This document shows positions 1 to 64,000 of a stretch of 64,000 nucleotides of DNA, in pieces. Position 1 is the first letter of the stretch. The number at the start of each line of letters is the position of its first letter. The stretch lies in the NCBI GenBank assembly GCA_963695355.1, contig OY968775.1, forward strand, positions 71,983 to 135,982. The letters are read 5' to 3'. The notes under the pieces are model-generated. The model saw nothing but the letters and a program-made list of their open reading frames with translations, was not told where the DNA came from and did no database searches. This DNA is from an uncultured beta proteobacterium. Lineage in GTDB: Bacteria > Pseudomonadota > Gammaproteobacteria > Burkholderiales > Gallionellaceae. A program made the translations under genes and the position numbers.

Positions 1-3000
1 ATCAAATTACCGCTTTTAAATGACCCGACAGCGTTGCAAACATTTTTAGCCAGCCGGGCAGAGCTTCTGGGATTGTTCAATGCCGGTGTAATGAGCTACA
101 ACGCGGATGGCACAGTAATTGCCGAATCGCAAGCTTCTGCCGGGCAGCTTGGAGCAAACCAACTCAAACTTGAGCATATCGCCGCCGCTCTCCAGCACGG
201 TTTATCAACAGTCAGCAAGCCTCATGTTTTCACATCGCAAATTAGCCCTGAATTTTGCATGGTAGTTCCTATTCGAGATGTGGAAGGAAAAATAATTGGT
301 GCTTTGGCTGGCGTAACGGATCTGAATAAGCCCAATTTTTTAGAAGATGTCACTCAAAATCGCTATGGCAGGACGGGCGGCTATTTACTGGTCGACAAGC
401 AGACTCGGACTATCATCACTGCTACTGACAAAAGTCGCATTATGGAAACATTGCCTGCGCAAGGCACGATACCCGGCATCGATAAATTTATTCAGGGCTA
501 TGAAAGTTATGCCACTTTGACCAACCCGCTCGGAGTTAAAGTTCTTTCTTCCGCTAAAGGTATATCCAGTACAAACTGGTACGTTGCGGTGACACTTCCA
601 ATTGAAGAAGCCTTCGCGCCTATTGCTGCCGTCCAAAGAAATATTTTATTAGCCGCACTCATTTTTACCTTAATCGCGGGTGGTTTGACTTGGTGGATAC
701 TAAGCGAGCAGCTTGCACCGATACTTTCAGCCATAAAAATCCTGACGAACCTAAACAACACCCCTGACTCCACTCTTCATCCACTCATCATCGACAAACA
801 GGATGAAATTGGAGCGTTACTGACTGCCTTCAATCGACTACTGACAACTTTAAATAAACGGGAAAAAAATCTGCGCGAAAGTGAAGATCGCTATCACGTT
901 TTAGTCGATAAAACGCCGAGTGGTTTCATCGTGCATCATGGTGGGAAGGTGCTGTACGTCAACCCCGCCGCTATCCAAATGTTTGGTGCCAAAACTGCAC
1001 AAGACCTGATAGGGATGCCTGTACTCAACTTGATACATCCCAGCTTTCATCAGATCGTGTTGGATCAAATCAAAAAAAATACCGCTGACGGCATCGATAC
1101 GCCGCTAATGGAAGAAAAATTTGTCCGCTTGGATGGATCGACATTTGCGGGTGAAATCACCGGTACTGCGATTGTCTTCAATGGTGAACCTGCCATTCAG
1201 GCTAGCATTACCGACATTACTGAGCGCAAAGCCATCGCTGAAAAATTGCATAAAATTGAGCAACAATCCCACCTTTTAATCCAAACCGCCAACGAAGCTA
1301 TCTTCGTTCTCCAAGGCGGCCATTTGAAAACGGTGAATCCTGCATCAAGCAAATTAACCGGCTATTCAGAAACGGAGTTGCTAGCACTGCCTTTTTTAGA
1401 ATTAGTGCACAACGACGATAGAGAATTAGTGATCGGAAATTTTCAACGGCGCATGAAAGGTGAAGCCGTTGATGATCATTATCAAATCAGAATTATCACT
1501 AAACAAAATCAAACCAAATGGGTTGAGTTGAGTGGCTCTAAAATTGAATTCGATGGACAACCCGCTTCGCTTGGCTTTGCGACTGATATCACTGAACGCA
1601 AAAATATCGAATCCTGGTTATTGTTAAGTGAAGCAAACGCAACTAACTTGGCGAACATGTTACGTATGATGTGTGACAACGTACCAGACATGATTTGGGC
1701 AAAAGATTTGGATAAGAATTATATTTTTGCCAATAAAGCTATTTGCGAACAGTTATTGTGTGCAAAGGATACCAATGAACCCATCGGCAAAAATGATCTG
1801 TTCTTTGCGCAACGCGAAAGAAATCTTTTCCCCGACAACCCTGATTGGCATACCTTTGGAACTATCTGCCAAGAAAGCGATTACGCAACTTTAAGGCAAG
1901 GAAAAACGGCACGATTTAAAGAATGCGGCAATGTGAAAGGCCAACATTTATGTTTGGAAGTTTTTAAAGCCCCCTTCGTTAATGATAGGGGTGAAGTAAT
2001 CGGCGTGGTGGGAACCGCACGTGATGTCACCTTGCAAAAGGTCGCCGATGAAAAGCTGCGGCTTGCGGCCATGGTATTTGAAAATAGCAGCGAAGGCATG
2101 ATAGTAACCAATGCAGACGATCATATTATCGAGATCAATCCCGCCTTTACCAAGTTGACGGGCTATGACTTGCAAGAGGTTATAGGTAAAACACCCGCCG
2201 TTCTAAATTCAGGAGAACAATCGCCAAGCTTCTATCGTGAGATGTGGCAAAAAATCAATGAAACGGGTCAATGGCAAGGCGAAATTTGGAACCGTCGCAA
2301 AGATGGCGAACGCTATGCCGGGTGGCTGACGATCAATTCTGTTTATGACGAATCGGGCTCAGTACAACGCCGTGTTGCCTTGTTTTCTGATATCACCATA
2401 CAAAAGCAAGCTGAAGCTGCGATTCAATATACCAACCGCGCCCTTGCCGCACGCAACACAGTGAATCGCAGCTTGATGCGCACCACACACGAACGTGAAC
2501 TTTTCCAGGAAATTTGTCAGGCTATCGTTGAAAAATGCGGTTATGTACTGGCGTGGGTGGGGTATGTCGTCAAAAGCAAGAACAAGGAAATACGCCCCGT
2601 TGCACAATTTGGTTTTGAAGAAGGTTATCTAAATGTTGCCAAAATCGTATGGGCAGATACACCGCAAGGCCAGGGTACAACTGGCAGAGCCGCACGTTTG
2701 GGTAGCATCCAGATTGCGCAAAATCTGTTGACAGACGAGTCTATGGCACCCTGGCGAAATGAGGCGTTAAAACGAGGCTATGCGTCTTGCATCTCGCTAC
2801 CGCTCGCTGCGGATGGAGTAGTGTTTGGCGTGATGTCTATCTACGCCAAGCAAGCCGAAGCTTTCAATACAGCTGAGGCCGAGTTGCTGGAAGAAATGGC
2901 CAATGATCTCACCTTTGGTGTCACCGCTTTGCATGCACGCCAAGAGCGGGATATTGCCTTGCAACAACTGAGCAGTACGGCCAGCGAATTGGCAGAGGCA

Positions 3001-4650
3001 AATAGCCAAATCGAGTTAGAGCGTGCGCAACTTGCTGAACGGGTGACGCAACGTACCGCGCAATTGCTGTTGGCGAACAAGGCCAAAGATTCATTCCTGG
3101 CCACGATGAGTCACGAAATTCGCACCCCGCTAGGCGGTCTATTGGGCATGATGGAGTTGCTGGGTTTGTCACACCTTAGCCAAATGCAACGTGAAATACT
3201 AGTAACAGCACAAGAGTCAGGTGCAAGCTTGTTGCGCATCGTGGACGATGTGCTCGATTGGTCCAAGATCGAAGCGGGAAAATTGGAATTGTCTCCCAAA
3301 GTCACCACGATTGTAGAAATGATGATGGGAGTGAAGAACACTTACCTGCAACTTGCCAGTGAAAAAGGGCTGCAATTAAATTTGCAGGTAGATGGAAAAC
3401 TCGCTTCGGCACATCGCTTCGACCCGCTCAGGCTTTCACAGATACTCAATAACTTCGCCAGTAACGCAATCAAATTCACCAAACAAGGTCGGATAGACAT
3501 CGATGCGAAATGGCTATCGCGAACCAATGGCCAAGATGAAGTGGAATTTAGCGTAAAAGACACCGGCATCGGAATTGATGCCGCGCATCAATTACGGCTT
3601 TTCGAACTTTATGAACAAGCCAATGCGGATACCGCACGGATGTACGGTGGAACGGGATTGGGATTATCCATCTGCCGCAGCTTGGCCGACATGATGCACG
3701 GCCAGATAGGTGTTCAGAGCGTACCCGGAGAGGGATCAACCTTTAGTTTTAATGTGAATTTGGAAGTCGCAAGCTCGGTTGATGTAGATGATCTTCAATC
3801 AAACCATAATCCTTCATATAACACTGAAATTGAATCGGTGGTTAGGCCACTGGTGGGACAGGGAACCAGCCTTTCAGTTTTGGTGGTTGATGATCATCCG
3901 ATCAACCGGGCGTTACTGAAAAAACAATTGCGGCTACTCGGTCTGCAAGTAACCACGACTGAAGATGGCACTTCAGCTTTGTCGCTTTGGGAAAATGAAC
4001 ACTTTGACTTGATTATCTCCGATTGCCATATGCCTGATATGGATGGTTATGAGCTGGCACGGCGTATCCGCACAACTGAGCAACACTCCGACAAACAAGC
4101 TATTCCTATCATCGCCTGGACGGCCAATGTACTAACCGAAGAGCTGGAACGCAGCCGTGCAGCAGGCATGAACGACTTGTTGACCAAGCCAACCAAAATG
4201 ACCGACTTGAGAGAGATGCTCGTAAAGTGGCTGACTAAAACGAACTTATTACCCACTCTCGACACAATTGATTCCACCAAATTAACACCCCAGCATTCCC
4301 GCAAAAATCAGGTTGTACTGAATCTGGATGTCCTTAAATTGATTTCCACACGCCCCGAAAATCAATTGGAGCTGTTGAAAGAATTCAGTTTGCAGAACCG
4401 TATCGACGTTGCCAATTTAGATACGGTATTACAAACGGGAAACGCCCCGGAAATAATGCGCTGTGCCCACCGAATTAAAGGAGCGAGCCGCATGGTGGGC
4501 GCAGCCGAATTGGAGGATGTCTGCACACAAATCGAACACTCGGCAAAACAGAATGATTTAGACACTGCGCGCCTGATTTTCAGCACAGTTATCGAATCAG
4601 TGATGGCAGCACTTGAGGCCGCCATCAGCGCGTTCAAAGAAGGCAATTAA
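1..4650 (+). CDS. Hybrid sensor histidine kinase (Cache-like/TM, HAMP, multiple PAS, GAF, HisKA, HATPase, REC, HPt); 5' end truncated by window edge
   Basis: Frame is open from base 1. H-box FLATMSHEIRTPL, G boxes DTGIGI/GGTGLGLSI, REC VLVVDDH...SDCHMPDMDG, HPt AHRIKGAS, several PAS repeats ending in DITERK. Confidence 0.93.
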   Translation: MKLPLLNDPTALQTFLASRAELLGLFNAGVMSYNADGTVIAESQASAGQLGANQLKLEHIAAALQHGLSTVSKPHVFTSQISPEFCMVVPIRDVEGKIIGALAGVTDLNKPNFLEDVTQNRYGRTGGYLLVDKQTRTIITATDKSRIMETLPAQGTIPGIDKFIQGYESYATLTNPLGVKVLSSAKGISSTNWYVAVTLPIEEAFAPIAAVQRNILLAALIFTLIAGGLTWWILSEQLAPILSAIKILTNLNNTPDSTLHPLIIDKQDEIGALLTAFNRLLTTLNKREKNLRESEDRYHVLVDKTPSGFIVHHGGKVLYVNPAAIQMFGAKTAQDLIGMPVLNLIHPSFHQIVLDQIKKNTADGIDTPLMEEKFVRLDGSTFAGEITGTAIVFNGEPAIQASITDITERKAIAEKLHKIEQQSHLLIQTANEAIFVLQGGHLKTVNPASSKLTGYSETELLALPFLELVHNDDRELVIGNFQRRMKGEAVDDHYQIRIITKQNQTKWVELSGSKIEFDGQPASLGFATDITERKNIESWLLLSEANATNLANMLRMMCDNVPDMIWAKDLDKNYIFANKAICEQLLCAKDTNEPIGKNDLFFAQRERNLFPDNPDWHTFGTICQESDYATLRQGKTARFKECGNVKGQHLCLEVFKAPFVNDRGEVIGVVGTARDVTLQKVADEKLRLAAMVFENSSEGMIVTNADDHIIEINPAFTKLTGYDLQEVIGKTPAVLNSGEQSPSFYREMWQKINETGQWQGEIWNRRKDGERYAGWLTINSVYDESGSVQRRVALFSDITIQKQAEAAIQYTNRALAARNTVNRSLMRTTHERELFQEICQAIVEKCGYVLAWVGYVVKSKNKEIRPVAQFGFEEGYLNVAKIVWADTPQGQGTTGRAARLGSIQIAQNLLTDESMAPWRNEALKRGYASCISLPLAADGVVFGVMSIYAKQAEAFNTAEAELLEEMANDLTFGVTALHARQERDIALQQLSSTASELAEANSQIELERAQLAERVTQRTAQLLLANKAKDSFLATMSHEIRTPLGGLLGMMELLGLSHLSQMQREILVTAQESGASLLRIVDDVLDWSKIEAGKLELSPKVTTIVEMMMGVKNTYLQLASEKGLQLNLQVDGKLASAHRFDPLRLSQILNNFASNAIKFTKQGRIDIDAKWLSRTNGQDEVEFSVKDTGIGIDAAHQLRLFELYEQANADTARMYGGTGLGLSICRSLADMMHGQIGVQSVPGEGSTFSFNVNLEVASSVDVDDLQSNHNPSYNTEIESVVRPLVGQGTSLSVLVVDDHPINRALLKKQLRLLGLQVTTTEDGTSALSLWENEHFDLIISDCHMPDMDGYELARRIRTTEQHSDKQAIPIIAWTANVLTEELERSRAAGMNDLLTKPTKMTDLREMLVKWLTKTNLLPTLDTIDSTKLTPQHSRKNQVVLNLDVLKLISTRPENQLELLKEFSLQNRIDVANLDTVLQTGNAPEIMRCAHRIKGASRMVGAAELEDVCTQIEHSAKQNDLDTARLIFSTVIESVMAALEAAISAFKEGN

Positions 4651-4671
4651 AGCAACATTGATTTTCTTTGG

Positions 4672-5712
4672 CTAACTTACCCGCACCCCAGGCGAACCAT
4701 TTTTCATCTCACCTATCACGCCGGCCTGAGAAAATCCGGCTTGCTTAAAGCACGCTAACACCTCGTTAACCGCATCTGCTGAAACTGACACCAACAACCC
4801 TCCGCTGGTTTGCGGATCAGCCAATAAACGTTGTTGCCAGCCTTCGATATTTGCGGCGAAATCTATTGCATTACCGTAGCTTTCAACGTTACGCTCTATC
4901 GCCCCAGGGCCGTAGCCTTGCTGCGCTAACGGTAGTGCACTAGATAAAACCGGTACTTGATTGAAATTTATTTCCGCAGCCAAATCTGAGCCGCGACATA
5001 GTTCCAACAAATGTCCGAGTAGTCCGAAACCTGTTACATCAGTCAACGCATGCACGGCTGGCAATTCTGACAATGCAGTACCCACCGTGTTGAGCTTGGT
5101 GGTGTTGGCTATCAATTGTGCATAGCCGTTGGCGGACAACGCGCCTTTTTTTAAGGCTTGCGCCAACACGCCCACGCCCAAACCTTTACCGAGTATCAGC
5201 ACGTCACCTGCTTGCGCTTCGCTGTTCTTTTTTAACTTGTCGGGATGCACGATACCGATTGCGACCAAGCCGTAAATTGGTTCGGGTGAATCGATTGAAT
5301 GACCACCCGCAAGCGGGATGCCCGCTGCTTTGCACACGGACTCACCGCCTTGCAGAATGGCGCGTATTGCTTCCACGGGCAGTTTGTTGATAGGCATGCC
5401 GACGATGGCCAACGCCATGATAGGTGTGCCACCCATGGCATACACATCGGAGAGTGCGTTGGTTGCAGCGATGCGCCCGAAGTCATAAGGATCATCGACG
5501 ATGGGCATAAAAAAATCGGTAGTGGCGATGATGGCTTGTTGATCGTTCAGGCGATACACGGCTGCATCGTCGCTCGTTTCTCTACCCACTAACAAATTGG
5601 CATACGGCAACTTTTCTTGCACATCGCCCAAAATTTTTTGCAACATGGCTGGCGCAATTTTGCAGCCGCAACCGCCACCATGCGACAATGAAGTTAATTT
5701 AATTTCCGACAC
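4672..5712 (-). CDS. selD: Selenide, water dikinase (Cys-type)
   Basis: LTSLSHGGGCGCKIAP, DDAAVY, TDFFMPIVDDP and LADPQTSGGLL motifs. Likely GTG start at 5712 with AAGGA SD upstream. Confidence 0.97.
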   Translation of the reverse strand: MSEIKLTSLSHGGGCGCKIAPAMLQKILGDVQEKLPYANLLVGRETSDDAAVYRLNDQQAIIATTDFFMPIVDDPYDFGRIAATNALSDVYAMGGTPIMALAIVGMPINKLPVEAIRAILQGGESVCKAAGIPLAGGHSIDSPEPIYGLVAIGIVHPDKLKKNSEAQAGDVLILGKGLGVGVLAQALKKGALSANGYAQLIANTTKLNTVGTALSELPAVHALTDVTGFGLLGHLLELCRGSDLAAEINFNQVPVLSSALPLAQQGYGPGAIERNVESYGNAIDFAANIEGWQQRLLADPQTSGGLLVSVSADAVNEVLACFKQAGFSQAGVIGEMKNGSPGVRVS

Positions 5713-5732
5713 AAACGATTCCTTATATTTCA

Positions 5733-6767
5733 ATGTTATTTAGAACAGCAAACTTAACACAGCTTAACGAATTTGACGAAATCATCGATGTGCGCACGCC
5801 GGCAGAATTCGCTGAAGACCACATCCCCGGCGCGATCAATTGCCCTGTGCTTTCCGATGAAGAACGCATCACGGTAGGCACACTATACAAGCAACAGTCA
5901 CCGTTTGAAGCGCGTAAGGTTGGCGCGGCATTAGTTGCGATGAATATTGCTGAGCATTTGCAAACGCGCTTTAACCATCATCCGAAATCATGGCGACCGC
6001 TCATCTATTGCTGGCGCGGCGGACAGCGCAGCGGCGCGATGAGCATCATTCTCGCTCAAGTGGGATGGTCAGCACACAAATTGGAAGGTGGCTATAAAAG
6101 CTATCGCCGCGAAGTATTGAACCAACTCGAAGCATTGCCTGCCCATTTTCAGTTTCGCGTTGTATGTGGCTCAACGGGGTCTGGGAAAAGCCGCTTGTTA
6201 CAGGCATTAGCAAACAATGGTCAACAAGTGTTGGACTTGGAAGATATTGCACAGCATCGCGGCTCGGTATTGGGGAGGCTACCTGAACAAGGTCAACCCT
6301 CACAGAAATATTTTGACAGCCAATTGTTGTTGGCAATGCAAAAGTTTGATGTCACTCGTCCCATTTATGTGGAAGCGGAAAGCAATAAAATCGGACTCAT
6401 CACCCTACCCCCTGCCCTCATCACTGCCATGCACACCAGCGAGTGCCTGCTGGTGGAAACGCCTCTCGCTACACGCGTGGCAGGGCTAATCGAGGACTAT
6501 CAACATTACCTTGTGAATCCGTCTTTGCTCATCTCGCATTTGCAATCACTGCATCGCTTTCACGGTACTCAACAATTAGAGCATTGGACTGAATTGATAC
6601 ACGCGGGTGATTTTAAAACCATGGTAGGAGAGCTTTTGACGTTGCATTATGACCCCAGTTATTTGCGTGCGACCTCTAAGCACTACAAGCTACTGGACGG
6701 TGCTCGCAGAGTTCCGTTGGATGATTTATCGGTGGATGCGTTGCAGAAAATTGCAGTAACGCTCTAA
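5733..6767 (+). CDS. mnmH: tRNA 2-selenouridine(34) synthase
   Basis: Rhodanese domain IDVRTPAEF..HIPGA, YCWRGGQRS, P-loop-like CGSTGSGKSRLL, HRGSVLG; adjacent to selD. Confidence 0.96.
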   Translation: MLFRTANLTQLNEFDEIIDVRTPAEFAEDHIPGAINCPVLSDEERITVGTLYKQQSPFEARKVGAALVAMNIAEHLQTRFNHHPKSWRPLIYCWRGGQRSGAMSIILAQVGWSAHKLEGGYKSYRREVLNQLEALPAHFQFRVVCGSTGSGKSRLLQALANNGQQVLDLEDIAQHRGSVLGRLPEQGQPSQKYFDSQLLLAMQKFDVTRPIYVEAESNKIGLITLPPALITAMHTSECLLVETPLATRVAGLIEDYQHYLVNPSLLISHLQSLHRFHGTQQLEHWTELIHAGDFKTMVGELLTLHYDPSYLRATSKHYKLLDGARRVPLDDLSVDALQKIAVTL

Positions 6768-6773
6768 GACTTT

Positions 6774-6908
6774 CGTCATTCCCGCGAAAGCGGGAATCCG
6801 GCGCTTTTATTGATAATGCCTTTGGTTTTTTGATAATGCCTTTGGTTTTTCTGCCGCTCTGCGGCGAACTTATTGTTTAACTGGATTCCCGCTTTCGCGG
6901 GAATGACG
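6774..6908. repeat. REPIN-like element: inverted pair of GTCATTCCCGCGAAAGCGGGAATCC palindromes enclosing an exact 20-bp tandem duplication
   Basis: cgtcattcccgcgaaagcgggaatcc at 6774-6799 with inverted copy at ~6883-6908; tgataatgcctttggttttt twice at 6811-6850; between convergent genes. Confidence 0.9.
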
Positions 6909-6918
6909 GCTCAAGTTT

Positions 6919-7698
6919 TTATTCAAACTGCCATGCATCCATTGCCAAAATTCCGTAGGTCATCACATGATTGAGACGCTGCGCAGTTTCAAGTTTAATT
7001 GCCGCGCCTAATGCCACGAACAACGGCAATAAATGTTCATCCGTCGGATGGTTTTGCACGGCGTGCGGTGCGAGGCGACGATAATTACCAAGTGCGTCAA
7101 TGTCGCCTGATTGAATTTTTTCTGCCATCCAGTCGCAAAATTCCGTTACCCACACAGGCACAGCCTCTCCTTGCCGATGCTGAAAAATAGCGCGCAAATT
7201 ATGCGTGATTGAACCACTACCGATAATCAGCACACCCTGCCCACGCAAAGGCTGTAGCGCACGACCTAAGGCAATGTGCCACGCGGGGGTTTTTCTTGGT
7301 TGCAACGAAAGTTGCGTGACAGGAATGTTCGCATCGGGGTACATCAAACTCAGTGGAACCCACGCGCCATGATCCAAGCCGCGCATGTTGCTGTGTTGAA
7401 CAGGAATACCTGCTTTTTGGAGCAACTCAACAACGCTCTTAGCCAACTCTGGTGAGCCTGGCGCGGGATATTGCAATTCATAAAGTGCTTGGGGGAAGCC
7501 GCTAAAATCATGAATGGTTTCCGGTTGAACGACGCTACTCACCGTTGGAATATCTGTTTCCCAATGCGCTGAGATGACCAAAATTGCGGATGGGATTGGC
7601 AAAGATGCAGCGATTCTTCGCCACGCACCGCCCGTTTCACCCGGCTCTAAAGGCAAGGTGGGCGCACCATGTGAAACAAATAAAGCGGGCATCTTCAT
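6919..7698 (-). CDS. ygiD: DODA-type extradiol ring-cleavage dioxygenase (LigB/YgiD family)
   Basis: PALFVSHGAP, ILVISAHWE, TIHDFSGFP, RGLDHGAWVPL, GSGSITHNL and HPTDEHLLPL motifs. Confidence 0.9.
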   Translation of the reverse strand: MKMPALFVSHGAPTLPLEPGETGGAWRRIAASLPIPSAILVISAHWETDIPTVSSVVQPETIHDFSGFPQALYELQYPAPGSPELAKSVVELLQKAGIPVQHSNMRGLDHGAWVPLSLMYPDANIPVTQLSLQPRKTPAWHIALGRALQPLRGQGVLIIGSGSITHNLRAIFQHRQGEAVPVWVTEFCDWMAEKIQSGDIDALGNYRRLAPHAVQNHPTDEHLLPLFVALGAAIKLETAQRLNHVMTYGILAMDAWQFE

Positions 7699-7784
7699 TT
7701 TGCTATCCTAACATGCTGATGTTGCAGACTGGTATGTGAGGCATCTGGATTAGAATATCAATGGCAATCCACAAAGAGGTAATC

Positions 7785-8819
7785 ATGGAACTCAGGAAAT
7801 TAGGTGGCAGCGATTTACATATCTCGGTATTGAGTTTGGGCACGATGACGTTTGGCGAGCAGAATACTGAGGCAGATGCTCATGACCAGCTTGATTTAGC
7901 CGTCGCGCATGGTGTGAATTTTATCGACACAGCGGAGATGTACCCAGTCGCACCGCGCGCTGAGACATATAGTCGCACCGAGAGTTATATCGGCTCATGG
8001 CTTAAAAATCAGCAGCGCGATAAGTTGATTGTCGCGACAAAAATCGCGGGACCTTCACGCGGTTTTGCGTGGATACGCAATGGACCGAAGGTGAATCGCA
8101 CGCATATTGAAGCTGCCATAGATGGCAGCCTGCGTCGTTTACAGACCGACTATGTTGATCTGTACCAGATTCATTGGCCTGATCGTTATGTTCCGATGTT
8201 TGGCGCGACCAGCTATGACGTGGCGCAACAACACGACACTACGCCTATTCAGGAGCAACTCGAAGCGTTAGCGTCGTTGGTGCAAGCAGGCAAAGTTCGC
8301 CACATTGGTTTGAGCAATGAAACCGCATGGGGCGTGAGCGAATTTTTGCGTTGTGCTGAAAAATTTAACCTACCCAAAATCGTCTCGATACAAAACGCCT
8401 ATCACTTGATGAACCGCAGCTTCGAATCGGGCTTGGCGGAGATGTGTCATCACAATAATGTGGGATTGTTAGGCTACAGTCCGCTCGCGTTTGGGCATTT
8501 GACAGGCAAGTATCAAGCCGATGCGCAAGCCAAAGGACGCATCACACAATTCCCTAATTTCGGACAACGCTATGCAAAAATAAACGTTCCTGCTGCGGTG
8601 ACAGAGTACGTGCGCATCGCTCAGGAAGCAGGCATCCGCCCTGCGCAAATGGCACTGGCATTTGCCCGTACCCGATGGTTTACCCGCAGCGTGATATTGG
8701 GCGCAACCACCTTGCAACAACTCCAGGAGAATTTATTAAGTACAGAGGTCACACTATCCGCTGACACATTAGAAAAAATCGAGGCGGTGCATAGACGTTA
8801 CCCCAATCCTGCACCTTAA
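7785..8819 (+). CDS. tas: NADP(H)-dependent aldo/keto reductase (Tas-like)
   Basis: LSLGTMTFGEQN, NFIDTAEMYP, LQTDYVDLYQIHWPDR, IGLSNETAWG; ATG at 7785 preceded by GAGGT SD. Confidence 0.9.
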   Translation: MELRKLGGSDLHISVLSLGTMTFGEQNTEADAHDQLDLAVAHGVNFIDTAEMYPVAPRAETYSRTESYIGSWLKNQQRDKLIVATKIAGPSRGFAWIRNGPKVNRTHIEAAIDGSLRRLQTDYVDLYQIHWPDRYVPMFGATSYDVAQQHDTTPIQEQLEALASLVQAGKVRHIGLSNETAWGVSEFLRCAEKFNLPKIVSIQNAYHLMNRSFESGLAEMCHHNNVGLLGYSPLAFGHLTGKYQADAQAKGRITQFPNFGQRYAKINVPAAVTEYVRIAQEAGIRPAQMALAFARTRWFTRSVILGATTLQQLQENLLSTEVTLSADTLEKIEAVHRRYPNPAP

Positions 8820-8838
8820 ACGGTGACTCAACCCGCCA

Positions 8839-8910
8839 ACCGCTCACCCGAAAATACCAACCGTTCATCGCCGATTACCGCCTTTCATCTTAAAAGCCAA
8901 CCTTTCATCT
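8839..8910 (+). promoter_or_regulatory. Array of four imperfect 10-bp direct repeats with 20-21 bp period (putative LytTR/AlgR-type operator)
   Basis: accgctcacc (8839), accgttcatc (8860), gcctttcatc (8880), acctttcatc (8900), upstream of the riboswitch. Confidence 0.5.
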
Positions 8911-8949
8911 TGTGGGTTTTGACTCTAATCAGACAACACACTAACCTGC

Positions 8950-9030
8950 GTCCGCTTGGCAAACTTACCGAAATGTAAGGACGCAAAGTCACCGACCTAA
9001 GGGAAGCTATGGTAGCGGGACTGCAACACG
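8950..9030 (+). ncRNA. Cyclic di-GMP-I (GEMM) riboswitch
   Basis: GGCAAAC-UUAC-cGAAAu-GUAAG-GACGCAAAG-UC...CCUAAG...UAUGG-UAGCGGGACUGC: GAAA tetraloop, canonical 11-nt receptor, AGUC/GACU pairing at the base of P3; collinear with the Vc2 aptamer from memory. Confidence 0.92.
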
Positions 9031-9095
9031 ATGCATCATCCGTGTTCTCCCCCCTTGCCTTTTAAGGAATTTAATCAGCGCAAGTAAGGAACGAG

Positions 9096-9500
9096 ATGAC
9101 GCAACCAAAGACCGCAACAACTGTTATGATTCGGCTATGTCTAGGCCTCTTGCTCTCCACCCTTTCGCTAACAACGCATGCGGCTCAACCTGAAATCACT
9201 CAATTTGATTTGCTTTCGCTTCAACTCTCACACATCAAACAAATAGATTCATACCAAATAAGCACCACTGTAGCAAACACCCCCGCCAGCAATTTTGTAT
9301 TTGGCAAAATGCCTCATCTACCGTCAATATCCGAAATCAAAACAGGCACATTCTGGACAACCAGTATCCGCTGGCACTACACCGATAACGGCATAAAATC
9401 TTCTCTATCACCTAAACTCCGTATCGAATCTAAAGAAAGTCGCATCGAGCTCAACCCACTCAGGCATTCGCTTTCATTGTCGTGGCGCAGAGCACTTTAA
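9096..9500 (+). CDS. Hypothetical exported protein (signal peptide-like N-terminus) downstream of the riboswitch
   Basis: 134-aa ORF, AAGGA SD, hydrophobic stretch ending THA-A, beta-strand-like C-terminal half. Confidence 0.7.
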   Translation: MTQPKTATTVMIRLCLGLLLSTLSLTTHAAQPEITQFDLLSLQLSHIKQIDSYQISTTVANTPASNFVFGKMPHLPSISEIKTGTFWTTSIRWHYTDNGIKSSLSPKLRIESKESRIELNPLRHSLSLSWRRAL

Positions 9501-9707
9501 AAACTCAACTTTTCACGTCGCATTCCCTTTTTAAAAATCTGTTCCATTTCCGTATTACGCGAGGCTAGTTTATCTAATCTTGCGCATCAACCCGCATTAC
9601 CCCACTCGCGCTATAAATTAGCTTATGCCCACAGAACACAATCTGCGGCATAATTGGAGTACACCAATCATCGCCAAATCGTTATTCACCTGAATAGAAC
9701 ATGAAGT

Positions 9708-11264
9708 ATGCCTGTTATTAAAAGCAAAGCGGCTGACGAACATCGGCAAGCCAAGCGAATTGCTTGGGCTTATTCCCTTGTCTTGGGGATATGGGTGTTA
9801 ATTCAAAGTGGGCTTCCCTACACCCTAATCGCCAACGTTAAGCTGGCTGACAACGCATGGAGTGAGCTGGCGGTGGGGTGGTTTCTCATTGCTGCGTCTG
9901 CCTGGCTGTTGTACTTAATGCTTATCAAATACCAGTCACTGGTCAATCGTGATCCCCTGACAGGCCTGCCGAATCGGCAACTACTAAACGACCGCATCAT
10001 TCAAGCTATCGCTCATGCCGACCGTTCAAATCATCTCGTTGCGATTGTATTTATCGACCTCGACAATTTCAAACTCATCAATGACAGCCTCGGTCACACT
10101 GCGGGTGATCAACTGTTGATAATCATCGCTGAAAAACTTCAAGCTGCAATCCGCCCCGTGGATACCATTGCCAGATTAGGCGGAGACGAGTTCGTTCTTA
10201 TTCTGTATGACTTGCCTAACGAAAAGTACGTTTCTCAAGAAATTGATCGGATCAACCGGGTTTTTGCTGCCCCCTTTTTCGTCAGCAAACGCGAGATATT
10301 CGTCAGTTACAGTGCAGGCTTTAGCCTTTATCCGCAGGACGGAAAGAATGCGGAGACGCTACTGATGAACGCCGATGTTGCAATGTACCGTGCCAAAGAA
10401 CAGAGCGGCAATAGTTTTCAGTTTTACGCCCCTGAAATGCACGCCAAGATTAATGATCGCTTGTTACTAGAAAGCACCATGCGCCACGCTTTAGAAGCTG
10501 ATGAATTTTATTTGTTGTACCAGCCACAAGTCGATTTAAAGACCCGGAAAGTTTTCGGCATGGAGGCACTGATACGCTGGAGTCATCCCAGCATGGGCAT
10601 GATTTCACCCGATAAATTCATCTCGCTCGCTGAAGACACAGGGCTCATTGTTCCGATCGGTGAATGGGTCATTAAAACCGCATGCCGGCAATTAAAAGCC
10701 TATCAAGATGTCGGGTTAAAAAATCTTACTGTTGCCGTTAATTTGTCAGGTCGCCAATTCAAAGATAAAAACCTCATTTCATCTATAAAAAAGATATTGT
10801 ACGACACGGGATTAGCACCTGAATTACTCGAATTAGAACTAACAGAAAGTGTGCTAATGGATGATTCGGAACAGCTCATTGCAATTCTCGATCAACTCAA
10901 AAGCATGGGGCTAAAGTTGGCTATTGATGATTTCGGTACGGGATATTCCAGCTTGAGCTATCTAAAACGCTTTCCCATGGATAAGCTCAAAATTGACCAG
11001 TCATTTATCAAAGACATTGCTATGGGAGGTGATGACTCCGCCATAGTTAAAGCAATTATTTATCTAGGACACAGCTTAAATCTACAGGTAATTGCTGAAG
11101 GCATTGAGTCAAAAGCGCAGATGGATTTTTTAGCCTTGAATCACTGCGATGAAGGACAGGGATTTTATTACGGTACGCCATTAAGCGCGGGTGACTTTAA
11201 GAATTTCGTTGAACAACACAATCAAACAAAATCACCAACCGCAATAAACTCCAAGGCGTTGTGA
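9708..11264 (+). CDS. Membrane-anchored GGDEF-EAL diguanylate cyclase/phosphodiesterase
   Basis: Two N-terminal TM segments, DPLTGLPNR, intact RLGGDEF, intact EAL (MEALIRW), IDDFGTGYSSLSYL. Confidence 0.95.
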   Translation: MPVIKSKAADEHRQAKRIAWAYSLVLGIWVLIQSGLPYTLIANVKLADNAWSELAVGWFLIAASAWLLYLMLIKYQSLVNRDPLTGLPNRQLLNDRIIQAIAHADRSNHLVAIVFIDLDNFKLINDSLGHTAGDQLLIIIAEKLQAAIRPVDTIARLGGDEFVLILYDLPNEKYVSQEIDRINRVFAAPFFVSKREIFVSYSAGFSLYPQDGKNAETLLMNADVAMYRAKEQSGNSFQFYAPEMHAKINDRLLLESTMRHALEADEFYLLYQPQVDLKTRKVFGMEALIRWSHPSMGMISPDKFISLAEDTGLIVPIGEWVIKTACRQLKAYQDVGLKNLTVAVNLSGRQFKDKNLISSIKKILYDTGLAPELLELELTESVLMDDSEQLIAILDQLKSMGLKLAIDDFGTGYSSLSYLKRFPMDKLKIDQSFIKDIAMGGDDSAIVKAIIYLGHSLNLQVIAEGIESKAQMDFLALNHCDEGQGFYYGTPLSAGDFKNFVEQHNQTKSPTAINSKAL

Positions 11265-11602
11265 TCCGGGTCGCGGCAGAACAAAGCACTACGGCCGGTT
11301 GAACTGAGTGTATAAACCACTCCCGCTTCATTTAACTGCCCCATCAATTTATTCAAATTTAGAACTGCAAACGCAACATGGCGGTCTCGCCCCCCATGCG
11401 AAGGACGCTGCAATCCGTCCTCTGGATTCGGTAATGCCATCAAATGAATTTGTTGATTATCCGCCACGTCGTACCACACACCATCAAAGCTCATCGTCGG
11501 GCGGGTAGGATTAACCCGCAAGCCGAGTACACCTTCGTAAAAAATGCGGGACTTGGCTAAGTCAGCGGTTAAAAAAGTAGCGTGGAGTATTCCCGTAATC
11601 AT
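11222..11602 (-). CDS. VOC/glyoxalase family protein
   Basis: ILHATFL...FYEGVLGL, QIHL, GRDRHVAF, CRDPDHNALE; ATG overlaps purT stop (TGATG); 3' end overlaps the GGDEF-EAL gene by 43 bp. Confidence 0.88.
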   Translation of the reverse strand: MITGILHATFLTADLAKSRIFYEGVLGLRVNPTRPTMSFDGVWYDVADNQQIHLMALPNPEDGLQRPSHGGRDRHVAFAVLNLNKLMGQLNEAGVVYTLSSTGRSALFCRDPDHNALEFIAVGDFV

Positions 11603-12196
11603 CACACTGGCACCGGAACAATTTTACTAGCCGCCAACTTTGCGCGACTTCTTGCTTCATCGGTATCTTTGCCCGTCGCAAGTGCCACACCCATGCGACG
11701 TTTTTTGAATGACTCAGGCTTACCAAATAATCGCACATCGCTACATGGCACGCGCAGTGCTTCATCCACCCCCATAAATGCGATGCCTTGCGCTTCATGC
11801 TGCCCGTAAATCACCGCACTCGCGCCGGCTGCACGCAGGCTCACATCCACAGGCAAGCCGAGTATTGCGCGTGCATGTAACTCAAACTCATTTTGTATTT
11901 GTGTACACATCGTCACCATCCCCGTGTCGTGTGGACGAGGACTCACCTCGGAAAACCACACCTCATCACCCTTTACAAATAACTCCACACCGAAAATGCC
12001 CAAGCCCCCAAGATCATCCGTGACTTTTTTGGCTATCTCGCGGGAGCGTTGCAAAGCCAAGGGCGACATGGCTTGCGGCTGCCAGCTCTCAACATAGTCG
12101 CCCTGCACCTGGACATGTCCAATGGATTCACAGAAATATGTTTCCGTTTTCCCATCCGAGCCGATAGCACGCACTGTGAGTTGCGTAATTTCGTAA

Positions 12197-13163
12197 CATG
12201 CCTATGAATCATTCTCAGTTTCAGCTGCCTAACGTTTCGTACTCAACGAAACGAGGAAATGAATCATGAAGACGATGCCAACGAATGTATTGGACTGGCA
12301 GAAACGGTACGGAACTGAAGAAGCCTGCGCCCAAGCACTGGCGCAGCAACGCTGGCCGGACGGGTTTCGTTGCCCGCGATGCGGGCATGATCATGGCTAT
12401 GCCATCACCACGCGCCACCGTTACGAATGCGCCCATTGCCACTACCAAGCCTCGCTCACGGCGGGGACATTGTTCCACTCCACCAACCTCTCTCTTACCC
12501 AGTGGTTCTGGGCGGTCTACCTGGTCGCCTCGGACAAGGGCGGTATTTCCGCCATGCGACTGGCCAAACAAATCGGCGTGTCCTGGATCACCGCCAGCCG
12601 GATGCTGCGCAAGATACGCATTGCCATGGGACACCGGGACAGTATTTATCGGCTGCACGACCTGATCGAGATTGACGATGCCTTTGTGGGTGGCCGACGC
12701 AGCGGCAAGCGGGGGCGCGGTGCCGAAGGCAAAACCCCGGTGCTGGTGGCGGTTGAGAACCGGGATCAGCGTGCCGGTTTTATCGCCATGCAACAAGTTC
12801 CCGCCGTGACGAAGGGGGCGGTGGCGAAGTTTGTGCGACACCACCTTCCGCCCGGTCAAGCGGTGCGCAGTGATGCGCTGATCTCGTTGTTGGAGATCGG
12901 CAAGACACAGCACCATGCCGCACGGGTGACACCGCCCGACAAGGCGGGAGAATGGCTGCCTTGGGTGCATATTGCCATCGGCAACCTCAAGGCGTTTTTG
13001 CTGGGTACCTATCACGGTGTATCGTCCAAGTATTTGCAAGAATATCTCAATGAGTTCTGTTATCGGTTCAACCGGCGTGAGTGGGAAGCTGAATTGCCAT
13101 TACGCCTGCTCAACGCTTGCCTGACGCATACTCAGGTCAAACTGAAAATGGTTTAGAGGCATA
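12197..13163 (+). mobile_element. IS1595-family insertion sequence (probably ISSod11 group), 967 bp
   Basis: 8-bp TSD tttcgtaa at 12189-12196 and 13164-13171; imperfect ~30-bp terminal IRs (atgcctatgaatcattctcagttt / atgcctctaaaccattttcagttt); visibly GC-richer than flanks. Confidence 0.96.
12266..13156 (+). CDS. IS1595-family transposase
   Basis: Zn ribbon CPRC...[43 protein letters not shown]; stop lies in the right IR. Confidence 0.96.
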
Positions 13164-13929
13164 TTTCGTAATCGAAATGAATCACGCCCTCCACGATCAC
13201 CCTGCCCTGATTCACGCGACTGCCGCTGGCAGCATAGCTCCAAGCTGCATCCACTTCAGCGGCATTATCAACTTTAGATTGTCCCTTACCCGATGAAGAC
13301 ATCACGGGTTTAATGATGCATGGGTAGCCGATGTGCGCTATTGCGGCACGCATTTCTTCGAGACTGTCGGCAAAACGATACGGCGAAGTCGGCAAGCCCA
13401 ATGTCTCGGCAGCCAAGCGGCGTATGCCTTCGCGGTTCATGGTCAAGCGCGCGGCACGTGCGGTAGGAATGACACGCGCTAAACCTTCACTCTCGATCTG
13501 CTCCAACATCTCAGTCGCAATCGCCTCGATTTCCGGCACGATGATGTGTGGTTTTTCTTGCTCAATCAGGGCTCGTAATGCCGGGCCATCTGCCATGTTG
13601 ATGACGTGTGAACGATGAGCCACTTGGTGTCCCGGCGCGTTGGCATATCGATCAACTGCAATGGTTTCCACACCAAAACGTTGCAGTGCGATGATGACCT
13701 CTTTGCCCAATTCACCGCTGCCCAACAACATTACACGCGTGGCGGAAAGGCTGAGCGGCGTGCCAATGATTATCTTGTTTGTGTGAGTGGTCATATTGTT
13801 TTTATAAATGGACTTGAACTGCGTGAAATTATACACACGCAGGCTATTTTTCTTGAACCGTAATAAGAGTAGGATGAATCACTCGTTGAATCACCCGTTG
13901 CAACCACTTTTCTTTTAAGGAGCGAGATC

Positions 13930-14979
13930 ATGGCAAATATTGTGCAATTATTGGGTGACGAAGCTGAACAACTATTGGGCCATCGCTGCATAGGCATCCC
14001 AAAAGAATCGCTGCACTTGCCGGGCGCGGATTATGTGGATCGCGTGGTGGCGATGAAAGACCGCAAAGTCGGCGTACTGCGCAGCCTGCAAGCCTTGTAT
14101 GGGCAGGGGCGATTGGCTAACACGGGCTATCTTTCGTTGCTACCTGTCGATCAAGGCGTGGAGCATTCCGGTGGCGCATCGTTCGCGCCCAACCCAATGT
14201 ATTTCGACCCGGAGAACATCGTTAAACTCGCCATCGAAGGTGGCTGCAACGGCGTAGCATCTACGCTAGGCGTGCTGGGTTCAGTGGCGCGCCGTTATGC
14301 CCACAAAATTCCGTTCGTCGTAAAAATCAACCATAACGAAATGCTCACCTATCCCAACATTTACGACCAGACGATATTTGCCAGCGTCGATCAAGCGTTC
14401 GACATGGGCGCAGTGGCAGTGGGCGCAACCGTGTTCTATGGTTCGGAACATTCACGCAGACAAATTCAAGAAGTCTCCGAAGCGTTTGAACATGCGCACG
14501 AACTCGGCATGGCAACCGTATTATGGGCTTATCTGCGCAACCCCGCCTTCAAGACGAACGATAAGGATTATCACGCCGCCGCCGATCTTACCGGGCAAGC
14601 TAATCACCTCGCCGTCACCATCAATGCCGACATCGTCAAACAAAAAATGGCCGAAAATAATGGTGGATACAACGCCATCAAGTTCGGCAAAACTAGCCCC
14701 AAAGTCTATAGCGAACTCACCACCGATCACCCCATCGACCTCGTGCGCTATCAAGTTGCAAATTGCTACATGGGGCGCGTCGGCATGATTAACTCAGGCG
14801 GTGAATCGGGTAAAGATGATTTGCATCAAGCCGTGCGCACCGCCGTCATCAACAAGCGCGCTGGCGGCATGGGGCTGATTTCAGGTCGCAAAGCATTTCA
14901 AAAACCGATGCAAGATGGAGTGGCATTGTTAAATGCGATTCAGGATGTGTATTTGGATAAGGCGGTGACGGTGGCATAA
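13930..14979 (+). CDS. fbaB: Class I fructose-bisphosphate aldolase (DhnA type)
   Basis: [55 protein letters not shown]. Confidence 0.95.
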
Positions 14980-15090
14980 ACCCTGCGAAGGCTGTTTGTG
15001 CCAGTTGTAGAAATTCGATCCGTAGAGTCCCTTTTTAAAGTCGCAATTGCCATTTGGCGTTTCATACACGGATCCAAGGAGAACACTTTC

Positions 15091-16047
15091 CTACCTTTTG
15101 TTAACATCCGATGACGGAAATCCAATGATGCCTTTCAAATATTTTTCGCCCAAAATCTTGCTCTCTTCATGCATGAATTTTAGGAACGCCAATGCGACCA
15201 CAGACAGATGCTTATCTTTAGGATAGGCCAGGTACCAGTGACGTCGAATAGGAAATCCTTCAACGTCAAGCATAGCAAACTCTTCATTGTGACCATCAAT
15301 GGCCAGTGTATGTGCCGACAGCACAGCAATGCCTAACTTTCCGGCTACCGAATGTTTTATCGCTTCATTGCTGCCAAGCTCCATTCGAACTTTAATTTTC
15401 AATCCGCGCTCTCTAAAAAATTGTTCTGTTGCGAGGCGTAAACCTGATCCTTGCTCACGCATCAAAAAGTATTCTTCGGTCAAAAGACGAGGTGCAATAT
15501 TTTTTTTCCCCGCCAATGGATGTGTGCTGTGAGCTAGCACAATTAGTGGATTTTCCAAAAATGGCTCAAATGCAACATCCCCATTATCTGGAGGCTGACC
15601 AAGCACATACAGGTCATCAAGATTGTCATCTATACGTTGCTGCACTCGTTCACGATTTGTCACTTTGAGCGAAACATCAATGCCCGGATAGCGTTCACAA
15701 AAAAGCCCAAGCATTCGCGGTACAAAATATTTTGCAGTCGTAATGATTGCAATGCGCAGCCTGCCTGCTTTTATTCCATTCATATCGGATACCAACATTT
15801 CAAAGCGCGACAGGCTATCGAAAATATCATGGCATACCTTAAGTAATTCGCGCCCCGTTTCAGTTAGAAATATTCGTTTTCCAACCTGTTCAAATAAAGG
15901 TTGACCGATAATTTCAGACAATTGCTTGAGTTGAATCGATACGGTCGGTTGTGTCAGGTACAGCTCTTCAGATGCTCTGGTAAAACTTAAATTTCGAGCC
16001 ACCGCTTCAAACACTTTTAACTGGCGCAGCGTTGCATTTTTTAACAT
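15091..16047 (-). CDS. cbbR: LysR-type regulator of the RuBisCO operon
   Basis: NATLRQLKVFEAVAR..SFTRASEEL.LTQPTVS HTH, MREQGSGLR, MELGSNEAIK; divergent from cbbL. Confidence 0.93.
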   Translation of the reverse strand: MLKNATLRQLKVFEAVARNLSFTRASEELYLTQPTVSIQLKQLSEIIGQPLFEQVGKRIFLTETGRELLKVCHDIFDSLSRFEMLVSDMNGIKAGRLRIAIITTAKYFVPRMLGLFCERYPGIDVSLKVTNRERVQQRIDDNLDDLYVLGQPPDNGDVAFEPFLENPLIVLAHSTHPLAGKKNIAPRLLTEEYFLMREQGSGLRLATEQFFRERGLKIKVRMELGSNEAIKHSVAGKLGIAVLSAHTLAIDGHNEEFAMLDVEGFPIRRHWYLAYPKDKHLSVVALAFLKFMHEESKILGEKYLKGIIGFPSSDVNKR

Positions 16048-16209
16048 CGTTTTTTTACCCAAATAACCATTGATAAAAGTCTATCGTTACCATCTAAAAA
16101 TACAATTATTATTTATGGTTAATCTTTTTTATAGTGGCGGCACGCTCAGTTGAGCTACAGGTCTTCCTAGCCGGGAGGATACATTTTAACTATAAATAAG
16201 GAGTTTGTG
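16048..16209. promoter_or_regulatory. Divergent cbbR/cbbL promoter region with probable CbbR operator
   Basis: AT-rich, with a GATA-N6-TATC dyad at ~16072-16085 and a taaccat/atggtta inverted pair; standard position for a LysR-regulated divergent promoter. Exact boxes not resolved. Confidence 0.5.
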
Positions 16210-17631
16210 ATGGCAGTCAAGACCTACAACGCTGGCGTTAAAGAGTATCGCCAGACTTACTGGGAACCAGAATACAAGATTCAAGATACGGATATTCTGG
16301 CTTGTTTCAAAATTACGCCTCAAGCGGGTGTGCCTCGTGAAGAAGTGGCGGCTGCGGTTGCGGCTGAGTCATCAACAGGTACATGGACAACCGTGTGGAC
16401 TGATCTGTTGACGGACATGGATCACTACAAAGGTCGTGCTTATCGTATCGAAGACGTACCTGGCGACGACACTTGCTTCTACGCCTTTGTTGCTTACCCT
16501 ATCGATTTGTTTGAAGAAGGTTCAGTGGTTAACGTATTTACCTCATTGGTAGGTAACGTGTTCGGCTTTAAAGCATTGCGCGCATTGCGTTTGGAAGACG
16601 TTCGTTTCCCAATCGCTTACGTTAAAACTTGCGGTGGTCCACCACAAGGTATTCAAGTTGAGCGTGACATCCTGAATAAATATGGTCGTCCATTGCTGGG
16701 TTGCACCATCAAGCCTAAATTGGGTTTGTCTGCTAAGAACTACGGTCGCGCTGTTTACGAGTGCTTGCGTGGTGGTTTGGATCTGACTAAGGATGACGAG
16801 AACATCAATAGCCAACCATTTATGCGTTGGAGAACACGTTTTGACTTCGTTCAAGAAGCGATTGAAAAAGCGGAACGTGAAACAGGCGAGCGTAAAGGTC
16901 ACTACATGAACGTGACAGCACCAACGCCGGAAGAAATGTACAAGCGCGCTGAATACGCAAAAGAAATTGGCACGCCGATTATTATGCATGACTACATCAC
17001 AGGCGGTTTTTGCGCTAACACAGGCTTGGCTAACTGGTGTCGTGACAACGGCATGTTGTTGCACATCCACCGTGCGATGCACGCTGTGATCGATCGTAAC
17101 CCGCACCACGGTATTCATTTCCGCGTGTTGGCGAAGATTCTTCGTTTGTCCGGTGGTGACCATCTGCACTCAGGTACTGTGGTTGGCAAGCTGGAAGGTG
17201 ATCGCGCGCCAACGCTCGGTTTCGTTGACTTGATGCGAGACAGCTTCATTAAAGAAGACCGCGCACGCGGTATTTTCTTCGATCAAGATTGGGGTTCAAT
17301 GCCTGGTGTGTTCCCAGTTGCTTCTGGTGGTATTCACGTTTGGCACATGCCAGCGTTGGTTAACATCTTCGGCGACGATTCTTGCTTACAGTTTGGTGGC
17401 GGTACTTTGGGTCATCCATGGGGTAACGCAGCGGGTGCAGCAGCAAACCGCGTGGCGTTGGAAGCTTGTGTAGAAGCACGTAACGCAGGCCGAGAAATTG
17501 AAAAAGAAGGTAAAGACATCTTAACCAAGGCAGCGAACCATAGCCCAGAACTGAAAATTGCGATGGAAACTTGGAAAGAAATTCGTTTCGAGTTCGATAC
17601 TGTTGACAAGTTGGACGTAGCCCATAAGTAA
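16210..17631 (+). CDS. cbbL: RuBisCO large subunit, Form IA (green-like)
   Basis: [36 protein letters not shown] (catalytic KDDE), [27 protein letters not shown]. Confidence 0.99.
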
Positions 17632-17702
17632 GCATTGAGACAATGTCGCGTCGAACGATGCGCCGTATCTTGGTCCCTAGACTATTAAAAAAGGAAATTA
17701 AA

Positions 17703-18059
17703 ATGAGTGAAATGCAAGATTACAAATCACGTGTTAGCGATCCAGCCAGCCGCAAGTTTGAAACTTTTTCATACTTGCCAGCAATGACTACTGAGCAGAT
17801 CAGGCAGCAAATTGAATATATCGTTAAGAAAGGTTGGAACCCAGGACTTGAGCACACTGAGCCTGAGCACCTGATGGACAACTACTGGTATATGTGGAAG
17901 CTGCCGATGTTTGGTGAAACCAATGTGGATGTTGTGTTGAAAGAAGCGGAAGCTTGCCGTAAAGCTAACCCAAACAATCACATTCGTTTGTTGGCTTACG
18001 ATAACTACGCTCAATCGCAAGGCACCAACATGGTGATTTTCCGCGGTAAGACTGTATAG
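17703..18059 (+). CDS. cbbS: RuBisCO small subunit
   Basis: [42 protein letters not shown]; AAGGA SD before ATG 17703. Confidence 0.98.
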
Positions 18060-18082
18060 TTTTTTAAAGCATTGATCCCTTT

Positions 18083-18116
18083 TCCCCCGTGCTTGATCCA
18101 GTGCGGGGGACTTTTT
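18083..18116 (+). terminator. Intrinsic terminator/attenuator between cbbS and cbbQ
   Basis: tcccccgtgc-loop-gtgcggggga followed by cttttt. Confidence 0.75.
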
Positions 18117-18197
18117 AACCGAGAGTAGCATCAGGACGTAAATACTTTGCGATAGATTATTTACACCCTTATGTTGACTGAATAGTGAGAGGTAGCA

Positions 18198-19001
18198 ATG
18201 AGAGACATCATCCAGCAGTATCGAATAAACACAGAGCCATACTATCGTCCCGTTTCCGACGAGGTGGAGATTTATGAAGCCACCTATAGCGTACGTATGC
18301 CGATGATGCTGAAAGGCCCGACAGGTTGCGGTAAATCCCGTTTCGTAGAACATATGGCGTGGCGATTAGGCAAGCCATTGATTACCGTGGCTTGCAATGA
18401 AGATATGACCGCTTCCGACCTGGTGGGTCGATTTCTGCTCAATGCTGACGGTACGCACTGGCAGGATGGTCCGCTTGCACTTGCGGCCCGTTACGGTACA
18501 ATTTGTTACCTGGACGAAGTGGTTGAGGCGCGTCAAGATACCACTGTGGTCATCCACCCTTTAACCGACAATCGCCGCGTTTTGCCGCTTGAAAAAAAAG
18601 GCGAACTTATCAAAGCGCATCCCGATTTCCAGTTGGTGATTTCATACAATCCGGGCTATCAAAGCTTAATGAAGGATCTCAAACAATCCACCAAACAGCG
18701 TTTCGGTGCATTGGATTTTAGTTATCCCGAACACGACATTGAGACCGAAATTGTTGCCCACGAAACCGGCGTTAACTTGGAAGTGGCTGGCAAACTAGTT
18801 TCCATCGCCGAGCGTGCCCGCAACCTCAAGGGACATGGTTTGGATGAAGGCATCTCGACGCGCATGCTGATTTATGCAGGCAGCCTGATTGCCACTGGCG
18901 TTGATTCAATCAAGGCTTGTCGTGTGGCACTGGTTCGACCAATCACCGACGATCCCGACATGCGCGATGCGTTGGATGCGGCGGTGACCACATTCTTCTA
19001 A
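18198..19001 (+). CDS. cbbQ: RuBisCO activase AAA+ ATPase
   Basis: [44 protein letters not shown]. Confidence 0.97.
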
Positions 19002-19049
19002 TTTTTAGAAGCTCCGCTTTTTGCTTAACTCGCTCAGATACCCAACGAC

Positions 19050-21395
19050 ATGTCAATTACATTAGAGGATCACACCGATCTACTTGAAGAACTGGGGAGT
19101 CACGCCGCAGAGGTTCTGCAAGCCTCGTGGTATGAGGCGGCGCGGGCGTTTAGCCCGGCAGGGTTGGAAAATTATGTGCAGGGCGCACGTGCGCTTAAAA
19201 ACTTAGGACGCGGCGGCGATTTAGTCATTACCTTTATTCACAATGCACCTATCATTGCCAAAGAAATTGGCGAAGATTCAGTGGTGGATATGCTGGATAG
19301 CTTGATGGCACTTGCCTCTAAAACCAGCGGCTCAATGTTGGAAGCGGTTATAGCCAGCGCGCCAACGGCAGCTAAACGCTTGGGTGACCCCGCACTATTT
19401 CGCAGCTATTTGCAGTTGGTGAATACGCTGCTTAATCAAGTACCGCGCGGCTTGCGACCCATGTTGGAAAATCTGGAAGCATTGCTTGCTCAACTCACAT
19501 TGGGTGGATTGCGACGCTGGGCAACATGGGGCGCGCATGCGCACAAAATCAACTTTGAAGAACAGGTGGCGTACTTCGGACTGAAGTCCAAAGAGTCGCT
19601 GGCGATGTTGCAGAAGGAGCGTAAAGGTACGTTGTTTGTGGACGTGCAGCGGCGCATCAATATGTATCTGCGCGCACTGTGGGCTCGCGATTTTTTCATG
19701 CGTCCTACTTCCGGCGACTTTGAATCACGCGAGGGTTACAAGCCTTTTATCGAAGATTATTTTCTCCATTTACCCGATGCGTTTGATGATGTGAATGGCG
19801 TGTCTGGCTTGGAGGTTTATCGCGCTACAGCAGCGCATTGCGCGGCACATCTGGTTTACACACGCGAGCCAATTTCTGCCGAGGCACTCAATCCTTTGCA
19901 GATGGCGGTGATTAGTGTGATTGAAGACGCACGCGTTGAAACGCTGTCGATACGTGCTTTCCCAGGTCTGGAGCAGTTGTGGTCTAAGCTGCATTTTGCG
20001 CAAACCGATCAAGCAAACACCGTGGGCGATTACTTGAATCGACTGGCGCGTGCGTTGTTGGATAGCGATTATCAAGACGACGATGCGTGGATAGTTGAAG
20101 GTCGCACATTGTTTACGAGTGCTGCGCAGAGCGAAGAAAGTTTGAAGAGCAATCATTTTTCTTGGGAGGTGGGTGTGGCGTTGGCGCACGGTTTGATGCA
20201 AAAGCATATTGCCTACAACCCGCGTACTGACTTGTTGAGCGCGCCATATCGCGATGACAACCGTTATTTCTGGGAGTTTGAAGAATTCGATTTTAATAAA
20301 TCGCAATCGGCAGGATTTGAAACCGTTAAGCAAGTTCGTAAACACGTTTCGGTGATGGAATTTGCCAATGAACTTGAGGTGGAAACCGCAGGTGATGATG
20401 CCCAGGAAATCTGGGTCATGTCTGAAGAGTTTTTTCCATATGATGCAGCGCAAGAGAATGGCGTGAGTTTTAACGAACGGGAAGGTAAAGAGCCCGTCGC
20501 CGAACCTTACCATTACGCCGAGTGGGATTACCAAATTCAGTTGGAGCGCCCAGCTTGGGCGACAGTGATGGAAAAGCGCGCAAAAGCAGGCGACTTGCAG
20601 GTGATTGATAAAATCACGGCGGACAATAAGCGCATCGCCTCACGCTTGAAATTTTTGCTTGATGCGATGCAACCGCAAGGTGTGCAGCGCATTCGCAAGT
20701 TAGAAGATGGCGACGAAGTCGACATCAATGCAGCGATTAGCAGCATGGTAGATTTTCGTATGGGGATGCAGCCCGACCCTAGAACTATGATGCGCAGTGT
20801 ACGAAAAGTGCGTGATATTTCAGTATTGGTACTGCTCGATTTGTCCGAGTCCACCAATGAGAAAGTTATCGGACAAGATCAAACGGTGCTGGATTTAACC
20901 CGTCAGGCTTGCGTGCTGCTGTCTGATGCGATACACAAAATTGGCGATCCATTTGCGATACATGGTTTTTGTTCCGATGGTCGTCACGATGTTGAATACT
21001 ATCGATTCAAAGATTTTTCGCAGCCTTACAATGATGAGCCTAAGGCACGTTTGGCGGGCATGACAGGGCAACTATCAACCAGAATGGGCACGGCAATTCG
21101 GCATTCCGCACATTATTTACGCAACCAAAAAACATCGAAAAAATTGCTTATGGTGATTACCGATGGTGAGCCTGCAGATATTGATGTGCGTGACCCGCAG
21201 TATTTACGTTACGATGCAAAAAAAGCCGTAGAGGAAGCCGCGCGCAACGGCATCAATACCTTTTGCATGACACTCGATCCGCGCGCAGATCAATATGTAT
21301 CACGAATTTTTGGCAGTAAAAATTACATGGTGGTCGATCATATTGAGCGGCTGCCAGAGAAACTTCCGATGCTTTATGCAGGTTTAACTAGGTAA
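19050..21395 (+). CDS. cbbO: RuBisCO activase adaptor, VWA domain
   Basis: MIDAS LLDLSES, STRMGTAIRH, VITDGEPAD; follows cbbQ. Confidence 0.96.
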   Translation: MSITLEDHTDLLEELGSHAAEVLQASWYEAARAFSPAGLENYVQGARALKNLGRGGDLVITFIHNAPIIAKEIGEDSVVDMLDSLMALASKTSGSMLEAVIASAPTAAKRLGDPALFRSYLQLVNTLLNQVPRGLRPMLENLEALLAQLTLGGLRRWATWGAHAHKINFEEQVAYFGLKSKESLAMLQKERKGTLFVDVQRRINMYLRALWARDFFMRPTSGDFESREGYKPFIEDYFLHLPDAFDDVNGVSGLEVYRATAAHCAAHLVYTREPISAEALNPLQMAVISVIEDARVETLSIRAFPGLEQLWSKLHFAQTDQANTVGDYLNRLARALLDSDYQDDDAWIVEGRTLFTSAAQSEESLKSNHFSWEVGVALAHGLMQKHIAYNPRTDLLSAPYRDDNRYFWEFEEFDFNKSQSAGFETVKQVRKHVSVMEFANELEVETAGDDAQEIWVMSEEFFPYDAAQENGVSFNEREGKEPVAEPYHYAEWDYQIQLERPAWATVMEKRAKAGDLQVIDKITADNKRIASRLKFLLDAMQPQGVQRIRKLEDGDEVDINAAISSMVDFRMGMQPDPRTMMRSVRKVRDISVLVLLDLSESTNEKVIGQDQTVLDLTRQACVLLSDAIHKIGDPFAIHGFCSDGRHDVEYYRFKDFSQPYNDEPKARLAGMTGQLSTRMGTAIRHSAHYLRNQKTSKKLLMVITDGEPADIDVRDPQYLRYDAKKAVEEAARNGINTFCMTLDPRADQYVSRIFGSKNYMVVDHIERLPEKLPMLYAGLTR

Positions 21396-21403
21396 AAATA
21401 AAA

Positions 21404-21706
21404 ATGGAGCCATTACGCTATGCAGGATTACGCAACGATGAAAACGGCGGCATGACACACTTGGGGCAGATGGTCAAAGACGGCTGGATGTTTGGTTTTA
21501 TACCCGAAGACCAAGACTGCGCGGGCTGGACATATGGCGAGATGCAGACGCTGTACGAGAAATTATGGGCTGAATGGGAGAAATACGCTCATCTGCCCAG
21601 TCGCTTGCCGTCGGAATTACTAGATCGCTATATGCGCATTTATCAGGAAGCTATCGCACGCGCCAAAACTGAAGGCTGGAATCCTGAATTGGGTGAAGAT
21701 GACTAA
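21404..21706 (+). CDS. Hypothetical protein, 8 bp downstream of cbbO
   Basis: 100-aa acidic, Trp-rich ORF with ATG start; operonic spacing. Confidence 0.75.
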   Translation: MEPLRYAGLRNDENGGMTHLGQMVKDGWMFGFIPEDQDCAGWTYGEMQTLYEKLWAEWEKYAHLPSRLPSELLDRYMRIYQEAIARAKTEGWNPELGEDD

Positions 21707-22122
21707 CCGTGATGATCGGATGCGCGCCTGCCAAATTTAAGGATACGTGCGTCACCATGCAGTGTTTCTTTCTTGGCTAGCTCGCCCAAAGCGCGCGGCA
21801 GTTCGGCTTGTAAACGTGACATGAGCTGCGCAGAATCGGCACGATAGTAAACCGCTTGAAAAGCGACCGGTTCCTCCAACTTGGTACGCAATTGGGGGCG
21901 GAAATTTTGCCAAGCGATGTCGATCCAGCACTTGCGCTCGCCGTCGAGGAATACAAACTCCTCCGCATCCAAAACCGCCAGATACTGCATGGAACGTATC
22001 GGCACGAACAGGCAACCGGACGCGCTGCGAGAAAACAGGGTCTGCGCCAAATTATAGGTGGTGGCGGATAGATGACGGGACTCACGCATCAATTCCGCAT
22101 CGCGGTAACAAGTTATTTCCAT
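21703..22122 (-). CDS. Hypothetical protein
   Basis: ORF from ATG 22122 (MEITCYR) with AGGA SD; protein-like composition; 4-nt convergent overlap with the preceding gene. Confidence 0.7.
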   Translation of the reverse strand: MEITCYRDAELMRESRHLSATTYNLAQTLFSRSASGCLFVPIRSMQYLAVLDAEEFVFLDGERKCWIDIAWQNFRPQLRTKLEEPVAFQAVYYRADSAQLMSRLQAELPRALGELAKKETLHGDARILKFGRRASDHHG

Positions 22123-22238
22123 TTGTATTCCTGACCAAGAATGAATTGCGACATTATCCATTCTTTCGTATCCGGAAGACACGGTATTGAACAAGCAGGG
22201 TCGCATTATAAAAACTGACTGTACACAGGAAATCTAAC

Positions 22239-23426
22239 ATGCCACTTGTTAATTTGTCTGACATGATCACTCACGCACACCGCCACAAATATGCGGTTGG
22301 CGCATTTGGTGTCGCCAATCTAAATTTTCTGGAAGCCATCATGCAGGCTGCCGAAAATTGTCGCGCGCCCGTAGTACTCAATTTAATTGAGTCACACTTC
22401 AGTCACTACGATTTTGAACTTCTGATGCCCGCTGTGACTACGGCAGCCAAACGTGCCAACGTACCGGTCGCTATCAATTTCGATCACGGTACCAGCCTTG
22501 CCTCCGCCGAGCGTGCTATCCGTGCCGGATGCAACGGGGTAATGGTGGACACCTCGGCTATGCCTTTCTCCGATAATCTTTGGCAAACCCGTGACATAGT
22601 CGAGATGGCACATGCTTGCGGCATTACGGTAGAGGGCGAATTAGGTTATGTGCCGGGTGTCGAGGGAGAAAGCGCAAAAATACATCCGGGCGAGCTTGCT
22701 TACACTTCCGCAACCGAGGCCAAGGGGTTCGTTGAACGCACAGGAGTGGATTGCCTTGCGGTCTCGGTAGGCACAGTGCACGGTAGAATGAAAGGCGTTC
22801 CAAAACTTGATTTTGTGCGGCTGGCAAAAATTAAAGACGCAACCCCTGTACCTTTGGTGATACACGGCGGTACAGGATTATCGGACGATCAGTATCGAAA
22901 GTTAATTGCAAGTGGCATTGCCAAAATTAATTACTACACAGCACTTTCCGACGCTGCCAGTCGGCGCATAAGGGAAAACGTTGTTTCCGACCGTAGGGGG
23001 GACCACAGCTTTCTGCTGTCTGGTGTTCGTGATGTGGTGCGTGAAGAAGTGGAACGATGCCTCCGCCTTTGGGGCTGTGGCGGAAGGGCGGCAGAAGTGT
23101 TGACGCAATGCCGTCCATGGCAGGAAGTAGAGCACATTGTGTTATACAAAACCTCAACTGCTTTGTCAGAAAGCGAAGTGACTTCAATATGGAGAGAAGC
23201 AAGTAAATTAGTGGAAGCCATTCCAGGCGTGATTAGTATTCATAACAGCCAATCTCTGGAGATCGGCGGAGAATTTCGTTTCTGCATAAGGTTTAGACTT
23301 GCAAATAAAACCGCTCTGGATTTGTTCAAAAAACATCCAGCTCACACGCGGTTTACCAACAAAGTTTTACTGCCAGTAGCAATTGAACATACTACTTCAG
23401 ATATTGAAAATTTAAATCTTCTCTGA
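22239..23426 (+). CDS. Class II fructose-bisphosphate aldolase fused to a C-terminal Dabb (stress-responsive A/B barrel) domain
   Basis: NFDHG, VMVDTS, VEGELG, LAVSVGTVHG, LVIHGGTG, KINY; C-terminal VEHIVLYK...IPGV...HPAH Dabb pattern. Confidence 0.88.
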   Translation: MPLVNLSDMITHAHRHKYAVGAFGVANLNFLEAIMQAAENCRAPVVLNLIESHFSHYDFELLMPAVTTAAKRANVPVAINFDHGTSLASAERAIRAGCNGVMVDTSAMPFSDNLWQTRDIVEMAHACGITVEGELGYVPGVEGESAKIHPGELAYTSATEAKGFVERTGVDCLAVSVGTVHGRMKGVPKLDFVRLAKIKDATPVPLVIHGGTGLSDDQYRKLIASGIAKINYYTALSDAASRRIRENVVSDRRGDHSFLLSGVRDVVREEVERCLRLWGCGGRAAEVLTQCRPWQEVEHIVLYKTSTALSESEVTSIWREASKLVEAIPGVISIHNSQSLEIGGEFRFCIRFRLANKTALDLFKKHPAHTRFTNKVLLPVAIEHTTSDIENLNLL

Positions 23427-23469
23427 CCAACAAACATGCATATAACATGCACGTCCCAAGTATCGCACA

Positions 23470-23613
23470 GCTATTTATCCACCCAGCTTTCAACACGCAC
23501 TCGGCCACATGCTCAAATTCCACCACGTTGTTGGTAACAAGAATGAGTTTGTTCGCAAGTGCGTGAGAGACAATGACTACGCCACTGATATCCATATTTC
23601 TTAACGCGCTCAT
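23470..23613 (-). pseudogene. VapC/PIN toxin C-terminal remnant
   Basis: VIVSHALANKLILVTNNVVEFEHV resembles the VapC C-terminus (LIAAHAL...LVTNN.REF.RV); N-terminal PIN part absent. Confidence 0.65.
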
Positions 23614-23629
23614 TATGCCGTTTTCTTCA

Positions 23630-23780
23630 GCCGTGTCGCGAACCAGTTTTTCTCAAACCTCATCTGACTGAGGTCACTTGTCCACACACAATCAGGTGTA
23701 TCAGCTTGGGAATTGCGATTAAGTAAGCTCGCTGCAATCGGCAGGTTATGCTCACTGTCGGTGATGACAAAATTTACGTT
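23630..23780 (-). pseudogene. IS3-family transposase remnant
   Basis: Minus-strand translation VITDSEHNLPIAASLLNRNSQADTPDCVWTSDLS matches the IS3 TDS.H..P...NLL.R.F....PN..W..D region. Confidence 0.7.
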
Positions 23781-23830
23781 TTACACGGACTTTGATGCCC
23801 TGCCGTTCCAAGAGTAAACTGTTTGCAGCT

Positions 23831-24715
23831 TTAACACGCTTCTTCCGCATGCAGCTTCCCCGACATCAAACTCGCCGAAACAATGAGCACCGCACCTATC
23901 CAGTCTCTCAACTCCATCGCTTCTCCCGCCAAAAAGTAAGATGAAATGGCAGCTACAACCAACTCAAACAAAAACAACAGCATGGCGCGATTTGAGTGCA
24001 AATGCGTCACGCCGTATTGCACGGCGTAGCTGGTGGCACTCAGTGCTATGCCGATCAGCGCGAGTATCAGCCAAGCTTGTACATTCAACATTTGCCATTG
24101 GTTTGATAACCCTCCTTGCCACAGCAAGAAGGGGACGGTGAGCAACGCTGTGCCGAGCAACACACTGAAGGATTTTGCCTCGATATTCAAATTTGCGGCG
24201 CGGCGTGATAGCACGTTAGACAATGCGAAGCTCATCCCTGCTGACAATCCTATCCATTCAGAAAAATTTTGCGGATATGGCAGGCCGTGTTGTGGCTGCC
24301 ATAGCATGATGGCTGCGCCACACAAGGATAACGCCATCACCGCGTAGCCATAACGATTGAGCCGTTCGCCGAGTAGCCAATAGGAAAATAAAATCGTCCA
24401 CAGTGGCGCGAGATAAAACAACAGCAGCACGCGCATCACTTCGCCGTGCAACATGGCGAGGACATAGCCCAAGTTTGACCATCCTGCGCTGAACACCAAG
24501 CCTACCGTCCACCATCCGGCATGTTTTAGTGATTGCATCGCACGTGGCAACATAAACGTGCCGCACACTAATGCCAGCAAATAACTGATCATCGCAGCGA
24601 ATACGCCCGCCAAGCCCGCATCCTGCAACATACGATAAGGATACCAGATCAGTCCCCACACCAGTGCGCCGCTCAAAATTCCGACTATCGGCATTACATT
24701 TTGTTTTGATGACAC
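23831..24715 (-). CDS. DMT/EamA family transporter
   Basis: About 10 hydrophobic segments, two-repeat architecture, LLGERL motif. Confidence 0.9.
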   Translation of the reverse strand: MSSKQNVMPIVGILSGALVWGLIWYPYRMLQDAGLAGVFAAMISYLLALVCGTFMLPRAMQSLKHAGWWTVGLVFSAGWSNLGYVLAMLHGEVMRVLLLFYLAPLWTILFSYWLLGERLNRYGYAVMALSLCGAAIMLWQPQHGLPYPQNFSEWIGLSAGMSFALSNVLSRRAANLNIEAKSFSVLLGTALLTVPFLLWQGGLSNQWQMLNVQAWLILALIGIALSATSYAVQYGVTHLHSNRAMLLFLFELVVAAISSYFLAGEAMELRDWIGAVLIVSASLMSGKLHAEEAC

Positions 24716-24758
24716 TGACTACACCCTTATAATCCTACCCGCTCAGAATTTTCTATAA

Positions 24759-24840
24759 CCGTTCGCACTGAGCGTAGGCATTTTTGCCGAAGTCGAAGTG
24801 AGGTAGCTATCCATGTTTCGACTTCGCTGCGCTACGCTGA
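24759..24840. repeat. REP-like palindromic element (CCGTTCG.CTGAGCG..GAAGTCGAA class), right arm truncated
   Basis: ccgttcgcactgagcgtag...gaagtcgaa / ttcgacttc...ctacgct; same class as 61432-61497. Confidence 0.75.
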
Positions 24841-24932
24841 TATAACTTCTAGCCATTCGACTAAACTGTCAAAAAACGACAGTCAAGTCGCTGGTTATCA
24901 ACACGAACAGGACACCAACCAATACTATTGCA

Positions 24933-26129
24933 ATGAATCCAGACCTCAATCGTTTACAGCCCTACCCGTTCCAAAAACTTGCCGCGCTGTTTCGCGATGT
25001 TCAGCCTAACCCTGCGTTGCGTCCAATTAGCTTATCTATCGGCGAGCCCAAACATGCCACACCGCAATTCATCAAAGACGCGCTAACTGCCAACCTCGAC
25101 GGACTGGCGAATTATCCCACAACCGCTGGTAGTGACGCATTGCGCAACACTATTGCCAACTGGATCGCCACGCGTTTTGATGTGCCCGTACCCGATGCCA
25201 AGACGCAGGTGCTGCCCGTTAACGGTAGCCGCGAGGCGTTGTTTGCCTTTGCCCAAGCGGTGATTGATCGCAGCAAGCCTAACCCTGCGGTAGTTTGCCC
25301 CAACCCGTTTTACCAAATTTACGAAGGCGCGGCTTTCTTGGCTGGTGCAACGCCCTACTTTCTCAACACCTTACCGGAAAACCATTTCGCGTTAAATTTC
25401 ACGCAGCTACCCGAAGCAGTTTGGCAACGCACGCAATTGATATACGTGTGCTCACCGGGCAATCCGAGTGGCAGCGTGATGCCATTGAGCGAGTGGAAAA
25501 CCTTGTTCGAGATGTCTGACCGCTATGGTTTTATCATCGCGTCTGATGAGTGTTATTCGGAAATATATTTCGATCAAAAACCGCTCGGTGCGTTGCAAGC
25601 CGCACAACAGTTGGGTCGTAGTGACTACAAAAATTTGGTGGTATTTTCCAGCTTATCTAAACGCTCCAACGTGCCGGGGATGCGCTCCGGCTTTGTCGCG
25701 GGCGATGCCGAGGTCATTGCAAAATTCGCGCTGTATCGCACTTATCACGGCTCGGCAATGAACCCAGCCATTCAAGCCGCCAGCATTGCAGCTTGGAACG
25801 ATGAAGCGCATGTCGAAGAAAATCGCCGCCTGTATGCGGAAAAATTTGCCAAGGTAATAGCGATACTCAAACCTGTGCTGCCTGTGGCTTTACCCGACGC
25901 AGGTTTTTATCTGTGGATACGCACACCGATAGCAGACACCACTTTCGCGCAAGCTTTGTATCGCGACTATAATGTCACCCTCTTACCAGGCAGCTATTTG
26001 GCGCGCAACGTAAATGACGTAAACCCTGGCGAAAATTTTGTACGCTTGGCATTGGTTGCCAGCACCGAAGAAACGCTGGAAGCCGCACGACGTATCGCTC
26101 AATTTGTCTCAACACTTAATCAAAACTAA
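24933..26129 (+). CDS. dapC: Succinyldiaminopimelate transaminase
   Basis: LQPYPF, LSIGEPKH, PVNGSREALF, ASDECYSE, SLSKRSNVPGMRSGF; upstream of dapD. Confidence 0.95.
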   Translation: MNPDLNRLQPYPFQKLAALFRDVQPNPALRPISLSIGEPKHATPQFIKDALTANLDGLANYPTTAGSDALRNTIANWIATRFDVPVPDAKTQVLPVNGSREALFAFAQAVIDRSKPNPAVVCPNPFYQIYEGAAFLAGATPYFLNTLPENHFALNFTQLPEAVWQRTQLIYVCSPGNPSGSVMPLSEWKTLFEMSDRYGFIIASDECYSEIYFDQKPLGALQAAQQLGRSDYKNLVVFSSLSKRSNVPGMRSGFVAGDAEVIAKFALYRTYHGSAMNPAIQAASIAAWNDEAHVEENRRLYAEKFAKVIAILKPVLPVALPDAGFYLWIRTPIADTTFAQALYRDYNVTLLPGSYLARNVNDVNPGENFVRLALVASTEETLEAARRIAQFVSTLNQN

Positions 26130-26141
26130 CTGGAACTCAAC

Positions 26142-26963
26142 ATGGATCAATTACAAAAAATCATCGACGCAGCTTTTGAACGCCGCGCGGAAATTACCCC
26201 ACGTAACGCGGATGCTCAACTCAAGGAGACAGTTGATAACATTCTCATGCAGCTTGATCAGGGCAAGTTGCGCGTTGCTGAAAAAATCAACGGCGAGTGG
26301 GTCACACATCAGTGGCTCAAAAAGGCTGTATTGCTGTCGTTCCGTCTGGAGGACAACAATTTTATCAAGGGTGGTTTCACAAATTACTATGACAAAGTAC
26401 CGTCCAAATTTGCCGATTACAACAGCCGTGATTTCCGTGAAGGTGGCTTCCGTGTCGTGCCTCCTGCTGCTGCACGCCGTGGCTCGTTCATCGGCAAAAA
26501 TGTGGTGTTGATGCCGTCTTATGTGAACATCGGCGCATATGTGGACGAAGGTACGATGGTCGACACATGGGCAACCGTTGGCTCATGCGCTCAGATCGGC
26601 AAGAACGTGCATCTGAGCGGCGGCGTAGGTATCGGCGGCGTGCTTGAGCCTGTCCAAGCCAACCCGACTATCATCGGCGATAACTGCTTTGTCGGTGCGC
26701 GCTCCGAAATTGTTGAAGGCGTGATTCTCGAAGACAACGTGGTAATTTCGATGGGCGTATTCATCGGACAAAGTACTAAAATTTACGACCGCGAAACAGG
26801 CGAAGTGACTTACGGACGCGTGCCAGCAGGCTCTGTGGTAGTGAGCGGCAGCCTACCTTCCAAAGATGGAAGCTATAGTTTGTATTGTGCGGTGATTGTG
26901 AAAAAAGTTGATGCGAAGACATTGAGCAAAGTTGGCATCAACGAATTGTTGCGAGGCATCTAA
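26142..26963 (+). CDS. dapD: Tetrahydrodipicolinate N-succinyltransferase
   Basis: [48 protein letters not shown]. Confidence 0.98.
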
Positions 26964-26964
26964 G

Positions 26965-27035
26965 TCATTAGACGCTAGTTATTAGTCGTTAGTCGGGAAC
27001 TTGGTTTTTGCTTTAACTAACGACTAAAGTCTATC
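26965..27035. repeat. Heptamer-repeat hairpin between dapD and pilU
   Basis: Tandem 7-mers tcattag/acgctag/ttattag/tcgttag; perfect 12-bp IR ttagtcgttagt (26982-26993) / actaacgactaa (27016-27027). Confidence 0.65.
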
Positions 27036-27063
27036 TACTGGCAACTGTTTTAAGGAGAACCAG

Positions 27064-28227
27064 ATGATCGTCACACCACTATTGCAAATGGCCGTCGAAA
27101 GAGAAGCCTCTGATATATTTTTCTCGGTCGGCGCACCCGTGAATATAAAAATTCAAGGTGTGGTGATGCCGATCAATGCCCAAAAACTCGATCCTGAGCT
27201 AGTCAAACGTATCGCTTATGAACTGATGGGCCCCAAGCGTATAGCCGAATTCGAATCCGACATGGAAATGAATTTTTCTATGCGTGCAGAAGATATTGGC
27301 AATTTCCGGGTAAACGTATTTAAACAACGCGGCAGTATCAGCATCGTGATTCGATGTGTCAAAACACATGTGTTAAGTTCGGCTGAACTCAATCTGCCCG
27401 ATATCGTCAATCAATTGGTGACAGAAAAGCGCGGATTGGTGATGGTGGTTGGTTCAACTGGCTCGGGTAAATCAACCACGCTCGCGTCGATGATTCAGTA
27501 TCGTAATACTGAGCATAGTGGCCACATTCTCACCATCGAAGACCCACTAGAGTATTTGTTCCGCCATGACAAATGCGTGATTAACCAACGTGAAGTCGGC
27601 ACAGATACGCGCTCGTATGAGGAAGCTCTAATTAACGGCATGCGGGAAGCACCTGACGTGTTGATGATAGGTGAGATACGCGACAAAGAAACCCTGCGAC
27701 ACGCACTGATTTTTGCCCAAACCGGTCATCTATGTTTGACCACTTTGCACGCGAACAACAGCTATCACGCGCTGAACCGCATAGTGAATTTTTTTCCTTA
27801 CGATGCGCGTGTCGGTGTGCTGGCCGATTTATCAATGTGTTTGCGTGCCGTTATTTCGCAACGTTTGGTGCGCACTGTCGAAGGCAGGCAAATGCCCGTG
27901 GTGGAAATTTTGCTGAATACTTCGCTCATCGCAGACATGATTAAAAACGATGAAGTGGATAAAATTAAAAATGCCATCGAACAAAGCGTTTCTGCCGGTT
28001 CGCAAACTTTTGAACAAGCTCTTTACAAGCTCTTTAAAACAGGCAAAATTACCAAAGACGAAGCCATGCGCAATGCCGACTCGGCAAGCAACTTGGCTAA
28101 TTTGATTGATTTTTCCGAACGCACCAGCTCAGTGCCTGTGTTTGACCCTGCAAAAGTTGAACCTGAAATCGCGTCATCACGCTCTAATATCGGCGACATC
28201 AAATTGAATTTCGAAGATTCCAAATGA
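27064..28227 (+). CDS. pilU: PilT/PilU family type IV pilus retraction ATPase (PilU-like)
   Basis: ASDIFF, GNFRVNVFKQRG, VGSTGSGKSTTLA, TIEDPLE, REAPDVLMIGEIRD, TLHANNS..AL.RI.NFF. Confidence 0.88.
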   Translation: MIVTPLLQMAVEREASDIFFSVGAPVNIKIQGVVMPINAQKLDPELVKRIAYELMGPKRIAEFESDMEMNFSMRAEDIGNFRVNVFKQRGSISIVIRCVKTHVLSSAELNLPDIVNQLVTEKRGLVMVVGSTGSGKSTTLASMIQYRNTEHSGHILTIEDPLEYLFRHDKCVINQREVGTDTRSYEEALINGMREAPDVLMIGEIRDKETLRHALIFAQTGHLCLTTLHANNSYHALNRIVNFFPYDARVGVLADLSMCLRAVISQRLVRTVEGRQMPVVEILLNTSLIADMIKNDEVDKIKNAIEQSVSAGSQTFEQALYKLFKTGKITKDEAMRNADSASNLANLIDFSERTSSVPVFDPAKVEPEIASSRSNIGDIKLNFEDSK

Positions 28228-28577
28228 AGCTGTACGGCATCCCCAATTGCAACACGGTTAAAAAAGCGCGTAATTGGTTAGCGCAACACCTTATTACAGT
28301 TGAATTTCATGATTTCAAAAAGCATGGCTTGGATGAAGCGACCGCAAAAAATTGGTTACAACAAACCGAGTGGAATAAACTGATTAACCGTAGCGGATTA
28401 ACGTGGCGCGGGCTATCTGAAGAACGTAAGTTTGCCGTTCAAAACGATGCCAGCGCGTTGGCGTTAATGCTAGAAAAAACCAGTGTGATTAAACGTCCAC
28501 TACTGGAAAAAAATGGCAAGCTGCTGCACATCGGATTTGATGCTGTAGCTTATGCAAAAATTTTGAATTTGCAGTAA
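28224..28577 (+). CDS. ArsC/Spx (YffB-like) reductase family protein
   Basis: LYGIPNCNTVKKARNWL, FHDFKK, VIKRPLL. Confidence 0.9.
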   Translation: MKLYGIPNCNTVKKARNWLAQHLITVEFHDFKKHGLDEATAKNWLQQTEWNKLINRSGLTWRGLSEERKFAVQNDASALALMLEKTSVIKRPLLEKNGKLLHIGFDAVAYAKILNLQ

Positions 28578-28584
28578 ATAGAAA

Positions 28585-28614
28585 ACGGCATCTGATTTTG
28601 CAATCAGATGCCGT
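28585..28614. terminator. Bidirectional terminator hairpin between arsC-like gene and ccmI
   Basis: Perfect 13-bp stem acggcatctgatt-ttgc-aatcagatgccgt with A/T flanks. Confidence 0.8.
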
Positions 28615-28634
28615 AAATTTCCAACCGTCTAAAA

Positions 28635-29900
28635 TTAAGGAATGACTGAGCTAATCACCACGTTCAAGCCTTTTGAGCCAGGCTTAACAACATCTGTCAG
28701 CCCTTCTAAATCACCTGATTGAGACATAGGTGAGCCAGATTTCGACACTCTCGCTACAACAATAACTTTATCAAAGCCAGACAATTTTAGTTGTGGTTGC
28801 ATCGCCATACTGTCATCGAGCGCGAATTGCAACGGCAGATCTTTCACTTGTTTTTTCAACACAGCAAGCGGCATTTTAGGACCTTGTGCAGCACGAGCCA
28901 AAATAAATACAACATCGTCAGACTTAACCTGTGCCGCAAGTCCTGGACTCAATGTCACCGTTCCGGTAATCGCAGCAGCATTATCCGCCGCAGGTTTTGG
29001 TGCAGCTTCAACCGCAGGCAGTTGGGCTAATTTCTGCTTACCGCCCGGTTCGGCAGCAAGTAAATCGCGAGCTTCTTTAATACTATTAGTAAACTGTTTC
29101 GCTTCTGGCGAACCGGGTTCTAATTGACTTAACATTTGCTGCCAGTTCGTAATAGCAGCCACATAATCTTTGCCTTGCATCGCAGCAGAACCGCTCAAAG
29201 CTAACGCTGTCATGTTATTAGGATCAATGTCGAGTGCAGTAGCAAGGAATTTTTTAACTTCAGCACTTTGCAATGATTTGTCATGTGCCATCGCATAAAC
29301 ATCGGCATAGTTAGACCATAATTGGGCTTCATCAGGAACTTGCTTAACCAGTTGCTCATAGGCTTTAACAGCTTCGGTATAGCGTTGCATTTGGATGTAT
29401 GAGCTCGCCAGCTTATACCAGCCATGCGGGTTGTCAGGATTGCTATCCAACTCGCTTTGCAAGTCCTTTATGCCTTCTTCTGAGGTGATGGGTGAGTCAT
29501 CAACTTGAGTGCTTGCTGTTGTTGCGCCTGGCCGCAATGCTTTGGGTGTACCAACTTGAAAATATAGCAGCACGGTAAACAACGGCAACAACACCATCAT
29601 TATGATTGCTAAAATTTTTGCAGGATTGCGAAGTGGTGCGATAGCAGATAGCTCGGAAGTTTTAACCTCATCAATCAAACGGCCTTGCAATTCGCGCTTG
29701 CCTTGTTCGTAAGCCTCTTGTGTGAACAAACCATTTTTCAGATCAACTTCTAGTTCAGTTGACTGGTCACGCAAAATTCCCAAGTTAGCTGCATCACGAA
29801 GTACTTCATTGCTGTTGCCAGACTTCTTCCACAGCGGCCAAACCACAAACAGCATCGCAAGCAGCAGCAAGGCTGCACAAAATATCCAAAATAATGTCAT
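28635..29900 (-). CDS. ccmI: Cytochrome c biogenesis TPR protein
   Basis: MTLFWIF TM start, ANLGILRDQ..EL, TPR repeats, C-terminal VFILARA..GPKMPLAV domain. Confidence 0.92.
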   Translation of the reverse strand: MTLFWIFCAALLLLAMLFVVWPLWKKSGNSNEVLRDAANLGILRDQSTELEVDLKNGLFTQEAYEQGKRELQGRLIDEVKTSELSAIAPLRNPAKILAIIMMVLLPLFTVLLYFQVGTPKALRPGATTASTQVDDSPITSEEGIKDLQSELDSNPDNPHGWYKLASSYIQMQRYTEAVKAYEQLVKQVPDEAQLWSNYADVYAMAHDKSLQSAEVKKFLATALDIDPNNMTALALSGSAAMQGKDYVAAITNWQQMLSQLEPGSPEAKQFTNSIKEARDLLAAEPGGKQKLAQLPAVEAAPKPAADNAAAITGTVTLSPGLAAQVKSDDVVFILARAAQGPKMPLAVLKKQVKDLPLQFALDDSMAMQPQLKLSGFDKVIVVARVSKSGSPMSQSGDLEGLTDVVKPGSKGLNVVISSVIP

Positions 29901-29905
29901 GTTTG

Positions 29906-30364
29906 TTAGTCTTTCGTTGAATTGAGTAAATCTGCGGCGCGATGAGCATCTTCTGCAGAGAGCTGCACTTCGACAATATCTTTTTTGCGTTTGCGTAGCT
30001 GCACTACTAAACCAATCAAACCGATTATCAGCAATGCAAATGGACCGTACCAAAGTATCAAGGTGTAGCGTTTTACCGGTGGGTCGAACAGCACGAAATC
30101 TCCATAACGAGATACCAAGTAATCAATGATTTCCTGGTCGGTTAAACCTTTTGTCATTTGTTCACGAACTTCGCGACGCAAGTCTTCTGCAAGCCCTGAG
30201 TGCGAGCTAGCTAAAGATTCATTTTGGCAAACTAAGCAACGTAAGTTTTGTGCCAAACCTATCATGCGTTTTTCCAGGACTGGATCATCTGCCATATCCC
30301 GCGCTTCATTTGCATAGGCAAGCACGGGCAGCAAACACAATAAAAATATTAGTAGTCGTTTCAT
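29906..30364 (-). CDS. ccmH: Cytochrome c biogenesis thiol protein
   Basis: LRCLVCQNESL..S, RYGDFVLFDPP. Confidence 0.95.
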   Translation of the reverse strand: MKRLLIFLLCLLPVLAYANEARDMADDPVLEKRMIGLAQNLRCLVCQNESLASSHSGLAEDLRREVREQMTKGLTDQEIIDYLVSRYGDFVLFDPPVKRYTLILWYGPFALLIIGLIGLVVQLRKRKKDIVEVQLSAEDAHRAADLLNSTKD

Positions 30365-30891
30365 TTAGCTTGCAGCTCCGCAACCAAGGGAAGGATTGTT
30401 TCACGTAAATTTTGATTGGTTACAGGTCCGATTTGTTTGTAACGAATCATTCCCTGCTTATCAATCACGTAGGTTTCTGGTACACCATAAACACCATAAT
30501 CTATCCCTAGGCGGCCACTAGGATCAGTCACAATGAGTGTGTAAGGATCTCCGCCGTTTCTAGCTAACCAACCCTCGCCATCCATAGGGTTATCTTTGTA
30601 ATCTACGCCATAAATGGGAACGATGTTTTTGCGTGATAAGGCCAACAATACTGGGTGTTCGCCTTGACATGCCGCGCACCATGAAGCCCAGAAATTAAGT
30701 AGCCAAACCTTGCCCTTCATTTCCTCGTTGGTAAATTGCTTGCTTGGATCATGCAGCTGAGTCAGATTAAATGCTGGTGCAGCTTTGTTGATGAGCGGTG
30801 AAGGCACCTCATGGGGGTTAAGACCCAATCCCACATAAAGAAACCCTGCTAAGCCCACAAATACGATAAACGGCCAAATGAAACGCATCAT
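30361..30891 (-). CDS. ccmG: Periplasmic thiol:disulfide oxidoreductase DsbE
   Basis: PSPLINK, NFWASWCAAC, YGVYGVPETYVID. Confidence 0.95.
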   Translation of the reverse strand: MMRFIWPFIVFVGLAGFLYVGLGLNPHEVPSPLINKAAPAFNLTQLHDPSKQFTNEEMKGKVWLLNFWASWCAACQGEHPVLLALSRKNIVPIYGVDYKDNPMDGEGWLARNGGDPYTLIVTDPSGRLGIDYGVYGVPETYVIDKQGMIRYKQIGPVTNQNLRETILPLVAELQAK

Positions 30892-32888
30892 GACGTTTTA
30901 CCCTCTACTGCCACATTCGCAGCGATACTTTCATCAACGAGTGTCTTCGCTTTTTTGCTATGAATTCGATAACGACGATCACTAATCGCAAGTGCCCCAC
31001 CTAAAGCCATAAATAAACAGCCTACCCAAATCCAATCAACAAATGGTTTGTAATAAACACGAACTGCCCACGCATTCGCGGTATTCGGGATAGGCTCACC
31101 CAAAGAAACGTACAAATCTTTGAAAAAGCCTGTGTCAATGGCAGCCTCTGTCATTGGCATACCTGATGCGTTATAGCGACGCTTCTGCGGGGACAATGTA
31201 GTAAACGGCTTGCCATCTTTAGTAATCGTGATGGTTCCTTCAGCAGCGGTAAAGTTAGGGCCTTTGAAGTCATGCACGCCATCAAAGCGGAAGGTGTAGC
31301 CACCCGCATCAACGGTGTCGCCAATATCCATACGCACATCACGTTCTGTTGCATAACCTTTCACCACGGTTACCCCAATGATGAAAATCGCTACGCCTAA
31401 ATGCGCCATCTGCATGCCGTAATAACTTGCACTTTGGCTGCGTATTTTTTGCATCAAAGTACCGCGACCTGCCCAACGTTGTTGCAAGCTAACAATCAAG
31501 GTAGTGATTACCCAAAAGGATAGCATCAGACCTATAGAGATCATTGGGGTCCAATGATTAAAAATCAACGGCACTAAAACACCTAGCAACACCGTTGCAG
31601 CAAATGCCCAACGCACGCGCTTAACCAGTTCTGAAATACTCGCTTGCTTCCATCTTGCCAATGCACCGAAGCCCATCAAAATGACTGCAAGTGCCATCAG
31701 CGGCACGAACACTGCTTCAAAGTATGGCGGGCCTACGGATAATTTGCCCATGCCCAACGCATCCATAAACAACGGATACAACGTGCCAATAAATACTGAA
31801 GCCGACGCAACGGACAACAGAACATTATTTGCCAACAGCATCGATTCACGCGACACCACTTCAAACTTGCCACCCAAACCCACTTTAGGAGCACGCCAAG
31901 CGAATAGCAACAATGATCCACCAATGACAACGGTCAGAAATCCCAAGATGAAAATACCGCGCTTAGGATCAGTGGCAAAAGCATGCACTGAAGTCAACAC
32001 ACCTGAACGAACCAGGAATGTCCCTAGCAAACTGAGTGAGAATGCAGCAATCGCTAACAATACCGTCCAGCTTTTGAACGCACCACGTTTTTCTGTTACG
32101 GCAAGCGAGTGAATTAGAGCAGTTCCTGCCAACCAGGGCATAAAGGAAGCATTTTCAACTGGATCCCAGAACCACCAACCTCCCCAACCCAGTTCATAAT
32201 ATGCCCACCAGCTACCTAACATCACACCTGTTGTCAAAAATGTCCAAGCAATCGTTGTCCAAGGACGCGACCAGCGTGCCCAAGTCGCATCGAGCTTACC
32301 GCCCAACAGTGCAGCGATAGCGAAAGCAAATGCAACCGAGAAACCAACATAACCCGTGTACAACATAGGTGGATGAATGACCAAACCGGGATCCTGCAAT
32401 AAGGGATTCAACTCATTACCGTCAGCTGCAGCGGGCAACAAGCGGGTAAATGGATCAGATGTAAATAACATGAACAACAAGAAGCCAACCGCAATCAGCC
32501 CCATCACACCCAATACGCGTGCCACCATTTCTTCTGGAAGATGTTTGCTAAAAGTTGCAACCGCTGCGGCCCAAATCGACAATATAGTTACCCACAAAAG
32601 CAATGAACCTTCGTGTCCGCCCCAAATCGCAGCGAAGCGATATTGCATCGGCAAGCCCGAATTTGAATGTGATGCAACGTATAGAACCGAGAAATCATTA
32701 TTCAAAAAACTATTAGCCAAAATCCCAAACGCCATGGCAACAAAGACGAACTGACCATAAGCCAAAGGCCTAGCAATTCCCATTAACACAGAGCTATTTC
32801 GTGCCGCGCCCAAGATTGGCAAAATACCTAAAGTTAATGCTATAAACAGCGCGATAATTAAACAAAAATGACCAAGTTCTGGAATCAT
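30888..32888 (-). CDS. ccmF: Heme lyase CcmF
   Basis: MIPELGH, WGGHEGSLLLW, IHPPMLY.GYVG, WAYYELGWGGWWFWDPVENAS. Confidence 0.98.
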   Translation of the reverse strand: MIPELGHFCLIIALFIALTLGILPILGAARNSSVLMGIARPLAYGQFVFVAMAFGILANSFLNNDFSVLYVASHSNSGLPMQYRFAAIWGGHEGSLLLWVTILSIWAAAVATFSKHLPEEMVARVLGVMGLIAVGFLLFMLFTSDPFTRLLPAAADGNELNPLLQDPGLVIHPPMLYTGYVGFSVAFAFAIAALLGGKLDATWARWSRPWTTIAWTFLTTGVMLGSWWAYYELGWGGWWFWDPVENASFMPWLAGTALIHSLAVTEKRGAFKSWTVLLAIAAFSLSLLGTFLVRSGVLTSVHAFATDPKRGIFILGFLTVVIGGSLLLFAWRAPKVGLGGKFEVVSRESMLLANNVLLSVASASVFIGTLYPLFMDALGMGKLSVGPPYFEAVFVPLMALAVILMGFGALARWKQASISELVKRVRWAFAATVLLGVLVPLIFNHWTPMISIGLMLSFWVITTLIVSLQQRWAGRGTLMQKIRSQSASYYGMQMAHLGVAIFIIGVTVVKGYATERDVRMDIGDTVDAGGYTFRFDGVHDFKGPNFTAAEGTITITKDGKPFTTLSPQKRRYNASGMPMTEAAIDTGFFKDLYVSLGEPIPNTANAWAVRVYYKPFVDWIWVGCLFMALGGALAISDRRYRIHSKKAKTLVDESIAANVAVEGKTS

Positions 32889-32906
32889 GTCAGGCCTCTA
32901 ATATAA

Positions 32907-33380
32907 TTATTTAACAACAGGAACAACAATTGGAGCACTTGCTGATACAGACTTCGCTGCTTGTGCTTTATTCATAGCATCCAAGGCTTCTGGTGGCATG
33001 TAATTCTCATCATGCTTTGCCAAAACCTCCTCAGCACGCATCAAACCGCCTTCTTCCATTGTACCTCTAGCAACAACACCCTTACCTTCTTTAAACAAGT
33101 CAGGCAGGATGCCGGTATAGACTACGGGTAAGCTCTTTACGGTATCAGTGATAACAAAATTAACCGTTAGACCACCCTTATCACGCTTGATACTACCCTC
33201 CTCTACCAAGCCACCAATACGAAAACTCTTGCCAACCGGTGCCTCTTTATTGAACACCTGGGTCGGGGTGAAGTATAAATTTACATTACCCCTCAGTGAA
33301 TACAGCACCAACCCAACCGCTAGCCCAACTCCAGTCAATGCCACCGCAATGAACATAAATCTTTTCTGACGAGGCTTCAT
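32907..33380 (-). CDS. ccmE: Heme chaperone CcmE
   Basis: LYFTP, RIGGLV..GS, LPDLFKEG.GVVA, VLAKHDENYMP. Confidence 0.97.
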   Translation of the reverse strand: MKPRQKRFMFIAVALTGVGLAVGLVLYSLRGNVNLYFTPTQVFNKEAPVGKSFRIGGLVEEGSIKRDKGGLTVNFVITDTVKSLPVVYTGILPDLFKEGKGVVARGTMEEGGLMRAEEVLAKHDENYMPPEALDAMNKAQAAKSVSASAPIVVPVVK

Positions 33381-33548
33381 TTATTCGTTTTCTCCACTGT
33401 TACGCATCATGCGAATTTTTTGCAAAGTCGCTTTTCTTGCGTTTTTCAGCATCCCTAGCTCAATAGCAAACACCAGCATAGCAACACCATACGAACCTAT
33501 CCATATATAGGTAAACGGGTTTGCTCTCATCCAAATATCGAGTGCCAT
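33381..33548 (-). CDS. ccmD: Heme exporter protein CcmD (55 aa, not in ORF track)
   Basis: MALDIWMRANPFTYIWIGSYGVAMLVFAIELGMLKNARKATLQKIRMMRNSGENE; between ccmC and ccmE, with a YIW.SYG-like TM and basic tail. Confidence 0.88.
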   Translation of the reverse strand: MALDIWMRANPFTYIWIGSYGVAMLVFAIELGMLKNARKATLQKIRMMRNSGENE

Positions 33549-34285
33549 TATTGTTTCACCTCTGGTAATTCACCTATCCAAGTGGTGTTGCGCTCACGCT
33601 CTAAAATAATAGTCCGCACTCGTGCAAATACCACCGCCATTGCATACAACCAACACGCCGCCATCATGGTAAACATCGCCTGCTGCATCGCAATATGCAT
33701 GGATGAACCCGTGAATTTTATCGTCGAGCCTTGATGCAAGGTATTCCACCATTTTACCGAAAAATAAATAATCGGCACGTTGACCGAACCCACAATCGCT
33801 AACAAGGCGGAGGCGCGGTCGGCACGGCGTGGATCATCAATTGAAGCGTGCAAGGCAATGAAACCCAAGTACAAAAATAACAAAATCAATTCTGATGTCA
33901 TACGCGCATCCCACAACCACCACACGCCCCACATCGGCTTACCCCACAACGCACCAGTCCATAACGAAATGAAGGCAAACAAGGCACCCGTTGGCGCAAT
34001 TGCACTCGCCATCATTGCCGATAAACGCGTATTGAATATCAGTCCCAGTGCCGCGTAACCCGCCATGATCATATAGAGAAACATGGACAAAATTGAAGCC
34101 GGAACATGAATAAAGATGATGCGGTAGAACTCGCCTTGCTGTGCATCAACTGGCGCAACCGCAAAGCCAATGTACAAACCAATTGCAAACAATATCGCCG
34201 AAGCAACTGCTAGCCAAGGAATAAGCTTGCCAGCCAAGCCATAAAAAGTAGCAGGTGCTGCATATTTGAACCAGTTAATTGCCAA
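33548..34285 (-). CDS. ccmC: Heme exporter CcmC
   Basis: IIFIHVP, LWGKPMWGVWWLWDARMTS WWD motif, WWNTLHQ; likely TTG start at 34285 with GGAG SD. Confidence 0.97.
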   Translation of the reverse strand: MAINWFKYAAPATFYGLAGKLIPWLAVASAILFAIGLYIGFAVAPVDAQQGEFYRIIFIHVPASILSMFLYMIMAGYAALGLIFNTRLSAMMASAIAPTGALFAFISLWTGALWGKPMWGVWWLWDARMTSELILLFLYLGFIALHASIDDPRRADRASALLAIVGSVNVPIIYFSVKWWNTLHQGSTIKFTGSSMHIAMQQAMFTMMAACWLYAMAVVFARVRTIILERERNTTWIGELPEVKQ

Positions 34286-34290
34286 GTTTA

Positions 34291-34974
34291 TTACTCCATA
34301 GAAATGCGTAATGCTTGCGCGGTCACCCAAGGGGTGAATACTAAAGCCATAACGAAAAATGCACCCAACAAAGATAAATGCGCCGTGATATTCAACCCGC
34401 TCGTCACCGCATCAACTGCACCTGTAGCAAAAATCAAAACTGGGATACATAAAGGCAATACTAACAACGACAACAGAACGCCTCCACCGCGCAAACCCAG
34501 CGTTAAAGCCGCTCCAATCGCTCCCACCATACTCAATATCGGCGTACCTAACAGCAGTCCAATAATCAATACAACGAGTGCCTCACCCGTCATGTCAAAT
34601 TGCAATCCCAATACTGGCGCCATTAAAACCAAGGGCAATCCTGAAACCACCCAATGCGCAGCCATTTTCCCCAGCACCAACATCGACAACGATTGCGGTG
34701 CTAGCATCATCTGCTCCAACGTGCCGTCCAAGTAATCCGCTGAGAATAATCGCCCCAATGACAACATCGATGACAACAGTGCTGCAACCCACAATACGCC
34801 GGGAGCCATTTTCCTGAGCATCGCCATTTCAGGCCCGACACCTAAGGGAAACAAGCTAACCACCATCACGAAAAAAATCAACGTGGTCAACACATCAGCC
34901 CTGCGGCGCATCGCCAAAATCAAATCTCGGCGCACCACCAGCATCAACAAGCCAAGCATCGTGGATTTTTTCAT
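34291..34974 (-). CDS. ccmB: Heme exporter permease CcmB
   Basis: RRDL..A.R, LFPLGVGP, LF..DY.DGTLEQ, LLVLPLCIPVLIF. Confidence 0.96.
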   Translation of the reverse strand: MKKSTMLGLLMLVVRRDLILAMRRRADVLTTLIFFVMVVSLFPLGVGPEMAMLRKMAPGVLWVAALLSSMLSLGRLFSADYLDGTLEQMMLAPQSLSMLVLGKMAAHWVVSGLPLVLMAPVLGLQFDMTGEALVVLIIGLLLGTPILSMVGAIGAALTLGLRGGGVLLSLLVLPLCIPVLIFATGAVDAVTSGLNITAHLSLLGAFFVMALVFTPWVTAQALRISME

Positions 34975-35585
34975 GATAGATTCAAATTCAGCACGTCTAT
35001 CCCATCAACAATCAACGGTTGATGCGTCGTAAAAATCACCATACCTTGTCGCGCCAAATGCTCTGCAATTAACTGCTGAATCAGAGCCACTGCTCCGACA
35101 TCCAGCGCAGCCAAAGGTTCATCCAGTATCCACAACTTCGCATCATTCACTAACATGCGTGCCAACGCCACACGACGACGCTGACCTTGCGATAAAACTT
35201 TGGTCGGCAACTTCTCACGACCTTTCAATCCCATGCGACGCAACGCATCCATAGCCTCTTTTTCATCCAGTGATACGCCAGACAGTCCCGCTGAAATCTG
35301 CAAATTTTCCAGACCACTCAACTCATCCTTGATAGCATTGAGATGTCCGAGATACATCATCTCGGCATAGTATTCTTCGTCCAATTCACGAATGTTTTCA
35401 CCACGCCAAACAATCTCACCCTCGTCTGGCATCAAAAAGCCGCACAACGAACGTAATAAACTGGTTTTACCGCTACCGTTCGCGCCTTGCACTTGCATAA
35501 TTTGCCCGGAATCCAGCATGAAGCTTAATTCGGAAAACAAGCGGTGATCGCCGCGACTACAGGCAAGTTTACGGACTTCCAGCAT
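34971..35585 (-). CDS. ccmA: Heme ABC exporter ATPase CcmA
   Basis: GANGSGKTSLLR, LSQGQRRRVALAR, WILDEP, FTTHQ. Confidence 0.96.
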   Translation of the reverse strand: MLEVRKLACSRGDHRLFSELSFMLDSGQIMQVQGANGSGKTSLLRSLCGFLMPDEGEIVWRGENIRELDEEYYAEMMYLGHLNAIKDELSGLENLQISAGLSGVSLDEKEAMDALRRMGLKGREKLPTKVLSQGQRRRVALARMLVNDAKLWILDEPLAALDVGAVALIQQLIAEHLARQGMVIFTTHQPLIVDGIDVLNLNLS

Positions 35586-35653
35586 GGGGGGACTAATCTG
35601 CGTTTTAAATATTTCTTAATTGTATCTGATTTTGTCGGGTACTGACAACGCAA

Positions 35654-36151
35654 CTAAATTACCACTGGCTTATCGGACAGCTCGTTCACTTTTTCACCCG
35701 AATTCGGATAATGCACCGTGAAGTGTTGGCTCACGCGTTGCACCCCTTCAACAATGCCTCGTTCAAACTCGCCTTGTCGAAATGACTTCTCCATATCATG
35801 GCAAATCGCCTCCCATGCTTGCTTACCCAACTTATTGTCCACGCCTCGATCAGCCACGATTTCCACATCACGATCAGCTAATAGCAGGTAAATCAGTACG
35901 CCATTATTCAGTTCCGTATCCCATATCCGTAGTTGTGAAAAGACTTCGACTGCGCGCTGCCTGGCGGTTTTATTTGTCCATAAGTCACGACTATCCAGCG
36001 AAGCTTCTACCACAAAGCAAATCTGCCCTGCATGATGTTGCTCGCCCTGCTTGATGGCTTGCTCAATGTTATCGAGTGCGCTGTTAGGCAAGCAGCGTTT
36101 AACTTCCAAACTGCCCAGCCAAAAATGTTTGAGGATGCGTTTAATTTTCAT
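35654..36151 (-). CDS. TPM domain protein (LemA operon)
   Basis: IEQAI..GE..H.GQI, RAVEVF..LRIWDTE.NNGVLIY, EIVADRG. Confidence 0.88.
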   Translation of the reverse strand: MKIKRILKHFWLGSLEVKRCLPNSALDNIEQAIKQGEQHHAGQICFVVEASLDSRDLWTNKTARQRAVEVFSQLRIWDTELNNGVLIYLLLADRDVEIVADRGVDNKLGKQAWEAICHDMEKSFRQGEFERGIVEGVQRVSQHFTVHYPNSGEKVNELSDKPVVI

Positions 36152-36153
36152 CT

Positions 36154-37152
36154 TTACCATCCACCCGATGCGCCGCCGCCGCCAAACCCGCCACCTCCAC
36201 CGCCGCCCCAACTACTTCCGCCACCGCTGCCACTTCCAGTGAAAATATCACCACCAAAGCCGCCTCGACCAGAACGGAAGCTACCCGCGTTGCGTGCTGT
36301 TCCGCTGAACAAGGATAAAATGAAAGCGATCACGCCAACGGCAACAGCACCGAGTACAGGCATTAGAATCCACCAAGCCACACCGCCTGCTATTCCGCCA
36401 ACCAAACTGGCAGCAGGCAAACGCCCGAGCATTGTGCGTAACACACCACCAACAACTACAACCAATACAAAGACAAGTACGATCATTGTTTCAAAATTAG
36501 GGGCTGCCTTATCCCCCCGCTGCGCAACAGACGGCGGCAATGGCTCGCCACCGACCACTTGCATTATGGACTGCAAGCCGGCTTCAATTCCCATCGCAAA
36601 GTTGCCTTGCTTAAATGGTGGCGTAATTACTTCAGCGATGATGCGCTTTGCCGTCGCATCATTGAGCGCGCCCTCCAGCCCATAGCCCACTTCAATGCGC
36701 ATCTTGCGATCATCTTTGGCAATGATGAGCAACGCGCCATCATCAACTTTTTTGCGCCCCAGTTTCCATTTTTCTACTACACGCAAGCTATATTGTTCAA
36801 TGGTTTCAGGCTGGGTAGTGGGCAGCATCAACACGACTAGCTGCGAACCTTTAGTTTTTTCAAACTCAGCTAACTGGGTATCGAGAGATTGAACTTGGCT
36901 ACTCTCTAACGTGTTGGTTAAATCTGTTACATGCGCGGTCAACGGCGGAACAACCACCTCCGCAAACGCAGATTGAAGAAAAAGTAGCGCGAAAAATAAT
37001 CCTCGCGCTAAGTGGTAGAGCCTTGCAAAACAAATGCTGCATGTAACTGTATAGCGTTCTCCCCCACCCTCAGTCCCTCCCCCGATGGGAGAGGGAAGGC
37101 AAGCCCTTCTCCCATCGGGGGAAGGGTGGGGATGGGGGAACAAAACTTTCAC
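36154..37152 (-). CDS. TPM domain protein (YgcG family) with Gly-rich C-terminal tail; N-terminus includes a REP palindrome
   Basis: VTDLTNTL, WKLGRKKVDDGALL, RIEVGYGLEG, GGFGGGGASGGW. The only in-frame canonical starts ahead of the signal peptide lie upstream of the REP. Confidence 0.88.
   Translation of the reverse strand: MKVLFPHPHPSPDGRRACLPSPIGGGTEGGGERYTVTCSICFARLYHLARGLFFALLFLQSAFAEVVVPPLTAHVTDLTNTLESSQVQSLDTQLAEFEKTKGSQLVVLMLPTTQPETIEQYSLRVVEKWKLGRKKVDDGALLIIAKDDRKMRIEVGYGLEGALNDATAKRIIAEVITPPFKQGNFAMGIEAGLQSIMQVVGGEPLPPSVAQRGDKAAPNFETMIVLVFVLVVVVGGVLRTMLGRLPAASLVGGIAGGVAWWILMPVLGAVAVGVIAFILSLFSGTARNAGSFRSGRGGFGGDIFTGSGSGGGSSWGGGGGGGFGGGGASGGW
37056..37141. repeat. REP-like palindromic element (CCCTCCCCCGATGGGAGAGGG class)
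   Basis: Two inverted copies ccct(t)cccccgatgggaga(g/a)ggg with outer gttc..cccca / tgggggaac arms. Confidence 0.85.
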
Positions 37153-37184
37153 CGAGTTATAAAAAATTCAAATAAACACTACGC

Positions 37185-37796
37185 TTATTTTGCAGTGCTT
37201 GGCGCAGCAGGCTTCGCGCCAAAATCAACCGTAGGGGCATGGGAAATTTCTTTTTCATTTTCCACAGTTAATGAAGGCTTAACTTTGTAGCCGAATATCA
37301 TTGCGGTGATGTTGGCAGGGAATGAACGCACCGCCACGTTGTATTCTTTCACCGAGGCGATGTAACGATTACGCGCCACAGTTACGCGATTTTCCGTGCC
37401 TTCCAATTGCGCCTGTAAATCACGGAAGCTGGCATCCGCTTTGAGCTGCGGATAATTTTCCGCCACCACCATTAAGCGGCTCAACGCAGAAGTAAGCTGA
37501 CCTTGCGCCGCTTGGAACTTGGCAAACGCCGCCTCGTCGTTGAGCAACTCCGGTGTCACTTGCATACTGCCCACCTTGGCGCGCGCCTCGGTTACACCCA
37601 GCAGCACATCTTTTTCATGCTCGGCATAACCCTTCACCACATTAACCAAATTCGGAATCAAATCCGCGCGACGTTGGTATTGATTCAACACCTCCGCCCA
37701 ACTCGCTTTAATCTCCTCGTCGGCAGACTGAAAAGTGTTATAGCCACAGCCCGGCAAACTCACGACTAGCATCAACATCACGAAAATATTACGCAT
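37185..37796 (-). CDS. lemA: LemA family lipoprotein
   Basis: LPGCGYN, WAEVLNQYQRRADLIPNLV, ENYPQLKA, QLEGTENR.TVARNRY. Confidence 0.95.
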   Translation of the reverse strand: MRNIFVMLMLVVSLPGCGYNTFQSADEEIKASWAEVLNQYQRRADLIPNLVNVVKGYAEHEKDVLLGVTEARAKVGSMQVTPELLNDEAAFAKFQAAQGQLTSALSRLMVVAENYPQLKADASFRDLQAQLEGTENRVTVARNRYIASVKEYNVAVRSFPANITAMIFGYKVKPSLTVENEKEISHAPTVDFGAKPAAPSTAK

Positions 37797-37914
37797 TATT
37801 TTCTCCTCAAAATATTCAACACAAACTACTAGCTGACACAGCTTACGACCAAAGACTGCTCTTCATTGAAATCTACACCGCACTCCTAGCTAAATCAGTA
37901 CTGAAATAGACCAT

Positions 37915-38628
37915 TTAGTTTGCAAGATTTTTTAGGATTCGCCAAGGAACAGACTTGCTGGGGTTAATCTCCTCATGCTCTTCAGAAGTAACATAAGTAT
38001 CTTGAAATATTTTCCAGCCGTCATTTGTGGGAACAAAAATCCAGAAACCCTTCTCCGCATCAATGGCGACAGGAGTTCCATAGGTAGGCATTTCAGAGGT
38101 ATCAAGTACGAGATTGGCTTTACGTCGCTTTGCATCAATTAAGATGGAGTTAGATTTGAAACACCAATGTTCATTATTGTTACTAACATAACAATTGTCT
38201 CCAAATACTCTTTCAAAATAAACAGCACTGTCAGATTTAGCTGCACCTACATGAATGAAGGAACCTACCCATTCTGATGACGAATCGTATGGTTTTTTTG
38301 CCCATAACTCTCTATTCCGAAAGTGAACGCAAGCGTTCTCCGCCGCTTCGTGCCAACCATCAATCAGTAAGACTTCTCCATTTACTGAAATTTCAATTGC
38401 GCTAGTTGCATACTCGTTAAACTTTGTCATAGCTTCTGACCAATTTTTCACTTTTGGTAAGTTTTCCCAAAATGCTTTTCTTGCATAATGTCCCGCATGT
38501 AATTTAAGGCTGTCACGCGATTCACACTCTGCCCTAACTTGGCTCGAAATGTTTTCTGGTGTGGCAAGCACATCAGACAAGGTTGCAAATACTGCCATTA
38601 GAGCAACAATAAAAATCCCCATCCTCAT
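37915..38628 (-). CDS. Hypothetical exported protein, AT-rich
   Basis: 237-aa ORF, GGAGG SD, signal-peptide-like N-terminus, no family recognised. Confidence 0.75.
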   Translation of the reverse strand: MRMGIFIVALMAVFATLSDVLATPENISSQVRAECESRDSLKLHAGHYARKAFWENLPKVKNWSEAMTKFNEYATSAIEISVNGEVLLIDGWHEAAENACVHFRNRELWAKKPYDSSSEWVGSFIHVGAAKSDSAVYFERVFGDNCYVSNNNEHWCFKSNSILIDAKRRKANLVLDTSEMPTYGTPVAIDAEKGFWIFVPTNDGWKIFQDTYVTSEEHEEINPSKSVPWRILKNLAN

Positions 38629-38640
38629 ATCGCCTCCTAA

Positions 38641-39855
38641 CTAAACTGCCTGACCCGCCGCAAACCCTGAAGCCCAGGCCCACTGGAAGTTATAGCCGCC
38701 TAACCAGCCTGTAACATCCACCACTTCGCCAATAAAATACAGCCCAGGCACGTCGTTGCATTCCATGGTTTTGGACGACAGCGCACGAGTGTCGATGCCA
38801 CCGCAAGTGACTTCGGCTTTGGCGTAACCCATTGTGCCGGACGGGGTGACTTGCCAATCATGCAACGCCGCAGCGATTTGTTTGCGCTGCTTGTCGTTGT
38901 ATTGATTGAGCGGTTTGTTCTCAATCTTGGCGATTTCGGTCAGTTGTGCGCACCACACATCGGCAAAGCTTTTGGCGAACCACGTGGCGAGAAAATTACT
39001 CAGCAGTTTTTTACTGGTTTTATTTTCGGTCAACACAGCTTCCATATCTGCATCCGGCAGCATGTTGATGTGCAGTGGTGTACCGTGTTGCCAATAGGAC
39101 GAGGCTTGCAGGATGGCCGGGCCGCTCAAGCCGCGATGGGTAACCAGCACGTTTTCGCGGAATGCTTGTTTGCCCGCAGTGACGATGGCATCGAAGGACA
39201 CTCCCGTTAACTCTGAGTATGGCTTCCAATCATCTGGAGCAAACGTCAATGGAACTAAACCCGCTTTGAGCTTGGTGATGGGAATACCGAACTGTTCTGC
39301 AACATGGTAACCATAAGGGGTCGCGCCTGTTTTTGGGATGGACAAACCGCCCGTGGCGATAACCAAAGACACAGCCTCAAATTCGCCGCGCGAGGTGGTG
39401 ACGTAAAACTTGGCCTTCTTGCCCAAGCCTTGCTCTTCGGCATAAGGCGTGTGTTTGATTTCCTCGACTTCGCAGCTCATAAAACGCTTCACCCCTGCCG
39501 CCTCGCATTCGCTGCGCAGCATGGTAATCACCGCTTCCGATTCTTCATCACAGAACAATTGCCCCAAGGTTTTTTCGTGAAAGCCAATGTTGTGTTTTCG
39601 TAGTAGCGCGATGAAGTCATTCGGCGTGTAGCGTGCCAATGCCGAGCGACAAAAATTCGGATTCTCGGAAATAAAATTTTCCGACTTGGTATTAATGTTG
39701 GTGAAGTTGCACCGCCCCCCACCCGAGATACGAATTTTCTCCGCGAGCTTTCTTGAGTGATCGAGCAGTACCACTGAACGGCCGCGCTGTCCGGCTTGCA
39801 AGGCACACATCATGCCTGCTGCGCCCGAGCCGATTATGATTACATCTGTTTTCAT
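38641..39855 (-). CDS. NAD(P)/FAD-dependent oxidoreductase, HI0933/YhiN family
   Basis: IIIGSGAAG, KIRISGGGRCNFTN, IATGGLS.PKTGA, THRGLSGPA, GGYNFQWAWASG. Confidence 0.93.
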   Translation of the reverse strand: MKTDVIIIGSGAAGMMCALQAGQRGRSVVLLDHSRKLAEKIRISGGGRCNFTNINTKSENFISENPNFCRSALARYTPNDFIALLRKHNIGFHEKTLGQLFCDEESEAVITMLRSECEAAGVKRFMSCEVEEIKHTPYAEEQGLGKKAKFYVTTSRGEFEAVSLVIATGGLSIPKTGATPYGYHVAEQFGIPITKLKAGLVPLTFAPDDWKPYSELTGVSFDAIVTAGKQAFRENVLVTHRGLSGPAILQASSYWQHGTPLHINMLPDADMEAVLTENKTSKKLLSNFLATWFAKSFADVWCAQLTEIAKIENKPLNQYNDKQRKQIAAALHDWQVTPSGTMGYAKAEVTCGGIDTRALSSKTMECNDVPGLYFIGEVVDVTGWLGGYNFQWAWASGFAAGQAV

Positions 39856-40856
39856 CTTAATAATTCCATCGTAACTTGATTTTGACATTCGCCTGTTTTT
39901 TCAAACAAACTGATATTTTGTAACGTGGTTTGCGCAATGCTGGACAACGCTTCATGGGTAAAAAATCCCTGGTGTCCCGTAATCAACACATTGGGGAATG
40001 TCAGCAGACGCTCGAACATATCGTCTTGAATCACCTGATTGGATAAATCCTGAAAGAACAGATCGCCTTCCTGCTCATACACATCCAAACCCAGATAGCC
40101 AATCTTGCACGACTTCAAGCCCGCAATCACCGCTGGTGTGTCTATCACGCCGCCACGACTGGTGTTGATGAGCATCACACCACGCTTCATTTGCGCCACT
40201 GCCGCCGCGTTGATCAGATGTAACGATTGTTTGTTAAGCGGGCTATGCAGGGTAATGATGTCGCTGGCTGCGTAGAGCTGCTGCAATGATACATACTCCA
40301 CTCCTAAGCTAACGCATTCGGCATTAGGTTGCGGATCATATGCGATTAGCTTACAACCGAAGCCATGCAGAATTCCGGCCACGGCAGTGCCTATCCTTCC
40401 CGTACCGATGATGCCTACGGTCTTGCCGCGCAATTCGAAGCCCAGCAGCCCTTCCAGCGCGAAATTACCATCACGCACTCGATTGTAAGCACGGGGAATC
40501 TTGCGATTCAGTGCCATCATCAAAGCCACGCTATGTTCTGCAACTGAATGCGGCGAGTAGGCGGGTACACGCACAATTCTCAAACCCAAGTCACTCGCGG
40601 CTTGCACATCCACATTATTGAAACCCGCACAGCGCAGAGCGATCAATCGCGTGCCTTGTTCGGCGAGGTTAGTCAACACCGCTGCGTTCAAAGTATCATT
40701 GACGAATACGCATACAGTAGGGAAACCCGCCACCATTCGCCACGTTTCTTCGTTCAAATGCGCATCGAAAAAGATCAATTCGTAGGCAAATTCTCGATTG
40801 GCTTCCGAGAGGAAATTTCGGTCGTAAGATTGCGTGCTGCAAACGGCGATCTTCAT
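39852..40856 (-). CDS. ldhA: D-lactate dehydrogenase (2-hydroxyacid dehydrogenase)
   Basis: FVND, LRCAGFNNVD, VPAYSP..VAEH, GIIGTGRIG, INTSRG, LDVYEQE, LITGHQGFFT. Confidence 0.92.
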   Translation of the reverse strand: MKIAVCSTQSYDRNFLSEANREFAYELIFFDAHLNEETWRMVAGFPTVCVFVNDTLNAAVLTNLAEQGTRLIALRCAGFNNVDVQAASDLGLRIVRVPAYSPHSVAEHSVALMMALNRKIPRAYNRVRDGNFALEGLLGFELRGKTVGIIGTGRIGTAVAGILHGFGCKLIAYDPQPNAECVSLGVEYVSLQQLYAASDIITLHSPLNKQSLHLINAAAVAQMKRGVMLINTSRGGVIDTPAVIAGLKSCKIGYLGLDVYEQEGDLFFQDLSNQVIQDDMFERLLTFPNVLITGHQGFFTHEALSSIAQTTLQNISLFEKTGECQNQVTMELLR

Positions 40857-41713
40857 TGGCTAGTCCCCGAATACTTAGTTACAAAAGCTGACAAAGCATC
40901 ACGATACTCCAACCAAGCAATGGTGCCGCTATTGTTATGTTCACCACCTTCAATGAGTAACAGTGATTTGGGTTGCGGCGCAGCAGCGTAAAGTTGTTTT
41001 GCCATCCCGACGGGCACTTTTTTATCCCAAGTTCCATGAATCATTAACAATGGAACATTAAGTTTTTTGATTTTTTCTATAGTATTGAAACGCTGGTTAA
41101 GCAGTAAACCAACAGGTAAAAATCCGTATTCAACTTCCCCCATTGCTTGCATCGACGTGAACGTGCTTTCGGTAACCACACCCGCCGCTTCAGGATGATG
41201 AATGGCCAAGTCAACCGCAATCGAACCTCCCAAAGAGTGCCCGTAAATAAAGGCTTGAGTAGGTTTTATATTGCGCACTTTAAGTAGGTATTGCCAAGCT
41301 GCTTCAGCATCTTGATAGGCATTTTCTTCACTCGGTTTACCCGTGCTTTTGCCAAAACCGCGATAATCCACCAGCAATACGTTGTAGCCTAAATTATGCA
41401 GGCGCAATGTGTGCTCAAGATTGTTGGCAATGTTGCGATAGTTGCCGTGCAAATACAGCAAAGTCACTGCATTCATCCTATCGGAAGGTATCCACCAACC
41501 ATGTATCTCCGCCTTCTCTGCACCCTCACCTACCGCGAAGTGCAAGTTTTCAAACTTCATCCCCAAACGGTCCGGGGTGGTTTGAAAAATAGGCGATGGC
41601 AAAAAGACAATCTGCTTTTGCATTGCCCACATATAGGCGCAAGCCGCCACATAAAGTATCGCTACAACGCCCAACCCACGGGTTATTCGGCGCGTCCAAC
41701 TATTGCGTTTCAT
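40853..41713 (-). CDS. Alpha/beta hydrolase (ABHD13-like)
   Basis: LYLHGN, DYRGFGKS.GKPSE, YGHSLGG nucleophile, IHGTWD, GGEHN. Confidence 0.9.
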   Translation of the reverse strand: MKRNSWTRRITRGLGVVAILYVAACAYMWAMQKQIVFLPSPIFQTTPDRLGMKFENLHFAVGEGAEKAEIHGWWIPSDRMNAVTLLYLHGNYRNIANNLEHTLRLHNLGYNVLLVDYRGFGKSTGKPSEENAYQDAEAAWQYLLKVRNIKPTQAFIYGHSLGGSIAVDLAIHHPEAAGVVTESTFTSMQAMGEVEYGFLPVGLLLNQRFNTIEKIKKLNVPLLMIHGTWDKKVPVGMAKQLYAAAPQPKSLLLIEGGEHNNSGTIAWLEYRDALSAFVTKYSGTSQ

Positions 41714-42411
41714 GCGGTATTTTCTAGCTTATTCCACAAGCACGCATTTTTACTGGTCTTGTCGAGGTCGATCATTTGTTGCGCATGCGCCGCTAATTCT
41801 GCCTCACTAGGCTGTAAAACGCGCAACTGGGGACGCGACCCATCAGTATTAAATACGGCTGCTTTACGCTGAACAGGCGTGTCAACGTCGCCAAGAAAGC
41901 TATGCTGACCGCGCGTCATTGCAAAATAGGCTTCGGCGAGTAACTCTGTATCCAGCAACGCGCCGTGCAGGGTGCGATGCGTGTTGTCAATTTCATAGCG
42001 GCTGCACAATGCGTCCAAACTATTTTTTTTACCTGGGTGCATTTCACGCGCCAACTTCAGTGTATCTAACACCTCATTTTGTAAAGCAGGCAGTCCCAAT
42101 AAACTCAGCTCATGGTTTAAGAAACCCATATCAAACGGCGCGTTGTGAATAATCAATTCAGCACCGGCGATAAATTCCAAAAAGCTCGCGGCAATGTCGG
42201 CAAACTTGGCTTCATTTTGCAAACGCTCATAAGTCAAACCGTGCACCGCTGCCGCACCCGCATCAATCTCGCGCTCAGGGTTGAGATAGCGATGAAATCG
42301 ACGCAGTGAAATTTTTCTGCCATCCAATTCAATCGCGGCCAGTTCAATCACGCGATGTCCTTGCTGCGGGCTGAGGCCGGTGGTTTCCGTATCCAATACG
42401 ATTCTACGCAT
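41710..42411 (-). CDS. dnaQ: DNA polymerase III epsilon subunit
   Basis: [27 protein letters not shown] exonuclease motifs. Confidence 0.97.
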
Positions 42412-42868
42412 GACTTTTCTCCGCGCTCTGCAACACCGTTTCCACACCCAAATTTGCCAACGCATCGGCGCGTTCGTTGCCTTGGTGTCCGTTATGCCCC
42501 TTAACCCAAACCCATTCGATGTCGTGCTGTGAGGCCAGCGCATCTAACCTGCGCCATAAGTCTTCGTTTTTCACCGGTTTTTTATCGGCAGTTTTCCAGC
42601 CGCGCTTCTTCCAATTTTCCATCCACTCGGTAATGCCTTGCAGCACATACTTGGAGTCAGTATGCAGCCTGACATGACAGTGCCGCTTCAGTGCTTCCAA
42701 TGCGGAGATAGCACCCATCAATTCCATTCGATTATTAGTGGTGTGCAGATCCCCGCCAAACAACTCACGCTCCACACCTTTGTTGCGCAGCAACGCCCCC
42801 CAACCGCCCACGCCGGGATTGCCCTTGCATGCGCCATCGGTAAAAATTTCAGTGACTGCTTTGTTCAT
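42404..42868 (-). CDS. rnhA: Ribonuclease HI
   Basis: [49 protein letters not shown]. Confidence 0.98.
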
Positions 42869-43586
42869 CTTGCCGTACATCCTCGTTATTCAATTTAGGC
42901 GTGGCAGGCAATAACTTGCCCACCAGCCCATTATTCCATTTGGGTTTTATTAACCGCATTCCGGGCACACGCTTAATCGCGTGTAAAAAATATACCCCAC
43001 CACTGACTGCCCACCAGCGATCTCCTGCTGATTCTATAAACGCACATCTCTCCAGCCATTTTCTTTGCTGAAAAGGTGGTGCATAAGCGGAAAAACGTCC
43101 TCCCACCACTTCGAACCCCAGCAACGCCAGCCAATCTTTAAGCCTCGTTAAACCAATGAATTCACCACACCAAGGATAACCCTGTTTATGTTCACGCGTG
43201 CGATTCAGCCCCCACAAACTCAGCGGGTTAAACCCACTGATAATCAGATTCCCTTCGGGCATTAACACACGCTCCACCTCGCGCAAAATTTGATGGGGCA
43301 TGTCGGAAAATTCCAACACGTGCGGCAACAACAATAAGTCCATGCTATCGCATTCAAACGGCAATTCCGTTTGAATAAACGTTACATCGCAATCTTTGAC
43401 ACGCAAGGGTATGCGGCTGGTACGCAGAAAATCATGTTGAGGCAAACCCAACTGCAAAGCATTGAAGCCAAAAATATCACTCACAGTACGATCAAAATAT
43501 GCCTGCTCACGACTCAGCACATAATCGCCCTGGGGCGTAGCGAACCACTCGCCCAAACTTTGTGCAGTTACCTTACAATTCGGCAT
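42849..43586 (-). CDS. Class I SAM-dependent methyltransferase (YafS-like)
   Basis: [41 protein letters not shown]; standard position beside rnhA/gloB. Confidence 0.9.
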
Positions 43587-43606
43587 TGCTTAATGTCCCT
43601 GCGAAT

Positions 43607-44398
43607 ATGTTCAACATTACGGCCATCCCTGCTTTTCAAGATAATTACATTTGGGCAATCCACAATGGGAAACACGCTGTTGTTGTTGATCCTGGTGACG
43701 CTACGCCCGTGTTGAAATTCTTGACTACGCATCATTTGCAACTAACCACTATTCTATGCACGCATCGACATAATGACCACATCGGCGGCATCGCAAAACT
43801 GCGCGCAGAATACCACGTGCCAGTGTACGGACGAAGTCATCCCAACAATCCTCACATTACACATGATTTGCGGGAAGGTGAGCAGCTTACCCTTGCCGAA
43901 TTCAATCTCACTTTCAACATCATGGAAATACCCGGCCACCTCGACGATCACATTGCGTTTTTCAACTCAGATATTTTATTTTGCGGTGACGTATTATTTG
44001 GTGCGGGTTGCGGTAGAAACAAAGAAGGCACGCTTGTACAACTGCATCACTCCTTGCAACGCCTGAGCCAATTGCCTGATGAAACTCGCGTGTATTGTGC
44101 TCACGAATATACCGCAGCGAACATTCAATTTGCGTTGGCTTGCGAACCCAGTAATTTAGTCTTACACGAACGTTTACTAGCCACTCAAAAGCTACACACC
44201 ACCAATCTTCCCAGCTTGCCCAGCACCATTGCATTAGAAAAGACCACAAACCCTTTTCTGCGCTGCAACTCACCTGAAATCATCGACACCCTACAGCATC
44301 GCGGCTTACAAGATACTACTGAGCTTGCCGTGTTTATTGCCTTGCGCGAATGGCGCAATGCCTTCGCCAGTGTTTTTGATGAGCCGACAGCGATGTAG
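43607..44398 (+). CDS. gloB: Hydroxyacylglutathione hydrolase
   Basis: IPAFQDNYIW, VDPGDA, THRHNDHIGG, PGHLDDHI, FCGD.LF..GCGR, CAHEYT, TNPFLR. Confidence 0.96.
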   Translation: MFNITAIPAFQDNYIWAIHNGKHAVVVDPGDATPVLKFLTTHHLQLTTILCTHRHNDHIGGIAKLRAEYHVPVYGRSHPNNPHITHDLREGEQLTLAEFNLTFNIMEIPGHLDDHIAFFNSDILFCGDVLFGAGCGRNKEGTLVQLHHSLQRLSQLPDETRVYCAHEYTAANIQFALACEPSNLVLHERLLATQKLHTTNLPSLPSTIALEKTTNPFLRCNSPEIIDTLQHRGLQDTTELAVFIALREWRNAFASVFDEPTAM

Positions 44399-44452
44399 CA
44401 TCGTTTTCGGATTGCAGCGAAAGACGTTCTAGGCTATCCTGCGCGCCCTTTC

Positions 44453-44543
44453 GGAGAGGTGGATGAGCGGTTTAAGTCGCACGCCTGGAAAGCGTGTTTG
44501 GGATAATATCCCAACGGGGGTTCGAATCCCCCCTTCTCCGCCA
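44453..44543 (+). tRNA. tRNA-Ser(GGA), long variable arm, encoded CCA
   Basis: GGAGAGG/CUUCUCC acceptor stem, CACGC-CU GGA AA-GCGUG anticodon arm, GGUUCGAAUCC T-loop, ends GCCA. Confidence 0.98.
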
Positions 44544-44547
44544 TAGA

Positions 44548-44569
44548 CGTTCGGAATTTTGTGATATAA
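44548..44569 (+). repeat. Left sub-terminal inverted repeat
   Basis: cgttcggaattttgtgatataa, exact reverse complement of 60815-60836. Confidence 0.97.
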
Positions 44570-44705
44570 AAGCTCGATTTCGAAAACATTCCGCCCAAGC
44601 CAATCCGCGCCCATCTTGTTGTTAATATAGGGATTATCAGAATATCTTCGCTGGATGCCGTAAATAATTAGATTCTAAAATACCTAAAATTTGGATCTGA
44701 AGCAG

Positions 44706-44789
44706 GCCTAACTTTCATACCCCAATTTCCTGCTGTATTGAATAGCAACTTTTTGGCAGCAATATTTTGCGATTAGCATTCTGTTAGGT
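44706..44789 (+). other. Possible degenerate integron attC site
   Basis: R'' gcctaac (44706-44712), R' gttaggt (44783-44789), internal tgctg/cagca pairing; L boxes poorly matched. Confidence 0.4.
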
Positions 44790-45140
44790 GCCATAAGCAG
44801 AGCTCACATTTCTTTCCAAAAGGAGACATTCGTTCCTGCCCGTACTATCATGTGCGAAGGTGTGTTCGATGATTTTAGTATTCAGTTTGTAGGTGTGCTA
44901 AAAATACTTAACCGATTTAAATGAAAATATAGATTCGGCATGAAGAAGTTTGAAGTTAGTAACCGCTATTTTATCAAGTATTAATTGAAAAATAACATAC
45001 ACCGAGTTCAAACTTCATAGTGCCGAAGCAATAGCTCCCTACACAGCTAATTTATTATCCACCTGTCTTGATAAAAGATTAGGTCTTTTATTGGGGCCTA
45101 TATTCGTTAGGCAGGGCTTCATCGAGAGAGGTATTAAATT

Positions 45141-45644
45141 TTGAGCATGGAAAGTGTTTTATCAATAATTGGTTCAATTGCTTCTATTGGTGGAGCAATT
45201 TGGGCATTTATTGAAGCTAAAAAATCTACGAATGCAGCAACTAAATCAGAACGACTTCGTGATGAACTTATCCATCGAAGAAAAATGGTAGAGGTATCAC
45301 AAGTGCATTCAGAGACAACTAGAGTTTTATCTGTTGTATCCAAAGTTGGGCCTTCTTGTAATGCAAAGCTTCTCAAAGGTGTTAACTGTGCTGATATCGC
45401 AAAAGAGGTAGAGGTATATGCAAGGTTTATCTTAGAACAAAGCGGGCATTTCACTGATTTTTTCGAAAATAAAGCCAAAGAACTTTGTGCTGATTTAAAA
45501 AACGATATTGAAGCTTTGTCCGAAGCTATCAGTTTTGAAGACAAAAAAAATTACGGCAAAAGCATCTACTATAAAATTCAGAATTTTGTGCCCGCAGTTA
45601 AACAGCTCTCAGATGAAAAGAAAGAGCGAGCATTAGAGCTATAA
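45141..45644 (+). CDS. Hypothetical protein with N-terminal TM helix (cassette-borne)
   Basis: 167-aa ORF starting 28 bp after a GTTAGGC core site (45106-45112). Confidence 0.8.
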   Translation: MSMESVLSIIGSIASIGGAIWAFIEAKKSTNAATKSERLRDELIHRRKMVEVSQVHSETTRVLSVVSKVGPSCNAKLLKGVNCADIAKEVEVYARFILEQSGHFTDFFENKAKELCADLKNDIEALSEAISFEDKKNYGKSIYYKIQNFVPAVKQLSDEKKERALEL

Positions 45645-45658
45645 ATTAAGGAGTTATC

Positions 45659-46216
45659 ATGAAATTGACAGATGGTGAAAAGTTAATTGTTCTTATGCTA
45701 AGCGAGCTTTATGAAAAGCTTGGTGTAAATGGCGAAATAGAACCTGATTTCATTAAATCAGCTATTTTTAGCGATCAACTTTGGGGTATAAAATGGAAAT
45801 ATAGTGGTATTCCATTCGAAGAGTCAGAAGACCCAGAAATTGTAAAAGAAGTGGTTGATATTCTCGATATGTGGAGTTTCATTGAACGCGCCTATAGCCA
45901 ATTAAATGAAGAACAAAAGACTAAATTAGAAGCTGATGTTCCCTATTTTGGTCAAGATCCGAAATTTGTCGGTTTCGATGGCAATAATGAATCTGAATAT
46001 ATGGGAACAGCTATGTTTTTAGTAAATGAACTGGAAAGGTTTCAAGAATTTAGTGGCCGCAGCTTCAATTGCCACTCTCAATCAATAGATGGGTATCTCA
46101 GAATGTTGAGCGCATTCGAACCAATTCGTAAAACATTATCAAACAAGCCGTTAAACCTTGAGCAGTTAACTACAATTTTAAAAGAAATAACCCATCCCAG
46201 TAGAAGACAAGCCTAA
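45659..46216 (+). CDS. YfbU-family protein (cassette-borne)
   Basis: MKLTDGEKLIVLML, EVVDILDMW..IE, F.GFDGNNE..Y....FLV....RF, N.HS....Y.RML; stop codon lies inside GCCTAAC. Confidence 0.8.
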   Translation: MKLTDGEKLIVLMLSELYEKLGVNGEIEPDFIKSAIFSDQLWGIKWKYSGIPFEESEDPEIVKEVVDILDMWSFIERAYSQLNEEQKTKLEADVPYFGQDPKFVGFDGNNESEYMGTAMFLVNELERFQEFSGRSFNCHSQSIDGYLRMLSAFEPIRKTLSNKPLNLEQLTTILKEITHPSRRQA

Positions 46217-46250
46217 CAAAGCGTTCGTTCGGATGCTAACTACGCTGCGG
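46211..46250 (+). other. Truncated integron attC site (5' half)
   Basis: gcctaacaaagcgttcgttcggatgctaactacgctgcg: R'' box overlapping the ORF stop and exactly complementary to GTTAGGC at 45106; the 3' half is missing. Confidence 0.7.
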
Positions 46251-46259
46251 TCTGCACTT

Positions 46260-46560
46260 TGGAAACGCTACTGACCGCAATGTGCTGCCATATTTTATCA
46301 ACGTCGCAGGAAAACTGAATGTTTCAGGCTGGGATGCGAAAGAGCGACAATTGAGTTTTTCCAAGAAGTGCCAGGCCATCTGTATGGAACTAAAGTTGGA
46401 CTTCAATCCTTCGGTTGAGCCAAACGCTACCGCCATTCGGCTATTCGATTTGCGCAATGAGCTTGCCCATCCAAAGATGGTCACCGAGTCACTGAACGAA
46501 TTAATATCCCAGCAAGAATATGAGCGCCGACAAACTGAATTGGGGGGGGATAAGCCATCC
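46260..46560 (+). pseudogene. HEPN-like protein fragment
   Basis: YFINVAGK...W...ER.LS...K followed by LRNELAHPK (Rx4H); no intact N-terminus. Confidence 0.5.
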
Positions 46561-46929
46561 ATTGAGGGAACAGCTCACTCCTCTTGCAGTAGATCAGCTT
46601 ATTCAGTCCACCGAGGCTTACCGCTTGATGAAACAGTCGCGATGCTTAACACACACAAACCCAACGAAGAACAATTAAAGATGTTGACGTTAGGAATGGA
46701 AATGTTTGTGGGTGTGCTGGGTAATGTTGTTTCAGGCGTTGGCGAAAATAGGCATTGATACCACCATTATTAAAGGTATTCGATCCAAGTTTTATTAAGT
46801 TTTCAGCAGATTCCGTTTTGCTAATTAATAGCCCAACGTTGTCAAAATTGTCAGCTACAATGCAAAAAATATTGTTCTCAGTAAACTTTTTTTGTATTTC
46901 TTAAGACCTAATACGGCGCAGTTTTAATT

Positions 46930-48756
46930 ATGATCCTTGCCAAAATCCCACCTGTGAAGAGTCCGAGCCTGCCTGGATTCTCTATTGATGCGAACGTCTG
47001 TCTAAACCCTGCCTGCGAAAATTTCGGTGTCTCAGGAGAAGACATCCATCTGCCGGAAATCGGTTATGAATATAAGGACAACGATGAGGTCTTAAGATAC
47101 AAATGTAAGCGCTGCGGCCAATCCCACTCAGCCTTTAGCAATACCAGCGTGTTAGAAACTTTTCATCGCTGTCTTCAGAACTCGATACCCTACGCAAGCT
47201 GCCCAAATCCAGAGTGTAAAAATCATTTTGTAAACCTGTTTGAGCACTACCATGACGACCCGAGAGATAAGCGCGAAAAGCTTTATCGCATAAATGTCTC
47301 TGATGATGCCAAGGAGTATTATCAGGCTCGATGTCGTAGTTGCAATAAAACCTTCACCTTGTCAAAACCACTCCGTCTGCATATCAGTGAACGCAGATTC
47401 TGGCAGAAGGACATGGGTTTCTTCATTAAAGCTATCGTTAACAGCTCCGGGCCATCCATTGTCATGAACCTGGCAGAGGTTCATGGCGATCTCTACTATT
47501 CCCAGCTAACGGCTGCTTCGAATGCGTTACTCAATTACAACAACTTTCATCTCATCAATCTCTTGAAGCCCTCCGTTGCTCCTAAACTAATGCGGATTTA
47601 CACAGACTGTATCGTTTGCAGCATCAAGATGCACCGCAATGACCAAAGAGTTCAACTGATGAAAATCATTGTGTCAACTACTGAACTAGATGGCCGCTCA
47701 CTGATCCTCGCGTTCCACCCTTTGTTCGATCAGCAAGACATTGACGACAACATTATTGCGAACGATCACAAACAGCCATTGGAGCTACGGCGATATGAAT
47801 ATCTGAAACATCCATTCAATACTAAAAGGGATGAGAAGAATCCATTGCCTCCAATCGGGGTCGGTGGATCCTTCATGGAGGATTCATATGCCTACATGGG
47901 ACATTTTTTGGTATTAAGGAAACTTCTTGCCAAGGTAGAGTCATTACAGTTCTATATGGACGGTGAAGCTTCCCTATACAATGCTGCATTGACGGCCTTT
48001 TCCGATCGCATCAAACCCAATCACAACAAATCCAAAAGAAGTAGCTGTGATATCGTCGTGAAGGTATTGGAGAAAGATAAAAAAGCAACCCAAAATTACT
48101 CTCAGGTGAGGGACCAGGCTAGAAAATCCTTTCGAAAAGTCCATGCCGATTCGAAGCCGCCCGATGCCTCTCAATTACGCCGATTTTTATTGAGCGAAGA
48201 GATGCAACGGGTGAATGAGTCCATCAAAAATAGCAACACCAATAAGAGCAGAAAATTATTTACAGAACCACTCTCCAGAATTTACACAGTAGCAACCAGC
48301 AGGGCCAACACGACCGGTAAAGATTTTTGGGTAACCGACCTACTTAATGGTAAATCAAACCCGCCAGCCAGAATTTTGTGGTTAACCCGAACGACCGAAC
48401 ATGCAAATACAGACCATGAGCTCGACTTGTATCACAACTGTTCGCTCTTTTACATTGATAGTATATTTGGAGCCTTCCGACAGCGCTCCTCGTTGGTAGC
48501 TCGGCCTCAATTAACGGCATCAGGCCAAAGGAGCTATAACAGCAATCCCGAGTTACCTATCAATCTGATCCAGGATTTCACCATCAACGTAGCGTACTGG
48601 AATTTCTTCCTGAAATATCGAAGTGTGCCGAAAGAAACCATTGCCTATGTGCATGGCCTAGTCAAAAAGAAAGAATCTCCGGAGTTCAAAGTGGCTTTCC
48701 AGACCAGATATACCTTTGATAATGCGAAAAGGATAACCAAATGGCTTGGTATTTGA
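46930..48756 (+). CDS. Large multi-Zn-ribbon RNase-H-fold transposase-like protein, paralogue A
   Basis: CLNPAC/CKRC and CPNPEC/CRSC Zn ribbons, helical HTH-like segment, acidic motifs IYTD, FYMDGE, YIDSIF, and C-terminal VAYWNF...TIAYVHGL, all collinear with paralogue B. Confidence 0.7.
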   Translation: MILAKIPPVKSPSLPGFSIDANVCLNPACENFGVSGEDIHLPEIGYEYKDNDEVLRYKCKRCGQSHSAFSNTSVLETFHRCLQNSIPYASCPNPECKNHFVNLFEHYHDDPRDKREKLYRINVSDDAKEYYQARCRSCNKTFTLSKPLRLHISERRFWQKDMGFFIKAIVNSSGPSIVMNLAEVHGDLYYSQLTAASNALLNYNNFHLINLLKPSVAPKLMRIYTDCIVCSIKMHRNDQRVQLMKIIVSTTELDGRSLILAFHPLFDQQDIDDNIIANDHKQPLELRRYEYLKHPFNTKRDEKNPLPPIGVGGSFMEDSYAYMGHFLVLRKLLAKVESLQFYMDGEASLYNAALTAFSDRIKPNHNKSKRSSCDIVVKVLEKDKKATQNYSQVRDQARKSFRKVHADSKPPDASQLRRFLLSEEMQRVNESIKNSNTNKSRKLFTEPLSRIYTVATSRANTTGKDFWVTDLLNGKSNPPARILWLTRTTEHANTDHELDLYHNCSLFYIDSIFGAFRQRSSLVARPQLTASGQRSYNSNPELPINLIQDFTINVAYWNFFLKYRSVPKETIAYVHGLVKKKESPEFKVAFQTRYTFDNAKRITKWLGI

Positions 48757-49526
48757 GCGAGGTCGTCACCGATCTCTCCCCTGTCGTGGAGATCCTCAAG
48801 CTATACGATCAGACCACCGGATCATTCCCCGATGAAGAAAATAACGATGATTACAAAAAACGCCTAGTCCCGTTATTACGCCAGGCCACGTTTAATACCG
48901 ACCACATTGAAGCCGATAGCATCCCGGCAGCCTATGAGAATGATGAGTACAAATGGCTGGCATCCGGCTACCACGACCTTATCCGCAAACTGGGGCTTGT
49001 TAAGCTTAGCGTCGATAAGCTTGAGCGTGAGCATGGGTACTCTTTAGAACTGACAGAAGCAGGAAGACAGGTTCTCAACCAGCAGCTCACCTTATCCGAA
49101 CTCATGAAGGCCGGGTTGCCTGAATGGAGAAACGATGCCGGAATCCACCCCTATCCGATCATCCTAAAGCTCTTGTCGAATTTAAAACAGAGCAATCTTT
49201 ACCCTTGTGGTGGCCTGTTGCTGCTGGAGGTAATGATCGTTTTATTGAAGCTCAACCAACCGCATGGACACATTATCAATCTCTATGACCATATCCAGGA
49301 ATATAGAAAAGGGTTTTATCCTTACATGACTGGTGAGGTTCAAGTCGATCTGATCAACTATTCAGGTTTACTCTGGGAGAAGCTGAGCCAGGACTTATCC
49401 AACTACCATGCTGCCAATTACCCGGCTCGGGCAACATTGCAACTGATGATGTACGCGGGCGATTTAGCCTATGGCCCGGTACCCGATGAGATCTTTGGTC
49501 AGGTTCAGTACGTCACCATCGCCTAA
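48741..49526 (+). CDS. Putative AlwI-family restriction-endonuclease-like DNA-recognition (winged-helix) subunit
   Basis: LIRKLGLV...LELTEAGRQVL and IHPY.IILKLL.NL...LLLLEV resemble the AlwI-family N-terminal domain; overlaps paralogue A by 16 bp. Confidence 0.5.
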   Translation: MAWYLSEVVTDLSPVVEILKLYDQTTGSFPDEENNDDYKKRLVPLLRQATFNTDHIEADSIPAAYENDEYKWLASGYHDLIRKLGLVKLSVDKLEREHGYSLELTEAGRQVLNQQLTLSELMKAGLPEWRNDAGIHPYPIILKLLSNLKQSNLYPCGGLLLLEVMIVLLKLNQPHGHIINLYDHIQEYRKGFYPYMTGEVQVDLINYSGLLWEKLSQDLSNYHAANYPARATLQLMMYAGDLAYGPVPDEIFGQVQYVTIA

Positions 49527-49541
49527 TACGAGTCATTCATC

Positions 49542-50390
49542 ATGGTTGAAAACAACAAAACCATCGCCATCGGTACAGATAAAGATCCCTATAAGGTACC
49601 GCTGAACCTAAAACAGTTGTCGATATATATGCAATACATTATTCCGAATTCAAAGCGTGAAATGAAAGATATATTCGGTAAATTTGATCTCGATTCAGCT
49701 TCACGCAGAAAACAGCTGAACACCATCGACTTTAAAACCGATGCGGGTGAACGCATGACATTGCAGAAAATCAACAAAGGGCTCACGATGGAATTGTTCG
49801 CTAGCGGAATGTTCAGCTACTTCGATCATCCCTCAGAAGTGCATTCAAACTGTGTCGCAAATCGATATCACCCTCAAGGTGCAGTTGATAAGAACCAATA
49901 CCAAGTAGTGCCAAAAAATTATGCACCAGGGGGTATGCCGGATGTGCAGATTGACTATACGAATTTCATGGTGATGTTAGAGGTCAGTGCCAAGGAGAAG
50001 CCAACCTTAGGAGATTTGAGTAAACAATTTAACGGTGCATTAAAGCACGCACGCACAATCCGCGAAGATGGATATGATAAGCCTATCTATTGCCTAGTGA
50101 TCCACGAGCGCTCTTTGATGGAAACGAAAAATAAAACCGCGCTGAAAGAAGTCCTGGAAGTGATCAATCCATCAGAGCAGATCTATATCACCGCGATATC
50201 GATATTGGAATTTGCGGGTTTGGGGCAAGTGATGGCAGATACATACGAGAATGCCATTTCCATAATACAGAACGACAATTTACTTAGTGTCCTCAAGGCA
50301 ACCGTTGAAAAGGGTGTTGAGGGTAAGTTTCATGACGAATTCGTTAAATGCCTGAAAGACCTTAAACCCAAAGCTGCTCATGAATGGTGA
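49542..50390 (+). CDS. PD-(D/E)XK nuclease, AlwI/FokI-like catalytic subunit
   Basis: PKNYAPGGMPDVQI..Y...MLEVS...KH...YCLVI matches the AlwI-family pattern APGG.PD...EV; no methyltransferase nearby. Confidence 0.6.
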   Translation: MVENNKTIAIGTDKDPYKVPLNLKQLSIYMQYIIPNSKREMKDIFGKFDLDSASRRKQLNTIDFKTDAGERMTLQKINKGLTMELFASGMFSYFDHPSEVHSNCVANRYHPQGAVDKNQYQVVPKNYAPGGMPDVQIDYTNFMVMLEVSAKEKPTLGDLSKQFNGALKHARTIREDGYDKPIYCLVIHERSLMETKNKTALKEVLEVINPSEQIYITAISILEFAGLGQVMADTYENAISIIQNDNLLSVLKATVEKGVEGKFHDEFVKCLKDLKPKAAHEW

Positions 50391-50419
50391 CTTTGGAAGT
50401 TTGTGTGTGGATGTGACTG

Positions 50420-50748
50420 GAAGCATATTCCACTCGTTTTGAGATTTTCGACAGATTTTCGGCCTTAGCTGACGTGACTGGCTGGCTCATGTAGGTGTAA
50501 AGACAGCCTACATCACACCTGGCAGTCCATGGGAGAACGGTGACTGTGAAAGCTTCAACGGCACATTGCGTAATGAGTTGCTTGATGGAGATATCTTCTA
50601 TGGTGTCAAAGAAGCGCAGGTGTTGGTTGATCAGTGGGTCAGGCATTACAACACCACCAGGCCGCACAGTTCGTTGGGTTACAAGCCTCCTGCGCCAGAG
50701 GCTATCATCAACATGAACATACAAAATTTACACTCGGTGATGCACTGA
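50420..50748 (+). pseudogene. IS3-family transposase 3' remnant
   Basis: GVKTAYITPGSPWENGDCESFNGTLRNELLD...W..HYNT.RPHSSLGY.PP. Confidence 0.9.
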
Positions 50749-50905
50749 AGTATGATACAAATACTCTCACTTCAAGTGGTACTAAATTTGACGCAGTTCA
50801 TGACTTCAGCAACGAGCACCACCATGTCCGCAAAGCATAACGTAACTCTGTCAGGGGTTGGCAACCGTACCTTCGGGCGAAAGGTGTGAATGCAGGACTT
50901 AACGC

Positions 50906-53083
50906 CTACGTCGATAAATACAATCGCCACTGTTGAATTACTGATGCGGTCACTGCATCGCTCAACCATACTGCTTGTTGAAGAATTTTAGTATTCTCAT
51001 CATTGGGTAACTTTGGATTACATAATTGCTTGCACATATCCAGCAAGTTTTTATAGGGTATCGGACTTTTGCTGAATAGCGTGTTATGTCGATACAACCC
51101 TAACTCTTTTAACTGAGTGTTGAGAAGGGCTGCATAGATGTATTTTGAATAGCTTAAATTCAGCTCCATATTGACGTATTCACGAAACACGTCTGCCTCA
51201 ACGATGACATTTTCTACATTTAAAATCTCACGAATAACCTGCATGACGGCATCTGTGTCGATATTGCTAAAGGCTTTTTCAGTTGTGGTGTAAACCATTT
51301 TATCAACGCGAACCACTTTGCCTTCTTGCATCAAATTGCTGATATAAAATCCGGCATGACCTAAACTTTTGCTTTTCAATCGCTCAGCTATTTCCTGCTT
51401 AGTCATGGCTACTGTGGATTCATTAAGCACTTTTATGATGACATCGGCTTGGGTGATACGTTTTGAATCTGGATCAAGGCTTATGCTATCCGAACCTGAT
51501 TTGCCATCAAAGTAAAGTCCGTAATCTTCGCCATACTCTCTGACAAGATGGCGCAAAGTGAAGTACTCTATTTCGCTGCGTTGCCCTTTGGTTTGATAGT
51601 AATAGTCGTGCAAATGCGAAGCTGTTATTTGTTTTCGCTTAAAGTAATCAATCAGATGTTGCATGATTTCAGGGATGTCAAACTGCTCAAGGTCAAGAAA
51701 TATCAGATTTCGATAAGTTCCTTTGCCGCATAAATAAATATATTCGGAATCATTGAACCCATGAGTTGATCTAGTCTCATCTATTTGTGTTGATGCGCAC
51801 CCTTTTACATTTACTATTTTGGCAATATCTTTCCATGGCAATCCTTCGGGATGAGAAGTTAAGATATGAGCCACGGCCTTGCCTCTAGCAAGTTTCATTG
51901 GATAAATGCCTTGTTCAGTTACTTTAATGTTATGGGATTTCTCTAATTGGTTTATGCCGTGTATTGCTGATGCCTTGTCGTACCCATAATTCGACATCAA
52001 TTCATTGATGATAATTTCTTCGGCGACAGGGGAAGGCATAGAGCAGAACAGCGAGTCTATAATTTCAGTATGAATCTTGGTGAAAATTATCTTGCTAATG
52101 CTGCCTGTTTCAACTTGGCAACATAATTCAATAAGAGCGTAGAACAGCTTCTCTGTGGCAAAACATTTGGCTAATTTAGGCAATAACACCGTTAAATCTT
52201 CAATCATTCTTGCACGGATATTTGCCCATAATATTTTGGGTGGTATCGTCAAACGAAAAGGAAGATTGGCATTGATAGGCTGCTCAATTTGGCGTATCCG
52301 CTCTCTGGTTAGTGGCTTACCCTCGGTATTTTTATATCGACCTGCAACTTCCTCAAGCGTTTCATGTTGGTGATTGAATCCCCAGCGCGAAAGCGCAATA
52401 TCCGTTTTCATTTCATCCAATGTCCATAAATAGCTTTCAATGTCTTCAATGAGTACGTTATCTATCTCTTTAAATTCAATTAAGTTTAATGAGGTAAATT
52501 TTTCCGACTGCTCAAATAAAAGGTTGGGCAATTGTTTTTGCAATTTAATTAAACTTAAAGCATACAACTTGCCCACAGAAGGTAATTCAGCAAAGTGAGA
52601 CGAATCGAGATTAATGAGGTCTTGAACCGTGACTAAGTCGCCCACTGAAGCAGAAATTTTTCTTATGAGTTCTTGATATTGTGTTGGGAATACCACTTGC
52701 GCCAGATGAGTTTCTAGTTGTGCTAGTGAAAGTGTAATTTGAGGGGGTAATTCAAACGCGGCAGGCATCGTGCTTAAAGCATTTTCCTTGATATCAGAAC
52801 CTGGTTTGACTGTTGAGGCATTCATGTCAAGTGACAAGCCAATCTTGCCAAGACAGAGCTCGATTTCCCGCAGCGACTTAAGGCCTAAATTCTGGGCTTG
52901 CAGCAAACTATTTCTAGTGCATTGAACCAGATCTCGGATGTAATGAATATTTTGTTTCTTGAGGCAATTGTATGGGCGCGGTGGGAGATTCAGATTCTCA
53001 ATGGGGCGCTGAAAAATTGCGTCATTCTTACTAGATAAAAGCACTTGTCCATATTCCGAAGTATCCATTTCATTCATTTTCAT
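50906..53083 (-). CDS. RNAP alpha-CTD / sigma70 region-4 / multi-wHTH protein
   Basis: IENLNLPPRPYNCLKKQNIHYIRDLV...NLGLKSLREI (alpha-CTD), a second degenerate copy, and TLEEVAG...TRERIRQIE (sigma70 r4 HTH). Confidence 0.8.
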   Translation of the reverse strand: MKMNEMDTSEYGQVLLSSKNDAIFQRPIENLNLPPRPYNCLKKQNIHYIRDLVQCTRNSLLQAQNLGLKSLREIELCLGKIGLSLDMNASTVKPGSDIKENALSTMPAAFELPPQITLSLAQLETHLAQVVFPTQYQELIRKISASVGDLVTVQDLINLDSSHFAELPSVGKLYALSLIKLQKQLPNLLFEQSEKFTSLNLIEFKEIDNVLIEDIESYLWTLDEMKTDIALSRWGFNHQHETLEEVAGRYKNTEGKPLTRERIRQIEQPINANLPFRLTIPPKILWANIRARMIEDLTVLLPKLAKCFATEKLFYALIELCCQVETGSISKIIFTKIHTEIIDSLFCSMPSPVAEEIIINELMSNYGYDKASAIHGINQLEKSHNIKVTEQGIYPMKLARGKAVAHILTSHPEGLPWKDIAKIVNVKGCASTQIDETRSTHGFNDSEYIYLCGKGTYRNLIFLDLEQFDIPEIMQHLIDYFKRKQITASHLHDYYYQTKGQRSEIEYFTLRHLVREYGEDYGLYFDGKSGSDSISLDPDSKRITQADVIIKVLNESTVAMTKQEIAERLKSKSLGHAGFYISNLMQEGKVVRVDKMVYTTTEKAFSNIDTDAVMQVIREILNVENVIVEADVFREYVNMELNLSYSKYIYAALLNTQLKELGLYRHNTLFSKSPIPYKNLLDMCKQLCNPKLPNDENTKILQQAVWLSDAVTASVIQQWRLYLST

Positions 53084-55395
53084 TGTCCTGAATTATTTCT
53101 GTTCTTTTGCAGACAACTGAGAAAACGAAATTCTGAACTAAATACACGTTTAATTTCTGCTCTACCTTCGGCGGGTAGTTTTAATAAATCCTGCCTCGTC
53201 TTAATAATATTCAGATACTTTTCAATGAGCAAGGACTCTTCATTAATTTCGGCAATTTTTGAGATATTTGTCGGCGATACCTCAAGGGGTGCTGTGATGG
53301 CTTGTTGATTTAATTGAACGGAATTTATGGATAAAAAATTTCCTAATTCACTTTCATTACCCAACAAAAACTCGACCTCGGCTTCCGAGCAAGCAAGCAA
53401 ACCGTTATGTTGCTTAGCAAGGCTAATCGCTCTAAAACTTGGGCAGATGCGATTTTTTTGATAAAAGTTCTGCGCGTAATCCAAGCATATTTTACGAAAC
53501 ATACCTTGATCGTATTGCCCAATTAATGCGGCTTCCAGATAGCCAAAATACGAGTCAAAATGCGTAGCGATTTGGTCGGCAGTAACATCAGTCGAAATAC
53601 TTTCGATTTCATTCAGTTTGGGGATATGGTTGTTGTCCTCATAGTATCTTCGCAGCACCTCAATCACCTGCATTCGTGACTTCAAGCGATATTGCAGCTC
53701 TTCAATAAGTTGCAAAACTTGCGCGGCAGATTGGCTATAGCTCACTTCCAACGAAGAGTTATGCACGGTTTCCTTTTTATCGCGTGGCTCCCAATTTTCT
53801 TTTTCAATGGGTACGCGATTTACTCTTTTGCTGAGTTGGTGTACTTCGTTTAGCCGTTCCAATGAACCCACAAAATCTAATACATGAACGTAATCTTTGT
53901 TGGGTGTTTTGCGCAGTCCTCTGCCTAGTTGTTGCAGCCAGATCGTATGCGACCCCGTGTAACGCATAAAAACTAGCAGATTAGTTTCTGGAATATCAAT
54001 GCCTTCGTTGAATAAATCTCGTACCAAAATGTAACGATAATTCCCCTCACGGAAATCACGGATATTTTGCCAGCGTTGTGAATCACTCATTTGAGAATGT
54101 ACAAAGGTCGCGCTGCCTGGCGGGAAAAACTGAATCAGGTAAGTAATGTGTTGAATATTGCGGCAAAAGACAATCCCCTTGAGATTGCAGATTTGTTTTT
54201 CTTGTACGGTTTTTTCTATGATGCGGACAACTTCTTCGTCCTTTTTATGCAAGAACAGACGTTGGTCTAAATCGCTAATCGACATGCCATGATTCAGTTG
54301 GTCTATACGCGATTGATCCAAGTCATCAAGCAAAACCAAATACTTTGGAAATGCCAGTTTGTTATGACGCAATGCCCAAGCTAAATCATACTTGCCCACA
54401 TGACCTGCCGCACCACCAAAAAATGCTAGTACGTCTTTGTTATCCTCACGAAACGGTGTTGCGGTCAGGCCTATCAATAATTTTGGATGAAAATGCTCGA
54501 CGACTGTGGCATAAGTTCTGGCTGGGGTGTGATGAGCTTCATCAACCACTATCACGTCAAAAGTTTCCTTTTCCAGCGTGGCGATTTTGCTAAATAGCGT
54601 ATCGAAACTGCCAAACACAAAATCAGTTTGCTCTGGGTTTGCACCATCAAAACAGGCCGAAAATGAGTAAGTGCCAATACCCAAAACGTTTTTGAAGGCA
54701 GTAACCGATTGCAACAGTATTTCGACCTGATGCGCCAAGAACAGCACACGCTTAACTTTGCCCTGTTGCAATATCTGTTTTAGCAAATGGGCAACGGTAT
54801 AGGTTTTACCTAACCCTGTTGCCATTTCTATTAACAAACGATTATGCCCTGCATTAAAGCGCGTCAAGCTGTCCTGAATAACGGTTTCTTGGTATGTTCT
54901 GGGCTTGATATCCCGTCCGATTTCTGATTGCTTCTCAATCCACAAATTCTGCAAACTGTCACGATCAAGTAGCTCAACTCCAAGTCTTAACGCTCTTACT
55001 TTCACCTCGGAAGTAAAATAAGAATTTGTCACTAAAATCATGTTGACGACATTAGCGAGCTTTGCGCCCGTGACCAATTGATTTAATGCGCTTACGTCAA
55101 CTGTATCTCCGGCTTGCCTTTGCTTGACTTCAATCGCAAATTTTCGTTTGCTTTTATAGGCGAAAATATCAACACCACCATCACCATGCTTAAACTCCTT
55201 CCCTACTTTGGTAATAATTGCATCGCTCCAGCCAGCAGCCACAAAAACATCCCGGACGTAAATTTCAAAATCGGATGGAGATAGTTTATCTATCAGTTTG
55301 AATTCTGATAAAGCGGCTTTGTTCAGTGGCGGGCAAACACGATTTGTGTTGACATGATGTTTTCCACCGCCGACTTGTTTTTTGCCTGTTTTCAT
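53080..55395 (-). CDS. Mrr-family endonuclease fused to SF2 (ResIII/DEAH) helicase
   Basis: DFE.YV..VF...GDGGVD...IEVKQ...VTNS.FT (Mrr_cat); MATGLGKT, VDEAHH, GLTATP, FNEGIDIP, QQLGRGLR. Confidence 0.88.
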   Translation of the reverse strand: MKTGKKQVGGGKHHVNTNRVCPPLNKAALSEFKLIDKLSPSDFEIYVRDVFVAAGWSDAIITKVGKEFKHGDGGVDIFAYKSKRKFAIEVKQRQAGDTVDVSALNQLVTGAKLANVVNMILVTNSYFTSEVKVRALRLGVELLDRDSLQNLWIEKQSEIGRDIKPRTYQETVIQDSLTRFNAGHNRLLIEMATGLGKTYTVAHLLKQILQQGKVKRVLFLAHQVEILLQSVTAFKNVLGIGTYSFSACFDGANPEQTDFVFGSFDTLFSKIATLEKETFDVIVVDEAHHTPARTYATVVEHFHPKLLIGLTATPFREDNKDVLAFFGGAAGHVGKYDLAWALRHNKLAFPKYLVLLDDLDQSRIDQLNHGMSISDLDQRLFLHKKDEEVVRIIEKTVQEKQICNLKGIVFCRNIQHITYLIQFFPPGSATFVHSQMSDSQRWQNIRDFREGNYRYILVRDLFNEGIDIPETNLLVFMRYTGSHTIWLQQLGRGLRKTPNKDYVHVLDFVGSLERLNEVHQLSKRVNRVPIEKENWEPRDKKETVHNSSLEVSYSQSAAQVLQLIEELQYRLKSRMQVIEVLRRYYEDNNHIPKLNEIESISTDVTADQIATHFDSYFGYLEAALIGQYDQGMFRKICLDYAQNFYQKNRICPSFRAISLAKQHNGLLACSEAEVEFLLGNESELGNFLSINSVQLNQQAITAPLEVSPTNISKIAEINEESLLIEKYLNIIKTRQDLLKLPAEGRAEIKRVFSSEFRFLSCLQKNRNNSGQ

Positions 55396-55955
55396 TATTT
55401 CAGTGAAGAAGATGAAGTTGTAAAATTGAAAGCAAGTCTATAGCACTAGTGATATAGGTGTCGATAATTAGTGGCTTCACATATTGCAATCGATTCCTTC
55501 CATCTGCACAGGTTGCGGAGCGTTTAGTTGTTCGACATCGCAGCTAACACGTGAAAGTCATCCCACTCTCCTATCGAATGCATCTTATTCGCACTAATGG
55601 CATCTTTCAGGATGACTTGCTACAAGGGTCGACAATCCGCCAGTAGGTCGGGTGGCGAGCCTCTCCATTATCAGTTATTCCTCAAGCTGATTAAACTGCT
55701 TCAAAAATAATTCAATGACTACTTTGTAGAAGGGAGTATGAGCAAGCCTACAGCACTACAGCAATATATAAATGTCATTTACGGAACTTCAACTTGTTAT
55801 TTCATTTATTTTACGGCACGATTCTGTGATGAGAACGATTTTTCTATATTGTCATCAGTGAAAGAAATACGTAATGGTAAATTTCACCCCACCTACGGAA
55901 ATTGACGCTTCACAGCATAACTGCCTGCGCCCCTCACTTCAAAGTTAAATCCCAG

Positions 55956-56780
55956 ATGGCGATCCACCAACTCGATCTATTAGAGAATGCACTCGACAGC
56001 CTAGCTGAAGCACTGGCGAAGTTCGAAGAGGGCGATGCGGGAGAATCAAAGGCATACAAGTTCGCCATTTTACATATGGCGCACTTTATTGAACTTATTT
56101 TCAAACATCACATAGCACAAAAGCATCCGCTATTGATTTACAAGGATCCATTCGCGCAAAAGGTCGATAAGAACAAAACCATTACCCTTTGGGATGCGGT
56201 GAATTTTATCAACAACGAGGCGACAGACACAGTTTCTGCTGAGTTTCGTACCAACTTGGAATGGCTGAAGCGACTAAGAAACGAAATCGAACACCACAAA
56301 TTCACAATGGATGTGCCACAGGTGCGCATCACGTTGGGAAGACTGTTCCGATCAGTGCTTGAATTTCTTGAAAACTATAGCGGTGTTGAGATCGAATCTC
56401 ATATTCCCGACAACACAATGGATTCTTTCAAGGTGCTTTCTGACGAGTATGAGTTCCGACGACGCGATGCCATCCGTAAAGCAGAAGAAGTCGAAAAAGC
56501 AAACACATCAGACCACACTTCGGGCGAAGACGAGTCACCTGTGAGGCTTGATTGTCCCAATTGTGAGAACCCAACTCTGGTTATCAATGATGACTCTGAT
56601 ACGGGCTATCGTTGCACATTCTGCGAGAACGAAGATAGTGACGAGTTGCCCGCATGGTGCGACATTTGTAGCGTCCAAACCATCCATGGTGAACTCGTAT
56701 TTTGGGAAAGCGAGGCTGGTCAAACTGAAGGCCGCTGCTATTACTGCTCAGGTAGATACCGTGCTGAAAAAGATGACTAA
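55956..56780 (+). CDS. HEPN-like protein with C-terminal Zn ribbons
   Basis: AILHMAHFIELIFKH, LRNEIEHH (Rx4H), CPNC/CTFC/CDIC/CYYC; likely ATG at 55956. Confidence 0.65.
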   Translation: MAIHQLDLLENALDSLAEALAKFEEGDAGESKAYKFAILHMAHFIELIFKHHIAQKHPLLIYKDPFAQKVDKNKTITLWDAVNFINNEATDTVSAEFRTNLEWLKRLRNEIEHHKFTMDVPQVRITLGRLFRSVLEFLENYSGVEIESHIPDNTMDSFKVLSDEYEFRRRDAIRKAEEVEKANTSDHTSGEDESPVRLDCPNCENPTLVINDDSDTGYRCTFCENEDSDELPAWCDICSVQTIHGELVFWESEAGQTEGRCYYCSGRYRAEKDD

Positions 56781-56863
56781 ACTTTGGTCTAGCATGGTAT
56801 GTGCGAAAAGTCGCGCAGGCATGGTTGATTCTAAAGCCAGATTTCATAACATGAGCTGAGCTA

Positions 56864-57769
56864 ATGATTACAGAAAAATTGTATATTATTGGAAACGGTT
56901 TCGACATTTATCACGGGATACCATCGCGGTATACGGACTTTCGAACATATCTTGAACAGAGCGACCGGTCACTTTGTCAGAAGCTTGAGAACTACTTCAG
57001 TTACGAAGGATTATGGGCGGACTTTGAACAATCGCTGGCTGATTTCGATGCTGACAGATTGATTGAGGATGCGTCAAATTTTCTTGTTTCCTATGGGTCA
57101 GACGATTGGAGCGATTCATATCACCATGATTTTCAGTATGAGATTAATGAAGTGGTTGTCGCTTTATCACAGACATTGAAATTAAAGTTTGCGGAGTGGA
57201 TTGCACAACTACCAATCCCATCCGAGTTGGATATTAAAAATAAAAAGCTCGGTTGCATTGACAAAAATTCGACATTTTTGTCGTTCAACTATACAAACAC
57301 CCTTCAGGCAGCCTACTTAGTTTCAGACAGCCATGTGCTTCATATTCACATGAAATATCTAGTAAATGGCCCAGATTTAGTGCTGGGGCACGCTTGGAAG
57401 CCGGTCAAAAGAAATGCGTTAATGCATCAAGATGATCTTGAGCGGCAAGATGTCCGCATTGCCGAAGGCGACAAGATAATTGATAGATACTTCAAGACAA
57501 CCTACAAGCCAACGGAAGAAATTATAAAATTAAATGGCGAATACTTTGCGAGCTTGCGCCGAACAAAAGAAATTTATGTACTTGGGCACTCGATGTCGTG
57601 CGTTGACATTCCATACTTTCAAGAGATTGTGAGATCAATTGATGCGCGAAACACGAAGTGGTACATAAGCTACTTTGATGAGAAAGAGTTAGCAAGTCAT
57701 CAAGGAGCAATGAATGCCCTTGGCATTAGAGCAGAGTTGATAAATTTTTCTGACTTAAAGAGTATTTGA
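56864..57769 (+). CDS. abiH: AbiH-family (SIR2-like) abortive infection protein
   Basis: LYIIGNGFDIYHG..SRY.DF, FLSFNYT.TL, HIH...LGH, YVLGHSM..VD..YF. Confidence 0.85.
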   Translation: MITEKLYIIGNGFDIYHGIPSRYTDFRTYLEQSDRSLCQKLENYFSYEGLWADFEQSLADFDADRLIEDASNFLVSYGSDDWSDSYHHDFQYEINEVVVALSQTLKLKFAEWIAQLPIPSELDIKNKKLGCIDKNSTFLSFNYTNTLQAAYLVSDSHVLHIHMKYLVNGPDLVLGHAWKPVKRNALMHQDDLERQDVRIAEGDKIIDRYFKTTYKPTEEIIKLNGEYFASLRRTKEIYVLGHSMSCVDIPYFQEIVRSIDARNTKWYISYFDEKELASHQGAMNALGIRAELINFSDLKSI

Positions 57770-58040
57770 GTGAGTGTCTAAAGCGGGGAAAAGGTGTGTG
57801 ATTGGTTTTTATAAAGAAAATAGCCAGCCCGCAATTATACTGCCAGCTTTCCAGCTAAATAATTTTAGAGCAGTGAAGTGGGCAACTGCACTAATGAAGG
57901 CGATTGAGGACGCAAACGCAAAATGATAGATAGCGACTTCTGGGTTGCGCACATTGTCCAGCATTGAACAAAGAGGCCTTTGATAAAAACTCTGAATATA
58001 GGAGAATGAGGAATTGGCGAATAGCAACAAACATTAATTA

Positions 58041-58577
58041 ATGATAGCTTGGGAAGCATTTAAATATCGGGGAGTCGAGTACGATTTAACTCATCTTCAC
58101 CCATGCCGTCTCCAGTATATTCAATCGGAAAAATCTGGTCAGCCAGAAAGAAGATATATCGTTGAAGTCTGCTACAGCTTGCACTGCTTTACAAAAACAT
58201 TTTCAACCGCAGCAGACCCACATCTTAACTATAGTGATGCAAGAGAGACTCGAACTTTTGATCTTGAAAGATACGAATTATCTAAACAACTACCGCAAAT
58301 CATCCAAGACCTGAGTTCTAAAAGATGTATGCATACGGGAAAGGGAAATTTCTTTGTGGTTGAAGTTGTTACTTCAAGCGGTGCTAAAGAAGATTACGAG
58401 GTGTATTTTGATGTCCAGAATTCAAGTGCCAAGGGAATGATTGCACGCCTCTTTGTACAAAGTGCTTATGTCAGAGATGAAAAGCATATCAACAGATTAG
58501 CCGCCACCAAAAAAATATCGCTGTTTGTGATTCTGAATAATAAGCAAACAGGAAAGCCGATTAAAATGCCGCAGTAG
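58041..58577 (+). CDS. Hypothetical protein, putative RNase toxin (BECR-like, tentative)
   Basis: 178-aa ORF with YDLTHLHP, HCFT, R.FD.ERYELSKQLP and RLFVQSAY; faces a convergent structured RNA. Confidence 0.6.
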   Translation: MIAWEAFKYRGVEYDLTHLHPCRLQYIQSEKSGQPERRYIVEVCYSLHCFTKTFSTAADPHLNYSDARETRTFDLERYELSKQLPQIIQDLSSKRCMHTGKGNFFVVEVVTSSGAKEDYEVYFDVQNSSAKGMIARLFVQSAYVRDEKHINRLAATKKISLFVILNNKQTGKPIKMPQ

Positions 58578-58579
58578 AA

Positions 58580-58710
58580 ACGGTTAAGGCTCCTTACGGA
58601 GCCTTAACTTTGATACTAACCGAACCTCTTAGAATATCTGCACTTGGGCGGAAACCATTTCTGGCGGGATCACTGCACGGCTTTCACCGCATTCGGTTTA
58701 TACAATGACA
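58580..58710 (-). ncRNA. Putative ~130-nt structured RNA (candidate RNA antitoxin)
   Basis: Enclosing stem AACCGAA/UUCGGUU, hairpins GCGGU-GAAA-GCCGU and CCA-GAAA-UGG, upstream sigma70 promoter, downstream terminator. Confidence 0.6.
58583..58608. terminator. Hairpin terminator shared by the convergent ORF and RNA
   Basis: Perfect 11-bp stem gttaaggctcc-ttac-ggagccttaac with short T/A tracts on both sides. Confidence 0.8.
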
Positions 58711-58715
58711 TGGGC

Positions 58716-58744
58716 AATATATTCCTAAATGACGAACCCGTCAA
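58716..58744 (-). promoter_or_regulatory. Sigma70 promoter driving the putative RNA
   Basis: Minus strand TTGACG (58744-58739), 17-bp spacer, TATATT (58721-58716); no ORF follows before the terminator. Confidence 0.7.
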
Positions 58745-58856
58745 TATCTATTCCGCCATCACAATCTGACCGTACCGTCGTGTGAATTGACTGTTGTTGG
58801 CGACGATTGGAGGGTAATCTCAAGCGTGTTGGCACCCTTAGTACGCTTGACCGCAG

Positions 58857-60737
58857 TTATAAGCGCATTCCTTTCCTACGTTTTCTGGGTGCTCTCGGTA
58901 TCTTCTGTCCGGGCCACAACACATCATCGTAATGCAAAGGTTTATTAGTTAGCCCAAGCCGCATAGCTGGCGTCATTTTGTCATCATCACTGATCTTGAT
59001 GAAATTATGATAAACCCGAAGCAGACTCAGATATTGCTCCACCATCTTTGGATTGTAGGGTGCGTAACCGTGCCAGACCGTGTTGTAGCCGCTTGAAGTG
59101 CCAATCGGGCGCTCAAATGCATTTATCAATCGCCTCGAAATTTGAAAAATATTATCCACGGCATTGATGCCTGCATCGAGGTACATCTGTGCCCTGGTCA
59201 AATCGTCATAGTCATTGTCGCTTCGCTCAGTTAACCAGCATATAGCTTTATCCGGTTCGTTCATTGACGGAAGAGGATGGGTCACCCATTTATCCTTCCA
59301 TTTACCAATGTTCGCTGCCCCTACTATGTTGTCGTGCATCAACCATAATTTAGCCTGATCCCGTTTGTTTGCGGGTAAATTGGACGAGTAGTCTGACAGG
59401 ATCTGTTGTGCCTTTTCACACCGACCCTCTTTATCTGGAGTGGTCAGGAATTTCGAATAGCGAACATAGAAACCGTGGGCTTGACCAGATTTGATTTCTT
59501 TTTCAAATGCCGAGATAAATCCGGCCCTGAGCATGGAATCGCAATCCATGTAATAGAATAATTTCTCTACCCCTGCCCCCTTGACCAGCATATGCATCAT
59601 TTGAAAATGGGCATAGCTGGTATACGGCACATGAACTTGCATGCCTTTGGTCAAGATGGGATTGCAGTAATCCAAATCCATATTTTGTTGCTCACGATTC
59701 TCAACATCCTTGCGAGATTGTGCTGCAACATAAACATCATTGATCTGTTGCAAGATATCCTGAGCCTTTGTTAAACCGAGTCGCTGACCAAGCTTGCGGC
59801 CAGCCAGAAACTCATCACAAGTCATCCAATATTGTGCGTGCTGTCTAAATGCTTCCGGTCTCAACGCGTCACCGTTCATCGAGGCTTCTTTGTTGATCGT
59901 GTAGGAATCGGCATCCTTATCGTAGTTTGCACACATGCCAAGGATAAAGCGGCTATCCTGATCAACCGTACACACAGTTGAAAATTCAGCGTTACGCCGA
60001 TCATGCTTATTAGTCCAGTTGAGTTGATACTCCTGGACATCGACTGATAGCCTGAGGGTTTTGGGAAGCAATATCTCACCATTGATCATACGTCGGTCAA
60101 ACAATCCTGATAATTGGTTGCAGCGACGATGGACAAAATCGAGTAAAGAGTAATAGTTTTCATTGCTTTGGATAGACATCCCCCTGATAGCGCATCGAAC
60201 TGGGGATTTGTTGGCGACACGGCTGAATAAATCCGATGCCATATGCCTGTTCTTTGGATGAATACGAACTGGTTGTGAAGCCAACATCCGTTTCTTGCAA
60301 GCCTTGCATACATATAGCTGCTCTCCGGTGACCGAGTGAACCCCTGCCCTACTGTAAAGCTCAGGATACTCACCAACAGTACATCCGCAATTCGGACATC
60401 CAACCGTCTTGCACGCGAGTAATTCGGTCGTCGTAAGCACTGAATGGGTGATGCGCTCAAATTCAGCGGATATACCGGTATTGGATTTGATTGGAATCTT
60501 CTCGTTGCATGACTTACACAGGATGGCCGGAATACGACCTTCTGATGTGTTTGTTACTTTGTAATGAGTATCGCGATCGGGGCTCGGGCCAGGTTTACCA
60601 GGCTGTTCTCTGGCAGGGATACCAAAGTTATCACATTGAGGGTTTTTGCAAAAATTGACCTGCAGTGGCATGGCCGGACTGGCCCCCAATTTCAGTTGGG
60701 AGGTCGGCGGAATACGAAAATTTGTTGGCTGAACCAT
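58857..60737 (-). CDS. Large multi-Zn-ribbon RNase-H-fold transposase-like protein, paralogue B
   Basis: NFCKNPQC/CKSC and CKTVGC/CKAC Zn ribbons, HTH-like segment, LSVD, YYMDCD, NAVDNIF..SRR, VYHNF...MTPAMRLGL (IS1-like tail); starts 77 bp inside the right IR. Confidence 0.75.
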   Translation of the reverse strand: MVQPTNFRIPPTSQLKLGASPAMPLQVNFCKNPQCDNFGIPAREQPGKPGPSPDRDTHYKVTNTSEGRIPAILCKSCNEKIPIKSNTGISAEFERITHSVLTTTELLACKTVGCPNCGCTVGEYPELYSRAGVHSVTGEQLYVCKACKKRMLASQPVRIHPKNRHMASDLFSRVANKSPVRCAIRGMSIQSNENYYSLLDFVHRRCNQLSGLFDRRMINGEILLPKTLRLSVDVQEYQLNWTNKHDRRNAEFSTVCTVDQDSRFILGMCANYDKDADSYTINKEASMNGDALRPEAFRQHAQYWMTCDEFLAGRKLGQRLGLTKAQDILQQINDVYVAAQSRKDVENREQQNMDLDYCNPILTKGMQVHVPYTSYAHFQMMHMLVKGAGVEKLFYYMDCDSMLRAGFISAFEKEIKSGQAHGFYVRYSKFLTTPDKEGRCEKAQQILSDYSSNLPANKRDQAKLWLMHDNIVGAANIGKWKDKWVTHPLPSMNEPDKAICWLTERSDNDYDDLTRAQMYLDAGINAVDNIFQISRRLINAFERPIGTSSGYNTVWHGYAPYNPKMVEQYLSLLRVYHNFIKISDDDKMTPAMRLGLTNKPLHYDDVLWPGQKIPRAPRKRRKGMRL

Positions 60738-60814
60738 AATTATCTCGACTTTTCACATTTAAGTGGAAATATTAAAAGCATGTAACATACTGCTTGCTTT
60801 ACATATTTTAGTCA

Positions 60815-60836
60815 TTATATCACAAAATTCCGAACG
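60815..60836 (-). repeat. Right sub-terminal inverted repeat
   Basis: ttatatcacaaaattccgaacg, followed by ggtag and the ttctccgcca duplicate. Confidence 0.97.
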
Positions 60837-60851
60837 GGTAGTTCTCCGCCA

Positions 60852-60957
60852 AATCAATCACTTATGATTATTATAAGTAATCATAAGTAACTGCAAAACA
60901 CCAAAAATAACAGCTTTAGTCTGACCGTTTCCTGACCGTTTTACAAACTCGGTCAGG
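60852..60957. repeat. Putative left end (att region) of an older integrative element
   Basis: 11-7-11 dyad acttatgatta/taatcataagt (60860-60888); direct repeats ctgaccgttt at 60921 and 60932 with an inverted cggtcag at 60950. Confidence 0.5.
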
Positions 60958-61007
60958 AAAAATTTTTCTTTTCAGTCAATAGACAGGCTGCCAACGTTAA
61001 CCAAGAT

Positions 61008-61165
61008 TCAGATTCCGCTTGAATTGGTGCAAGTGTAAGTAGTGCCATTGTAATTAAATTCACACATGCCACCTCCAAGCTCGCAGTCACGAGCGAAAGC
61101 CTTATAGTCGATGCAGCTGTGTAGGTTCTCAGGTATTTCGTGTGCATAACATTCATCAAAAATCT
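61008..61165 (-). pseudogene. ArdA-like antirestriction protein C-terminal remnant
   Basis: FDECYAHEIPENLHSCIDYKAFARDCELGG resembles the ArdA IP..L..YIDYEAFARD motif. Confidence 0.5.
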
Positions 61166-61189
61166 TCTGCTGCATCTTCATGATGTCCA

Positions 61190-61400
61190 TCGTACAAGAT
61201 TGCGATGCCGTTGTTTGACTGTCCAACTATATCCGATGGCGGATCGTCGTTCTCGAATATTATGACTTGAGCAGCTTGGAATTCCTCCGCTATAGACCGA
61301 TAGAATGTATCTTTTACATCATGCGAGAAGCCGCCTTTGTCCATATCAGGTTCGCGATAGACCACGAGCGAAGAATCAATCAACACAACTAGCCATTCGA
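61190..61400 (-). pseudogene. C-terminal remnant of an SMC-like/ABC three-component ATPase
   Basis: VVLIDSSLVVYREPD...VKDTFY..IA...QVIIFEN..PP (Walker B/D-loop and final strand pattern). Confidence 0.45.
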
Positions 61401-61431
61401 CTATTGATCCGGCACGAATTGAACTTGATAA

Positions 61432-61497
61432 CCGTTCGTGCTGAGCCTGTCGAAGCACAAGAATCCACTTACATTTCGACAGGCTCAATGCGAACGG
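61432..61497. repeat. REP-like palindromic element
   Basis: ccgttcgtgctgagcctgtcgaa ... ttcgacaggctcaatgcgaacgg inverted pair. Confidence 0.88.
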
Positions 61498-61554
61498 ATT
61501 CGCGGATAAACGGCACCGAAGCAATAAGTCCGCAAGCGGGCAAGTCGCTGGTTA

Positions 61555-61757
61555 TGGGGAACGTTAAAAAACGAATTCGTTCATTAACGTAAATTCAAAA
61601 CCAGACAGGAAGCAATTCAGGAGATTACCGAGTACATTGAGGTCCTCTATAACGGACAACACAAGAAGGCAAGACTGGGCTATCTGTCACCTGCTGCGTT
61701 TACACAGTGATATGCAACATTACTCACTGCTTAACCCATCGGACTAGCAGAGGTCAT
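61555..61757 (+). pseudogene. IS3-family transposase 3' remnant with right end
   Basis: WGTLKNEFVH*RKFKTRQEAIQEITEYIEVLYN...RLGYLSPAAF with an in-frame stop, followed by ...ggactagcagaggtca ending in CA. Confidence 0.85.
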
Positions 61758-61796
61758 CCTTATTTGTTTGATTGTCGGGTTGATTTTTGACAAGTG

Positions 61797-62651
61797 CTAA
61801 CAGCTATGCAACGTACGATGCGACAAAGCTGGCAAGCTGCTGCGCAAGCTAACCTGATAAGAAGGATTGATCTCGCCCATCACCACGCCAGAGCCGCGTG
61901 GCAGTCTATCCAACACGCGACCCCACGGGTCAACGATCATGCTGTTGCCATGGGTTTCGCGCCCATTCACGTGATAACCACCTTGGGCGGGAGCGATTAT
62001 GTAAGCCAAATTTTCAACGGCACGGGCGCGAACCAACACTTCCCAATGCATCTTGCCTGTGGTTTCTGTGAACGCGGACGGCAGGACAATGATGTCGATG
62101 TTTTTCATGGCGCGGAATAATTCCGGGAAGCGTAAGTCATAACAAATCGCCAAGCCGATGCGCCCGAACGGACTATCGACGACAACGACTTGATTGCCCG
62201 CTTCGATAGTTTTTGCTTCGTTATAATTTTCATTGCCCAGCTCTAAATTAAACAAATGGATTTTGTCGTAACGCGCCACTTGCACACCATGTTCATCAAA
62301 TACGAGACAACTATTCATCACCTTGTCTGGAGTACTGGCGAGTAATGGTATGGAGCCGCCAACCAACCAGATTTTGTGCTGCCTGGCGGTGTCACTGAGG
62401 AATTGTTGTATCGGCCCACTGCCTAGTGGTTCGGCAACCTTTAACTTATCTAATTCGGTCATACCCATGATGGCAAAGAATTCCGGCAGGACGACTAGGC
62501 GCGCGCCCTTCTCCACCGCATTGGCAATTAACCTGCGTGCTTCACTGATATTACCCGCCACGTTCGGCCCCGAAGCCATTTGTATCGCCGCCACTTTGAA
62601 TGCGTTGACTTGTGCGGCGATGCGTTGTTGTGTTGAATTACCGATACTCAT
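61797..62651 (-). CDS. Carbon-nitrogen hydrolase (Nit1/deaminated glutathione amidase-like)
   Basis: VVLPEFF (E), YDKIHLF (K), ICYDLRFPE (C), HGNSMIVDPWG; standard position after yhdP. Confidence 0.93.
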   Translation of the reverse strand: MSIGNSTQQRIAAQVNAFKVAAIQMASGPNVAGNISEARRLIANAVEKGARLVVLPEFFAIMGMTELDKLKVAEPLGSGPIQQFLSDTARQHKIWLVGGSIPLLASTPDKVMNSCLVFDEHGVQVARYDKIHLFNLELGNENYNEAKTIEAGNQVVVVDSPFGRIGLAICYDLRFPELFRAMKNIDIIVLPSAFTETTGKMHWEVLVRARAVENLAYIIAPAQGGYHVNGRETHGNSMIVDPWGRVLDRLPRGSGVVMGEINPSYQVSLRSSLPALSHRTLHSC

Positions 62652-62662
62652 ATCATTTCCTA

Positions 62663-64000
62663 TCACTTAGCTTTCTTAACTTTTTCGCCGCCCAGTTTAA
62701 CCACATTCGGATCATTCCAAGTCCCGCTGATATTGTATTCAAATGATGCCAACTTATCGAGTGGATTTCCCAAGACTTTATTCGCAACCAACGCACCGAG
62801 GCCCACCAAAGGACTAATTGCAACCGCGCCAATCAGCGACACTGTGCTGCCCACGGTGGGTAGAACTTTCACACGGATGTTTTGTGTCGCGTCATTCAAA
62901 TTCACATTGCCCTTCATGGTCACTTTTGCCGATGAGCCATCAATACTAAAATCTTGTGTGTCCATCATGCCGTTTTTAATCGCCACGTTACCCCTGATGC
63001 TGTCAAACTGAAAACCTTGCCGAAATACATCGTTAAAATCCAGTGTGAGATGCTTGGGCAACGCTTGCAAACTCAACACGCTGAGCAGTTTTCCGATACC
63101 GGGATCCATCTGAATAAACCGTCCTTTGTCAGTTTCAAGATTCAGCCCGCCATTCAGCGTGGCGAAATTAAATTGGCTGGGCGCACCCTGCCAGGATAAA
63201 TTGGCATCCAGCTTGCCACTGCCATCTTTAACTGTGTCCGGGTAACCGGAGCGTGCCAGAATTTTCCCCGCATCGCTAATCGCCAAAGTTAATTTGACCT
63301 GGCTCTGCTGATGGCTTGGTTCACCCTCATGCCACAGACCTTCGCCGGTCAATTCGCCATCCGGGTTGTTCACATACACCCGGCGCAGTCGCCAATCCTT
63401 GCCTTCAGGGTGACCGACTATGCCGAATCGACCGATTTGCTTACCCGTGAATTGCAAATTTTCTATATCAACTTCCAACGCTGGCAAGGTGCCAGGGTGC
63501 AGGTTATCTGCATTTTTAGCAGCGTCTGGCAATGCCGATTTTGCCGCGCTTTGCCACAATAAATTTTTCAAATGCGCTGTCAGCTTTCCGTTCGCGGCAT
63601 AATTGTGTTCCGCATCCACCACCACAGGGTGGGGCTGCCAAATAATTTCACCGTTAATTTCATTACCCGACAGTTGCGCGGACAAACCATCCGCGCGTTT
63701 GAGCGCGTCAACTTGCAAGTCTTGAAAATTCAACCCGTAGCCCGTGAGTTTTGCAATGCGCAAAGTCGCGCCTTCTATCGGCAGCGTAGCATTGGAATTT
63801 TCCGAGCCGTTGTCCAACACGTCCCAGCCTTGCAGCGACAAAGCGGGCAAGCTGCCCGTCAGCCACACGCCCGCTTTGGCACTCACGGTTTCATTGCTCA
63901 AAATCTTATCTGTGCCACCAAAATTCACGATGCCATGTTTGACCTGCATCACACCGTTTTCATGGCGGCGCAAAATTTTTGCGGTGAGCAAATCACCCAA
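62663..64000 (-). CDS. yhdP: YhdP-family AsmA-like phospholipid transporter, C-terminal part (truncated by window)
   Basis: GIGKLLSVLSLQALPKHLTLDF.D.F..GF.FD.I.G, IDGSSA, Y.ISGTW.DP. Confidence 0.9.
   Translation of the reverse strand: MGDLLTAKILRRHENGVMQVKHGIVNFGGTDKILSNETVSAKAGVWLTGSLPALSLQGWDVLDNGSENSNATLPIEGATLRIAKLTGYGLNFQDLQVDALKRADGLSAQLSGNEINGEIIWQPHPVVVDAEHNYAANGKLTAHLKNLLWQSAAKSALPDAAKNADNLHPGTLPALEVDIENLQFTGKQIGRFGIVGHPEGKDWRLRRVYVNNPDGELTGEGLWHEGEPSHQQSQVKLTLAISDAGKILARSGYPDTVKDGSGKLDANLSWQGAPSQFNFATLNGGLNLETDKGRFIQMDPGIGKLLSVLSLQALPKHLTLDFNDVFRQGFQFDSIRGNVAIKNGMMDTQDFSIDGSSAKVTMKGNVNLNDATQNIRVKVLPTVGSTVSLIGAVAISPLVGLGALVANKVLGNPLDKLASFEYNISGTWNDPNVVKLGGEKVKKAK

Follow-up and report, generated by a model that had tools for sequence, protein, structure and literature searches.

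How does a 16.3-kb segment of DNA come to lie directly behind the last base of a tRNA gene when it carries neither an integrase nor the Tn7 machinery that other elements need for insertion at tRNA ends? The question is raised by a 64,000-nucleotide stretch of a contig from an uncultured member of the Gallionellaceae (OY968775.1, positions 71,983 to 135,982), referred to here as the window. Taken as a whole, the locus is best explained, with a probability that we put at about 0.85, as a cargo-carrying DNA transposon that targets tRNA-Ser genes and is moved by a transposase of an uncharacterised family; no earlier description of that family was found in the literature.

The only tRNA gene that ARAGORN detects in the whole window is the target, tRNA-Ser(GGA), at 44453..44543 on the plus strand. 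(In related genomes the same tRNA is occupied by other islands.) Its last 10 nt (44534..44543, plus strand) form the left copy of a target-site duplication, TTCTCCGCCA, the right copy of which lies at 60842..60851 on the same strand; the sequence occurs exactly twice in the window, with 0.11 occurrences expected. The element proper is what lies between the two copies, 44544-60841 (16,298 bp), and its first base directly follows the CCA of the tRNA. The initial annotation had placed the start there, but its interval, 44534-60851, took in both copies of the duplication. (Should the element instead begin with the A of CCA, the duplicated stretch may be 9 and not 10 bp long.) The left terminus (44544..44569, plus strand) consists of the tip TAGA and a 22-bp inverted repeat, IRL (44548-44569), the right terminus (60815..60841, minus strand) of IRR (60815-60836) and the tip GGTAG. 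The two repeats, CGTTCGGAATTTTGTGATATAA, are 100% complementary, so that the perfect ends originally described stand. Even when three mismatches are allowed, a 20-mer taken from the repeat locates only these two sites in the window (0.03 expected), and the 22-mer has just two copies in the entire 3.14-Mb genome. Inside the left end lies a subterminal leader (44570..44690, plus strand), which was delimited by blastn of the leaders of three relatives, L156, L158 and L160, against the window and is partly conserved, at positions 1-37 and about 101-139 counted from the tip. Alignment of the right ends of six elements brings out a motif, CAGTATGTTA (60783..60792, minus strand; family consensus CAATA(A/G)GTTA), ~50 bp from the right tip, possibly a promoter element or a site for an IHF-like host factor. 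The G+C content is 40-45% within the element as against 48-50% outside. With four of four core ORFs full-length and perfect terminal repeats, the 16.3-kb transposon is apparently intact, and none of its ORFs of at least 70 aa matches a tyrosine or serine recombinase, TnsC or TniQ model, in agreement with the initial reading. The element was absent from the public sequencing runs that were searched.

An empty site is available for comparison: the flanks of the element, once joined, align colinearly with the genome G405 over 228 bp (83% identity), without a gap at the junction, and G405 has a single copy of TTCTCCGCCA. In two genomes of the same genus the tRNA gene continues uninterrupted (tRNA...CCA|AATCAATGAG), and in related genomes the right flank of the window lies directly 3' of the same tRNA-Ser. 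The insertion is precise and leaves tRNA-Ser(GGA) intact.

The transposase is identified with the 626-aa product of gene A (P0001; 58857..60737, minus strand), which matches no Pfam or NCBIfam model and was analysed through an AF2 model, Foldseek, 110 homologues and residue conservation. An N-terminal double zinc ribbon and HTH precede an RNase-H-fold core that contains an inserted domain. The model (pLDDT 85, pTM 0.89) best matches the Tn5 and ISCth4 transposases, and then TnsB, MuA and Transib; the leading matches have Foldseek probabilities of 0.97-0.98 despite weak E-values (4e-3). D233, D398 and R535 never vary, and 87 of 88 A sequences keep D528; the proposed catalytic triad, D233, D398 and D528(-x6-R535), was derived from conservation and secondary structure and not from model coordinates. 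Distant members of the family match the NCBIfam IS1 model (E 1e-10) and the IS1/IS1595 zinc-domain models, all below threshold, and the annotation of one far relative reads 'transpos_IS1 superfamily'. On the strength of its modelled fold, A can confidently be regarded as an RNase-H-fold transposase only remotely linked to the IS1 superfamily. Thus, of the two IS1-like paralogues recognised at the outset, the paralogy is borne out (A and the product of gene B are 22-25% identical, E 5e-9) and the IS1-likeness holds at superfamily level only.

Relatives of A are found mostly on metagenome contigs, and elements of the window's type, with genes A, B, C and D (see below) and both ends, number three. 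These complete elements occupy the same nucleotide of tRNA-Ser(GGA) or tRNA-Ser(GCU): that of the window, that of L156 with L013 and that of L158 with L011. The left junctions read tRNA-Ser|TAG(A/G)-IR in the window (GGA), L156 (GCU) and L158 (GGA), the ends of the latter two, TAGG-CGTTCGGAATTTTGTGATAAAA, being homologous to the window's; the right ends of all three read IR-(C/G)(C/G)TAG|TTCTCCGCCA. The 10-bp tRNA-Ser end recurs at seven more right-end junctions of the close clade, and TGGCG(G/A)AGAG is read at five such junctions, in L006, L089, L090/L133, L138 and L065 (no flank of L126, L129 or L103 is included). Homologous right ends, CTA(C/G)(C/G)-CGTTCGG, precede A in L006, L011, L013, L016, L089, L090 and L138. 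L016 belongs to the close clade, though its right flank is different and has no tRNA-Ser end. In a clade at 44-51% identity, L169 has the ABCD gene order of the window and adjoins tRNA-Ser(CGA), its right end not having been located. L162, of the same clade, also adjoins tRNA-Ser(CGA), and its fellow member L170 lies at a tRNA-Ser-like remnant; in L162 and L170 A is at the tRNA-proximal end, and orientation is thus not uniform across the clade. Finally, L163, L164 and L165, likewise of the 44-51% clade, are tandem arrays of A-only copies of 2.5-2.8 kb, separated by an exact CTCTCCGCCA and adjoining tRNA-Ser(GCU/UGA). In sum, elements whose A proteins are 44-91% identical have the same tRNA-Ser nucleotide as their insertion point, in genes of four isoacceptors, and in the phylogeny the tRNA-Ser-associated A proteins group together as a single clade (support 0.999). 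The homologues have cognate inverted repeats at their ends, and these co-vary with the transposase clade. The check proposed in the initial annotation, for paired repeats, ~10-bp duplications and tRNA adjacency among homologues, accordingly came out positive, and its picture of a DDE-type element that chooses tRNA 3' ends and leaves the tRNA intact is supported by the relatives and by the empty site.

The 3' ends of tRNA genes are classic sites of integrase-driven islands. Site-specific recombination, with a 10-bp core common to attP and the tRNA, the joined ends acting as attP and the tyrosine or serine recombinase either provided in trans or lost after integration, would fit that habit, the identity of the repeat with the tRNA end and the presence of other islands at the same tRNA in related genomes; it is nevertheless very improbable. 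The element's ORFs have no recombinase domain, and among the relatives examined none has an integrase between the same ends. A decayed relative, L160, sits at a non-tRNA site within a 10/10 duplication, ACTTAATATA, which differs from TTCTCCGCCA, so that the repeat is copied from the target and is not an att core. This largely refutes recombination and, with it, the attP-like junction that had been offered as an alternative. More distant relatives of A (28-36% identity) insert in hairpin loops, where their duplications are 9 bp long and vary in sequence (TTATTTAGC, GCCGATCGG, TTATCACAA), and neither perfect terminal repeats that co-vary with the transposase clade nor tandem arrays of A-only elements at one site suit a recombinase. 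Off-site copies such as L160 and L016, and the other sites used by the more distant clade, might instead suggest that insertion is nearly random and that selection retains only harmless insertions behind tRNA-Ser. We give that little credence: more than 10 independent junctions, in different neighbourhoods and four isoacceptors, share the same nucleotide and 10-bp duplication, orientation is constant in each subclade, the spacers of the tandem arrays are exactly 10 bp, and single-nucleotide precision at one type of tRNA is beyond the reach of selection. There remain ~0.4-0.6 kb non-coding stretches at the tRNA-proximal end, which could encode an RNA guide of the kind used by IS110/IS1111 or CRISPR-associated transposons. 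The likelihood of this is slight, since the non-coding sequence of the window element and of one array unit contains no identity or complementarity of at least 8 nt to the tRNA-Ser 3' region, and the element has no cas or TnpB gene; we know of no RNA guidance for a transposase of A's type.

Beyond A and B, which the initial annotation had singled out, the core of the element includes two conserved genes that it missed, at 48741-49526 and 49542-50390. Gene B (P0002, 608 aa; 46930..48756, plus strand) is taken for a transposase paralogue on the basis of its paralogy and co-occurrence with A and of residue conservation: it keeps 8/8 zinc-ribbon cysteines and the equivalents of D233, D398 and D528 (25/25 for residue conservation). 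Gene C (P0144, 261 aa; 48741..49526, plus strand) is recognised as core by synteny, 60-66% identical copies directly following B in L156, L158 and L160; it has no Pfam, PDB or PADLOC match, nor could any homologue of known function be detected. Gene D (P0145, 282 aa; 49542..50390, plus strand) specifies a PD-(D/E)XK nuclease of the N.BspD6I kind: a profile search of PDB aligns it with N.BspD6I (E 1.1e-4) over the PD...EV(S/T)..K motif, and the top nine Foldseek matches of its AF2 model are all large or small subunits of BspD6I (probability 1.00, E 5e-7). E84, P133-D134 and E147-V-S149 are invariant and K151 nearly so; its 48 homologues are on short metagenome contigs, several of them shared with homologues of A or B. 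The B-C-D genes are syntenic at the left end of L156, L158, L160 and L169, and partially so in L006 and L013. With moderate confidence, and on grounds of synteny and analogy, we suggest that B-C-D takes part in transposition as components of a heteromeric transposase, and we infer a TnsA-like role for D. Conceivably, A is the sole transposition protein and B-C-D a passenger, for instance a nuclease module for defence or addiction that a domesticated transposase paralogue guides, or else the remnant of a second element. A-only elements reach the same target, D has a restriction-enzyme fold and a weak PADLOC match to HEC-02B, the remainder of the island consists of defence cargo, and B begins 2.4 kb from the end in the window, as against ~155 bp past IRL in L156, L158 and L160. 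The passenger explanation is unlikely, if by no means negligible: the module has a fixed place and orientation at the left end of L156, L158, L160 and L169 where all other cargo differs, homologues of B, C and D are found only on contigs of the A-type element family (those of B always together with an A homologue), B retains its putative triad and eight cysteines, and in the phylogeny it is the sister group of the A clade that targets tRNAs.

For the tRNA-Ser-targeting transposon, then, the following mechanism is proposed. A, whose gene lies next to the right end, would bind the 22-27-bp terminal repeats through its zinc-ribbon/HTH N-terminus. It joins both ends to the target through cuts staggered by 10 bp, as the duplications show. 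The target of the A clade is the last 10 bp of tRNA-Ser, comprising the 3' strand of the acceptor stem, the discriminator G and CCA. Since the duplication rebuilds the tRNA 3' end, the gene survives, and the persistence of the target after insertion allows tandem reinsertion; each subclade has its own fixed orientation. Target specificity does not need the second paralogue and probably resides in A itself, because A-only relatives show tRNA-Ser targeting. Larger elements such as that of the window add the conserved left-end B-C-D operon, whose D, a type-IIS-like single-strand nuclease, would cut the 5' strands, like TnsA in Tn7, making possible cut-and-paste of long, cargo-laden elements. Between the two core modules lies variable anti-phage cargo.

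Comparison with known systems is instructive. Members of the IS1 superfamily likewise have an N-terminal zinc ribbon and HTH followed by an RNase-H-fold catalytic core, terminal repeats of ~22-27 bp and duplications of 9-10 bp. A, in contrast, is ~2.7 times longer, is encoded in one ORF without a frameshift and has a large inserted domain and a likely D-D-D triad; its elements end in TAGN-CGTTCGG rather than GGT..., have extra B-C-D core genes and up to ~43 kb of cargo, and insert site- and orientation-specifically. Tn7 and Tn7-like elements, among them the TniQ variants that target tRNAs and the type V-K CRISPR-associated transposons, resemble them in defence-rich cargo, in fixed orientation at a safe site marked by a conserved gene (sometimes a tRNA) that is left active, and in having a restriction-endonuclease-fold nuclease beside the transposase, of which D may be the TnsA analogue. 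The window element has no TnsB-type (rve/Mu) transposase, TnsC ATPase, TniQ/TnsD or CRISPR, its duplication is 10 bp and not 5, insertion is at the extreme 3' terminus of the tRNA and not downstream of it, and specificity, judging by the A-only relatives, appears to sit in the transposase. Casposons, too, have terminal repeats and a target duplication and insert at tRNA 3' ends without a tyrosine or serine recombinase (casposase target recognition, PMC6614799). They differ in their Cas1 integrase, family B polymerase and ~14-15 bp duplications, none of which the window element has. Members of the IS3 family insert in REP palindromes. The IS1202 group inserts at dif (PMC10132070). In both, a protein directs insertion, in one specific orientation, to a conserved chromosomal motif, and the hairpin loops used by A's relatives at 28-36% identity recall them; the transposase family and the target are different, and A elements can carry large cargo. 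D shares with the type IIS nicking endonucleases N.BspD6I and N.BstNBI the fold of the cleavage domain and the motif PD...E-V-(S/T)-x-x-K, and is nearest to the catalytic domain of the N.BspD6I large subunit and to the small subunit, which has no DNA-recognition domain of its own. D itself has neither recognition domain nor methyltransferase partner, and its operon, with a transposase paralogue, lies in a transposon end.

The segment between the leader and gene B (45141..46758, plus strand), with three ORFs (167 aa; 185 aa, YfbU-like; 158 aa), is missing from relatives and is probably cargo. Between the two core modules follow a protein of 725 aa that combines an RNA polymerase alpha-CTD domain with a segment resembling sigma-70 region 4 (50906..53083, minus strand) and an Mrr_cat nuclease fused to a ResIII/Helicase_C helicase (53080..55395, minus strand), which resembles type IV methyl-directed restriction enzymes (PADLOC mREase_IV, E 2e-52). 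Next come a DUF3644/PDC-S64 candidate defence protein (55902..56780, plus strand), assigned partly through PADLOC, an AbiH abortive-infection protein (56864..57769, plus strand; Pfam AbiH, E 3e-68, and PADLOC AbiH) and a 178-aa YjaZ-like protein (58041..58577, plus strand; NCBIfam PRK09717, E 2e-15, below the cut-off). As judged by these matches, the anti-phage character first ascribed to the cargo holds, with AbiH, the type IV-like Mrr-helicase and the candidate PDC-S64. Elsewhere in the family cargo loads reach about 43 kb, and the defence cargo of relatives includes RES-Xre, Abi_C, AAA_15/21, SNIPE and Eco57I/XamI.

The window holds a single tRNA gene, that of tRNA-Ser(GGA) (44453-44543, + strand), and the element begins directly after its CCA. 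The left junction reads tRNA CCA and then TAGA-CGTTCGGAATTTTGTGATATAA; the right junction reads TTATATCACAAAATTCCGAACG-GGTAG-TTCTCCGCCA. These junctions, together with the 100% complementarity of the 22-bp terminal inverted repeat (IR) arms (44548-44569 and 60815-60836), bear out the initial annotation, which had placed the start at the CCA and described perfect IRs with TAGA and GGTAG tips. Its limits of 44534-60851 include both copies of the 10-bp duplication; the element proper runs from 44544 to 60841 (16,298 bp). The two tips differ: TAGN precedes the left IR and NNTAG follows the right one. A 20-mer of the IR, with up to 3 mismatches allowed, is found in the window at the two ends only (0.03 places expected), the 22-mer has just these two copies in the 3.14-Mb genome, and the 10-bp word TTCTCCGCCA, which ends the tRNA gene, occurs exactly twice in the window (0.11 expected). 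The G+C content is 40-45% between the IRs and 48-50% outside them. If the element is taken to begin at the A of CCA, the duplication shrinks from 10 bp to 9 bp. Among public sequencing runs none contains the element, and matches were confined to words from the tRNA.

The empty site was sought by joining the two window flanks and comparing them with 41 genomes from the same family. One genome of another genus (G405) is colinear across the joined junction without a gap (228 bp, 83% identity, 90 bp past the CCA). In two genomes of the same genus the tRNA and its CCA are followed by AATCAATGAG, where the right flank in the window has AATCAATCAC. The flanks being uninterrupted in these genomes, 16.3 kb and one copy of the 10-bp word are extra DNA. 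Just to the right of the insertion, 60852-60960 contains a palindrome (TTATGATTATTATAAGTAATCATAA) and a direct repeat (CTGACCGTTTCCTGACCGTTT); the direct repeat (CTGACCGTTTCCTGACCATTT) is kept in the G405 empty site and the palindrome region is kept there more loosely, and this segment is therefore host DNA and not part of the element. Two internal words resemble the IR core, both in the left-end orientation: TTCAGAATTTTGTG within 45570-45599 (13/14) and TTTGGAAGTTTGTG at 50392-50405 (12/14). As ends of a nested element (45577-45590 and 50392-50405) they were dropped, the tip and the TATAA part being missing; they are probably chance matches, although they may be candidate transposase-binding sites. 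About 50 bp from the right tip lies a subterminal motif, CAATA(A/G)GTTA (60783-60792, - strand, in the window), which is found at the same offset in five relatives (L006, L011, L013, L016 and L089). Its version in L006 and L089, TATCAATAGGTTA, fits the IHF consensus WATCAANNNNTTR; the ends of IS1 are known to bind IHF.

The gene for the presumed transposase, A (P0001, 58857-60737, - strand), starts 78 bp inside the right IR and is a single ORF of 626 aa. A matches no Pfam, NCBIfam or PHROG family and has no relative in the PDB by sequence. Its AlphaFold2 model (89-sequence alignment; pLDDT 85, pTM 0.89) finds the transposases of Tn5 (probability 0.98) and ISCth4 (0.97-0.98) as best PDB folds and then TnsB, MuA and Transib, with weak E-values (4e-3 at best) and a probability of 0.35 or less for the TnsB structures; an RNase-H-like transposase fold is supported by this model. 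D233, D398 and R535 are invariant in A and D528 is kept in 87 of 88 sequences. D233 lies on a predicted strand (227-238), D398 at the end of another (392-397) and D528-x6-R535 on a helix (525-537), which is the layout expected for a D-D-D/E triad, here proposed from conservation and predicted secondary structure. The first catalytic strand is preceded by helices (161-218) and, at the N-terminus, by eight invariant or near-invariant cysteines in four CxxC-type pairs.

The initial annotation had called A and its paralogue B IS1-like. Relatives of A match IS1/IS1595 zinc domains (E 2e-6 to 1e-4), and for those at 30-34% identity the NCBIfam IS1 model NF033558, with its cut-off of 100, gives 29-41 bits, the matches being limited to model positions 7-139 (zinc ribbon, HTH and first strand). 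One staphylococcal phage record has a relative (25% identity) beside dfrG, annotated 'transpos_IS1 superfamily'. Thus the label is fair for A at the superfamily level only; A and B themselves have no NCBIfam IS1 match. What A shares with the IS1 family is the N-terminal zinc finger and HTH before the catalytic domain, a remote homology, and the geometry of ends and duplications (~23-bp IRs and 8-10 bp in IS1; 22 bp and 10 bp here, 9-10 bp in relatives). It does not share the curated threshold or the architecture: IS1 elements are ~0.8 kb and make InsA/InsAB' by -1 frameshifting, whereas A is a single ORF in elements of 2.5 to ~43 kb. Among 1.84 billion cluster representatives (50% identity), a profile of the family picks up ~619 at E <= 1e-30 and 1,615 at E <= 1e-10; a peptide-pattern scan of genome contigs gave 5 loci, from two patterns only. 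Homologues in annotated plasmids are labelled 'hypothetical protein', and we found no published description in the literature. The A family is a transposase family without a name, a description or a Pfam model.

The check proposed in the initial annotation, whether homologues have paired IRs, duplications of ~10 bp and tRNA adjacency, gave a positive result: IR ends and 10-bp tRNA-Ser ends recur in relatives, most of which come from metagenome contigs. Upstream of A, relatives at 68-91% identity have TGGCGGAGA(A/G)-CTA(C/G)(C/G)-CGTTCGG..TTTGTGATATAA (the layout recurs in L006, L011, L013, L089, L090/L133 and L138), and then unrelated sequence; in L065 the word at the right-end junction is TGGCGAAGAG. 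Two complete elements were walked at both ends. One (L156 with L013) lies at tRNA-Ser(GCU) and reads TAGG-IR ... IR-CCTAG, with TTCTCCGCCA; the other (L158 with L011; ~42.7 kb) lies at tRNA-Ser(GGA) and reads TAGG-IR ... IR-GGTAG, again with TTCTCCGCCA. The former (L013:2542-2618 with L156:9732-9821) is placed between tRNA-Ser(GCU) and tRNA-Arg(ACG), downstream of alaS-csrA, inside an apparent tRNA operon, and may cut off the downstream tRNA from its promoter. In a clade at 44-51% identity, L162 abuts tRNA-Ser(CGA), L170 abuts a tRNA-Ser-like remnant, and L169, a compact element with A and the B, C and D genes, measures at least ~6.7 kb from the junction with tRNA-Ser(CGA) to the A gene. The exceptions are L016, of which the right flank differs, and the L162/L170 subclade, in which the A gene is at the tRNA-proximal end; the flanks of L126, L129 and L103 were not assignable. 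A scan of metagenomes with CGTTCGNNNNTTTGTGWTATA lacked specificity: only ~9 of its 120 matches were genuine ends, and most were a single unrelated gut-bacterium locus. In three long-read contigs from ENA (L163, L164 and L165), four to six units of 2.5-2.8 kb that encode A only follow each other in tandem, with the exact 10-bp CTCTCCGCCA between copies and the innermost copy abutting tRNA-Ser(GCU) or tRNA-Ser(UGA); this is the outcome that repeated insertion into a self-regenerating target should give. The array copies are of two subtypes, which alternate. A 3.37-kb derivative (L133:1-3380, the same region as L090; IRs at 5-26 and 3347-3368, then GCTAG and CTCTCCGCCA) has one gene only, for a 921-aa secreted protein, and no transposase gene, and is presumably mobilised in trans.

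Islands at tRNA genes, including the VPI-2 kind of pathogenicity island, are normally credited to integrases, and the initial annotation had offered, as an alternative to transposition, that the joined ends act as an attP-like junction. The repeated tRNA end would suit such a core, but the att core of an integrase island, being borne by the element, should be constant wherever the element sits. The copy L160 (8.7 kb, from a Thiodiazotropha MAG) is decayed and has taken up IS91 and IS4 insertions; it is located at a non-tRNA site and has ACTTAATATA instead, on both sides (10/10). Relatives sharing only 28-36% identity encode one transposase each, and their IRs are cognate but different (CCGTTCAGTAAAGGTGTTGATAAA type); they have 9-bp duplications, each in the loop of a terminator-like palindrome: TTATTTAGC at L007:9873-18122, GCCGATCGG at L010:9921-14652 and TTATCACAA at G269:C1:1187459-1199748 (L154/L155). 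(The ends in G269 were also considered as a 52-bp repeat; this was rejected, the outer 24 bp being the palindromic halves of the target split by the 9-bp duplication.) Since the repeats vary from site to site, the direct repeat is a target-site duplication and the family transposes, which removes the attP-core alternative. Target recognition in the 28-36% branch seems to depend on DNA structure. A maximum-likelihood tree groups all tRNA-Ser-associated A proteins together (support 0.999) and separates them from the hairpin-loop clade.

What the targets have in common is (C/T)(C/T)CTCCG followed by three bases; these are TCA in L162 and likewise not CCA in L169, so that an encoded CCA is not required. 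The non-coding parts of the window element and of one array unit hold no stretch of at least 8 nt that matches the tRNA end directly or as its complement; this speaks against a guide RNA, and the idea was rejected. The A-only copies use the same tRNA-Ser target, which makes A itself the simplest candidate for the selector, and we infer that target specificity resides there.

Insertion is specific for site and orientation beside a conserved gene, which is Tn7-like in behaviour and not in homology. With Tn7-like elements this one has in common the safe site, fixed orientation, defence cargo and an associated restriction-fold nuclease, but every criterion of homology fails: none of TnsB (rve/Mu-type), the AAA+ protein TnsC or TniQ/TnsD is found among the element ORFs, and the duplication is 10 bp, not 5 bp. 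The claim that integrase, TnsC and TniQ are absent holds for all ORFs of at least 70 aa, none of which matches those models, tyrosine and serine recombinases included. Casposons, too, insert at tRNA 3' ends, but their enzyme is Cas1, which no element ORF matches. To our knowledge, the only bacterial DDE transposons that target tRNA genes are Tn7-like elements (by way of TniQ or CRISPR guides). The islands at tRNA-Ser in a Vibrio cholerae paper are of the VPI-2 kind. On its sequence, we rate the element as a cargo transposon with site-specific insertion that relies on another transposase family, one without a name.

B (P0002, 46930-48756, + strand, 608 aa) is a paralogue of A (22-25% identity), and its 31 homologues are on the same contigs as A homologues. 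In L156, L158, L160 and L169, B starts ~155 bp inside the left IR and is followed by C (~260 aa) and D (~282 aa); in the window, where C (P0144) is at 48741-49526 and D (P0145) at 49542-50390, both on the + strand, 2.2 kb with three ORFs (one YfbU-like) is inserted between the left leader and B. All 25 B sequences keep the eight cysteines and the equivalents of D233, D398, D528 and R535, and B has lost the A-invariant residues Q235, N240, W241, D273, E494 and E542; in the tree it is sister, on a long branch, to the tRNA-targeting A clade. C matches nothing in Pfam, the PDB or PADLOC, a small profile included. D aligns with the cleavage domain of N.BspD6I (E 1.1e-4; PD...E-V-S-A-K against PD...E-V-T-T-S-K), its nine best Foldseek matches are all BspD6I large or small subunits (probability 1.00), and D134, E147 and S149 are invariant and K151 nearly so; in fold and motif it is a PD-(D/E)XK protein of the N.BspD6I/FokI kind (type IIS cleavage domain). 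In Tn7 the 5' strands are cleaved by TnsA, a nuclease with a restriction-enzyme fold. By analogy, B, C and D would turn a reaction that nicks 3' ends only into cut-and-paste for long elements. The module might instead be a conserved passenger nuclease, which we consider less likely. Elements of the hairpin clade have no B, C or D.

A bolder reading, with a probability of only about 0.35, is that the element is an unrelated, convergent, protein-only counterpart of Tn7, in which an IS1-superfamily D-D-D transposase would itself read the acceptor end of tRNA-Ser, and, in the larger elements, A with a catalytically competent B, an adaptor C and a type-IIS-like nickase D without a recognition domain would carry out cut-and-paste into a 'safe harbour' with single-nucleotide precision, D being the part that switches the reaction to this mode. 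Since a sister clade reads hairpin loops, the family may have moved from recognising structure to recognising sequence. The A family reaches a safe site with apparently one protein and spreads defence genes, which explains integrase-less islands at tRNA-Ser. It offers a new annotation marker for mobile defence islands and a compact candidate for site-specific DNA insertion, and its hairpin and tRNA clades, with an optional B-C-D module, form a natural series on the evolution of target choice and cut-and-paste mode.

The anti-phage cargo proposed at the outset is recognizable in the window between D and A, where an alpha-CTD/sigma-r4 protein, an Mrr-helicase (PADLOC mREase_IV, E 2e-52), a DUF3644/PDC-S64 protein, AbiH (Pfam E 3e-68) and a YjaZ-like protein are encoded. 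Other defence genes in relatives are RES-Xre, Abi_C, AAA_15/21, SNIPE nucleases and an Eco57I-like methylase with XamI. Far relatives of A (22-25% identity, ~650 aa) annotated 'insertion element protein; transpos_IS1 superfamily' are in a Staphylococcus phage record (L172, OP328421.1), where the adjoining dfrG confers trimethoprim resistance, and in 89 Enterococcus plasmid records. An IncP megaplasmid of Pseudomonas aeruginosa (L173, CP136985.1) carries a 34% homologue, a 'hypothetical protein', a few kb from a GES-1/aac(6') integron.

Follow-up and report, generated by a model that had tools for sequence, protein, structure and literature searches.

The window analysed here, a 64,000-nucleotide stretch of DNA from an uncultured beta proteobacterium, carries two genes for large transposase-like proteins, A and B. 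Their presence at one locus raises the question of whether both belong to the same mobile element and, if so, how the work of transposition may be divided between them. The original prediction had proposed a heteromeric transposase or a division of labour between a catalytic subunit and a target selector.

A transposon at the 3' end of a tRNA-Ser gene

Both genes are housed in one element of 16.3 kb (44544-60841, Table 1). Its single pair of terminal inverted repeats (IRs; 44548-44569 and 60815-60836) is complementary at 22/22 positions, and the terminal 10 bp of the adjoining tRNA-Ser(GGA) gene, TTCTCCGCCA, are repeated directly beyond its right end. Genomes of the same genus provide empty sites, where the window's right flank directly follows the tRNA gene. 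The duplication copies the local target, since CTCTCCGCCA is found on both sides of the element in a Thiodiazotropha MAG, and one element at a non-tRNA site has flanks (GAAAAAAGTA and GAAAAAAGTG) with 9/10 bases in common. Moreover, GC content drops from 0.48-0.50 outside to 0.40-0.45 within the element. Together, these features identify 44544-60841 as a transposon.

The insertion point lies exactly 3' of the CCA end in tRNA-Ser genes, and the left end (LE) usually faces the tRNA: a tRNA-Ser gene (anticodon GGA, GCT or CGA) adjoins six of the eight A-type left ends, and a 20-nt tRNA-Ser 3' fragment adjoins one more. As the terminal 10 bp are duplicated, the tRNA-Ser gene stays intact. Many integrase-borne islands likewise lie at a tRNA 3' end and show a direct repeat, and the repeat could be read as the att core of an integrative island whose mobility depends on a site-specific recombinase gene located elsewhere. 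We regard this as extremely improbable: no integrase was found in the element, long terminal inverted repeats are present, the repeat, invariably 10 bp long, reproduces the local sequence, and the non-tRNA insertion has closely similar flanks.

At the LE, the tip TAGA is followed by the 22-nt IR CGTTCGGAATTTTGTGATATAA and then by subterminal blocks conserved specifically among eight aligned left ends (GATTTCGAnAAA; ...AAATAATTAGATTC). The right end (RE) comprises the 22-nt IR, the tip GGTA and a single extra G (60841), and six aligned right ends have blocks of their own (CAATAAGTT and GCCACTTAAATG). The two ends have ~25 bp in common and thereafter carry different conserved subterminal blocks. 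Within the right IR, TGTGATATAAT forms an extended -10-like motif directed toward B, which reads inward from a start codon 78 bp internal to this IR.

A search of the whole window for additional copies of the end motif, with up to 3 mismatches allowed, found none (0.05 expected by chance), confirming the earlier observation that a single IR pair is present for both genes. This bears on the possibility of a composite transposon, in which an independent A-type insertion sequence (IS) and a B-type IS came to flank captured genes by chance. Convergent transposase genes, one per end, and the existence of single-gene B-type ISs would suit such an origin, but A is not bounded by separate IRs, the 16.3 kb contain a single pair of ends, and the gene order recurs with different cargo while A and B co-diverge (see below). 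A composite transposon is therefore very improbable; the lack of internal ends all but rules it out. The cargo of the element consists of variable anti-phage defence genes.

Table 1. Features of the element and its target site (positions counted from the first nucleotide of the window).
Feature	Position	Strand	Basis
tRNA-Ser(GGA), insertion target	44453-44543	+	ARAGORN
Target-site duplication, left copy (tRNA-Ser(GGA) terminal 10 bp)	44534-44543		direct repeat checked
LE	44544-44700	+	alignment, 8 left ends
2.2-kb insert between LE block and A, only in the window	44701-46929	+	
ORF in window-only insert	45141-45644	+	
ORF in window-only insert, YfbU domain	45659-46216	+	
ORF in window-only insert	46282-46758	+	
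A, 608-aa D-D-D transposase paralogue: two Zn ribbons, helical block, predicted RNase-H-like core (D226, D344, D510, R517)	46930-48756	+	
P0003, 261 aa, overlapping A stop codon	48741-49526	+	
P0004, 282 aa, putative FokI/N.BspD6I-like PD-(D/E)xK cleavage domain	49542-50390	+	
Variable defence cargo region	50906-58577	both	
Cargo, RpoA-CTD and sigma region-4-like part	50906-53083	-	
Cargo, Mrr_cat and ResIII helicase	53080-55395	-	
Cargo, DUF3644 and Zn ribbons	55902-56780	+	
Cargo, AbiH	56864-57769	+	
Cargo, 178-aa ORF	58041-58577	+	
B, 626-aa D-D-D transposase paralogue (D233, D398, D528, R535)	58857-60737	-	
RE	60738-60841	-	alignment, 6 right ends
Target-site duplication, right copy, 10 bp	60842-60851	+	empty sites in congeners

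Homology, conserved residues and predicted folds of A and B

A and B are full-length homologues at ~22% identity. BLASTP aligned them in two collinear segments (22-25% identity), covering the N-terminal Zn ribbons (E = 5e-9) and the C-terminal half (E = 3e-7), and hhalign matched the two families over 524 aligned columns (probability 100%, E = 1.4e-44), pairing D1 with D1, D2 with D2 and D3 with D3. In the tree, the branch between the A and B superclades measures 1.36 changes per column, which marks the two, as judged from their sequences, as ancient paralogues and not the products of a recent duplication. Among 26 members of the A family (31-76% identical), C24, C29, C59, C62, C91, C96, C135, C138, D226, D344, D510 and R517 are invariant, as are C74, C77, C114, C144, C147, D233, D398, D528 and R535 among 44 members of the B family (29-91% identical), where C30, C35 and C109 are nearly so. 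Each family has two Cx4C...CxxC ribbons whose eight cysteines are invariant or nearly invariant. The original prediction had described A and B as deeply diverged, convergent genes with double Zn ribbons and a triad whose third residue is Asp, and all of this holds.

An RNase-H fold had also been anticipated. We took such a fold to follow the order beta1-beta2-beta3-alpha1-beta4-alpha2-beta5, with the first acidic residue on beta1, the second just past beta4 and the third on a helix further along. The AlphaFold models of both proteins (pTM 0.76 for A and 0.85 for B) have this order of strands and helices. In A, strands 220-233 (D226), 241-253 and 256-264 are followed by helix 318-332, strand 338-343 (D344), helix 347-356, strand 376-380 and helix 510-519 (D510); in B, the triad is placed on strands 227-237 (D233) and 392-398 (D398) and helix 525-537 (D528). 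Foldseek searches against the PDB returned nothing at E <= 0.001 for either model; the top match, to Tn5 transposase, was weak (B, probability 0.91, E = 0.01; A, E = 0.4), and was followed by piggyBac, TnsB, MuA, Transib and Argonaute. The topology and these weak matches point to a predicted RNase-H-like fold in A and B. The B model would share with Tn5/IS50 transposase (PDB 1MUH) an RNase-H-like core in which an insertion separates the second acidic residue from the third, but the TM-score is 0.24-0.31 and there is no sequence similarity. Tn5 also differs in having a DDE triad, no Zn ribbons, a homodimeric transposase and little site preference.

A C-terminal 'tail' had been likened to that of IS1. 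Its residues are indeed conserved (N558, A572 and G576 in A; N578 and T589-G595 in B), but the likeness to IS1 is weak: neither A nor B matched IS1 transposase models (NF033558, PF03400) at E <= 0.1, and hhalign found no match between the B family and E. coli InsB (probability 0.2%). Distant relatives in the B clade match NF033558 or NF050000 (E = 1e-10 to 1e-5), those matching the IS1 model NF033558 at 28-41 bits, against a cut-off of 100, and in the Zn-ribbon/HTH N-terminal part only. IS1 has terminal IRs of ~23 bp and target duplications of 8-10 bp. The element, with its 22-nt IR and 10-bp duplication, falls in the same range, and its transposases, like E. coli InsA/InsAB', carry a Zn-binding motif at the N-terminus and a helical DNA-binding region (HTH) after it. 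However, IS1 produces InsA/InsAB' through a -1 frameshift, whereas A and B are single ORFs and ~2.7 times longer; the third catalytic residue is Glu (DDE) in IS1 and an invariant Asp here; IS1 measures ~0.8 kb, compared with 16.3 kb for the element and 2.0-2.7 kb for related ISs; and site-specific insertion and cargo belong to the present element. A and B depart from the IS1 family in reaching none of its models, in their triad and size, and in the lack of a frameshift.

No Pfam or NCBIfam family was found for any of the four core proteins (A, P0003, P0004 and B). On the evidence of these alignments, A and B belong to an uncharacterised superfamily of ~600-aa proteins with a double Zn ribbon, a D-D-D triad and a faint link to IS1. 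Another full-length member is WP_181726989.1, a 650-aa 'insertion element protein' (hhalign against the B family, probability 100%, E = 1e-41) whose gene adjoins dfrG on plasmids of Enterococcus, Staphylococcus and Listeria. In contrast to the genes studied here, it is a single gene, away from tRNA-Ser and without the A module, and hhalign aligns a non-acidic residue with the third Asp.

The A-P0003-P0004 operon and its association with B

The conserved core of the element consists of four genes: the LE side holds a conserved operon of three genes, A-P0003-P0004, which begins with A, and B stands alone at the RE. P0003, in which no domain was recognised, accompanies A in every A-type locus. 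P0004 has invariant E84, D134 and E147 and a nearly invariant K151, with the motif E-x-S-x-K as compared with the canonical (D/E)-x-K. It matches the FokI-like cleavage domain of N.BspD6I (E = 8.6e-4), and the RE_AlwI model matches 6 of 19 members of its family; its assignment as a FokI-like nicking nuclease is marginal. P0004 has the same distribution as A, and the association of the three genes is kept at 23-27% identity, once with P0003 and P0004 fused. The operon and its putative FokI-like nuclease had been overlooked in the original prediction.

At least five other elements with different cargo share the layout tRNA-Ser / LE - A - P0003 - P0004 - defence cargo - B (reversed) - RE; the gene order is the same and the cargo different on an 877-kb contig, a 38.5-kb contig and Thiodiazotropha contig C92. 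In a Thiodiazotropha taylori MAG, the locus tags are 01845 for A, 01830 for the P0004 homologue and 01815 for B. In assembly GCA_003934915, A and B each occupy the end of a different contig, as would be expected of a single element that had been split. Two distant lineages have a second layout, B(+)...A(+) on one strand, which counts against the reading preferred below. A lies ~180 bp from the LE in all other elements, the window with its 2.2-kb insert being the exception. Both genes are present, 1:1, in every resolved window-type element (~6 elements). In the A tree as in the B tree, the window and the 877-kb contig group together, and the identities rank alike (67/63/61% for A, 79/76/76% for B), which indicates that A and B co-diverge.

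B-type genes also occur without A. The B clade includes a 2.0-kb single-gene IS with 54-nt IRs, and 2.7-kb B-only deletion derivatives of the dual element form tandem arrays at tRNA-Ser, with the end motif CGTTCnnnnnTTTGTG as in the element. All that is left of A in the latter is a stretch of 30 aa (E = 2e-9), but identical copies exist, which indicates that they multiplied at tRNA-Ser without intact A in cis. Independent occurrence of the two types, each with its own ends, had been named as evidence against a heteromer; it was found for the B type, in relatives such as the 2.0-kb IS.

An obligate heteromer, in which A binds and processes the LE and B the RE, or each of them cuts one strand, and neither is active alone, would fit the 1:1 occurrence and co-divergence of A and B, the invariant triads in both, the constant position of A at the LE and B at the RE, and the divergence of the two ends beyond ~25 bp. 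It is nevertheless a possible rather than the best-supported reading, and we find it doubtful, as the sister clades of B are ordinary single-transposase ISs, the 2.7-kb units multiplied with a mere relic of A (although A may have acted in trans), a second, tandem element has an intact B and an A cut by an IS6-type insertion, and the terminal 22 nt are the same at both ends, so that one protein could bind both.

The autonomous single-gene ISs of the B clade and the multiplied derivatives lacking intact A make B look like the core transposase and A-P0003-P0004 like a conserved accessory module. Since B-only units multiply, A may even contribute nothing to transposition. The module could be a domesticated, transposase-like DNA binder with a methylase-less FokI/AlwI-like nuclease, that is, a defence, addiction or homing cassette which, for example, cuts empty tRNA-Ser sites or foreign DNA while riding at a fixed place. 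This would agree with the remaining cargo, all of it defence-related, with the resemblance of P0004 to restriction nickases and its weak matches to the PADLOC models HEC-02B and REase_II, and with continued multiplication after loss of the module. We consider such a cassette distinctly unlikely, however, because the LE-adjacent place is fixed across unrelated cargo contexts where true cargo varies, the triad of A is strictly kept across deep divergence (down to 31% identity), and the module was always found together with B-type genes, never apart from them, in the loci examined.

A candidate division of labour and its likeness to Tn7

The reading that we prefer, and to which we give about an even chance, is that 44544-60841 is a cut/copy-and-insert transposon of an undescribed family, with B as primary transposase and the A module as long-standing accessory machinery. 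B would recognise both the tRNA-Ser target and the terminal repeats of 22-27 bp that the two ends share, its expression being possibly driven by the extended -10-like motif in the IR. From position and conservation only, we infer a role for A: the fixed distance of ~180 bp to the LE, the invariant triad, the persistent association, the distinct LE and RE blocks and the P0004 match suggest that the second triad-intact D-D-D paralogue, P0003 and the FokI-like nickase are accessory transposition machinery. Its likeliest roles would be LE-specific synapsis or second-strand cleavage, so that a reaction of the IS type would become one that cleanly excises a large, cargo-bearing element, by analogy with TnsA acting with TnsB in Tn7. 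The module would be helpful, yet not indispensable in cis.

Tn7 and Tn7-like elements are also large, carry cargo that often serves defence, have asymmetric left and right ends, accumulate in tandem at their site, and insert in a site- and orientation-specific manner just 3' of a conserved gene, which is not inactivated. Insertion of the present element is similarly oriented and at a fixed distance (LE on the CCA end at 6/8 A-type loci). The multi-protein core of Tn7 combines an RNase-H-type transposase with a restriction-endonuclease-fold nuclease; the core described here may do likewise through P0004, which is predicted to be FokI-like, as is the fold of TnsA. Unlike Tn7, which relies on an rve/Mu-type TnsB, an AAA+ TnsC and TniQ/TnsD, the element has two paralogous Zn-ribbon D-D-D transposases; Pfam and NCBIfam scans of the core genes revealed no rve, AAA+ or TniQ domains and hence no TnsB, TnsC or TniQ/TnsD. 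The target duplication is 5 bp in Tn7 and 10 bp here, where the target is the tRNA-Ser 3' end.

The element would represent a so far undescribed variant of site-specific, cargo-carrying DDE-type transposons. More tentatively, and in our view rather unlikely, a Tn7-like division of labour may have evolved independently, with A (at the LE), B (at the RE) and the FokI-like nickase forming one heteromeric transpososome. If true, this transpososome would cut out a large element with its defence cargo and place it, with base precision and in a single orientation, at the tRNA-Ser 3' end. It would also be the first transposase whose two catalytic subunits are paralogues, for which XerC/XerD offer a parallel among recombinases.

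Homology, predicted fold and relatives of the two paralogues

Both ORFs of the original prediction, here called A and B, are present with the positions, strands and lengths listed in the table. BLASTP aligned the two proteins in two collinear blocks (E 5e-9 and E 3e-7, 22-25% identity), and a profile-profile comparison of 26 A-type with 44 B-type sequences covered 524 columns (probability 100%, E 1.4e-44), pairing each candidate catalytic Asp with its counterpart and so bearing out the motif-by-motif homology that had been proposed. Within the two families, the cysteines of the Cx4C...CxxC Zn ribbons are invariant or nearly so, whereas the predicted D-D-D triad (D226, D344 and D510 in A; D233, D398 and D528 in B) is strictly invariant in both, as is an Arg seven residues C-terminal to the third Asp.

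Searches of Pfam, NCBIfam, PADLOC and the PDB gave no significant sequence match for A or B, the sole trace being DUF6399 at the C-terminus of B (E 0.0045); none of the four core proteins (A, B, and P0003 and P0004, encoded after A) has a Pfam or NCBIfam family. In AlphaFold models (pLDDT 70 and pTM 0.76 for A; 83 and 0.85 for B), both proteins follow the order beta1-beta2-beta3-alpha1-beta4-alpha2-beta5, in which beta1 carries the first triad Asp, the second follows beta4 and the third begins a later helix; this modelled arrangement is RNase-H-like. Foldseek ranked Tn5 transposase as the top PDB neighbour of both models (B, probability 0.91, E 0.01; A, E 0.4), followed by piggyBac, TnsB, MuA, Transib and Argonaute, and returned no PDB neighbour at E <= 0.001. 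The expected RNase-H fold is thus supported by the predicted strand and helix order, while its structural matches are weak.

The A-family profile retrieved 648 clusters (50% identity) at E <= 0.001 among 1.84 billion representatives, and a tree of 90 members separated an A from a B superclade by a branch of 1.36 changes per column. Three groups make up the B superclade: the B proteins of elements carrying both genes (dual elements), a 45-51% identical clade found at tRNA-Ser, and a clade of about 590 aa whose genes make up ordinary ISs of 2.0 kb with 54-nt IRs. The NCBIfam IS1 model matched the last clade weakly (41 bits, cut-off 100) in its Zn-ribbon/HTH part. Because A and B themselves match no IS1 model and hhalign found no relation between the B-family profile and E. 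coli IS1 InsB, the IS1-like character ascribed to them reduces to a faint N-terminal resemblance, which does not show that they belong to that family. A 650-aa 'insertion element protein', the immediate neighbour of the trimethoprim-resistance gene dfrG on plasmid pAT44-a, is a full-length superfamily member (hhalign E 1e-41); near-identical proteins occur on about 100 plasmids of Enterococcus, Staphylococcus, Listeria and Lactococcus.

Locations of the core genes, of related loci and of recurrences of the element (L numbers denote compared DNA stretches outside the window; LE and RE, left and right ends)
Feature	Location	Strand	Remarks
A	window 46930-48756	+	608 aa
B	window 58857-60737	-	626 aa
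LE at 20-nt tRNA-Ser 3' fragment (GGATCCCTCTCTCTCCGCCA)	L071 9790-9830		no tRNA gene within 10 kb
Distant B'	L052 10138-12265		Pseudomonadales MAG chromosome; RE-like end and CCCTCCGCCA fragment
Distant A'	L053 497-4145	same as B'	about 8 kb downstream of B'; LE-like end, fused P0003-P0004
IS6-family (DDE_Tnp_IS240) insertion in A of tandem element	L008 8720-9700		A cut after about 103 codons
Five tandem 2.7-kb single-gene B-like units	L056 1-12367 and L057 (ENA contig_5, 987 kb)	one strand	
dfrG-adjacent superfamily member	L076 1328-3280		650 aa; E. faecium plasmid pAT44-a, NZ_CP097028.1
Recurrence of architecture	877-kb metagenomic contig		
Recurrence of architecture	38.5-kb contig		
Recurrence of architecture	Thiodiazotropha contig C92		A and B both decayed
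Recurrence of architecture	assembly GCA_003934915		A and B at ends of two contigs, consistent with one split element
Recurrence of architecture	Thiodiazotropha taylori MAG		based on locus tags

Insertion at the 3' end of tRNA-Ser genes

A and B share, as had been claimed, a single pair of ends: a perfect 22-nt IR (44548-44569 and 60815-60836) is the only such pair in the window, and the segment that it bounds has a GC content of 0.40-0.45, against 0.48-0.50 outside. A composite transposon is very improbable and was rejected, because the element lacks internal ends. The element also contains no integrase, and its being an integrase-borne island is barely credible.

The IR starts 4 nt beyond the CCA end of tRNA-Ser(GGA), whose last 10 bp (TTCTCCGCCA) recur at 60842-60851, and in three genomes of the same genus the tRNA is joined directly to the right flank of the window (AATCAAT...), so that these are empty sites. 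A Thiodiazotropha MAG has CTCTCCGCCA both at the end of the tRNA and beyond the right end of the element, which shows that the target, here a local tRNA variant, is the source of the 10-bp repeat; we accordingly rejected a repeat carried by the element or acting as an att core. One element occupies the end of a gene for a periplasmic binding protein rather than a tRNA gene; an unoccupied tRNA-Ser is 1.7 kb away, and the flanks of the element, GAAAAAAGTA and GAAAAAAGTG, have 9 of 10 bases in common. The element thus moves by transposition with a 10-bp duplication, and its preference for the 3' end of tRNA-Ser is strong but not absolute. A tRNA-Ser gene (anticodon GGA, GCT or CGA) adjoins six of the eight A-type left ends, and another left end, in L071, abuts a 20-nt tRNA-Ser 3' fragment behind another island, so that a short tRNA 3' remnant suffices as target. 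E. coli tRNA-Ser genes have 3' ends of the ...CTCCGCCA type. The island ahead of the L071 left end carries the defence genes AAA_21/RloB, DUF1156/DUF499 and MNT-HEPN.

The two ends have about 25-27 bp in common (TAGGCGTTCGGAATTTTGTGATA...), followed by conserved blocks that differ between LE and RE. In the RE, one extra base always precedes the duplication, and an extended -10-like motif, TGTGATATAAT, lies within the IR and points towards B. Mimicry of the tRNA T-arm (GGTTCGAAT) by the IR (CGTTCGGAAT) was considered as a reason for the tandem arrays and set aside, since repeated insertion at an intact tRNA accounts for the arrays and one element lies at a 20-nt tRNA fragment devoid of the T-loop. 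TTCCGAA in the IR core of the RE (60815-60841) and TTCGAA in the tRNA T-loop (44521-44543) each stand 17 nt before the insertion point, a shared spacing that may be coincidence or may reflect a target resembling the element's own end.

Recurrent architecture, cargo and the partners of A

At five further places, listed in the table, the features stand in the same order as in the window: tRNA-Ser, LE, A, P0003, P0004, cargo, B (reversed), RE and duplication. The cargo is different in each element and comprises defence genes (RM systems, SNIPE, RES-Xre, Abi_C, AAA_15/21), with AbiH, Mrr-helicase and others in the window. The 877-kb contig carries a second, 27-kb element in tandem, in which B is intact and A truncated. 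The right end of a further element, in L016, was looked for and not found. A starts about 180 bp from the LE in all elements other than that of the window, where the LE subterminal block and A are separated by an insert of 2.2 kb (44701-46929) that contains three ORFs, one of which encodes a YfbU domain. Two overlapping minus-strand genes at 50906-55395 look like a candidate two-gene defence system: one product (771 aa) has Mrr_cat and ResIII/Helicase_C domains and matches the PADLOC type IV mREase model (E 2e-52), and the other (725 aa) has an RpoA C-terminal domain, a sigma-70 region-4-like segment and a weak MzaA match. At 55902-57769, the gene for a DUF3644 protein with C-terminal Zn ribbons precedes that of a clear AbiH homologue (E 3e-68).

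After A come P0003 (261 aa), its gene overlapping the stop codon of A, and then P0004 (282 aa). Every A-type locus has both, at 53-67% identity; the 48 clusters of the P0004 family, all at least 52% identical, lie on contigs that also carry A and B. The P0004 profile matched the nicking enzyme N.BspD6I in its FokI-like cleavage domain (E 8.6e-4), RE_AlwI was matched by 6 of 19 family members, and E84, D134 and E147 are invariant, with K151 nearly so. The P0003 profile had no match in the PDB or Pfam. In a Pseudomonadales MAG, a P0003-P0004 fusion follows an A of 23% identity, and in another contig separate P0003 and P0004 genes follow an A of 27% identity; near both lies a B-type gene 44-51% identical to B, on the same strand as A, and the co-directional B...A order of L052/L053 is also found in L069. 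These sequences show the A-P0003-P0004 association to be old.

B-only units and a possible division of labour between A and B

Members of the 45-51% B clade stand at tRNA-Ser as 2.7-kb units, up to five in tandem, that carry the end motif of the dual elements and show a 10-bp tRNA repeat at the junction examined. The L056/L057 array encodes B-like proteins of 627, 628 and 634 aa and ends at tRNA-Ser(GCT). Units with the B-like protein type P0088 (two of the five in L056) retain, on the opposite strand between B and the LE, a 30-aa relic of an A-type N-terminus (E 2e-9), and identical copies lie at several places. Such units have arisen from dual elements by deletion and have gone on multiplying without A in cis; A may be supplied in trans.

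A partnership of A and B is favoured by their 1:1 ratio in resolved window-type elements, the congruence of their trees (four pairs available), their intact triads, the fixed end that each occupies and the distinct LE and RE subterminal blocks, but the B-only arrays and the multiplication of units with a mere relic of A make an obligate heteromer rather unlikely. We give an even chance to a core role for B as the transposase, with the A-P0003-P0004 module as a conserved accessory to the machinery; by analogy with TnsA/TnsB, the module would most plausibly serve LE-specific synapsis or second-strand cleavage. A role of the A module outside transposition, in defence, addiction or homing, appears quite improbable.

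No description of such an element was found in the searchable literature. Site-specific, cargo-carrying DDE-type transposons with a multi-protein core are an already known kind; the novelty lies in the enzymes, the target, the 10-bp duplication and the pairing of two paralogues. The analysis defines an unannotated transposon family whose core lacks Pfam and NCBIfam families, within a superfamily of about 650 clusters at 50% identity that reaches Gram-positive resistance plasmids. In sulfur-oxidising and other Proteobacteria, the family accounts for a class of defence islands that lie at tRNA-Ser genes and lack an integrase. Its compact protein set and base-precise, orientation-specific, tRNA-sparing insertion are relevant to tools for site-specific DNA insertion, and two paralogues with intact catalytic residues together with a putative nickase would offer a testable case of the passage from simple ISs to multi-subunit, cargo-carrying transposons.

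Follow-up and report, generated by a model that had tools for sequence, protein, structure and literature searches.

The three genes considered here (the trio: ORF1, also called paralogue A, ORF2 and ORF3) lie in the window, by which we mean the whole 64,000-nucleotide stretch of DNA that was analysed. They fall within an element of 16.3 kb that has terminal inverted repeats (TIRs) at its two ends and the following features:

44453..44543, plus strand: tRNA-Ser(GGA) gene (ARAGORN), the insertion target; the element begins directly past its CCA
44534..44543, no strand: left copy of the target-site duplication, TTCTCCGCC(A), the last 10 bp of the tRNA gene, repeated at 60842-60851
44544..44569, plus strand: left TIR, TAGA and a perfect 22-nt arm, CGTTCGGAATTTTGTGATATAA, complementary at 22/22 positions to 60815-60836
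45141..46758, plus strand: passenger ORFs (167 aa; YfbU-like, 185 aa; 158 aa) between the left repeat and ORF1
46930..48756, plus strand: ORF1 / paralogue A, 608 aa, transposase-like; it has two CxxC...CxxC zinc ribbons followed in this list by a helical region, and its core is predicted to be RNase H-like
48741..49526, plus strand: ORF2, 261 aa, the putative DNA-recognition half of an AlwI/BpuJI-type enzyme, with winged-helix subdomains in its predicted structure
49542..50390, plus strand: ORF3, 282 aa, with an AlwI-family PD-(D/E)xK cleavage domain by profile homology
50906..58577, no strand: variable cargo, comprising an RNAP-alphaCTD/sigma-r4 protein, an Mrr-nuclease-helicase (type IV restriction-like), PDC-S64/DUF3644, AbiH and YjaZ
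58857..60737, minus strand: paralogue B, 626 aa, transposase-like, at the right end and pointing inward
60815..60841, minus strand: right TIR, the perfect 22-nt arm and GGTAG
60842..60851, no strand: right copy of the target-site duplication, TTCTCCGCCA, repeating the left copy and present at empty sites

The 22-nt TIR arm occurs in just two copies in the 3.14-Mb genome, and the 9-10-bp target duplication was confirmed by empty sites in congeners (L073, L078 and L079), which read ...TTCTCCGCCA|AATCAATG and match the right flank of the element in the window, AATCAATC. These empty sites were found by searching with the tRNA gene; right-flank DNA used as the query returned only a dispersed repeat. 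The passenger ORFs are missing from relatives of the element, in which ORF1 begins about 180 bp from the repeat, and different defence genes occupy the cargo position in these relatives.

ORF1 overlaps ORF2 by 16 bp and ORF3 follows ORF2 after 15 bp, exactly the spacing from which an earlier note on this DNA had proposed a single operon; that proposal held, and the genes appear to be translationally coupled. An AGGA motif is positioned 7-10 nt upstream of the ORF2 ATG, overlaps of 4-19 bp between A and ORF2 are present in all elements compared that have the conserved four-gene core (the trio plus B), and no terminator-like site was found inside the trio on the plus strand (weak evidence in itself). 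Conservation among relatives ends at the ORF3 stop codon, where the cargo starts. A 14-nt repeat-like sequence just past ORF3 (50392-50405) was considered as an internal element end and ruled out, being not conserved in relatives.

A profile of the ORF3 family, when compared with the PDB, matched residues 385-588 of the nickase N.BspD6I (E = 3.3e-9, 39.6 bits), in an alignment spanning its whole cleavage domain and including the residue equivalent to E418 as well as the PD...E..K core; the E418A mutant chain scored below the wild-type chain in this search. The motif residues in ORF3 are E84, P133-D134, E147-V148-S149 and K151 (E...PD...EVS.K), among which E84, D134, E147 and K151 were invariant in 13 diverse family members. 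A distant homologue (G336) passed the Pfam model PF09491 RE_AlwI (25.9 bits vs a cut-off of 23.1) and another (L080) scored 18.8 bits against the same cut-off; ORF3 of the window itself fell below the RE_AlwI threshold and had no Pfam match at E < 0.1, and its assignment to the AlwI family is based on the profile and on these relatives. PADLOC gave two sub-significant matches for ORF3, to HEC-02B (E = 2e-4) and to a "Type II nicking endonuclease" (REase_II; E = 3e-3), which we take to reflect the shared nuclease fold. In one further locus (L047), an ORF with an ORF3-like match also bears a DDE_3 (IS630-type) domain, and was probably disrupted by another insertion element.

For ORF2, sequence-level searches (Pfam, NCBIfam and PADLOC among them) found no match, and the indications come from its AlphaFold (AF2) model (pLDDT 87), whose best PDB match in Foldseek was Nt.BspD6I (E = 9e-4, prob 1.00, TMq 0.55). 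The model also resembled the recognition domain of BpuJI (PDB 2vla, 5hnh; prob 0.98-1.0, TM about 0.47-0.50), with which it shares two winged-helix subdomains, although the identity is 11-12% and BpuJI, a single-chain restriction enzyme, differs in its nuclease domain. ORF2 is predicted to carry the N-terminal-type multi-winged-helix DNA-recognition domain of the AlwI family. Together, ORF2 and ORF3 match the architecture of the type IIS nickase N.BspD6I, divided into two chains, and the earlier suggestion of a recognition half (ORF2) and a catalytic half (ORF3) of an AlwI-family enzyme is supported by the predicted fold of the former and the profile of the latter. Because hhalign comparisons of the ORF2 family with its positional equivalents in G380, G336 and L031 were not significant, homology of the middle gene across deep clades is based on position, size and coupling only.

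About 50 protein clusters (50-88% identity), as well as two further deep clades, keep the division into two ORFs, with constant lengths of about 257 and 283 aa and no internal stops, and a fused ORF2-ORF3 form (565 aa) was seen in one relative only (L031). The inverted repeats enclose 13 ORFs of 100 aa or longer, none of which matched a methyltransferase family, in line with what the earlier note had claimed for the element, and no conserved methyltransferase was found near the trio in relatives. In contrast, a position between two methyltransferases was seen for ordinary AlwI enzymes in the same class, which are only distant, single-chain relatives (602-609 aa); the control RE_AlwI genes in G301 and G070 are flanked by D12 and N6_N4 methyltransferases. 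The trio co-occurs strictly: the A, ORF2 and ORF3 families have similarly small memberships (32, 47 and 48 clusters, respectively) on shared contigs, and the trio was syntenic in every locus examined. Homologues of A that usually lack ORF2 and ORF3 would have counted against the reading of the earlier note; instead, both neighbours were kept in the 15 loci where A is intact, at identities down to 25%. Strong ORF3 matches in a 400-genome sample (at least 72 bits) occurred solely in genomes that also have A, and the weak ones were open frames of 601-613 aa, two of which were checked and found to be single-chain RE_AlwI genes with two flanking methyltransferases.

Paralogues A and B are 22-25% identical and belong to a transposase superfamily of about 650 clusters (at 50% identity), for which no Pfam or NCBIfam model matched above its cut-off and no significant PDB match was obtained. 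Searches with ORF1 itself gave no match in Pfam or NCBIfam, a best PADLOC E-value of 0.018, and only noise in a profile comparison with PDB sequences. Its candidate triad consists of D226, D344 and D510, accompanied by R517; these positions are 91-98% conserved over 97 superfamily members, B included, and both paralogues retain the triad residues. The AF2 model of ORF1, of moderate quality (pLDDT 70), has the topology beta1-3/alpha/beta4/alpha, with D226 on the predicted beta1, D344 after beta4, D510 at the start of a helix and R517 seven residues further on. Foldseek found no significant match to this model in the PDB or among viral structures (top match, Tn5 transposase, E = 0.4), apart from a weak enrichment of RNase H-fold transposases. 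An RNase H fold with a DDD triad is predicted for ORF1 from this topology and the conserved residues. Among the core genes, B is the best conserved, with 76-79% identity in relatives, and it is the sole core gene in a set of B-only insertion elements.

The trio and B recur in elements whose A proteins share as little as 25% identity, with varying cargo between them. The four-gene core was also found in G380, G336, L001/L083, L003/L084, L080 and L031 (the last with ORF2 and ORF3 fused), and in L001/L083 and L003/L084 B, at 76-79% identity, lies at the right end. An identical junction, TCTCCGCCA|TAG, occurs at eight tRNA-Ser loci (the window and seven others) representing three anticodon types (GGA, GCT and CGA), always with the same element end towards the tRNA. 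Other elements with A, ORF2 and ORF3 lie away from tRNA-Ser: G336, which has a 9-bp duplication (CAACAGGTA), L005, L031, and L082, where no TIRs were recognisable and no B was within reach. In a tandem arrangement, the duplicated 10 bp had been re-used as a target without the remainder of the tRNA. The elements of the window and of G380 share the same target, while their ORF2 proteins are unalignable and their TIRs differ. The TIR type of the window is found in relatives and also in the B-only elements, which are simple insertion elements of 2-11 kb; all nine of these with defined ends lie in terminator-like hairpins, and none is near a tRNA.

We consider it likely that the trio acts in transposition and belongs to the conserved mobility genes of a so far undescribed family of transposons, which insert exactly at the ends of tRNA-Ser genes and carry anti-phage genes; searches of the literature (AlwI with transposon, DUF6399, terminator-targeting insertion sequences) and of family libraries returned no description of this system. 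The trio would form the accessory half of a four-gene transposition machine, with B at the other end. B, and probably A, would bind the shared TIRs and use the D-D-D triad for 3'-end cleavage and strand transfer, and ORF2, complexed with A, would tether the ORF3 cleavage domain to a specific sequence. ORF3 would then make the strand cut not made by the transposase, at a fixed distance in the manner of type IIS enzymes and most likely on the non-transferred strand at the element ends, and would thereby stand in for TnsA, the nuclease of restriction-endonuclease fold by which Tn7 is cut at its 5' ends, so that a large element with its cargo could move by clean cut-and-paste. Confinement to the transpososome, together with probable nickase behaviour, could explain how cells tolerate such an enzyme without a methylase; N.BspD6I is a monomeric nickase, and a second catalytic subunit is required for double-strand cleavage. 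This specific role for ORF3, drawn by analogy with TnsA, is tentative and we would put it somewhat short of even. Because B-only elements move without such a nuclease, it should be dispensable for the basic chemistry; moreover, it is not obvious why a nuclease brought in by a transposase should require a sequence reader of its own, similarity of ORF2 between deep clades is undetectable, and acquisition of the module goes together with a switch of target, a pattern that suits a role in targeting at least as well.

A TnsA-like function and a tRNA-targeting function, each of them inferred, both fit the comparative data. As a target-selection module, A, ORF2 and ORF3 would redirect a B-type transposase to tRNA-Ser genes, at their 3' end, and away from terminator hairpins, its default targets; ORF2 would read a sequence inside or close to the tRNA gene and ORF3 would nick or mark the target a fixed distance away, by analogy with TnsD/TniQ and with the CRISPR effectors of CAST elements. 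The hairpin sites of the nine B-only elements, set against the single junction and orientation used by eight independent A-containing elements at three anticodon types, speak for such a module, as does the predicted fold of ORF2, that of a sequence-specific reader. More speculatively, the duplicated 9-10 bp have the sequence GAATC 5 nt upstream, in the T-loop; this spacing is like that of a type IIS enzyme, and GAATC resembles the known AlwI-family recognition sites GGATC and GAGTC. However, GAATC is present in most tRNAs. The elements located away from tRNA-Ser and the tandem re-use of the duplicated 10 bp also argue against it, binding alone needs no invariant catalytic residues in ORF3 and A, and the shared target of the window and G380 elements, despite unalignable ORF2 proteins and different TIRs, fits recognition of the element ends better. 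We regard target selection as possible, though on the doubtful side. Its fuller form, in which the reader ORF2 and the cutter ORF3, with A, would direct a B-type transposase to precisely one phosphodiester at the tRNA-Ser gene end as a natural, protein-only and programmable-looking insertion system, strikes us as rather unlikely; if true, the steering module would be an RNA-free counterpart of CRISPR-associated transposons, with a target changeable by swapping the reader subunit.

ORF2 and ORF3 might alternatively cut empty targets, or the donor site after excision, and the element would then be restored or spread through repair templated by a sister copy, a retention or homing role of the sort proposed for TnpB/IscB in IS200/605 elements. 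A site-specific nuclease that lacks a methylase and is strictly linked to a site-specific mobile element would suit this, and re-use of the duplicated target in tandem indicates that the site remains recognisable. Yet an occupied site holds an intact tRNA gene and a second 10-bp copy, such that self-cutting is not obviously avoided, and this role offers no reason for the tight coupling in translation to a transposase paralogue that is catalytically intact; we find it improbable. The earlier note had also entertained a defence system built on a domesticated transposase; here this would be a methylase-less restriction-like nuclease acting in defence or addiction and carried as cargo, in keeping with an island full of defence genes and with the weak PADLOC matches of ORF3. 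This is now disfavoured, and seems very improbable: the trio stays constant while the cargo changes, sits at the element end beside a TIR, is seen only inside such elements, with their TIRs and target duplications, and includes, in A, a protein that is paralogous to the transposase of the element itself and has its triad intact. Moreover, it had no significant match to PADLOC system models, with nothing at all for ORF2. Decay of an ordinary type IIS restriction gene, frameshifted and deprived of its methylase, has next to no probability; a frameshifted enzyme with homologues beside methyltransferases was the other condition under which the earlier note would have been refuted, and it did not hold. 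The fused form in L031 does suggest that the split derived from, or gave rise to, a single chain, but conservation effectively refutes decay, given the constant lengths across clusters and deep clades, the uninterrupted frames and the invariant catalytic residues, and methylase-linked RE_AlwI genes are distant relatives only.

The proposed TnsA-like role has its closest parallel in Tn7, where TnsA and TnsB likewise couple a restriction-endonuclease-fold nuclease genetically to a transposase. Both elements have core genes near an end and variable cargo, often for defence, and both insert site- and orientation-specifically just downstream of a conserved gene that is kept active, a resemblance of function only. 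Unlike Tn7, the core genes showed no Pfam or NCBIfam match to an rve/Mu-type TnsB, the TnsA family domain (Tn7_Tnp_TnsA_N), an AAA+ TnsC or TniQ/TnsD; the duplication is 9-10 bp as opposed to 5 bp, there are two paralogous transposase-like proteins, and the nuclease is AlwI-type with a separate DNA-recognition subunit. To our knowledge, the TnsA of Tn7-like elements has no DNA reader of its own. A transposase superfamily unrelated to that of Tn7 appears to have independently recruited a complete type IIS-like enzyme, as separate reader and cutter without a methylase, and to have kept it across deep divergence with a second transposase paralogue that is catalytically intact as judged by conserved residues.

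Among AlwI-family enzymes, N.BspD6I / heterodimeric R.BspD6I (PDB 2ewf, 5liq, 6qnz, 2p14) and Nt.BstNBI resemble ORF3 over the cleavage domain and the predicted fold of ORF2 over the recognition domain. R.BspD6I illustrates that division into separate subunits, and action as a nickase, occur naturally in the family, but it combines a full nickase with a catalytic-only small subunit, whereas here recognition and cleavage would reside on separate chains. The trio further departs from these enzymes, usually single chains of about 600 aa, in its two ORFs, its lack of a methyltransferase, its location in a transposon and its translational coupling to a transposase paralogue. Should the module determine the target or the mode of cleavage, it would represent a compact, RNA-free route to site-specific DNA insertion and a new case of restriction-enzyme domestication, in which a methylase-less restriction-type nuclease is tolerable when tied to a transpososome. 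The elements insert at one exact tRNA-Ser position, carry anti-phage genes between bacteria and could explain an "integrase-less" class of tRNA-linked defence islands.

Paralogues A and B share with the IS1 family an N-terminal zinc ribbon with a helical DNA-binding region, a duplication of about 9 bp and boundaries formed by TIRs. They differ from it in size (about 600 aa vs about 230 aa), in having two zinc ribbons and in a large insertion before the third catalytic residue, and the superfamily showed no match to IS1 over its catalytic part. A and B themselves did not match the IS1 transposase model NF033558; distant relatives of B matched it over the N-terminal part only (E about 1e-6, 26-28 bits vs a cut-off of 100).

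The three genes that the earlier note had read as one operon lie in an element carrying a second transposase-like gene, paralogue B, and bounded by terminal inverted repeats (TIRs).

Features of the element and its target in the window (coordinates, strand, feature)
44543, 3' end of the tRNA-Ser(GGA) gene
44548-44569 and 60815-60836, TIR, a perfect 22-nt inverted repeat
46930-48756, + strand, ORF1 (paralogue A), 608 aa
48741-49526, + strand, ORF2, 261 aa, overlapping ORF1 by 16 bp, with AGGA 7-10 nt 5' of its ATG
49542-50390, + strand, ORF3, 282 aa, following ORF2 after a 15-bp gap
58857-60737, - strand, transposase-like paralogue B, reading inward from the right end

The positions of these ORFs, their overlap and their gap are exactly those first described, and a scan of the + strand within the trio returned no terminator-like site, a result that carries little weight. 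Pfam and NCBIfam gave no match for any of the three proteins. The 22-nt TIR occurs in just these two copies across the 3.14-Mb genome, with a chance expectation for such pairs that we put at ~1e-5 in 18 kb. The final 10 bp of the tRNA, TTCTCCGCCA, are repeated at 60842-60851, and in 3 congeneric genomes AATCAATG, the right flank of the window (AATCAATC), comes immediately after the same tRNA. The TIRs, the repeated tRNA end and these empty sites therefore delimit an element of 16.3 kb (~44544-60841), inserted exactly 3' of the CCA of tRNA-Ser with a target duplication of 9-10 bp; the two lengths are indistinguishable because the first base of the element is also the next base of the target. 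B is 22-25% identical to A, and the cargo between the A trio and B comprises an Mrr-helicase, an RNAP-alphaCTD protein, PDC-S64, AbiH and YjaZ. Between the left TIR and A, three further ORFs (45141-46758, one YfbU-like) are missing in all relatives, where A begins ~180 bp from the TIR; they are passenger genes that were inserted secondarily at the element end.

ORF2 and ORF3 had been likened to the recognition and catalytic halves of an AlwI-family enzyme that has no methyltransferase in the element. Both points were borne out, the former by a profile match for ORF3 and a model match for ORF2, the latter by Pfam and NCBIfam searches that found no methyltransferase among the element's genes. 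A profile of 31 ORF3 homologues matched the cleavage domain of N.BspD6I, an AlwI-family type IIS nickase (E=1.4e-4), and a broader profile including deep relatives matched residues 385-588 of that enzyme over nearly all of ORF3 (E=3.3e-9), the E418A mutant chain scoring lower. Residues E84, P133-D134, E147-V148-S149 and K151 of ORF3 are invariant or almost so, and against Pfam RE_AlwI (cut-off 23.1 bits) the homologues from genome G336 and locus L080 score 25.9 and 18.8 bits, respectively. ORF2 had no match at the sequence level; its AlphaFold model was confident (pLDDT 87, pTM 0.84) and found as top PDB matches Nt.BspD6I (E=9e-4, prob 1.00, TMq 0.55) and the BpuJI recognition domain (prob 0.98-1.00). 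Judging from this predicted structure, ORF2 is probably the DNA-recognition half of an AlwI/BpuJI-type enzyme, and together the two proteins have the make-up of a type IIS nickase split into recognition and cleavage parts.

The lengths of ORF2 and ORF3 are constant in ~50 clusters at 50-88% identity, also in deep clades, which rules out a recent frameshift as the origin of the split. At one locus (L031, a Pseudomonadales MAG) a single 565-aa gene lies downstream of A, its ORF3-like part starting at residue 299. A 241-aa protein on an 8.5-kb Logan contig (P0075) aligns with ORF2 over its N-terminal third and with ORF3 over its C-terminal 59%, and is a variant of the split nuclease made by internal deletion or by fusion.

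The families of A, ORF2 and ORF3 are equally small and occur on shared contigs. At every locus with an intact A (L001/L002, L003/L004, L005, L080/L081, L082, G380, G336 and L031), genes of ORF2 and ORF3 size come next, fused into one in L031; the overlap between A and the first of them is 4-19 bp, and the second is demonstrably ORF3-like. In L029 A is frameshifted, yet ORF2 and ORF3 are retained. Across a 400-genome sample of the class, ORF3 matches of at least 72 bits were confined to genomes that also carry A (G000, G380, G336 and G231). Three weaker matches were open frames of 601-613 aa, and the two examined are ordinary single-chain RE_AlwI proteins (L089 in G301, 609 aa; L090 in G070, 602 aa), each encoded between D12 and N6_N4 methyltransferases and serving as a control from the same bacterial class. 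The earlier note had named two objections that would defeat its reading, that homologues of A usually lack these neighbours and that ORF2 and ORF3 are a frameshifted ordinary REase with homologues beside methyltransferases. Since the trio genes co-occur, the split is stable and methyltransferases flank only the distant single-chain RE_AlwI genes, both fall, in a census of tens of loci out of ~650 superfamily clusters. An ordinary AlwI restriction system differs from the trio in two defining features, its single chain and its adjacent methylase.

All trio loci whose far end was reached (the window, G380, G336, L080, L031 and, by contig walking, L001 and L003) also carry B. The right ends of L001 and L003 carry a convergent 625-aa gene 76-79% identical to B, then a TIR and TTCTCCGCCA; B is better conserved than A (61-67% identity), ORF2 (61-66%) or ORF3 (53-61%). 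A junction of TCTCCGCCA with TAG is common to 8 independent loci, at tRNA-Ser genes with one of three anticodons (GGA, GCT, CGA), and trio members lie away from the tRNA-Ser end in G336 (9-bp duplication CAACAGGTA), L005, L031 and L082. Scanning the genome collection found mostly B-type proteins. Nine of this type (L033, L035, L039, L041, L044, L045, L046, L053 and L057) delimit elements of 1.9-11 kb with the same type of TIR, (C)TAG[G/C]CGTT...AAAGTGTTGAA, and target duplications of ~7-9 bp, situated within terminator-like hairpins, either in the stem or in the loop (A-run and GC stem, element, GC stem and T-run). A, ORF2 and ORF3 are absent from all nine, and B by itself thus works as an insertion-sequence transposase. 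The B-only elements are apparently an undescribed IS/transposon family. A-ORF2-ORF3 is an add-on of the larger, cargo-carrying, mostly tRNA-Ser-specific elements.

The A/B superfamily comprises ~648 clusters at 50% identity and has no curated family. In a 97-member alignment it displays two CxxC...CxxC zinc ribbons, and D226, D344, D510 and R517 (A numbering) are 91-98% conserved in both paralogues. The AF2 model of A, of moderate quality (pLDDT 70), places D226 on beta1, D344 after beta4 and D510 at a helix start, a layout suggestive of RNase H-fold transposases; Foldseek returned nothing significant for this model (top match Tn5 transposase, E=0.4). Distant relatives of B match the IS1 zinc-ribbon/HTH region below threshold. 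One distant relative, named 'insertion element protein' (650 aa), is a neighbour of dfrG on the E. faecium plasmid pAT44-a (L058, 173419-175371); proteins of this type, 25% identical to B in their C-terminal half, are also found on ~100 other Firmicutes plasmids.

The trio is part of the conserved transposon core. Judged by residue conservation, its ORF2 and ORF3 form a split AlwI-type nuclease that is catalytically intact and has no methylase, and A retains its putative catalytic triad. We tentatively favour, at somewhat less than even chances, a role in which this nuclease, tethered by ORF2 and partnered by A, would make the missing strand cut at the element ends, ORF3 cutting the strand left uncut by the transposase as TnsA does in Tn7. 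The nuclease-plus-transposase arrangement would work like that of Tn7, although the element falls outside Tn7, its core genes matching no TnsA, TnsB, TnsC or TniQ/TnsD family and its target duplication being 9-10 bp, not 5 bp. The main rival, to which we give a smaller share, is that the module redirects B from terminators towards tRNA-Ser. In its favour are the phyletic correlation of module with target and, speculatively, a GAATC lying 5 nt upstream of the duplication, a spacing like that of type IIS enzymes; however, the catalytic residues are invariant, some trio members lie away from tRNA-Ser, and the window and G380 share a target although their ORF2 proteins are unalignable. Retargeting and end cleavage are compatible with each other.

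A nuclease acting in homing or retention is unlikely, and with the trio in the transposon core a defence system, which the earlier note had offered as its alternative, is a little more so. That ORF2 and ORF3 are a decayed restriction gene is extremely improbable, given their kept lengths and catalytic residues. In the literature searched, we found no description of this element family or of a transposase with a coupled AlwI-type nuclease.

Upstream of A, both deep clades retain a TTAGA(A/T)TC motif (window 44665-44675; L003:9950-9965; left ends of G380 and G012). The GAATC within it is also present in the tRNA T-loop, 5 nt ahead of the duplication; the motif could be a promoter element or a site for the nuclease or its reader. 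In G380 (L024:2790-3030) and in L083 (15260-15440), a contig reached by walking, a further left-end TIR, together with ~230 bp of left-end sequence, lies immediately beyond the right TIR and its (C/T)TCTCCGCCA duplication; there the copied tRNA end has served once more as target, which has produced tandem arrays or remnants. In the window, the right TIR and duplication (60826-60851) read TTCCGAA-N7-TTCTCCGCCA, resembling TTCGAA-N7-TTCTCCGCCA from T-loop to CCA of the tRNA (44517-44543), a mimicry that could explain such re-use or be coincidence. Just right of the element, a ~130-bp repeat (61400-61530) resembles dispersed repeats of the MITE/REP-like kind; the genome has at least 10 further copies of it, and congeners have copies too.

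Follow-up and report, generated by a model that had tools for sequence, protein, structure and literature searches.

A two-gene cassette linking an Mrr nuclease-motor protein to a protein built of RNA polymerase-like modules

Described systems closest to the gene pair

Among proteins of solved structure, the ATP-dependent type IV restriction endonuclease SauUSI of Staphylococcus aureus (PDB 7CLG) comes closest to the motor encoded by the locus described here (4e-49, profile residues 128–596 versus SauUSI 213–666). The locus is a pair of genes in a 64,000-nt stretch of a Gallionellaceae genome (contig OY968775.1, positions 71,983 to 135,982; hereafter the window), with gene 1 encoding a 771-aa nuclease-motor protein (P0001) and gene 2 a 725-aa enzyme-free 'reader' protein (P0002). 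P0001 and SauUSI share the order of their parts (nuclease head, SF2 translocase, C-terminal region) and have no cognate methylase. However, the nuclease is Mrr-type PD-ExK in P0001 and PLD in SauUSI; the DUF3427 domain of SauUSI, which recognizes 5mC/5hmC, is absent in P0001, with a helical region found there instead; and only the pair has a separate, obligatorily linked reader. HsdR, the R subunit of type I systems (EcoAI/type IB), also combines a PD-(D/E)xK nuclease, an SF2 motor and a helical C-terminal domain in one chain (NCBIfam restrict_EcoAI 6e-38, at 131 bits far below the 550-bit family cut-off; PDB 3h1t 3e-21). As proposed for the pair, type I systems leave recognition to a separate subunit (the M2S complex), but the pair is without HsdM, HsdS or any methyltransferase, and its recognition partner is unrelated (alpha-CTD, sigma region 4, winged helices).

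The reader resembles components of other defence systems. Mza is a defence operon reportedly validated by Gao et al. in 2020, in which a sigma-70-family protein (MzaA) is said to be accompanied by a MutL-like ATPase, Z1 and further genes. Like the pair, it uses an enzyme-free region-4 protein as a subunit, and region 4 of P0002 matches MzaA (NCBIfam 4.6e-5); however, the likeness is limited to region 4, which is C-terminal in MzaA, none of MzaB–E is found in the window, and the pair has as its effector a nuclease and motor joined in one protein. The P0001 motor matches the models of PbeA (5.7e-27), from the phosphorothioate-linked PbeABCD system, but PbeA has no Mrr head and no PbeB, PbeC, PbeD or DndD-like ATPase is found beside the pair. 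In PglW of BREX, three winged helices come after an alpha-CTD-like domain (PMC12839542). The first-pass annotation named a resemblance to PglW, which is real (the PADLOC model, E 0.0023, and the NCBIfam model both match P0002) but confined to the alpha-CTD part, over about 65 residues; P0002 has no kinase, NERD nuclease, inactive STAND domain or methyltransferase, and there are no BREX genes in the window. Neither PADLOC 2.0.0 nor NCBIfam gives a system name to the pair, in line with the earlier remark that it was not recognized as a named system. We think it probable, if only modestly so, that the pair acts against phages as an ATP-dependent, restriction-like system of two subunits, one of which would serve as a separate DNA reader.

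Coupling, co-divergence and distribution of the two genes

Both ORFs were recovered on the minus strand (as are all features below), gene 1 at 53080–55395 and gene 2 at 50906–53083. The stop codon TGA of gene 1 overlaps the start codon ATG of gene 2 (context caATGAaa), and the annotated coordinates and 4-nt ATGA overlap (53080–53083) proved exact. Of the 23 related loci that have upstream DNA, 22 carry gene 1 immediately upstream of gene 2, and the pairing is far beyond chance. These loci come from Methylococcales, Nitrosomonadaceae, a Sulfuricellaceae MAG, Coxiellaceae, Parabeggiatoa and Marinobacter, and the 22 upstream gene 1 orthologues share 56–88% identity with P0001. The two proteins co-diverge, as shown by the correlation between their identity matrices (Mantel r 0.96, 0 of 5000 permutations). 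Comparison of the neighbourhoods of related loci revealed no conserved third gene beside the pair.

Among 301 genomes of the order to which the host belongs, one carries the reader. The cassette (at least 80% of its length) is present in 72 of 5426 complete Escherichia coli genomes (about 1.3%); the E. coli orthologues share 60% (gene 1, WP_001530084.1) and 35% (gene 2) identity with the pair, and none of the papers in the literature collection searched cites their accessions. Copies broken by IS elements were seen in Methylobacter luteus and E. coli C. Together, these data support the view of the pair as a self-contained, conserved and horizontally mobile two-gene cassette.

Its neighbours in the window are the defence genes AbiH and PDC-S64, and Septu, DRT, MADS and PARIS genes are among those in other genomes. 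Many flanking genes elsewhere are housekeeping genes, so that neighbourhoods there are only partly defence-like, which counts against a defence role. This would fit a pair serving DNA repair or recombination, or the upkeep or transfer of its mobile element, as would the repair helicases RadD (1e-28 in the profile search against PDB) and XPB, which are found with SauUSI and LlaBIII among the Foldseek relatives of the motor. We nevertheless consider such a non-defence role very improbable: the extreme patchiness and IS decay typify accessory defence genes rather than repair genes, the cassette moves without a conserved mobility gene, and relatives of the reader partner defence components (SIR2, Z1/HATPase, BrxX).

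The nuclease-motor protein

P0001 contains Pfam domains Mrr_cat (residues 35–151, 3.9e-17), ResIII (163–316, 1.2e-35) and Helicase_C (403–495, 2.8e-13), bearing out the annotated fusion of an Mrr nuclease to an SF2 helicase with intact motifs. The PD-(D/E)xK nuclease domain (PF04471; 54943–55293) has the predicted catalytic residues D76, E89 and K91 and matches the Mrr-like part of PADLOC ZorD (4.7e-11). The translocase core (residues 163–511; 53863–54909) includes Walker A (194–198), DEAHH (285–289), TAT (311–313) and motif VI (488–495). D76, E89-x-K91, Walker A GLGKT, DEAHH, TAT and QxxGRGxR are invariant in 19 P0001 orthologues. The C-terminal region (residues 520–771; 53083–53838) is all-helical, with a variable linker (about 680–725) and a conserved tail according to alignment conservation and a low-confidence structure model of gene 1 (pLDDT 61). 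It has no significant Pfam family match (only weak HNH_repeat and DsrC matches), and we infer that this helical tail is a candidate docking region for the reader.

The best PADLOC model match of P0001 is mREase_IV (2e-52), and gene 1 alone might be a conventional modification-dependent (type IV) enzyme, with gene 2 a regulator or accessory DNA-binding protein dispensable for cleavage. Consistent with this are the SauUSI-homologous motor, the missing cognate methylase and the composition of gene 2, whose modules are solely of the HTH/HhH types typical of regulators and whose NCBI name is 'sigma factor-like helix-turn-helix DNA-binding protein'. We find this arrangement improbable, however, since gene 1 has neither a DUF3427 counterpart nor the Mrr N-terminal DNA-binding domain, a downstream, translationally coupled protein of this length would be an odd regulator, divergence of one gene closely tracks that of the other, and members of the reader family head, or are fused to, effectors of very different kinds, as fits a working subunit. 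The annotated label 'type IV, modification-dependent' is likewise not implied by the Mrr_cat fold, and we found no modified-base reader domain.

In the two-subunit restriction model, gene 1 would be the effector, a SauUSI-homologous dsDNA translocase with an Mrr-type head replacing the PLD nuclease and a helical tail standing where SauUSI has its 5mC-reading domain, while gene 2 would provide target recognition in trans. The reader would bind a DNA feature, its conserved core would dock with or license the motor-nuclease, and ATP-driven translocation would lead to DNA cleavage; complex formation, the DNA feature read, the sparing of self DNA and protection itself are all inferred. Counting against this model, the neighbourhoods of related loci showed no recurrent methyltransferase, and the pair no recognized modified-base reader apart from weak HARE-HTH similarity, that could account for the sparing of self DNA.

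The reader and its relatives

P0002 has 193 homologues (264 clusters at E ≤ 1e-30 in a search of 1.84 billion representatives), and its AlphaFold model has a pLDDT of 84. It appears to consist of promoter-contact parts derived from RNA polymerase (alpha-CTD/HhH repeats and sigma region 4.2) followed by a winged-helix chain. Where the first-pass annotation listed alpha-CTD copies, we find one true alpha-CTD (residues 20–85; 52829–53026; Pfam RNA_pol_A_CTD 20–78, 1.2e-18), 49–54% identical to solved E. coli alpha-CTDs (Foldseek matches 3n97, 1lb2 and 3k4g); the second copy, after a disordered linker (89–111), is a degenerate HhH repeat (residues 112–202; 52478–52750) with the helix pattern of the first domain in the model, an hhalign E of 0.0017 over 33 columns and an invariant G171. 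HHH_5 is found in 10 of 19 P0002 homologues. The annotated sigma-70 region 4 (4.1 plus 4.2, residues 204–275; 52259–52474) falls under the Pfam threshold in P0002 itself, and is backed by NCBIfam sigma models (RpoD/RpoS/RpoH, E 5e-4 to 4e-3), by Pfam Sigma70_r4 in 16 of 19 homologues (best 3.4e-8) and by the family profile against solved SigA/RpoD region 4 (6e-11); T259-R-E-R-I-R-Q-I-E267 corresponds to sigma-70 T583–E591. The rest is a conserved core (residues 282–725; 50909–52240), annotated simply as further helical domains, of which a helical region stands and the remainder is about five winged-helix domains by model secondary structure and Foldseek (SelB 1lva and the UFL1-DDRGK1 tandem winged helices). 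One of them (about 400–465) is HARE-HTH-like, and HARE-HTH is found in 3 of 19 homologues (best 1.1e-5). Mean pairwise identity is 32% in the N-terminal array (the fastest-evolving part), 53% in the core and 71% in the motor.

The alpha-CTD of P0002 keeps the DNA-contact residues R36, N39, C40, N65, G67, K69, S70 and E73 (R265, N268, C269, N294, G296, K298, S299 and E302 in E. coli, respectively). Across 168 alpha-CTD-like copies the residues of this 265 determinant are kept at 74% on average (R265 94%, N268 96%, G296 98%, E302 98%), versus 19% and 34% for the protein-contact determinants 261 and 287. In P0002, D258/D259/E261 have become E29/N30/N32, E286/V287/E288 have become R57/N58/S59, and in the sigma-70 patch contacted by activators and anti-sigma factors K593/R596/K597/R599 have given way to P/A/N/P. 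The recognition helix of sigma 4.2 (R-E-R-x-R-Q-x-E) does not vary between deep clades sharing about 20% identity. These kept contacts, together with the tandem winged-helix core and a fusion to BrxX, argue for the reader as a DNA binder. They also imply that it should bind host promoters, which counts against the restriction model.

As judged by phylogeny, the alpha-CTD was taken from the rpoA of the host lineage at least twice and probably three times, an observation that a plain DNA-binding role does not predict. In the tree, P0002 and its clade fall together with the RpoA of the window's own genus (98/100). In 13 genomes of that genus the RpoA alpha-CTD is identical or 1–2 residues apart, and it differs from that of nine other families of the order; the rpoA of this genus is the source of the P0002 domain. 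Copies from the SAR11 clade form the sister group of SAR11 RpoA (97/88 to 99/90), some extra copies being nearly undiverged, and Elusimicrobia copies group more weakly with Elusimicrobia RpoA (81/89).

The annotation suggested that the alpha-CTD and sigma-4 modules are decoys, imitating host RNA polymerase surfaces bound or modified by phage take-over proteins, with a captured factor freeing or activating the nuclease-motor. The repeated capture from own-lineage rpoA keeps this idea alive as a minority reading, and the fast evolution of the N-terminal array is what a sensor facing phages would be expected to show. R265, which is ADP-ribosylated by T4 Alt and ModA, is kept in nearly all copies. 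The decoy is nonetheless not the best fit, and we hold it to be unlikely, less so than the other alternatives but less likely than a DNA reader in a restriction system. After capture, the copies lose precisely the protein-contact surfaces yet keep the DNA contacts; the sigma patch is replaced and the 4.2 helix invariant; among the orthologues paired with the Mrr-motor, most have no more than degenerate HhH repeats (RNA_pol_A_CTD in 6 of 19); and one relative is a fusion with a constitutive DNA methyltransferase. Moreover, any domain capture draws on the resident genome, so host likeness partly reflects how recent the capture was.

The reader core is common to relatives partnering other effectors. 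In SAR11, full-length relatives head HATPase-Z1-DUF4420 or MTaX1 operons with a convergent C5 methylase, and their Z1 gene matches MzaC (7e-27, 2e-20), a further likeness to Mza. A full-length relative in a Kofleriaceae MAG occurs with FHA and a ThsA-like SIR2, another relative (P0303) forms one chain with the BREX methyltransferase BrxX (3e-241), and yet another is fused to an AAA+ ATPase. A distant alpha-CTD/sigma-4 protein in an Elusimicrobia MAG (P0233), which resembles P0002 in the N-terminal third only, lies directly upstream of PbeA (7e-220) and PbeC (3e-165). At the sequence level, these partnerships show the reader family to be a module reused with various defence effectors, and carriage by about 1% of E. 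coli genomes puts the cassette within experimental reach.

Architecture of the cassette and its surroundings

The span 50906-55395 of the window is filled exactly, as the first-pass annotation reported, by two minus-strand ORFs: P0001 (53080-55395, 771 aa), which encodes the Mrr-motor protein, and P0002 (50906-53083, 725 aa), which encodes the protein that we refer to as the reader. The 4-nt overlap is also there, since the stop codon of P0001 and the start codon of P0002 share ATGA at 53080-53083. Pfam searches of P0001 recovered the components of the described fusion between an Mrr nuclease and an SF2 helicase, namely Mrr_cat (PF04471; residues 35-151, 3.9e-17), ResIII (residues 163-316, 1.2e-35) and Helicase_C (residues 403-495, 2.8e-13). 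Among 19 orthologues, the PD-ExK residues (D76, E89 and K91) are invariant, as are the Walker A motif GLGKT (194-198), DEAHH (285-289), TAT (311-313) and motif VI (488-495). The last 250 residues are helical in a low-confidence model and consist of a variable linker and a conserved tail in the orthologue alignment; in Pfam, residues 520-771 gave only weak matches (HNH_repeat and DsrC) and no family, and the AlphaFold model of P0001 is poor (pLDDT 61). We note that P0001 begins 27 codons upstream (window 55315-55395) of the start (MITDFK...) used by all orthologues; the aligned position in P0001 is a Leu TTA, not a start codon, so there seems to be an N-terminal extension or an unusual start here.

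Searching the PDB with a profile of the 19 orthologues, we found the closest solved structure to be SauUSI (7clg_A, 4e-49, over the motor), followed by RadD, XPB and a type I HsdR. Foldseek with the weak P0001 model returned the same relatives (7clg included) and the type ISP enzyme LlaBIII. The best PADLOC models for P0001 (mREase_IV PDLC03659 at 2e-52, PbeA and type I REases) cover the motor alone, and its Mrr head matches the Mrr part of ZorD. SauUSI and P0001 thus have homologous SF2 helicase-like motors but differ at both ends: SauUSI has an N-terminal PLD nuclease, whereas P0001 has Mrr_cat and no PLD match, and SauUSI carries a C-terminal DUF3427 domain that reads 5mC/5hmC, whereas residues 520-771 of P0001 contain no such reader and the profile alignment stops at SauUSI residue 666. 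Judged from its sequence, P0001 is a SauUSI-like translocase whose PD-ExK head stands where SauUSI has the PLD nuclease and which lacks the DUF3427 5mC reader. Because DUF3427 is missing, the target must be recognised by something else, and P0002, the obligatory partner, is the obvious candidate.

P0002 had been described as carrying alpha-CTD copies. One true alpha-CTD is found at residues 20-78 (Pfam, 1.2e-18; E. coli alpha-CTD structures found by Foldseek are 49-54% identical to it), but the second copy (residues 112-202) is a degenerate HhH repeat. The claimed sigma-70 region 4 HTH (about residues 204-273) is weak in P0002 alone and clear in the reader family (16 out of 19 homologues, and 6e-11 for the profile against solved SigA region 4). 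The further helical domains mentioned by the first-pass annotation correspond to a helical region and a subsequent chain of about five winged helices (model pLDDT 84), which resembles the tandem winged helices of SelB and UFL1 according to Foldseek. One of the winged helices is HARE-HTH-like, and HARE-HTH was matched in 3 of the 19 homologues.

The pair lies within a low-GC stretch (44500-61500; about 36-46% vs about 50% in the flanks), which also contains a YfbU-domain gene (45659-46216). Next to the pair are a PDC-S64 candidate, which adjoins it (55902-56780), and AbiH (56864-57769). Other genes around it include what may be a type IIS-like nuclease in split form (49542-50390, with weak matches to REase_II and HEC-02B), a YjaZ-family gene (58041-58577), and two convergent genes for zinc-finger proteins of 608 and 626 aa that match no family (46930-48756 on the plus strand and 58857-60737 on the minus strand, respectively). 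Promoter and terminator scans of 50300-56000 performed no better than on shuffled sequence.

Relation to known systems

The first-pass annotation did not recognise the pair as a named system, and neither PADLOC 2.0.0, Pfam nor NCBIfam provides a system-level name for the pair or its E. coli orthologues; literature searches, including those with the E. coli accessions, found no description of it. Like Mrr, P0001 has an Mrr_cat domain with the D...(D/E)xK motif. Mrr, however, is a stand-alone protein of roughly 300 aa with an N-terminal winged-helix Mrr_N, whereas P0001 has no Mrr_N match and its N-terminal nuclease is fused to a motor. For PglW (BREX type 2), to which the reader had been likened, the resemblance holds for the alpha-CTD part (P0002 residues 21-85, E-value 0.0023) and not for the rest (NCBIfam, 14.8 bits vs a cut-off of 990); PglW combines a Ser/Thr kinase, a NERD nuclease and an inactive STAND in one protein of at least 1400 aa, and these are not in P0002.

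We also considered and rejected membership in several other systems. For type I R-M, restrict_EcoAI scores 130.7 bits against an NCBIfam cut-off of 550, no hsdM or hsdS is conserved, and a Pfam tally of 111 neighbours gave no recurrent methyltransferase. For Mza, MzaA reaches 22 bits against a cut-off of 800 (NCBIfam, region 4 alone), the PADLOC MzaA model does not match P0002, and the cassette has no Z1 or HATPase gene. PbeA models of PbeABCD match the P0001 motor alone (6e-27 vs 7e-220 for true PbeA), and there is no adjacent PbeC/DndD-like gene. As for Hachiman, neither P0001 nor P0002 matches HamA (DUF1837) or HamB at E<=0.1 (the E. coli orthologue has 0.003 against HamB). Membership in Zorya by way of ZorD was likewise weighed and rejected. 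Nor is P0002 an RNAP subunit: it has just the alpha-CTD and region 4, with no alpha N-terminal domain and no sigma regions 2/3; RpoA models match it by their last 70 or so positions, and the genuine rpoA is located elsewhere in the genome. On domain content, the pair is best described as one of the nuclease-helicase restriction-like defence systems, and what is new in it is a predicted recognition subunit built from RNA-polymerase parts.

Conservation of the pair and its E. coli copies

In a scan using one genome per species, we identified 28 loci encoding P0002 relatives, and in 22 of the 23 with upstream DNA a P0001 orthologue (56-88% identical) is directly upstream of the reader, in line with the proposed two-gene unit. 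Clustering of the ORFs of the 28 loci gave no third conserved gene, and no single-chain (Rosetta-stone) fusion of Mrr-motor and reader was found among 21 long relatives. The identity matrices of the motor and the reader core are correlated (Mantel r 0.96, 0/5000 permutations), and mean pairwise identity is graded from the motor (71%) through the reader core (53%) to the reader N-terminus (32%). Within the host's order, the reader occurs in just 1 out of 301 genomes. Neighbours in other genomes include Septu PtuA, DRT, MADS and PARIS components, intermixed with housekeeping genes.

Two loci have additional features. In Methylobacter luteus IMV-B-3098 (L013, 3861-9914), about 3.8 kb splits the Mrr-motor gene and the downstream reader is intact; the insert is an IS256-type transposase gene that is itself broken by an IS21-type istA/istB pair. 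Methylotuvimicrobium sp. KM1 (L014, 1824-4727) encodes another SF2 motor protein 3 kb upstream of its pair; at 967 aa it is larger than P0001, to which it is 32% identical across the motor, and it could be a type IV enzyme of the SauUSI kind belonging to the same island.

The orthologous pair in E. coli consists of WP_001530084.1, with 60% identity to P0001, and WP_000410983.1, with 35% identity to P0002, and is found on the chromosome, flanked by a ydeT remnant and hipBA. Among 5426 complete E. coli genomes, 72 contain at least 80% of the cassette. Carriers of the pair include NCTC9699 and ET745. Decayed copies are found in the classical laboratory strain E. coli C (NZ_CP020543.1, 2337374-2341377), WG5 and NCTC122; in E. 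coli C, ISSen4 splits the motor gene, which is annotated as 'restriction endonuclease' and 'DEAD/DEAH box helicase', and the reader gene is reduced to its first 620 nt. An orphan reader gene is found beside IS1 on IncHI1A plasmids. On the E. coli plasmid p65COLEC-1 (L061, 8098-14568) it directly follows IS1, genes for a PDC-S06 ATPase (4e-235) and a DUF4145 protein come next, and the 19.5 kb that were read contain no Mrr-motor; the same arrangement is seen in two Salmonella plasmids. If confirmed, the cassette would be a new nuclease-helicase anti-phage member that delegates recognition to a protein made from RNAP promoter-reading domains, and the almost identical copies in the 72 E. coli genomes make this reading testable with standard phage panels.

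The reader family and the role of its polymerase-derived domains

At E<=1e-30, 264 clusters of the reader family were found among 1.84 billion representatives. Its full-length members keep the same domain order with different effector partners, and the family is joined to at least five effector types. SAR11 readers (about 100 clusters) head operons of HATPase_c_3, Z1 (MzaC-like) and either DUF4420 or MTaX1, with a C5 DNA methylase gene convergent to these operons. A Kofleriaceae MAG has a WYL regulator upstream of the reader and, after the reader, an FHA protein and a ThsA-like SIR2 protein (2e-38). Two metagenomic proteins are fusions: P0303 (2007 aa) joins a reader to the BREX methyltransferase BrxX/PglX (residues 1258-2005, 3e-241 to 8c45/9ewz), and P0301 (1436 aa) joins one to a Cdc48/p97-like AAA+ ATPase (residues 287-561). 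PbeA and PbeC are preceded by a more distant alpha-CTD/sigma-4 protein.

We built trees of the alpha-CTD domains together with RpoA of the same genomes (based on 73 columns only, with some long branches). The alpha-CTD of the P0002 clade falls together with the RpoA sequences of the window's own genus (support 98/100), whose alpha-CTD is identical or differs by 1-2 residues across 13 same-genus genomes and has residues missing from 9 other families of the order. SAR11 RpoA is the sister group of all SAR11-clade copies (97/88 to 99/90), and the additional alpha-CTD copies in the readers P0175, P0212 and P0222 have hardly diverged (62-64% identity, with SAR11-specific motifs in common). The Elusimicrobia copies group with Elusimicrobia RpoA with weaker support (81/89). 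By these trees, the alpha-CTD was captured from the rpoA of the host lineage at least twice, and probably three times, the third being only probable because of the weaker Elusimicrobia support. A genome of the window's own genus (L085; G329:C6:123594-123767) has an open frame of 180 codons whose end encodes an alpha-CTD-like domain (61 bits). In the tree, this domain is placed within the P0002-type alpha-CTD clade at the end of a long branch; the frame may encode a short alpha-CTD protein that stands alone, or may be only a fragment of a gene.

In the alpha-CTD, the 265 determinant contacts DNA, the 261 determinant contacts sigma and the 287 determinant contacts activators; these roles and the E. 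coli RpoA/RpoD numbering used here are established in the literature. Among 168 distinct copies, average retention is 74% for the 265 determinant (R265 94%, N268 96%, G296 98% and E302 98%), as compared to 19% for the 261 determinant, 34% for the 287 determinant and 38% for other positions. All eight DNA contacts are present in P0002 (R36, N39, C40, N65, G67, K69, S70 and E73), and its protein-contact sites read E29/N30/N32 and R57/N58/S59. Similarly, T259-R-E-R-I-R-Q-I-E267 of P0002 matches T583-E591 of sigma-70, including the -35 contacts R584, E585, R588 and Q589, and this sigma 4.2 motif is invariant across reader clades at about 20% identity; K593, R596, K597 and R599 of sigma-70 are replaced in P0002 by P, A, N and P. 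A shared RQxEKxxN motif suggests an ancient origin for region 4.

Because the DNA contacts were kept after capture and a reader is fused to a DNA methyltransferase (P0303), a DNA-reading role is favoured. The decoy idea of the first-pass annotation, that the reader is bait for phage proteins, is accordingly less favoured: repeated capture from host-lineage rpoA and the hypervariable reader N-terminus speak for it, but retention of DNA contacts with loss of the protein-contact determinants, together with the methyltransferase fusion, makes it unlikely. In the preferred DNA-reading role, the HhH/alpha-CTD repeats, sigma 4.2 and winged helices of the reader would bind DNA, and the reader would recruit or license the motor-nuclease, probably through the helical C-terminal region of the motor; the analogy with SauUSI and the type I enzymes suggests that ATP-driven translocation would then lead to cleavage by the PD-ExK head. 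The reader may recognise UP/-35-like DNA, AT-rich DNA or, via the HARE-HTH-like domain, modified bases. As a side observation, BFVD matches show that many uncultured tailed phages encode small proteins of 105-140 aa annotated as 'RNA polymerase, alpha subunit, C-terminal'; these could act as transcription factors, or could counter readers that bear an alpha-CTD.

If the reader's target were solved, the triggers of several systems would be explained together, namely those that are Mza-like, SIR2-linked, BREX-fused and AAA+-fused; the Pbe-linked proteins, which have a more distant relative of the reader as their alpha-CTD/sigma-4 partner, may be among them. A broader proposal, to which we give only a small chance, is that the reader is a host-matched copy of the promoter-recognition head of RNAP (alpha-CTD plus sigma 4.2) serving as an infection sensor rather than a simple reader of sequence. 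As bait, it would trap phage proteins that seize alpha-CTD or sigma-4; as a promoter-DNA probe, it would fire on strong UP/-35 promoters that phages are unable to lose through mutation, or else on host promoters left vacant when a phage stops host transcription. Alpha-CTD capture from the host's rpoA in separate lineages is an unusual evolutionary signature, relevant to the question of whether integrated decoys like those of plant NLRs are also used by bacteria. If the sensor proposal were true, the reader superfamily would arm Mrr-motors, Z1/HATPase sets, SIR2, AAA+ ATPases and BREX methyltransferases, and bacteria would have turned parts of their own transcription machinery into an immune receptor more than once, through recapture of rpoA fragments.
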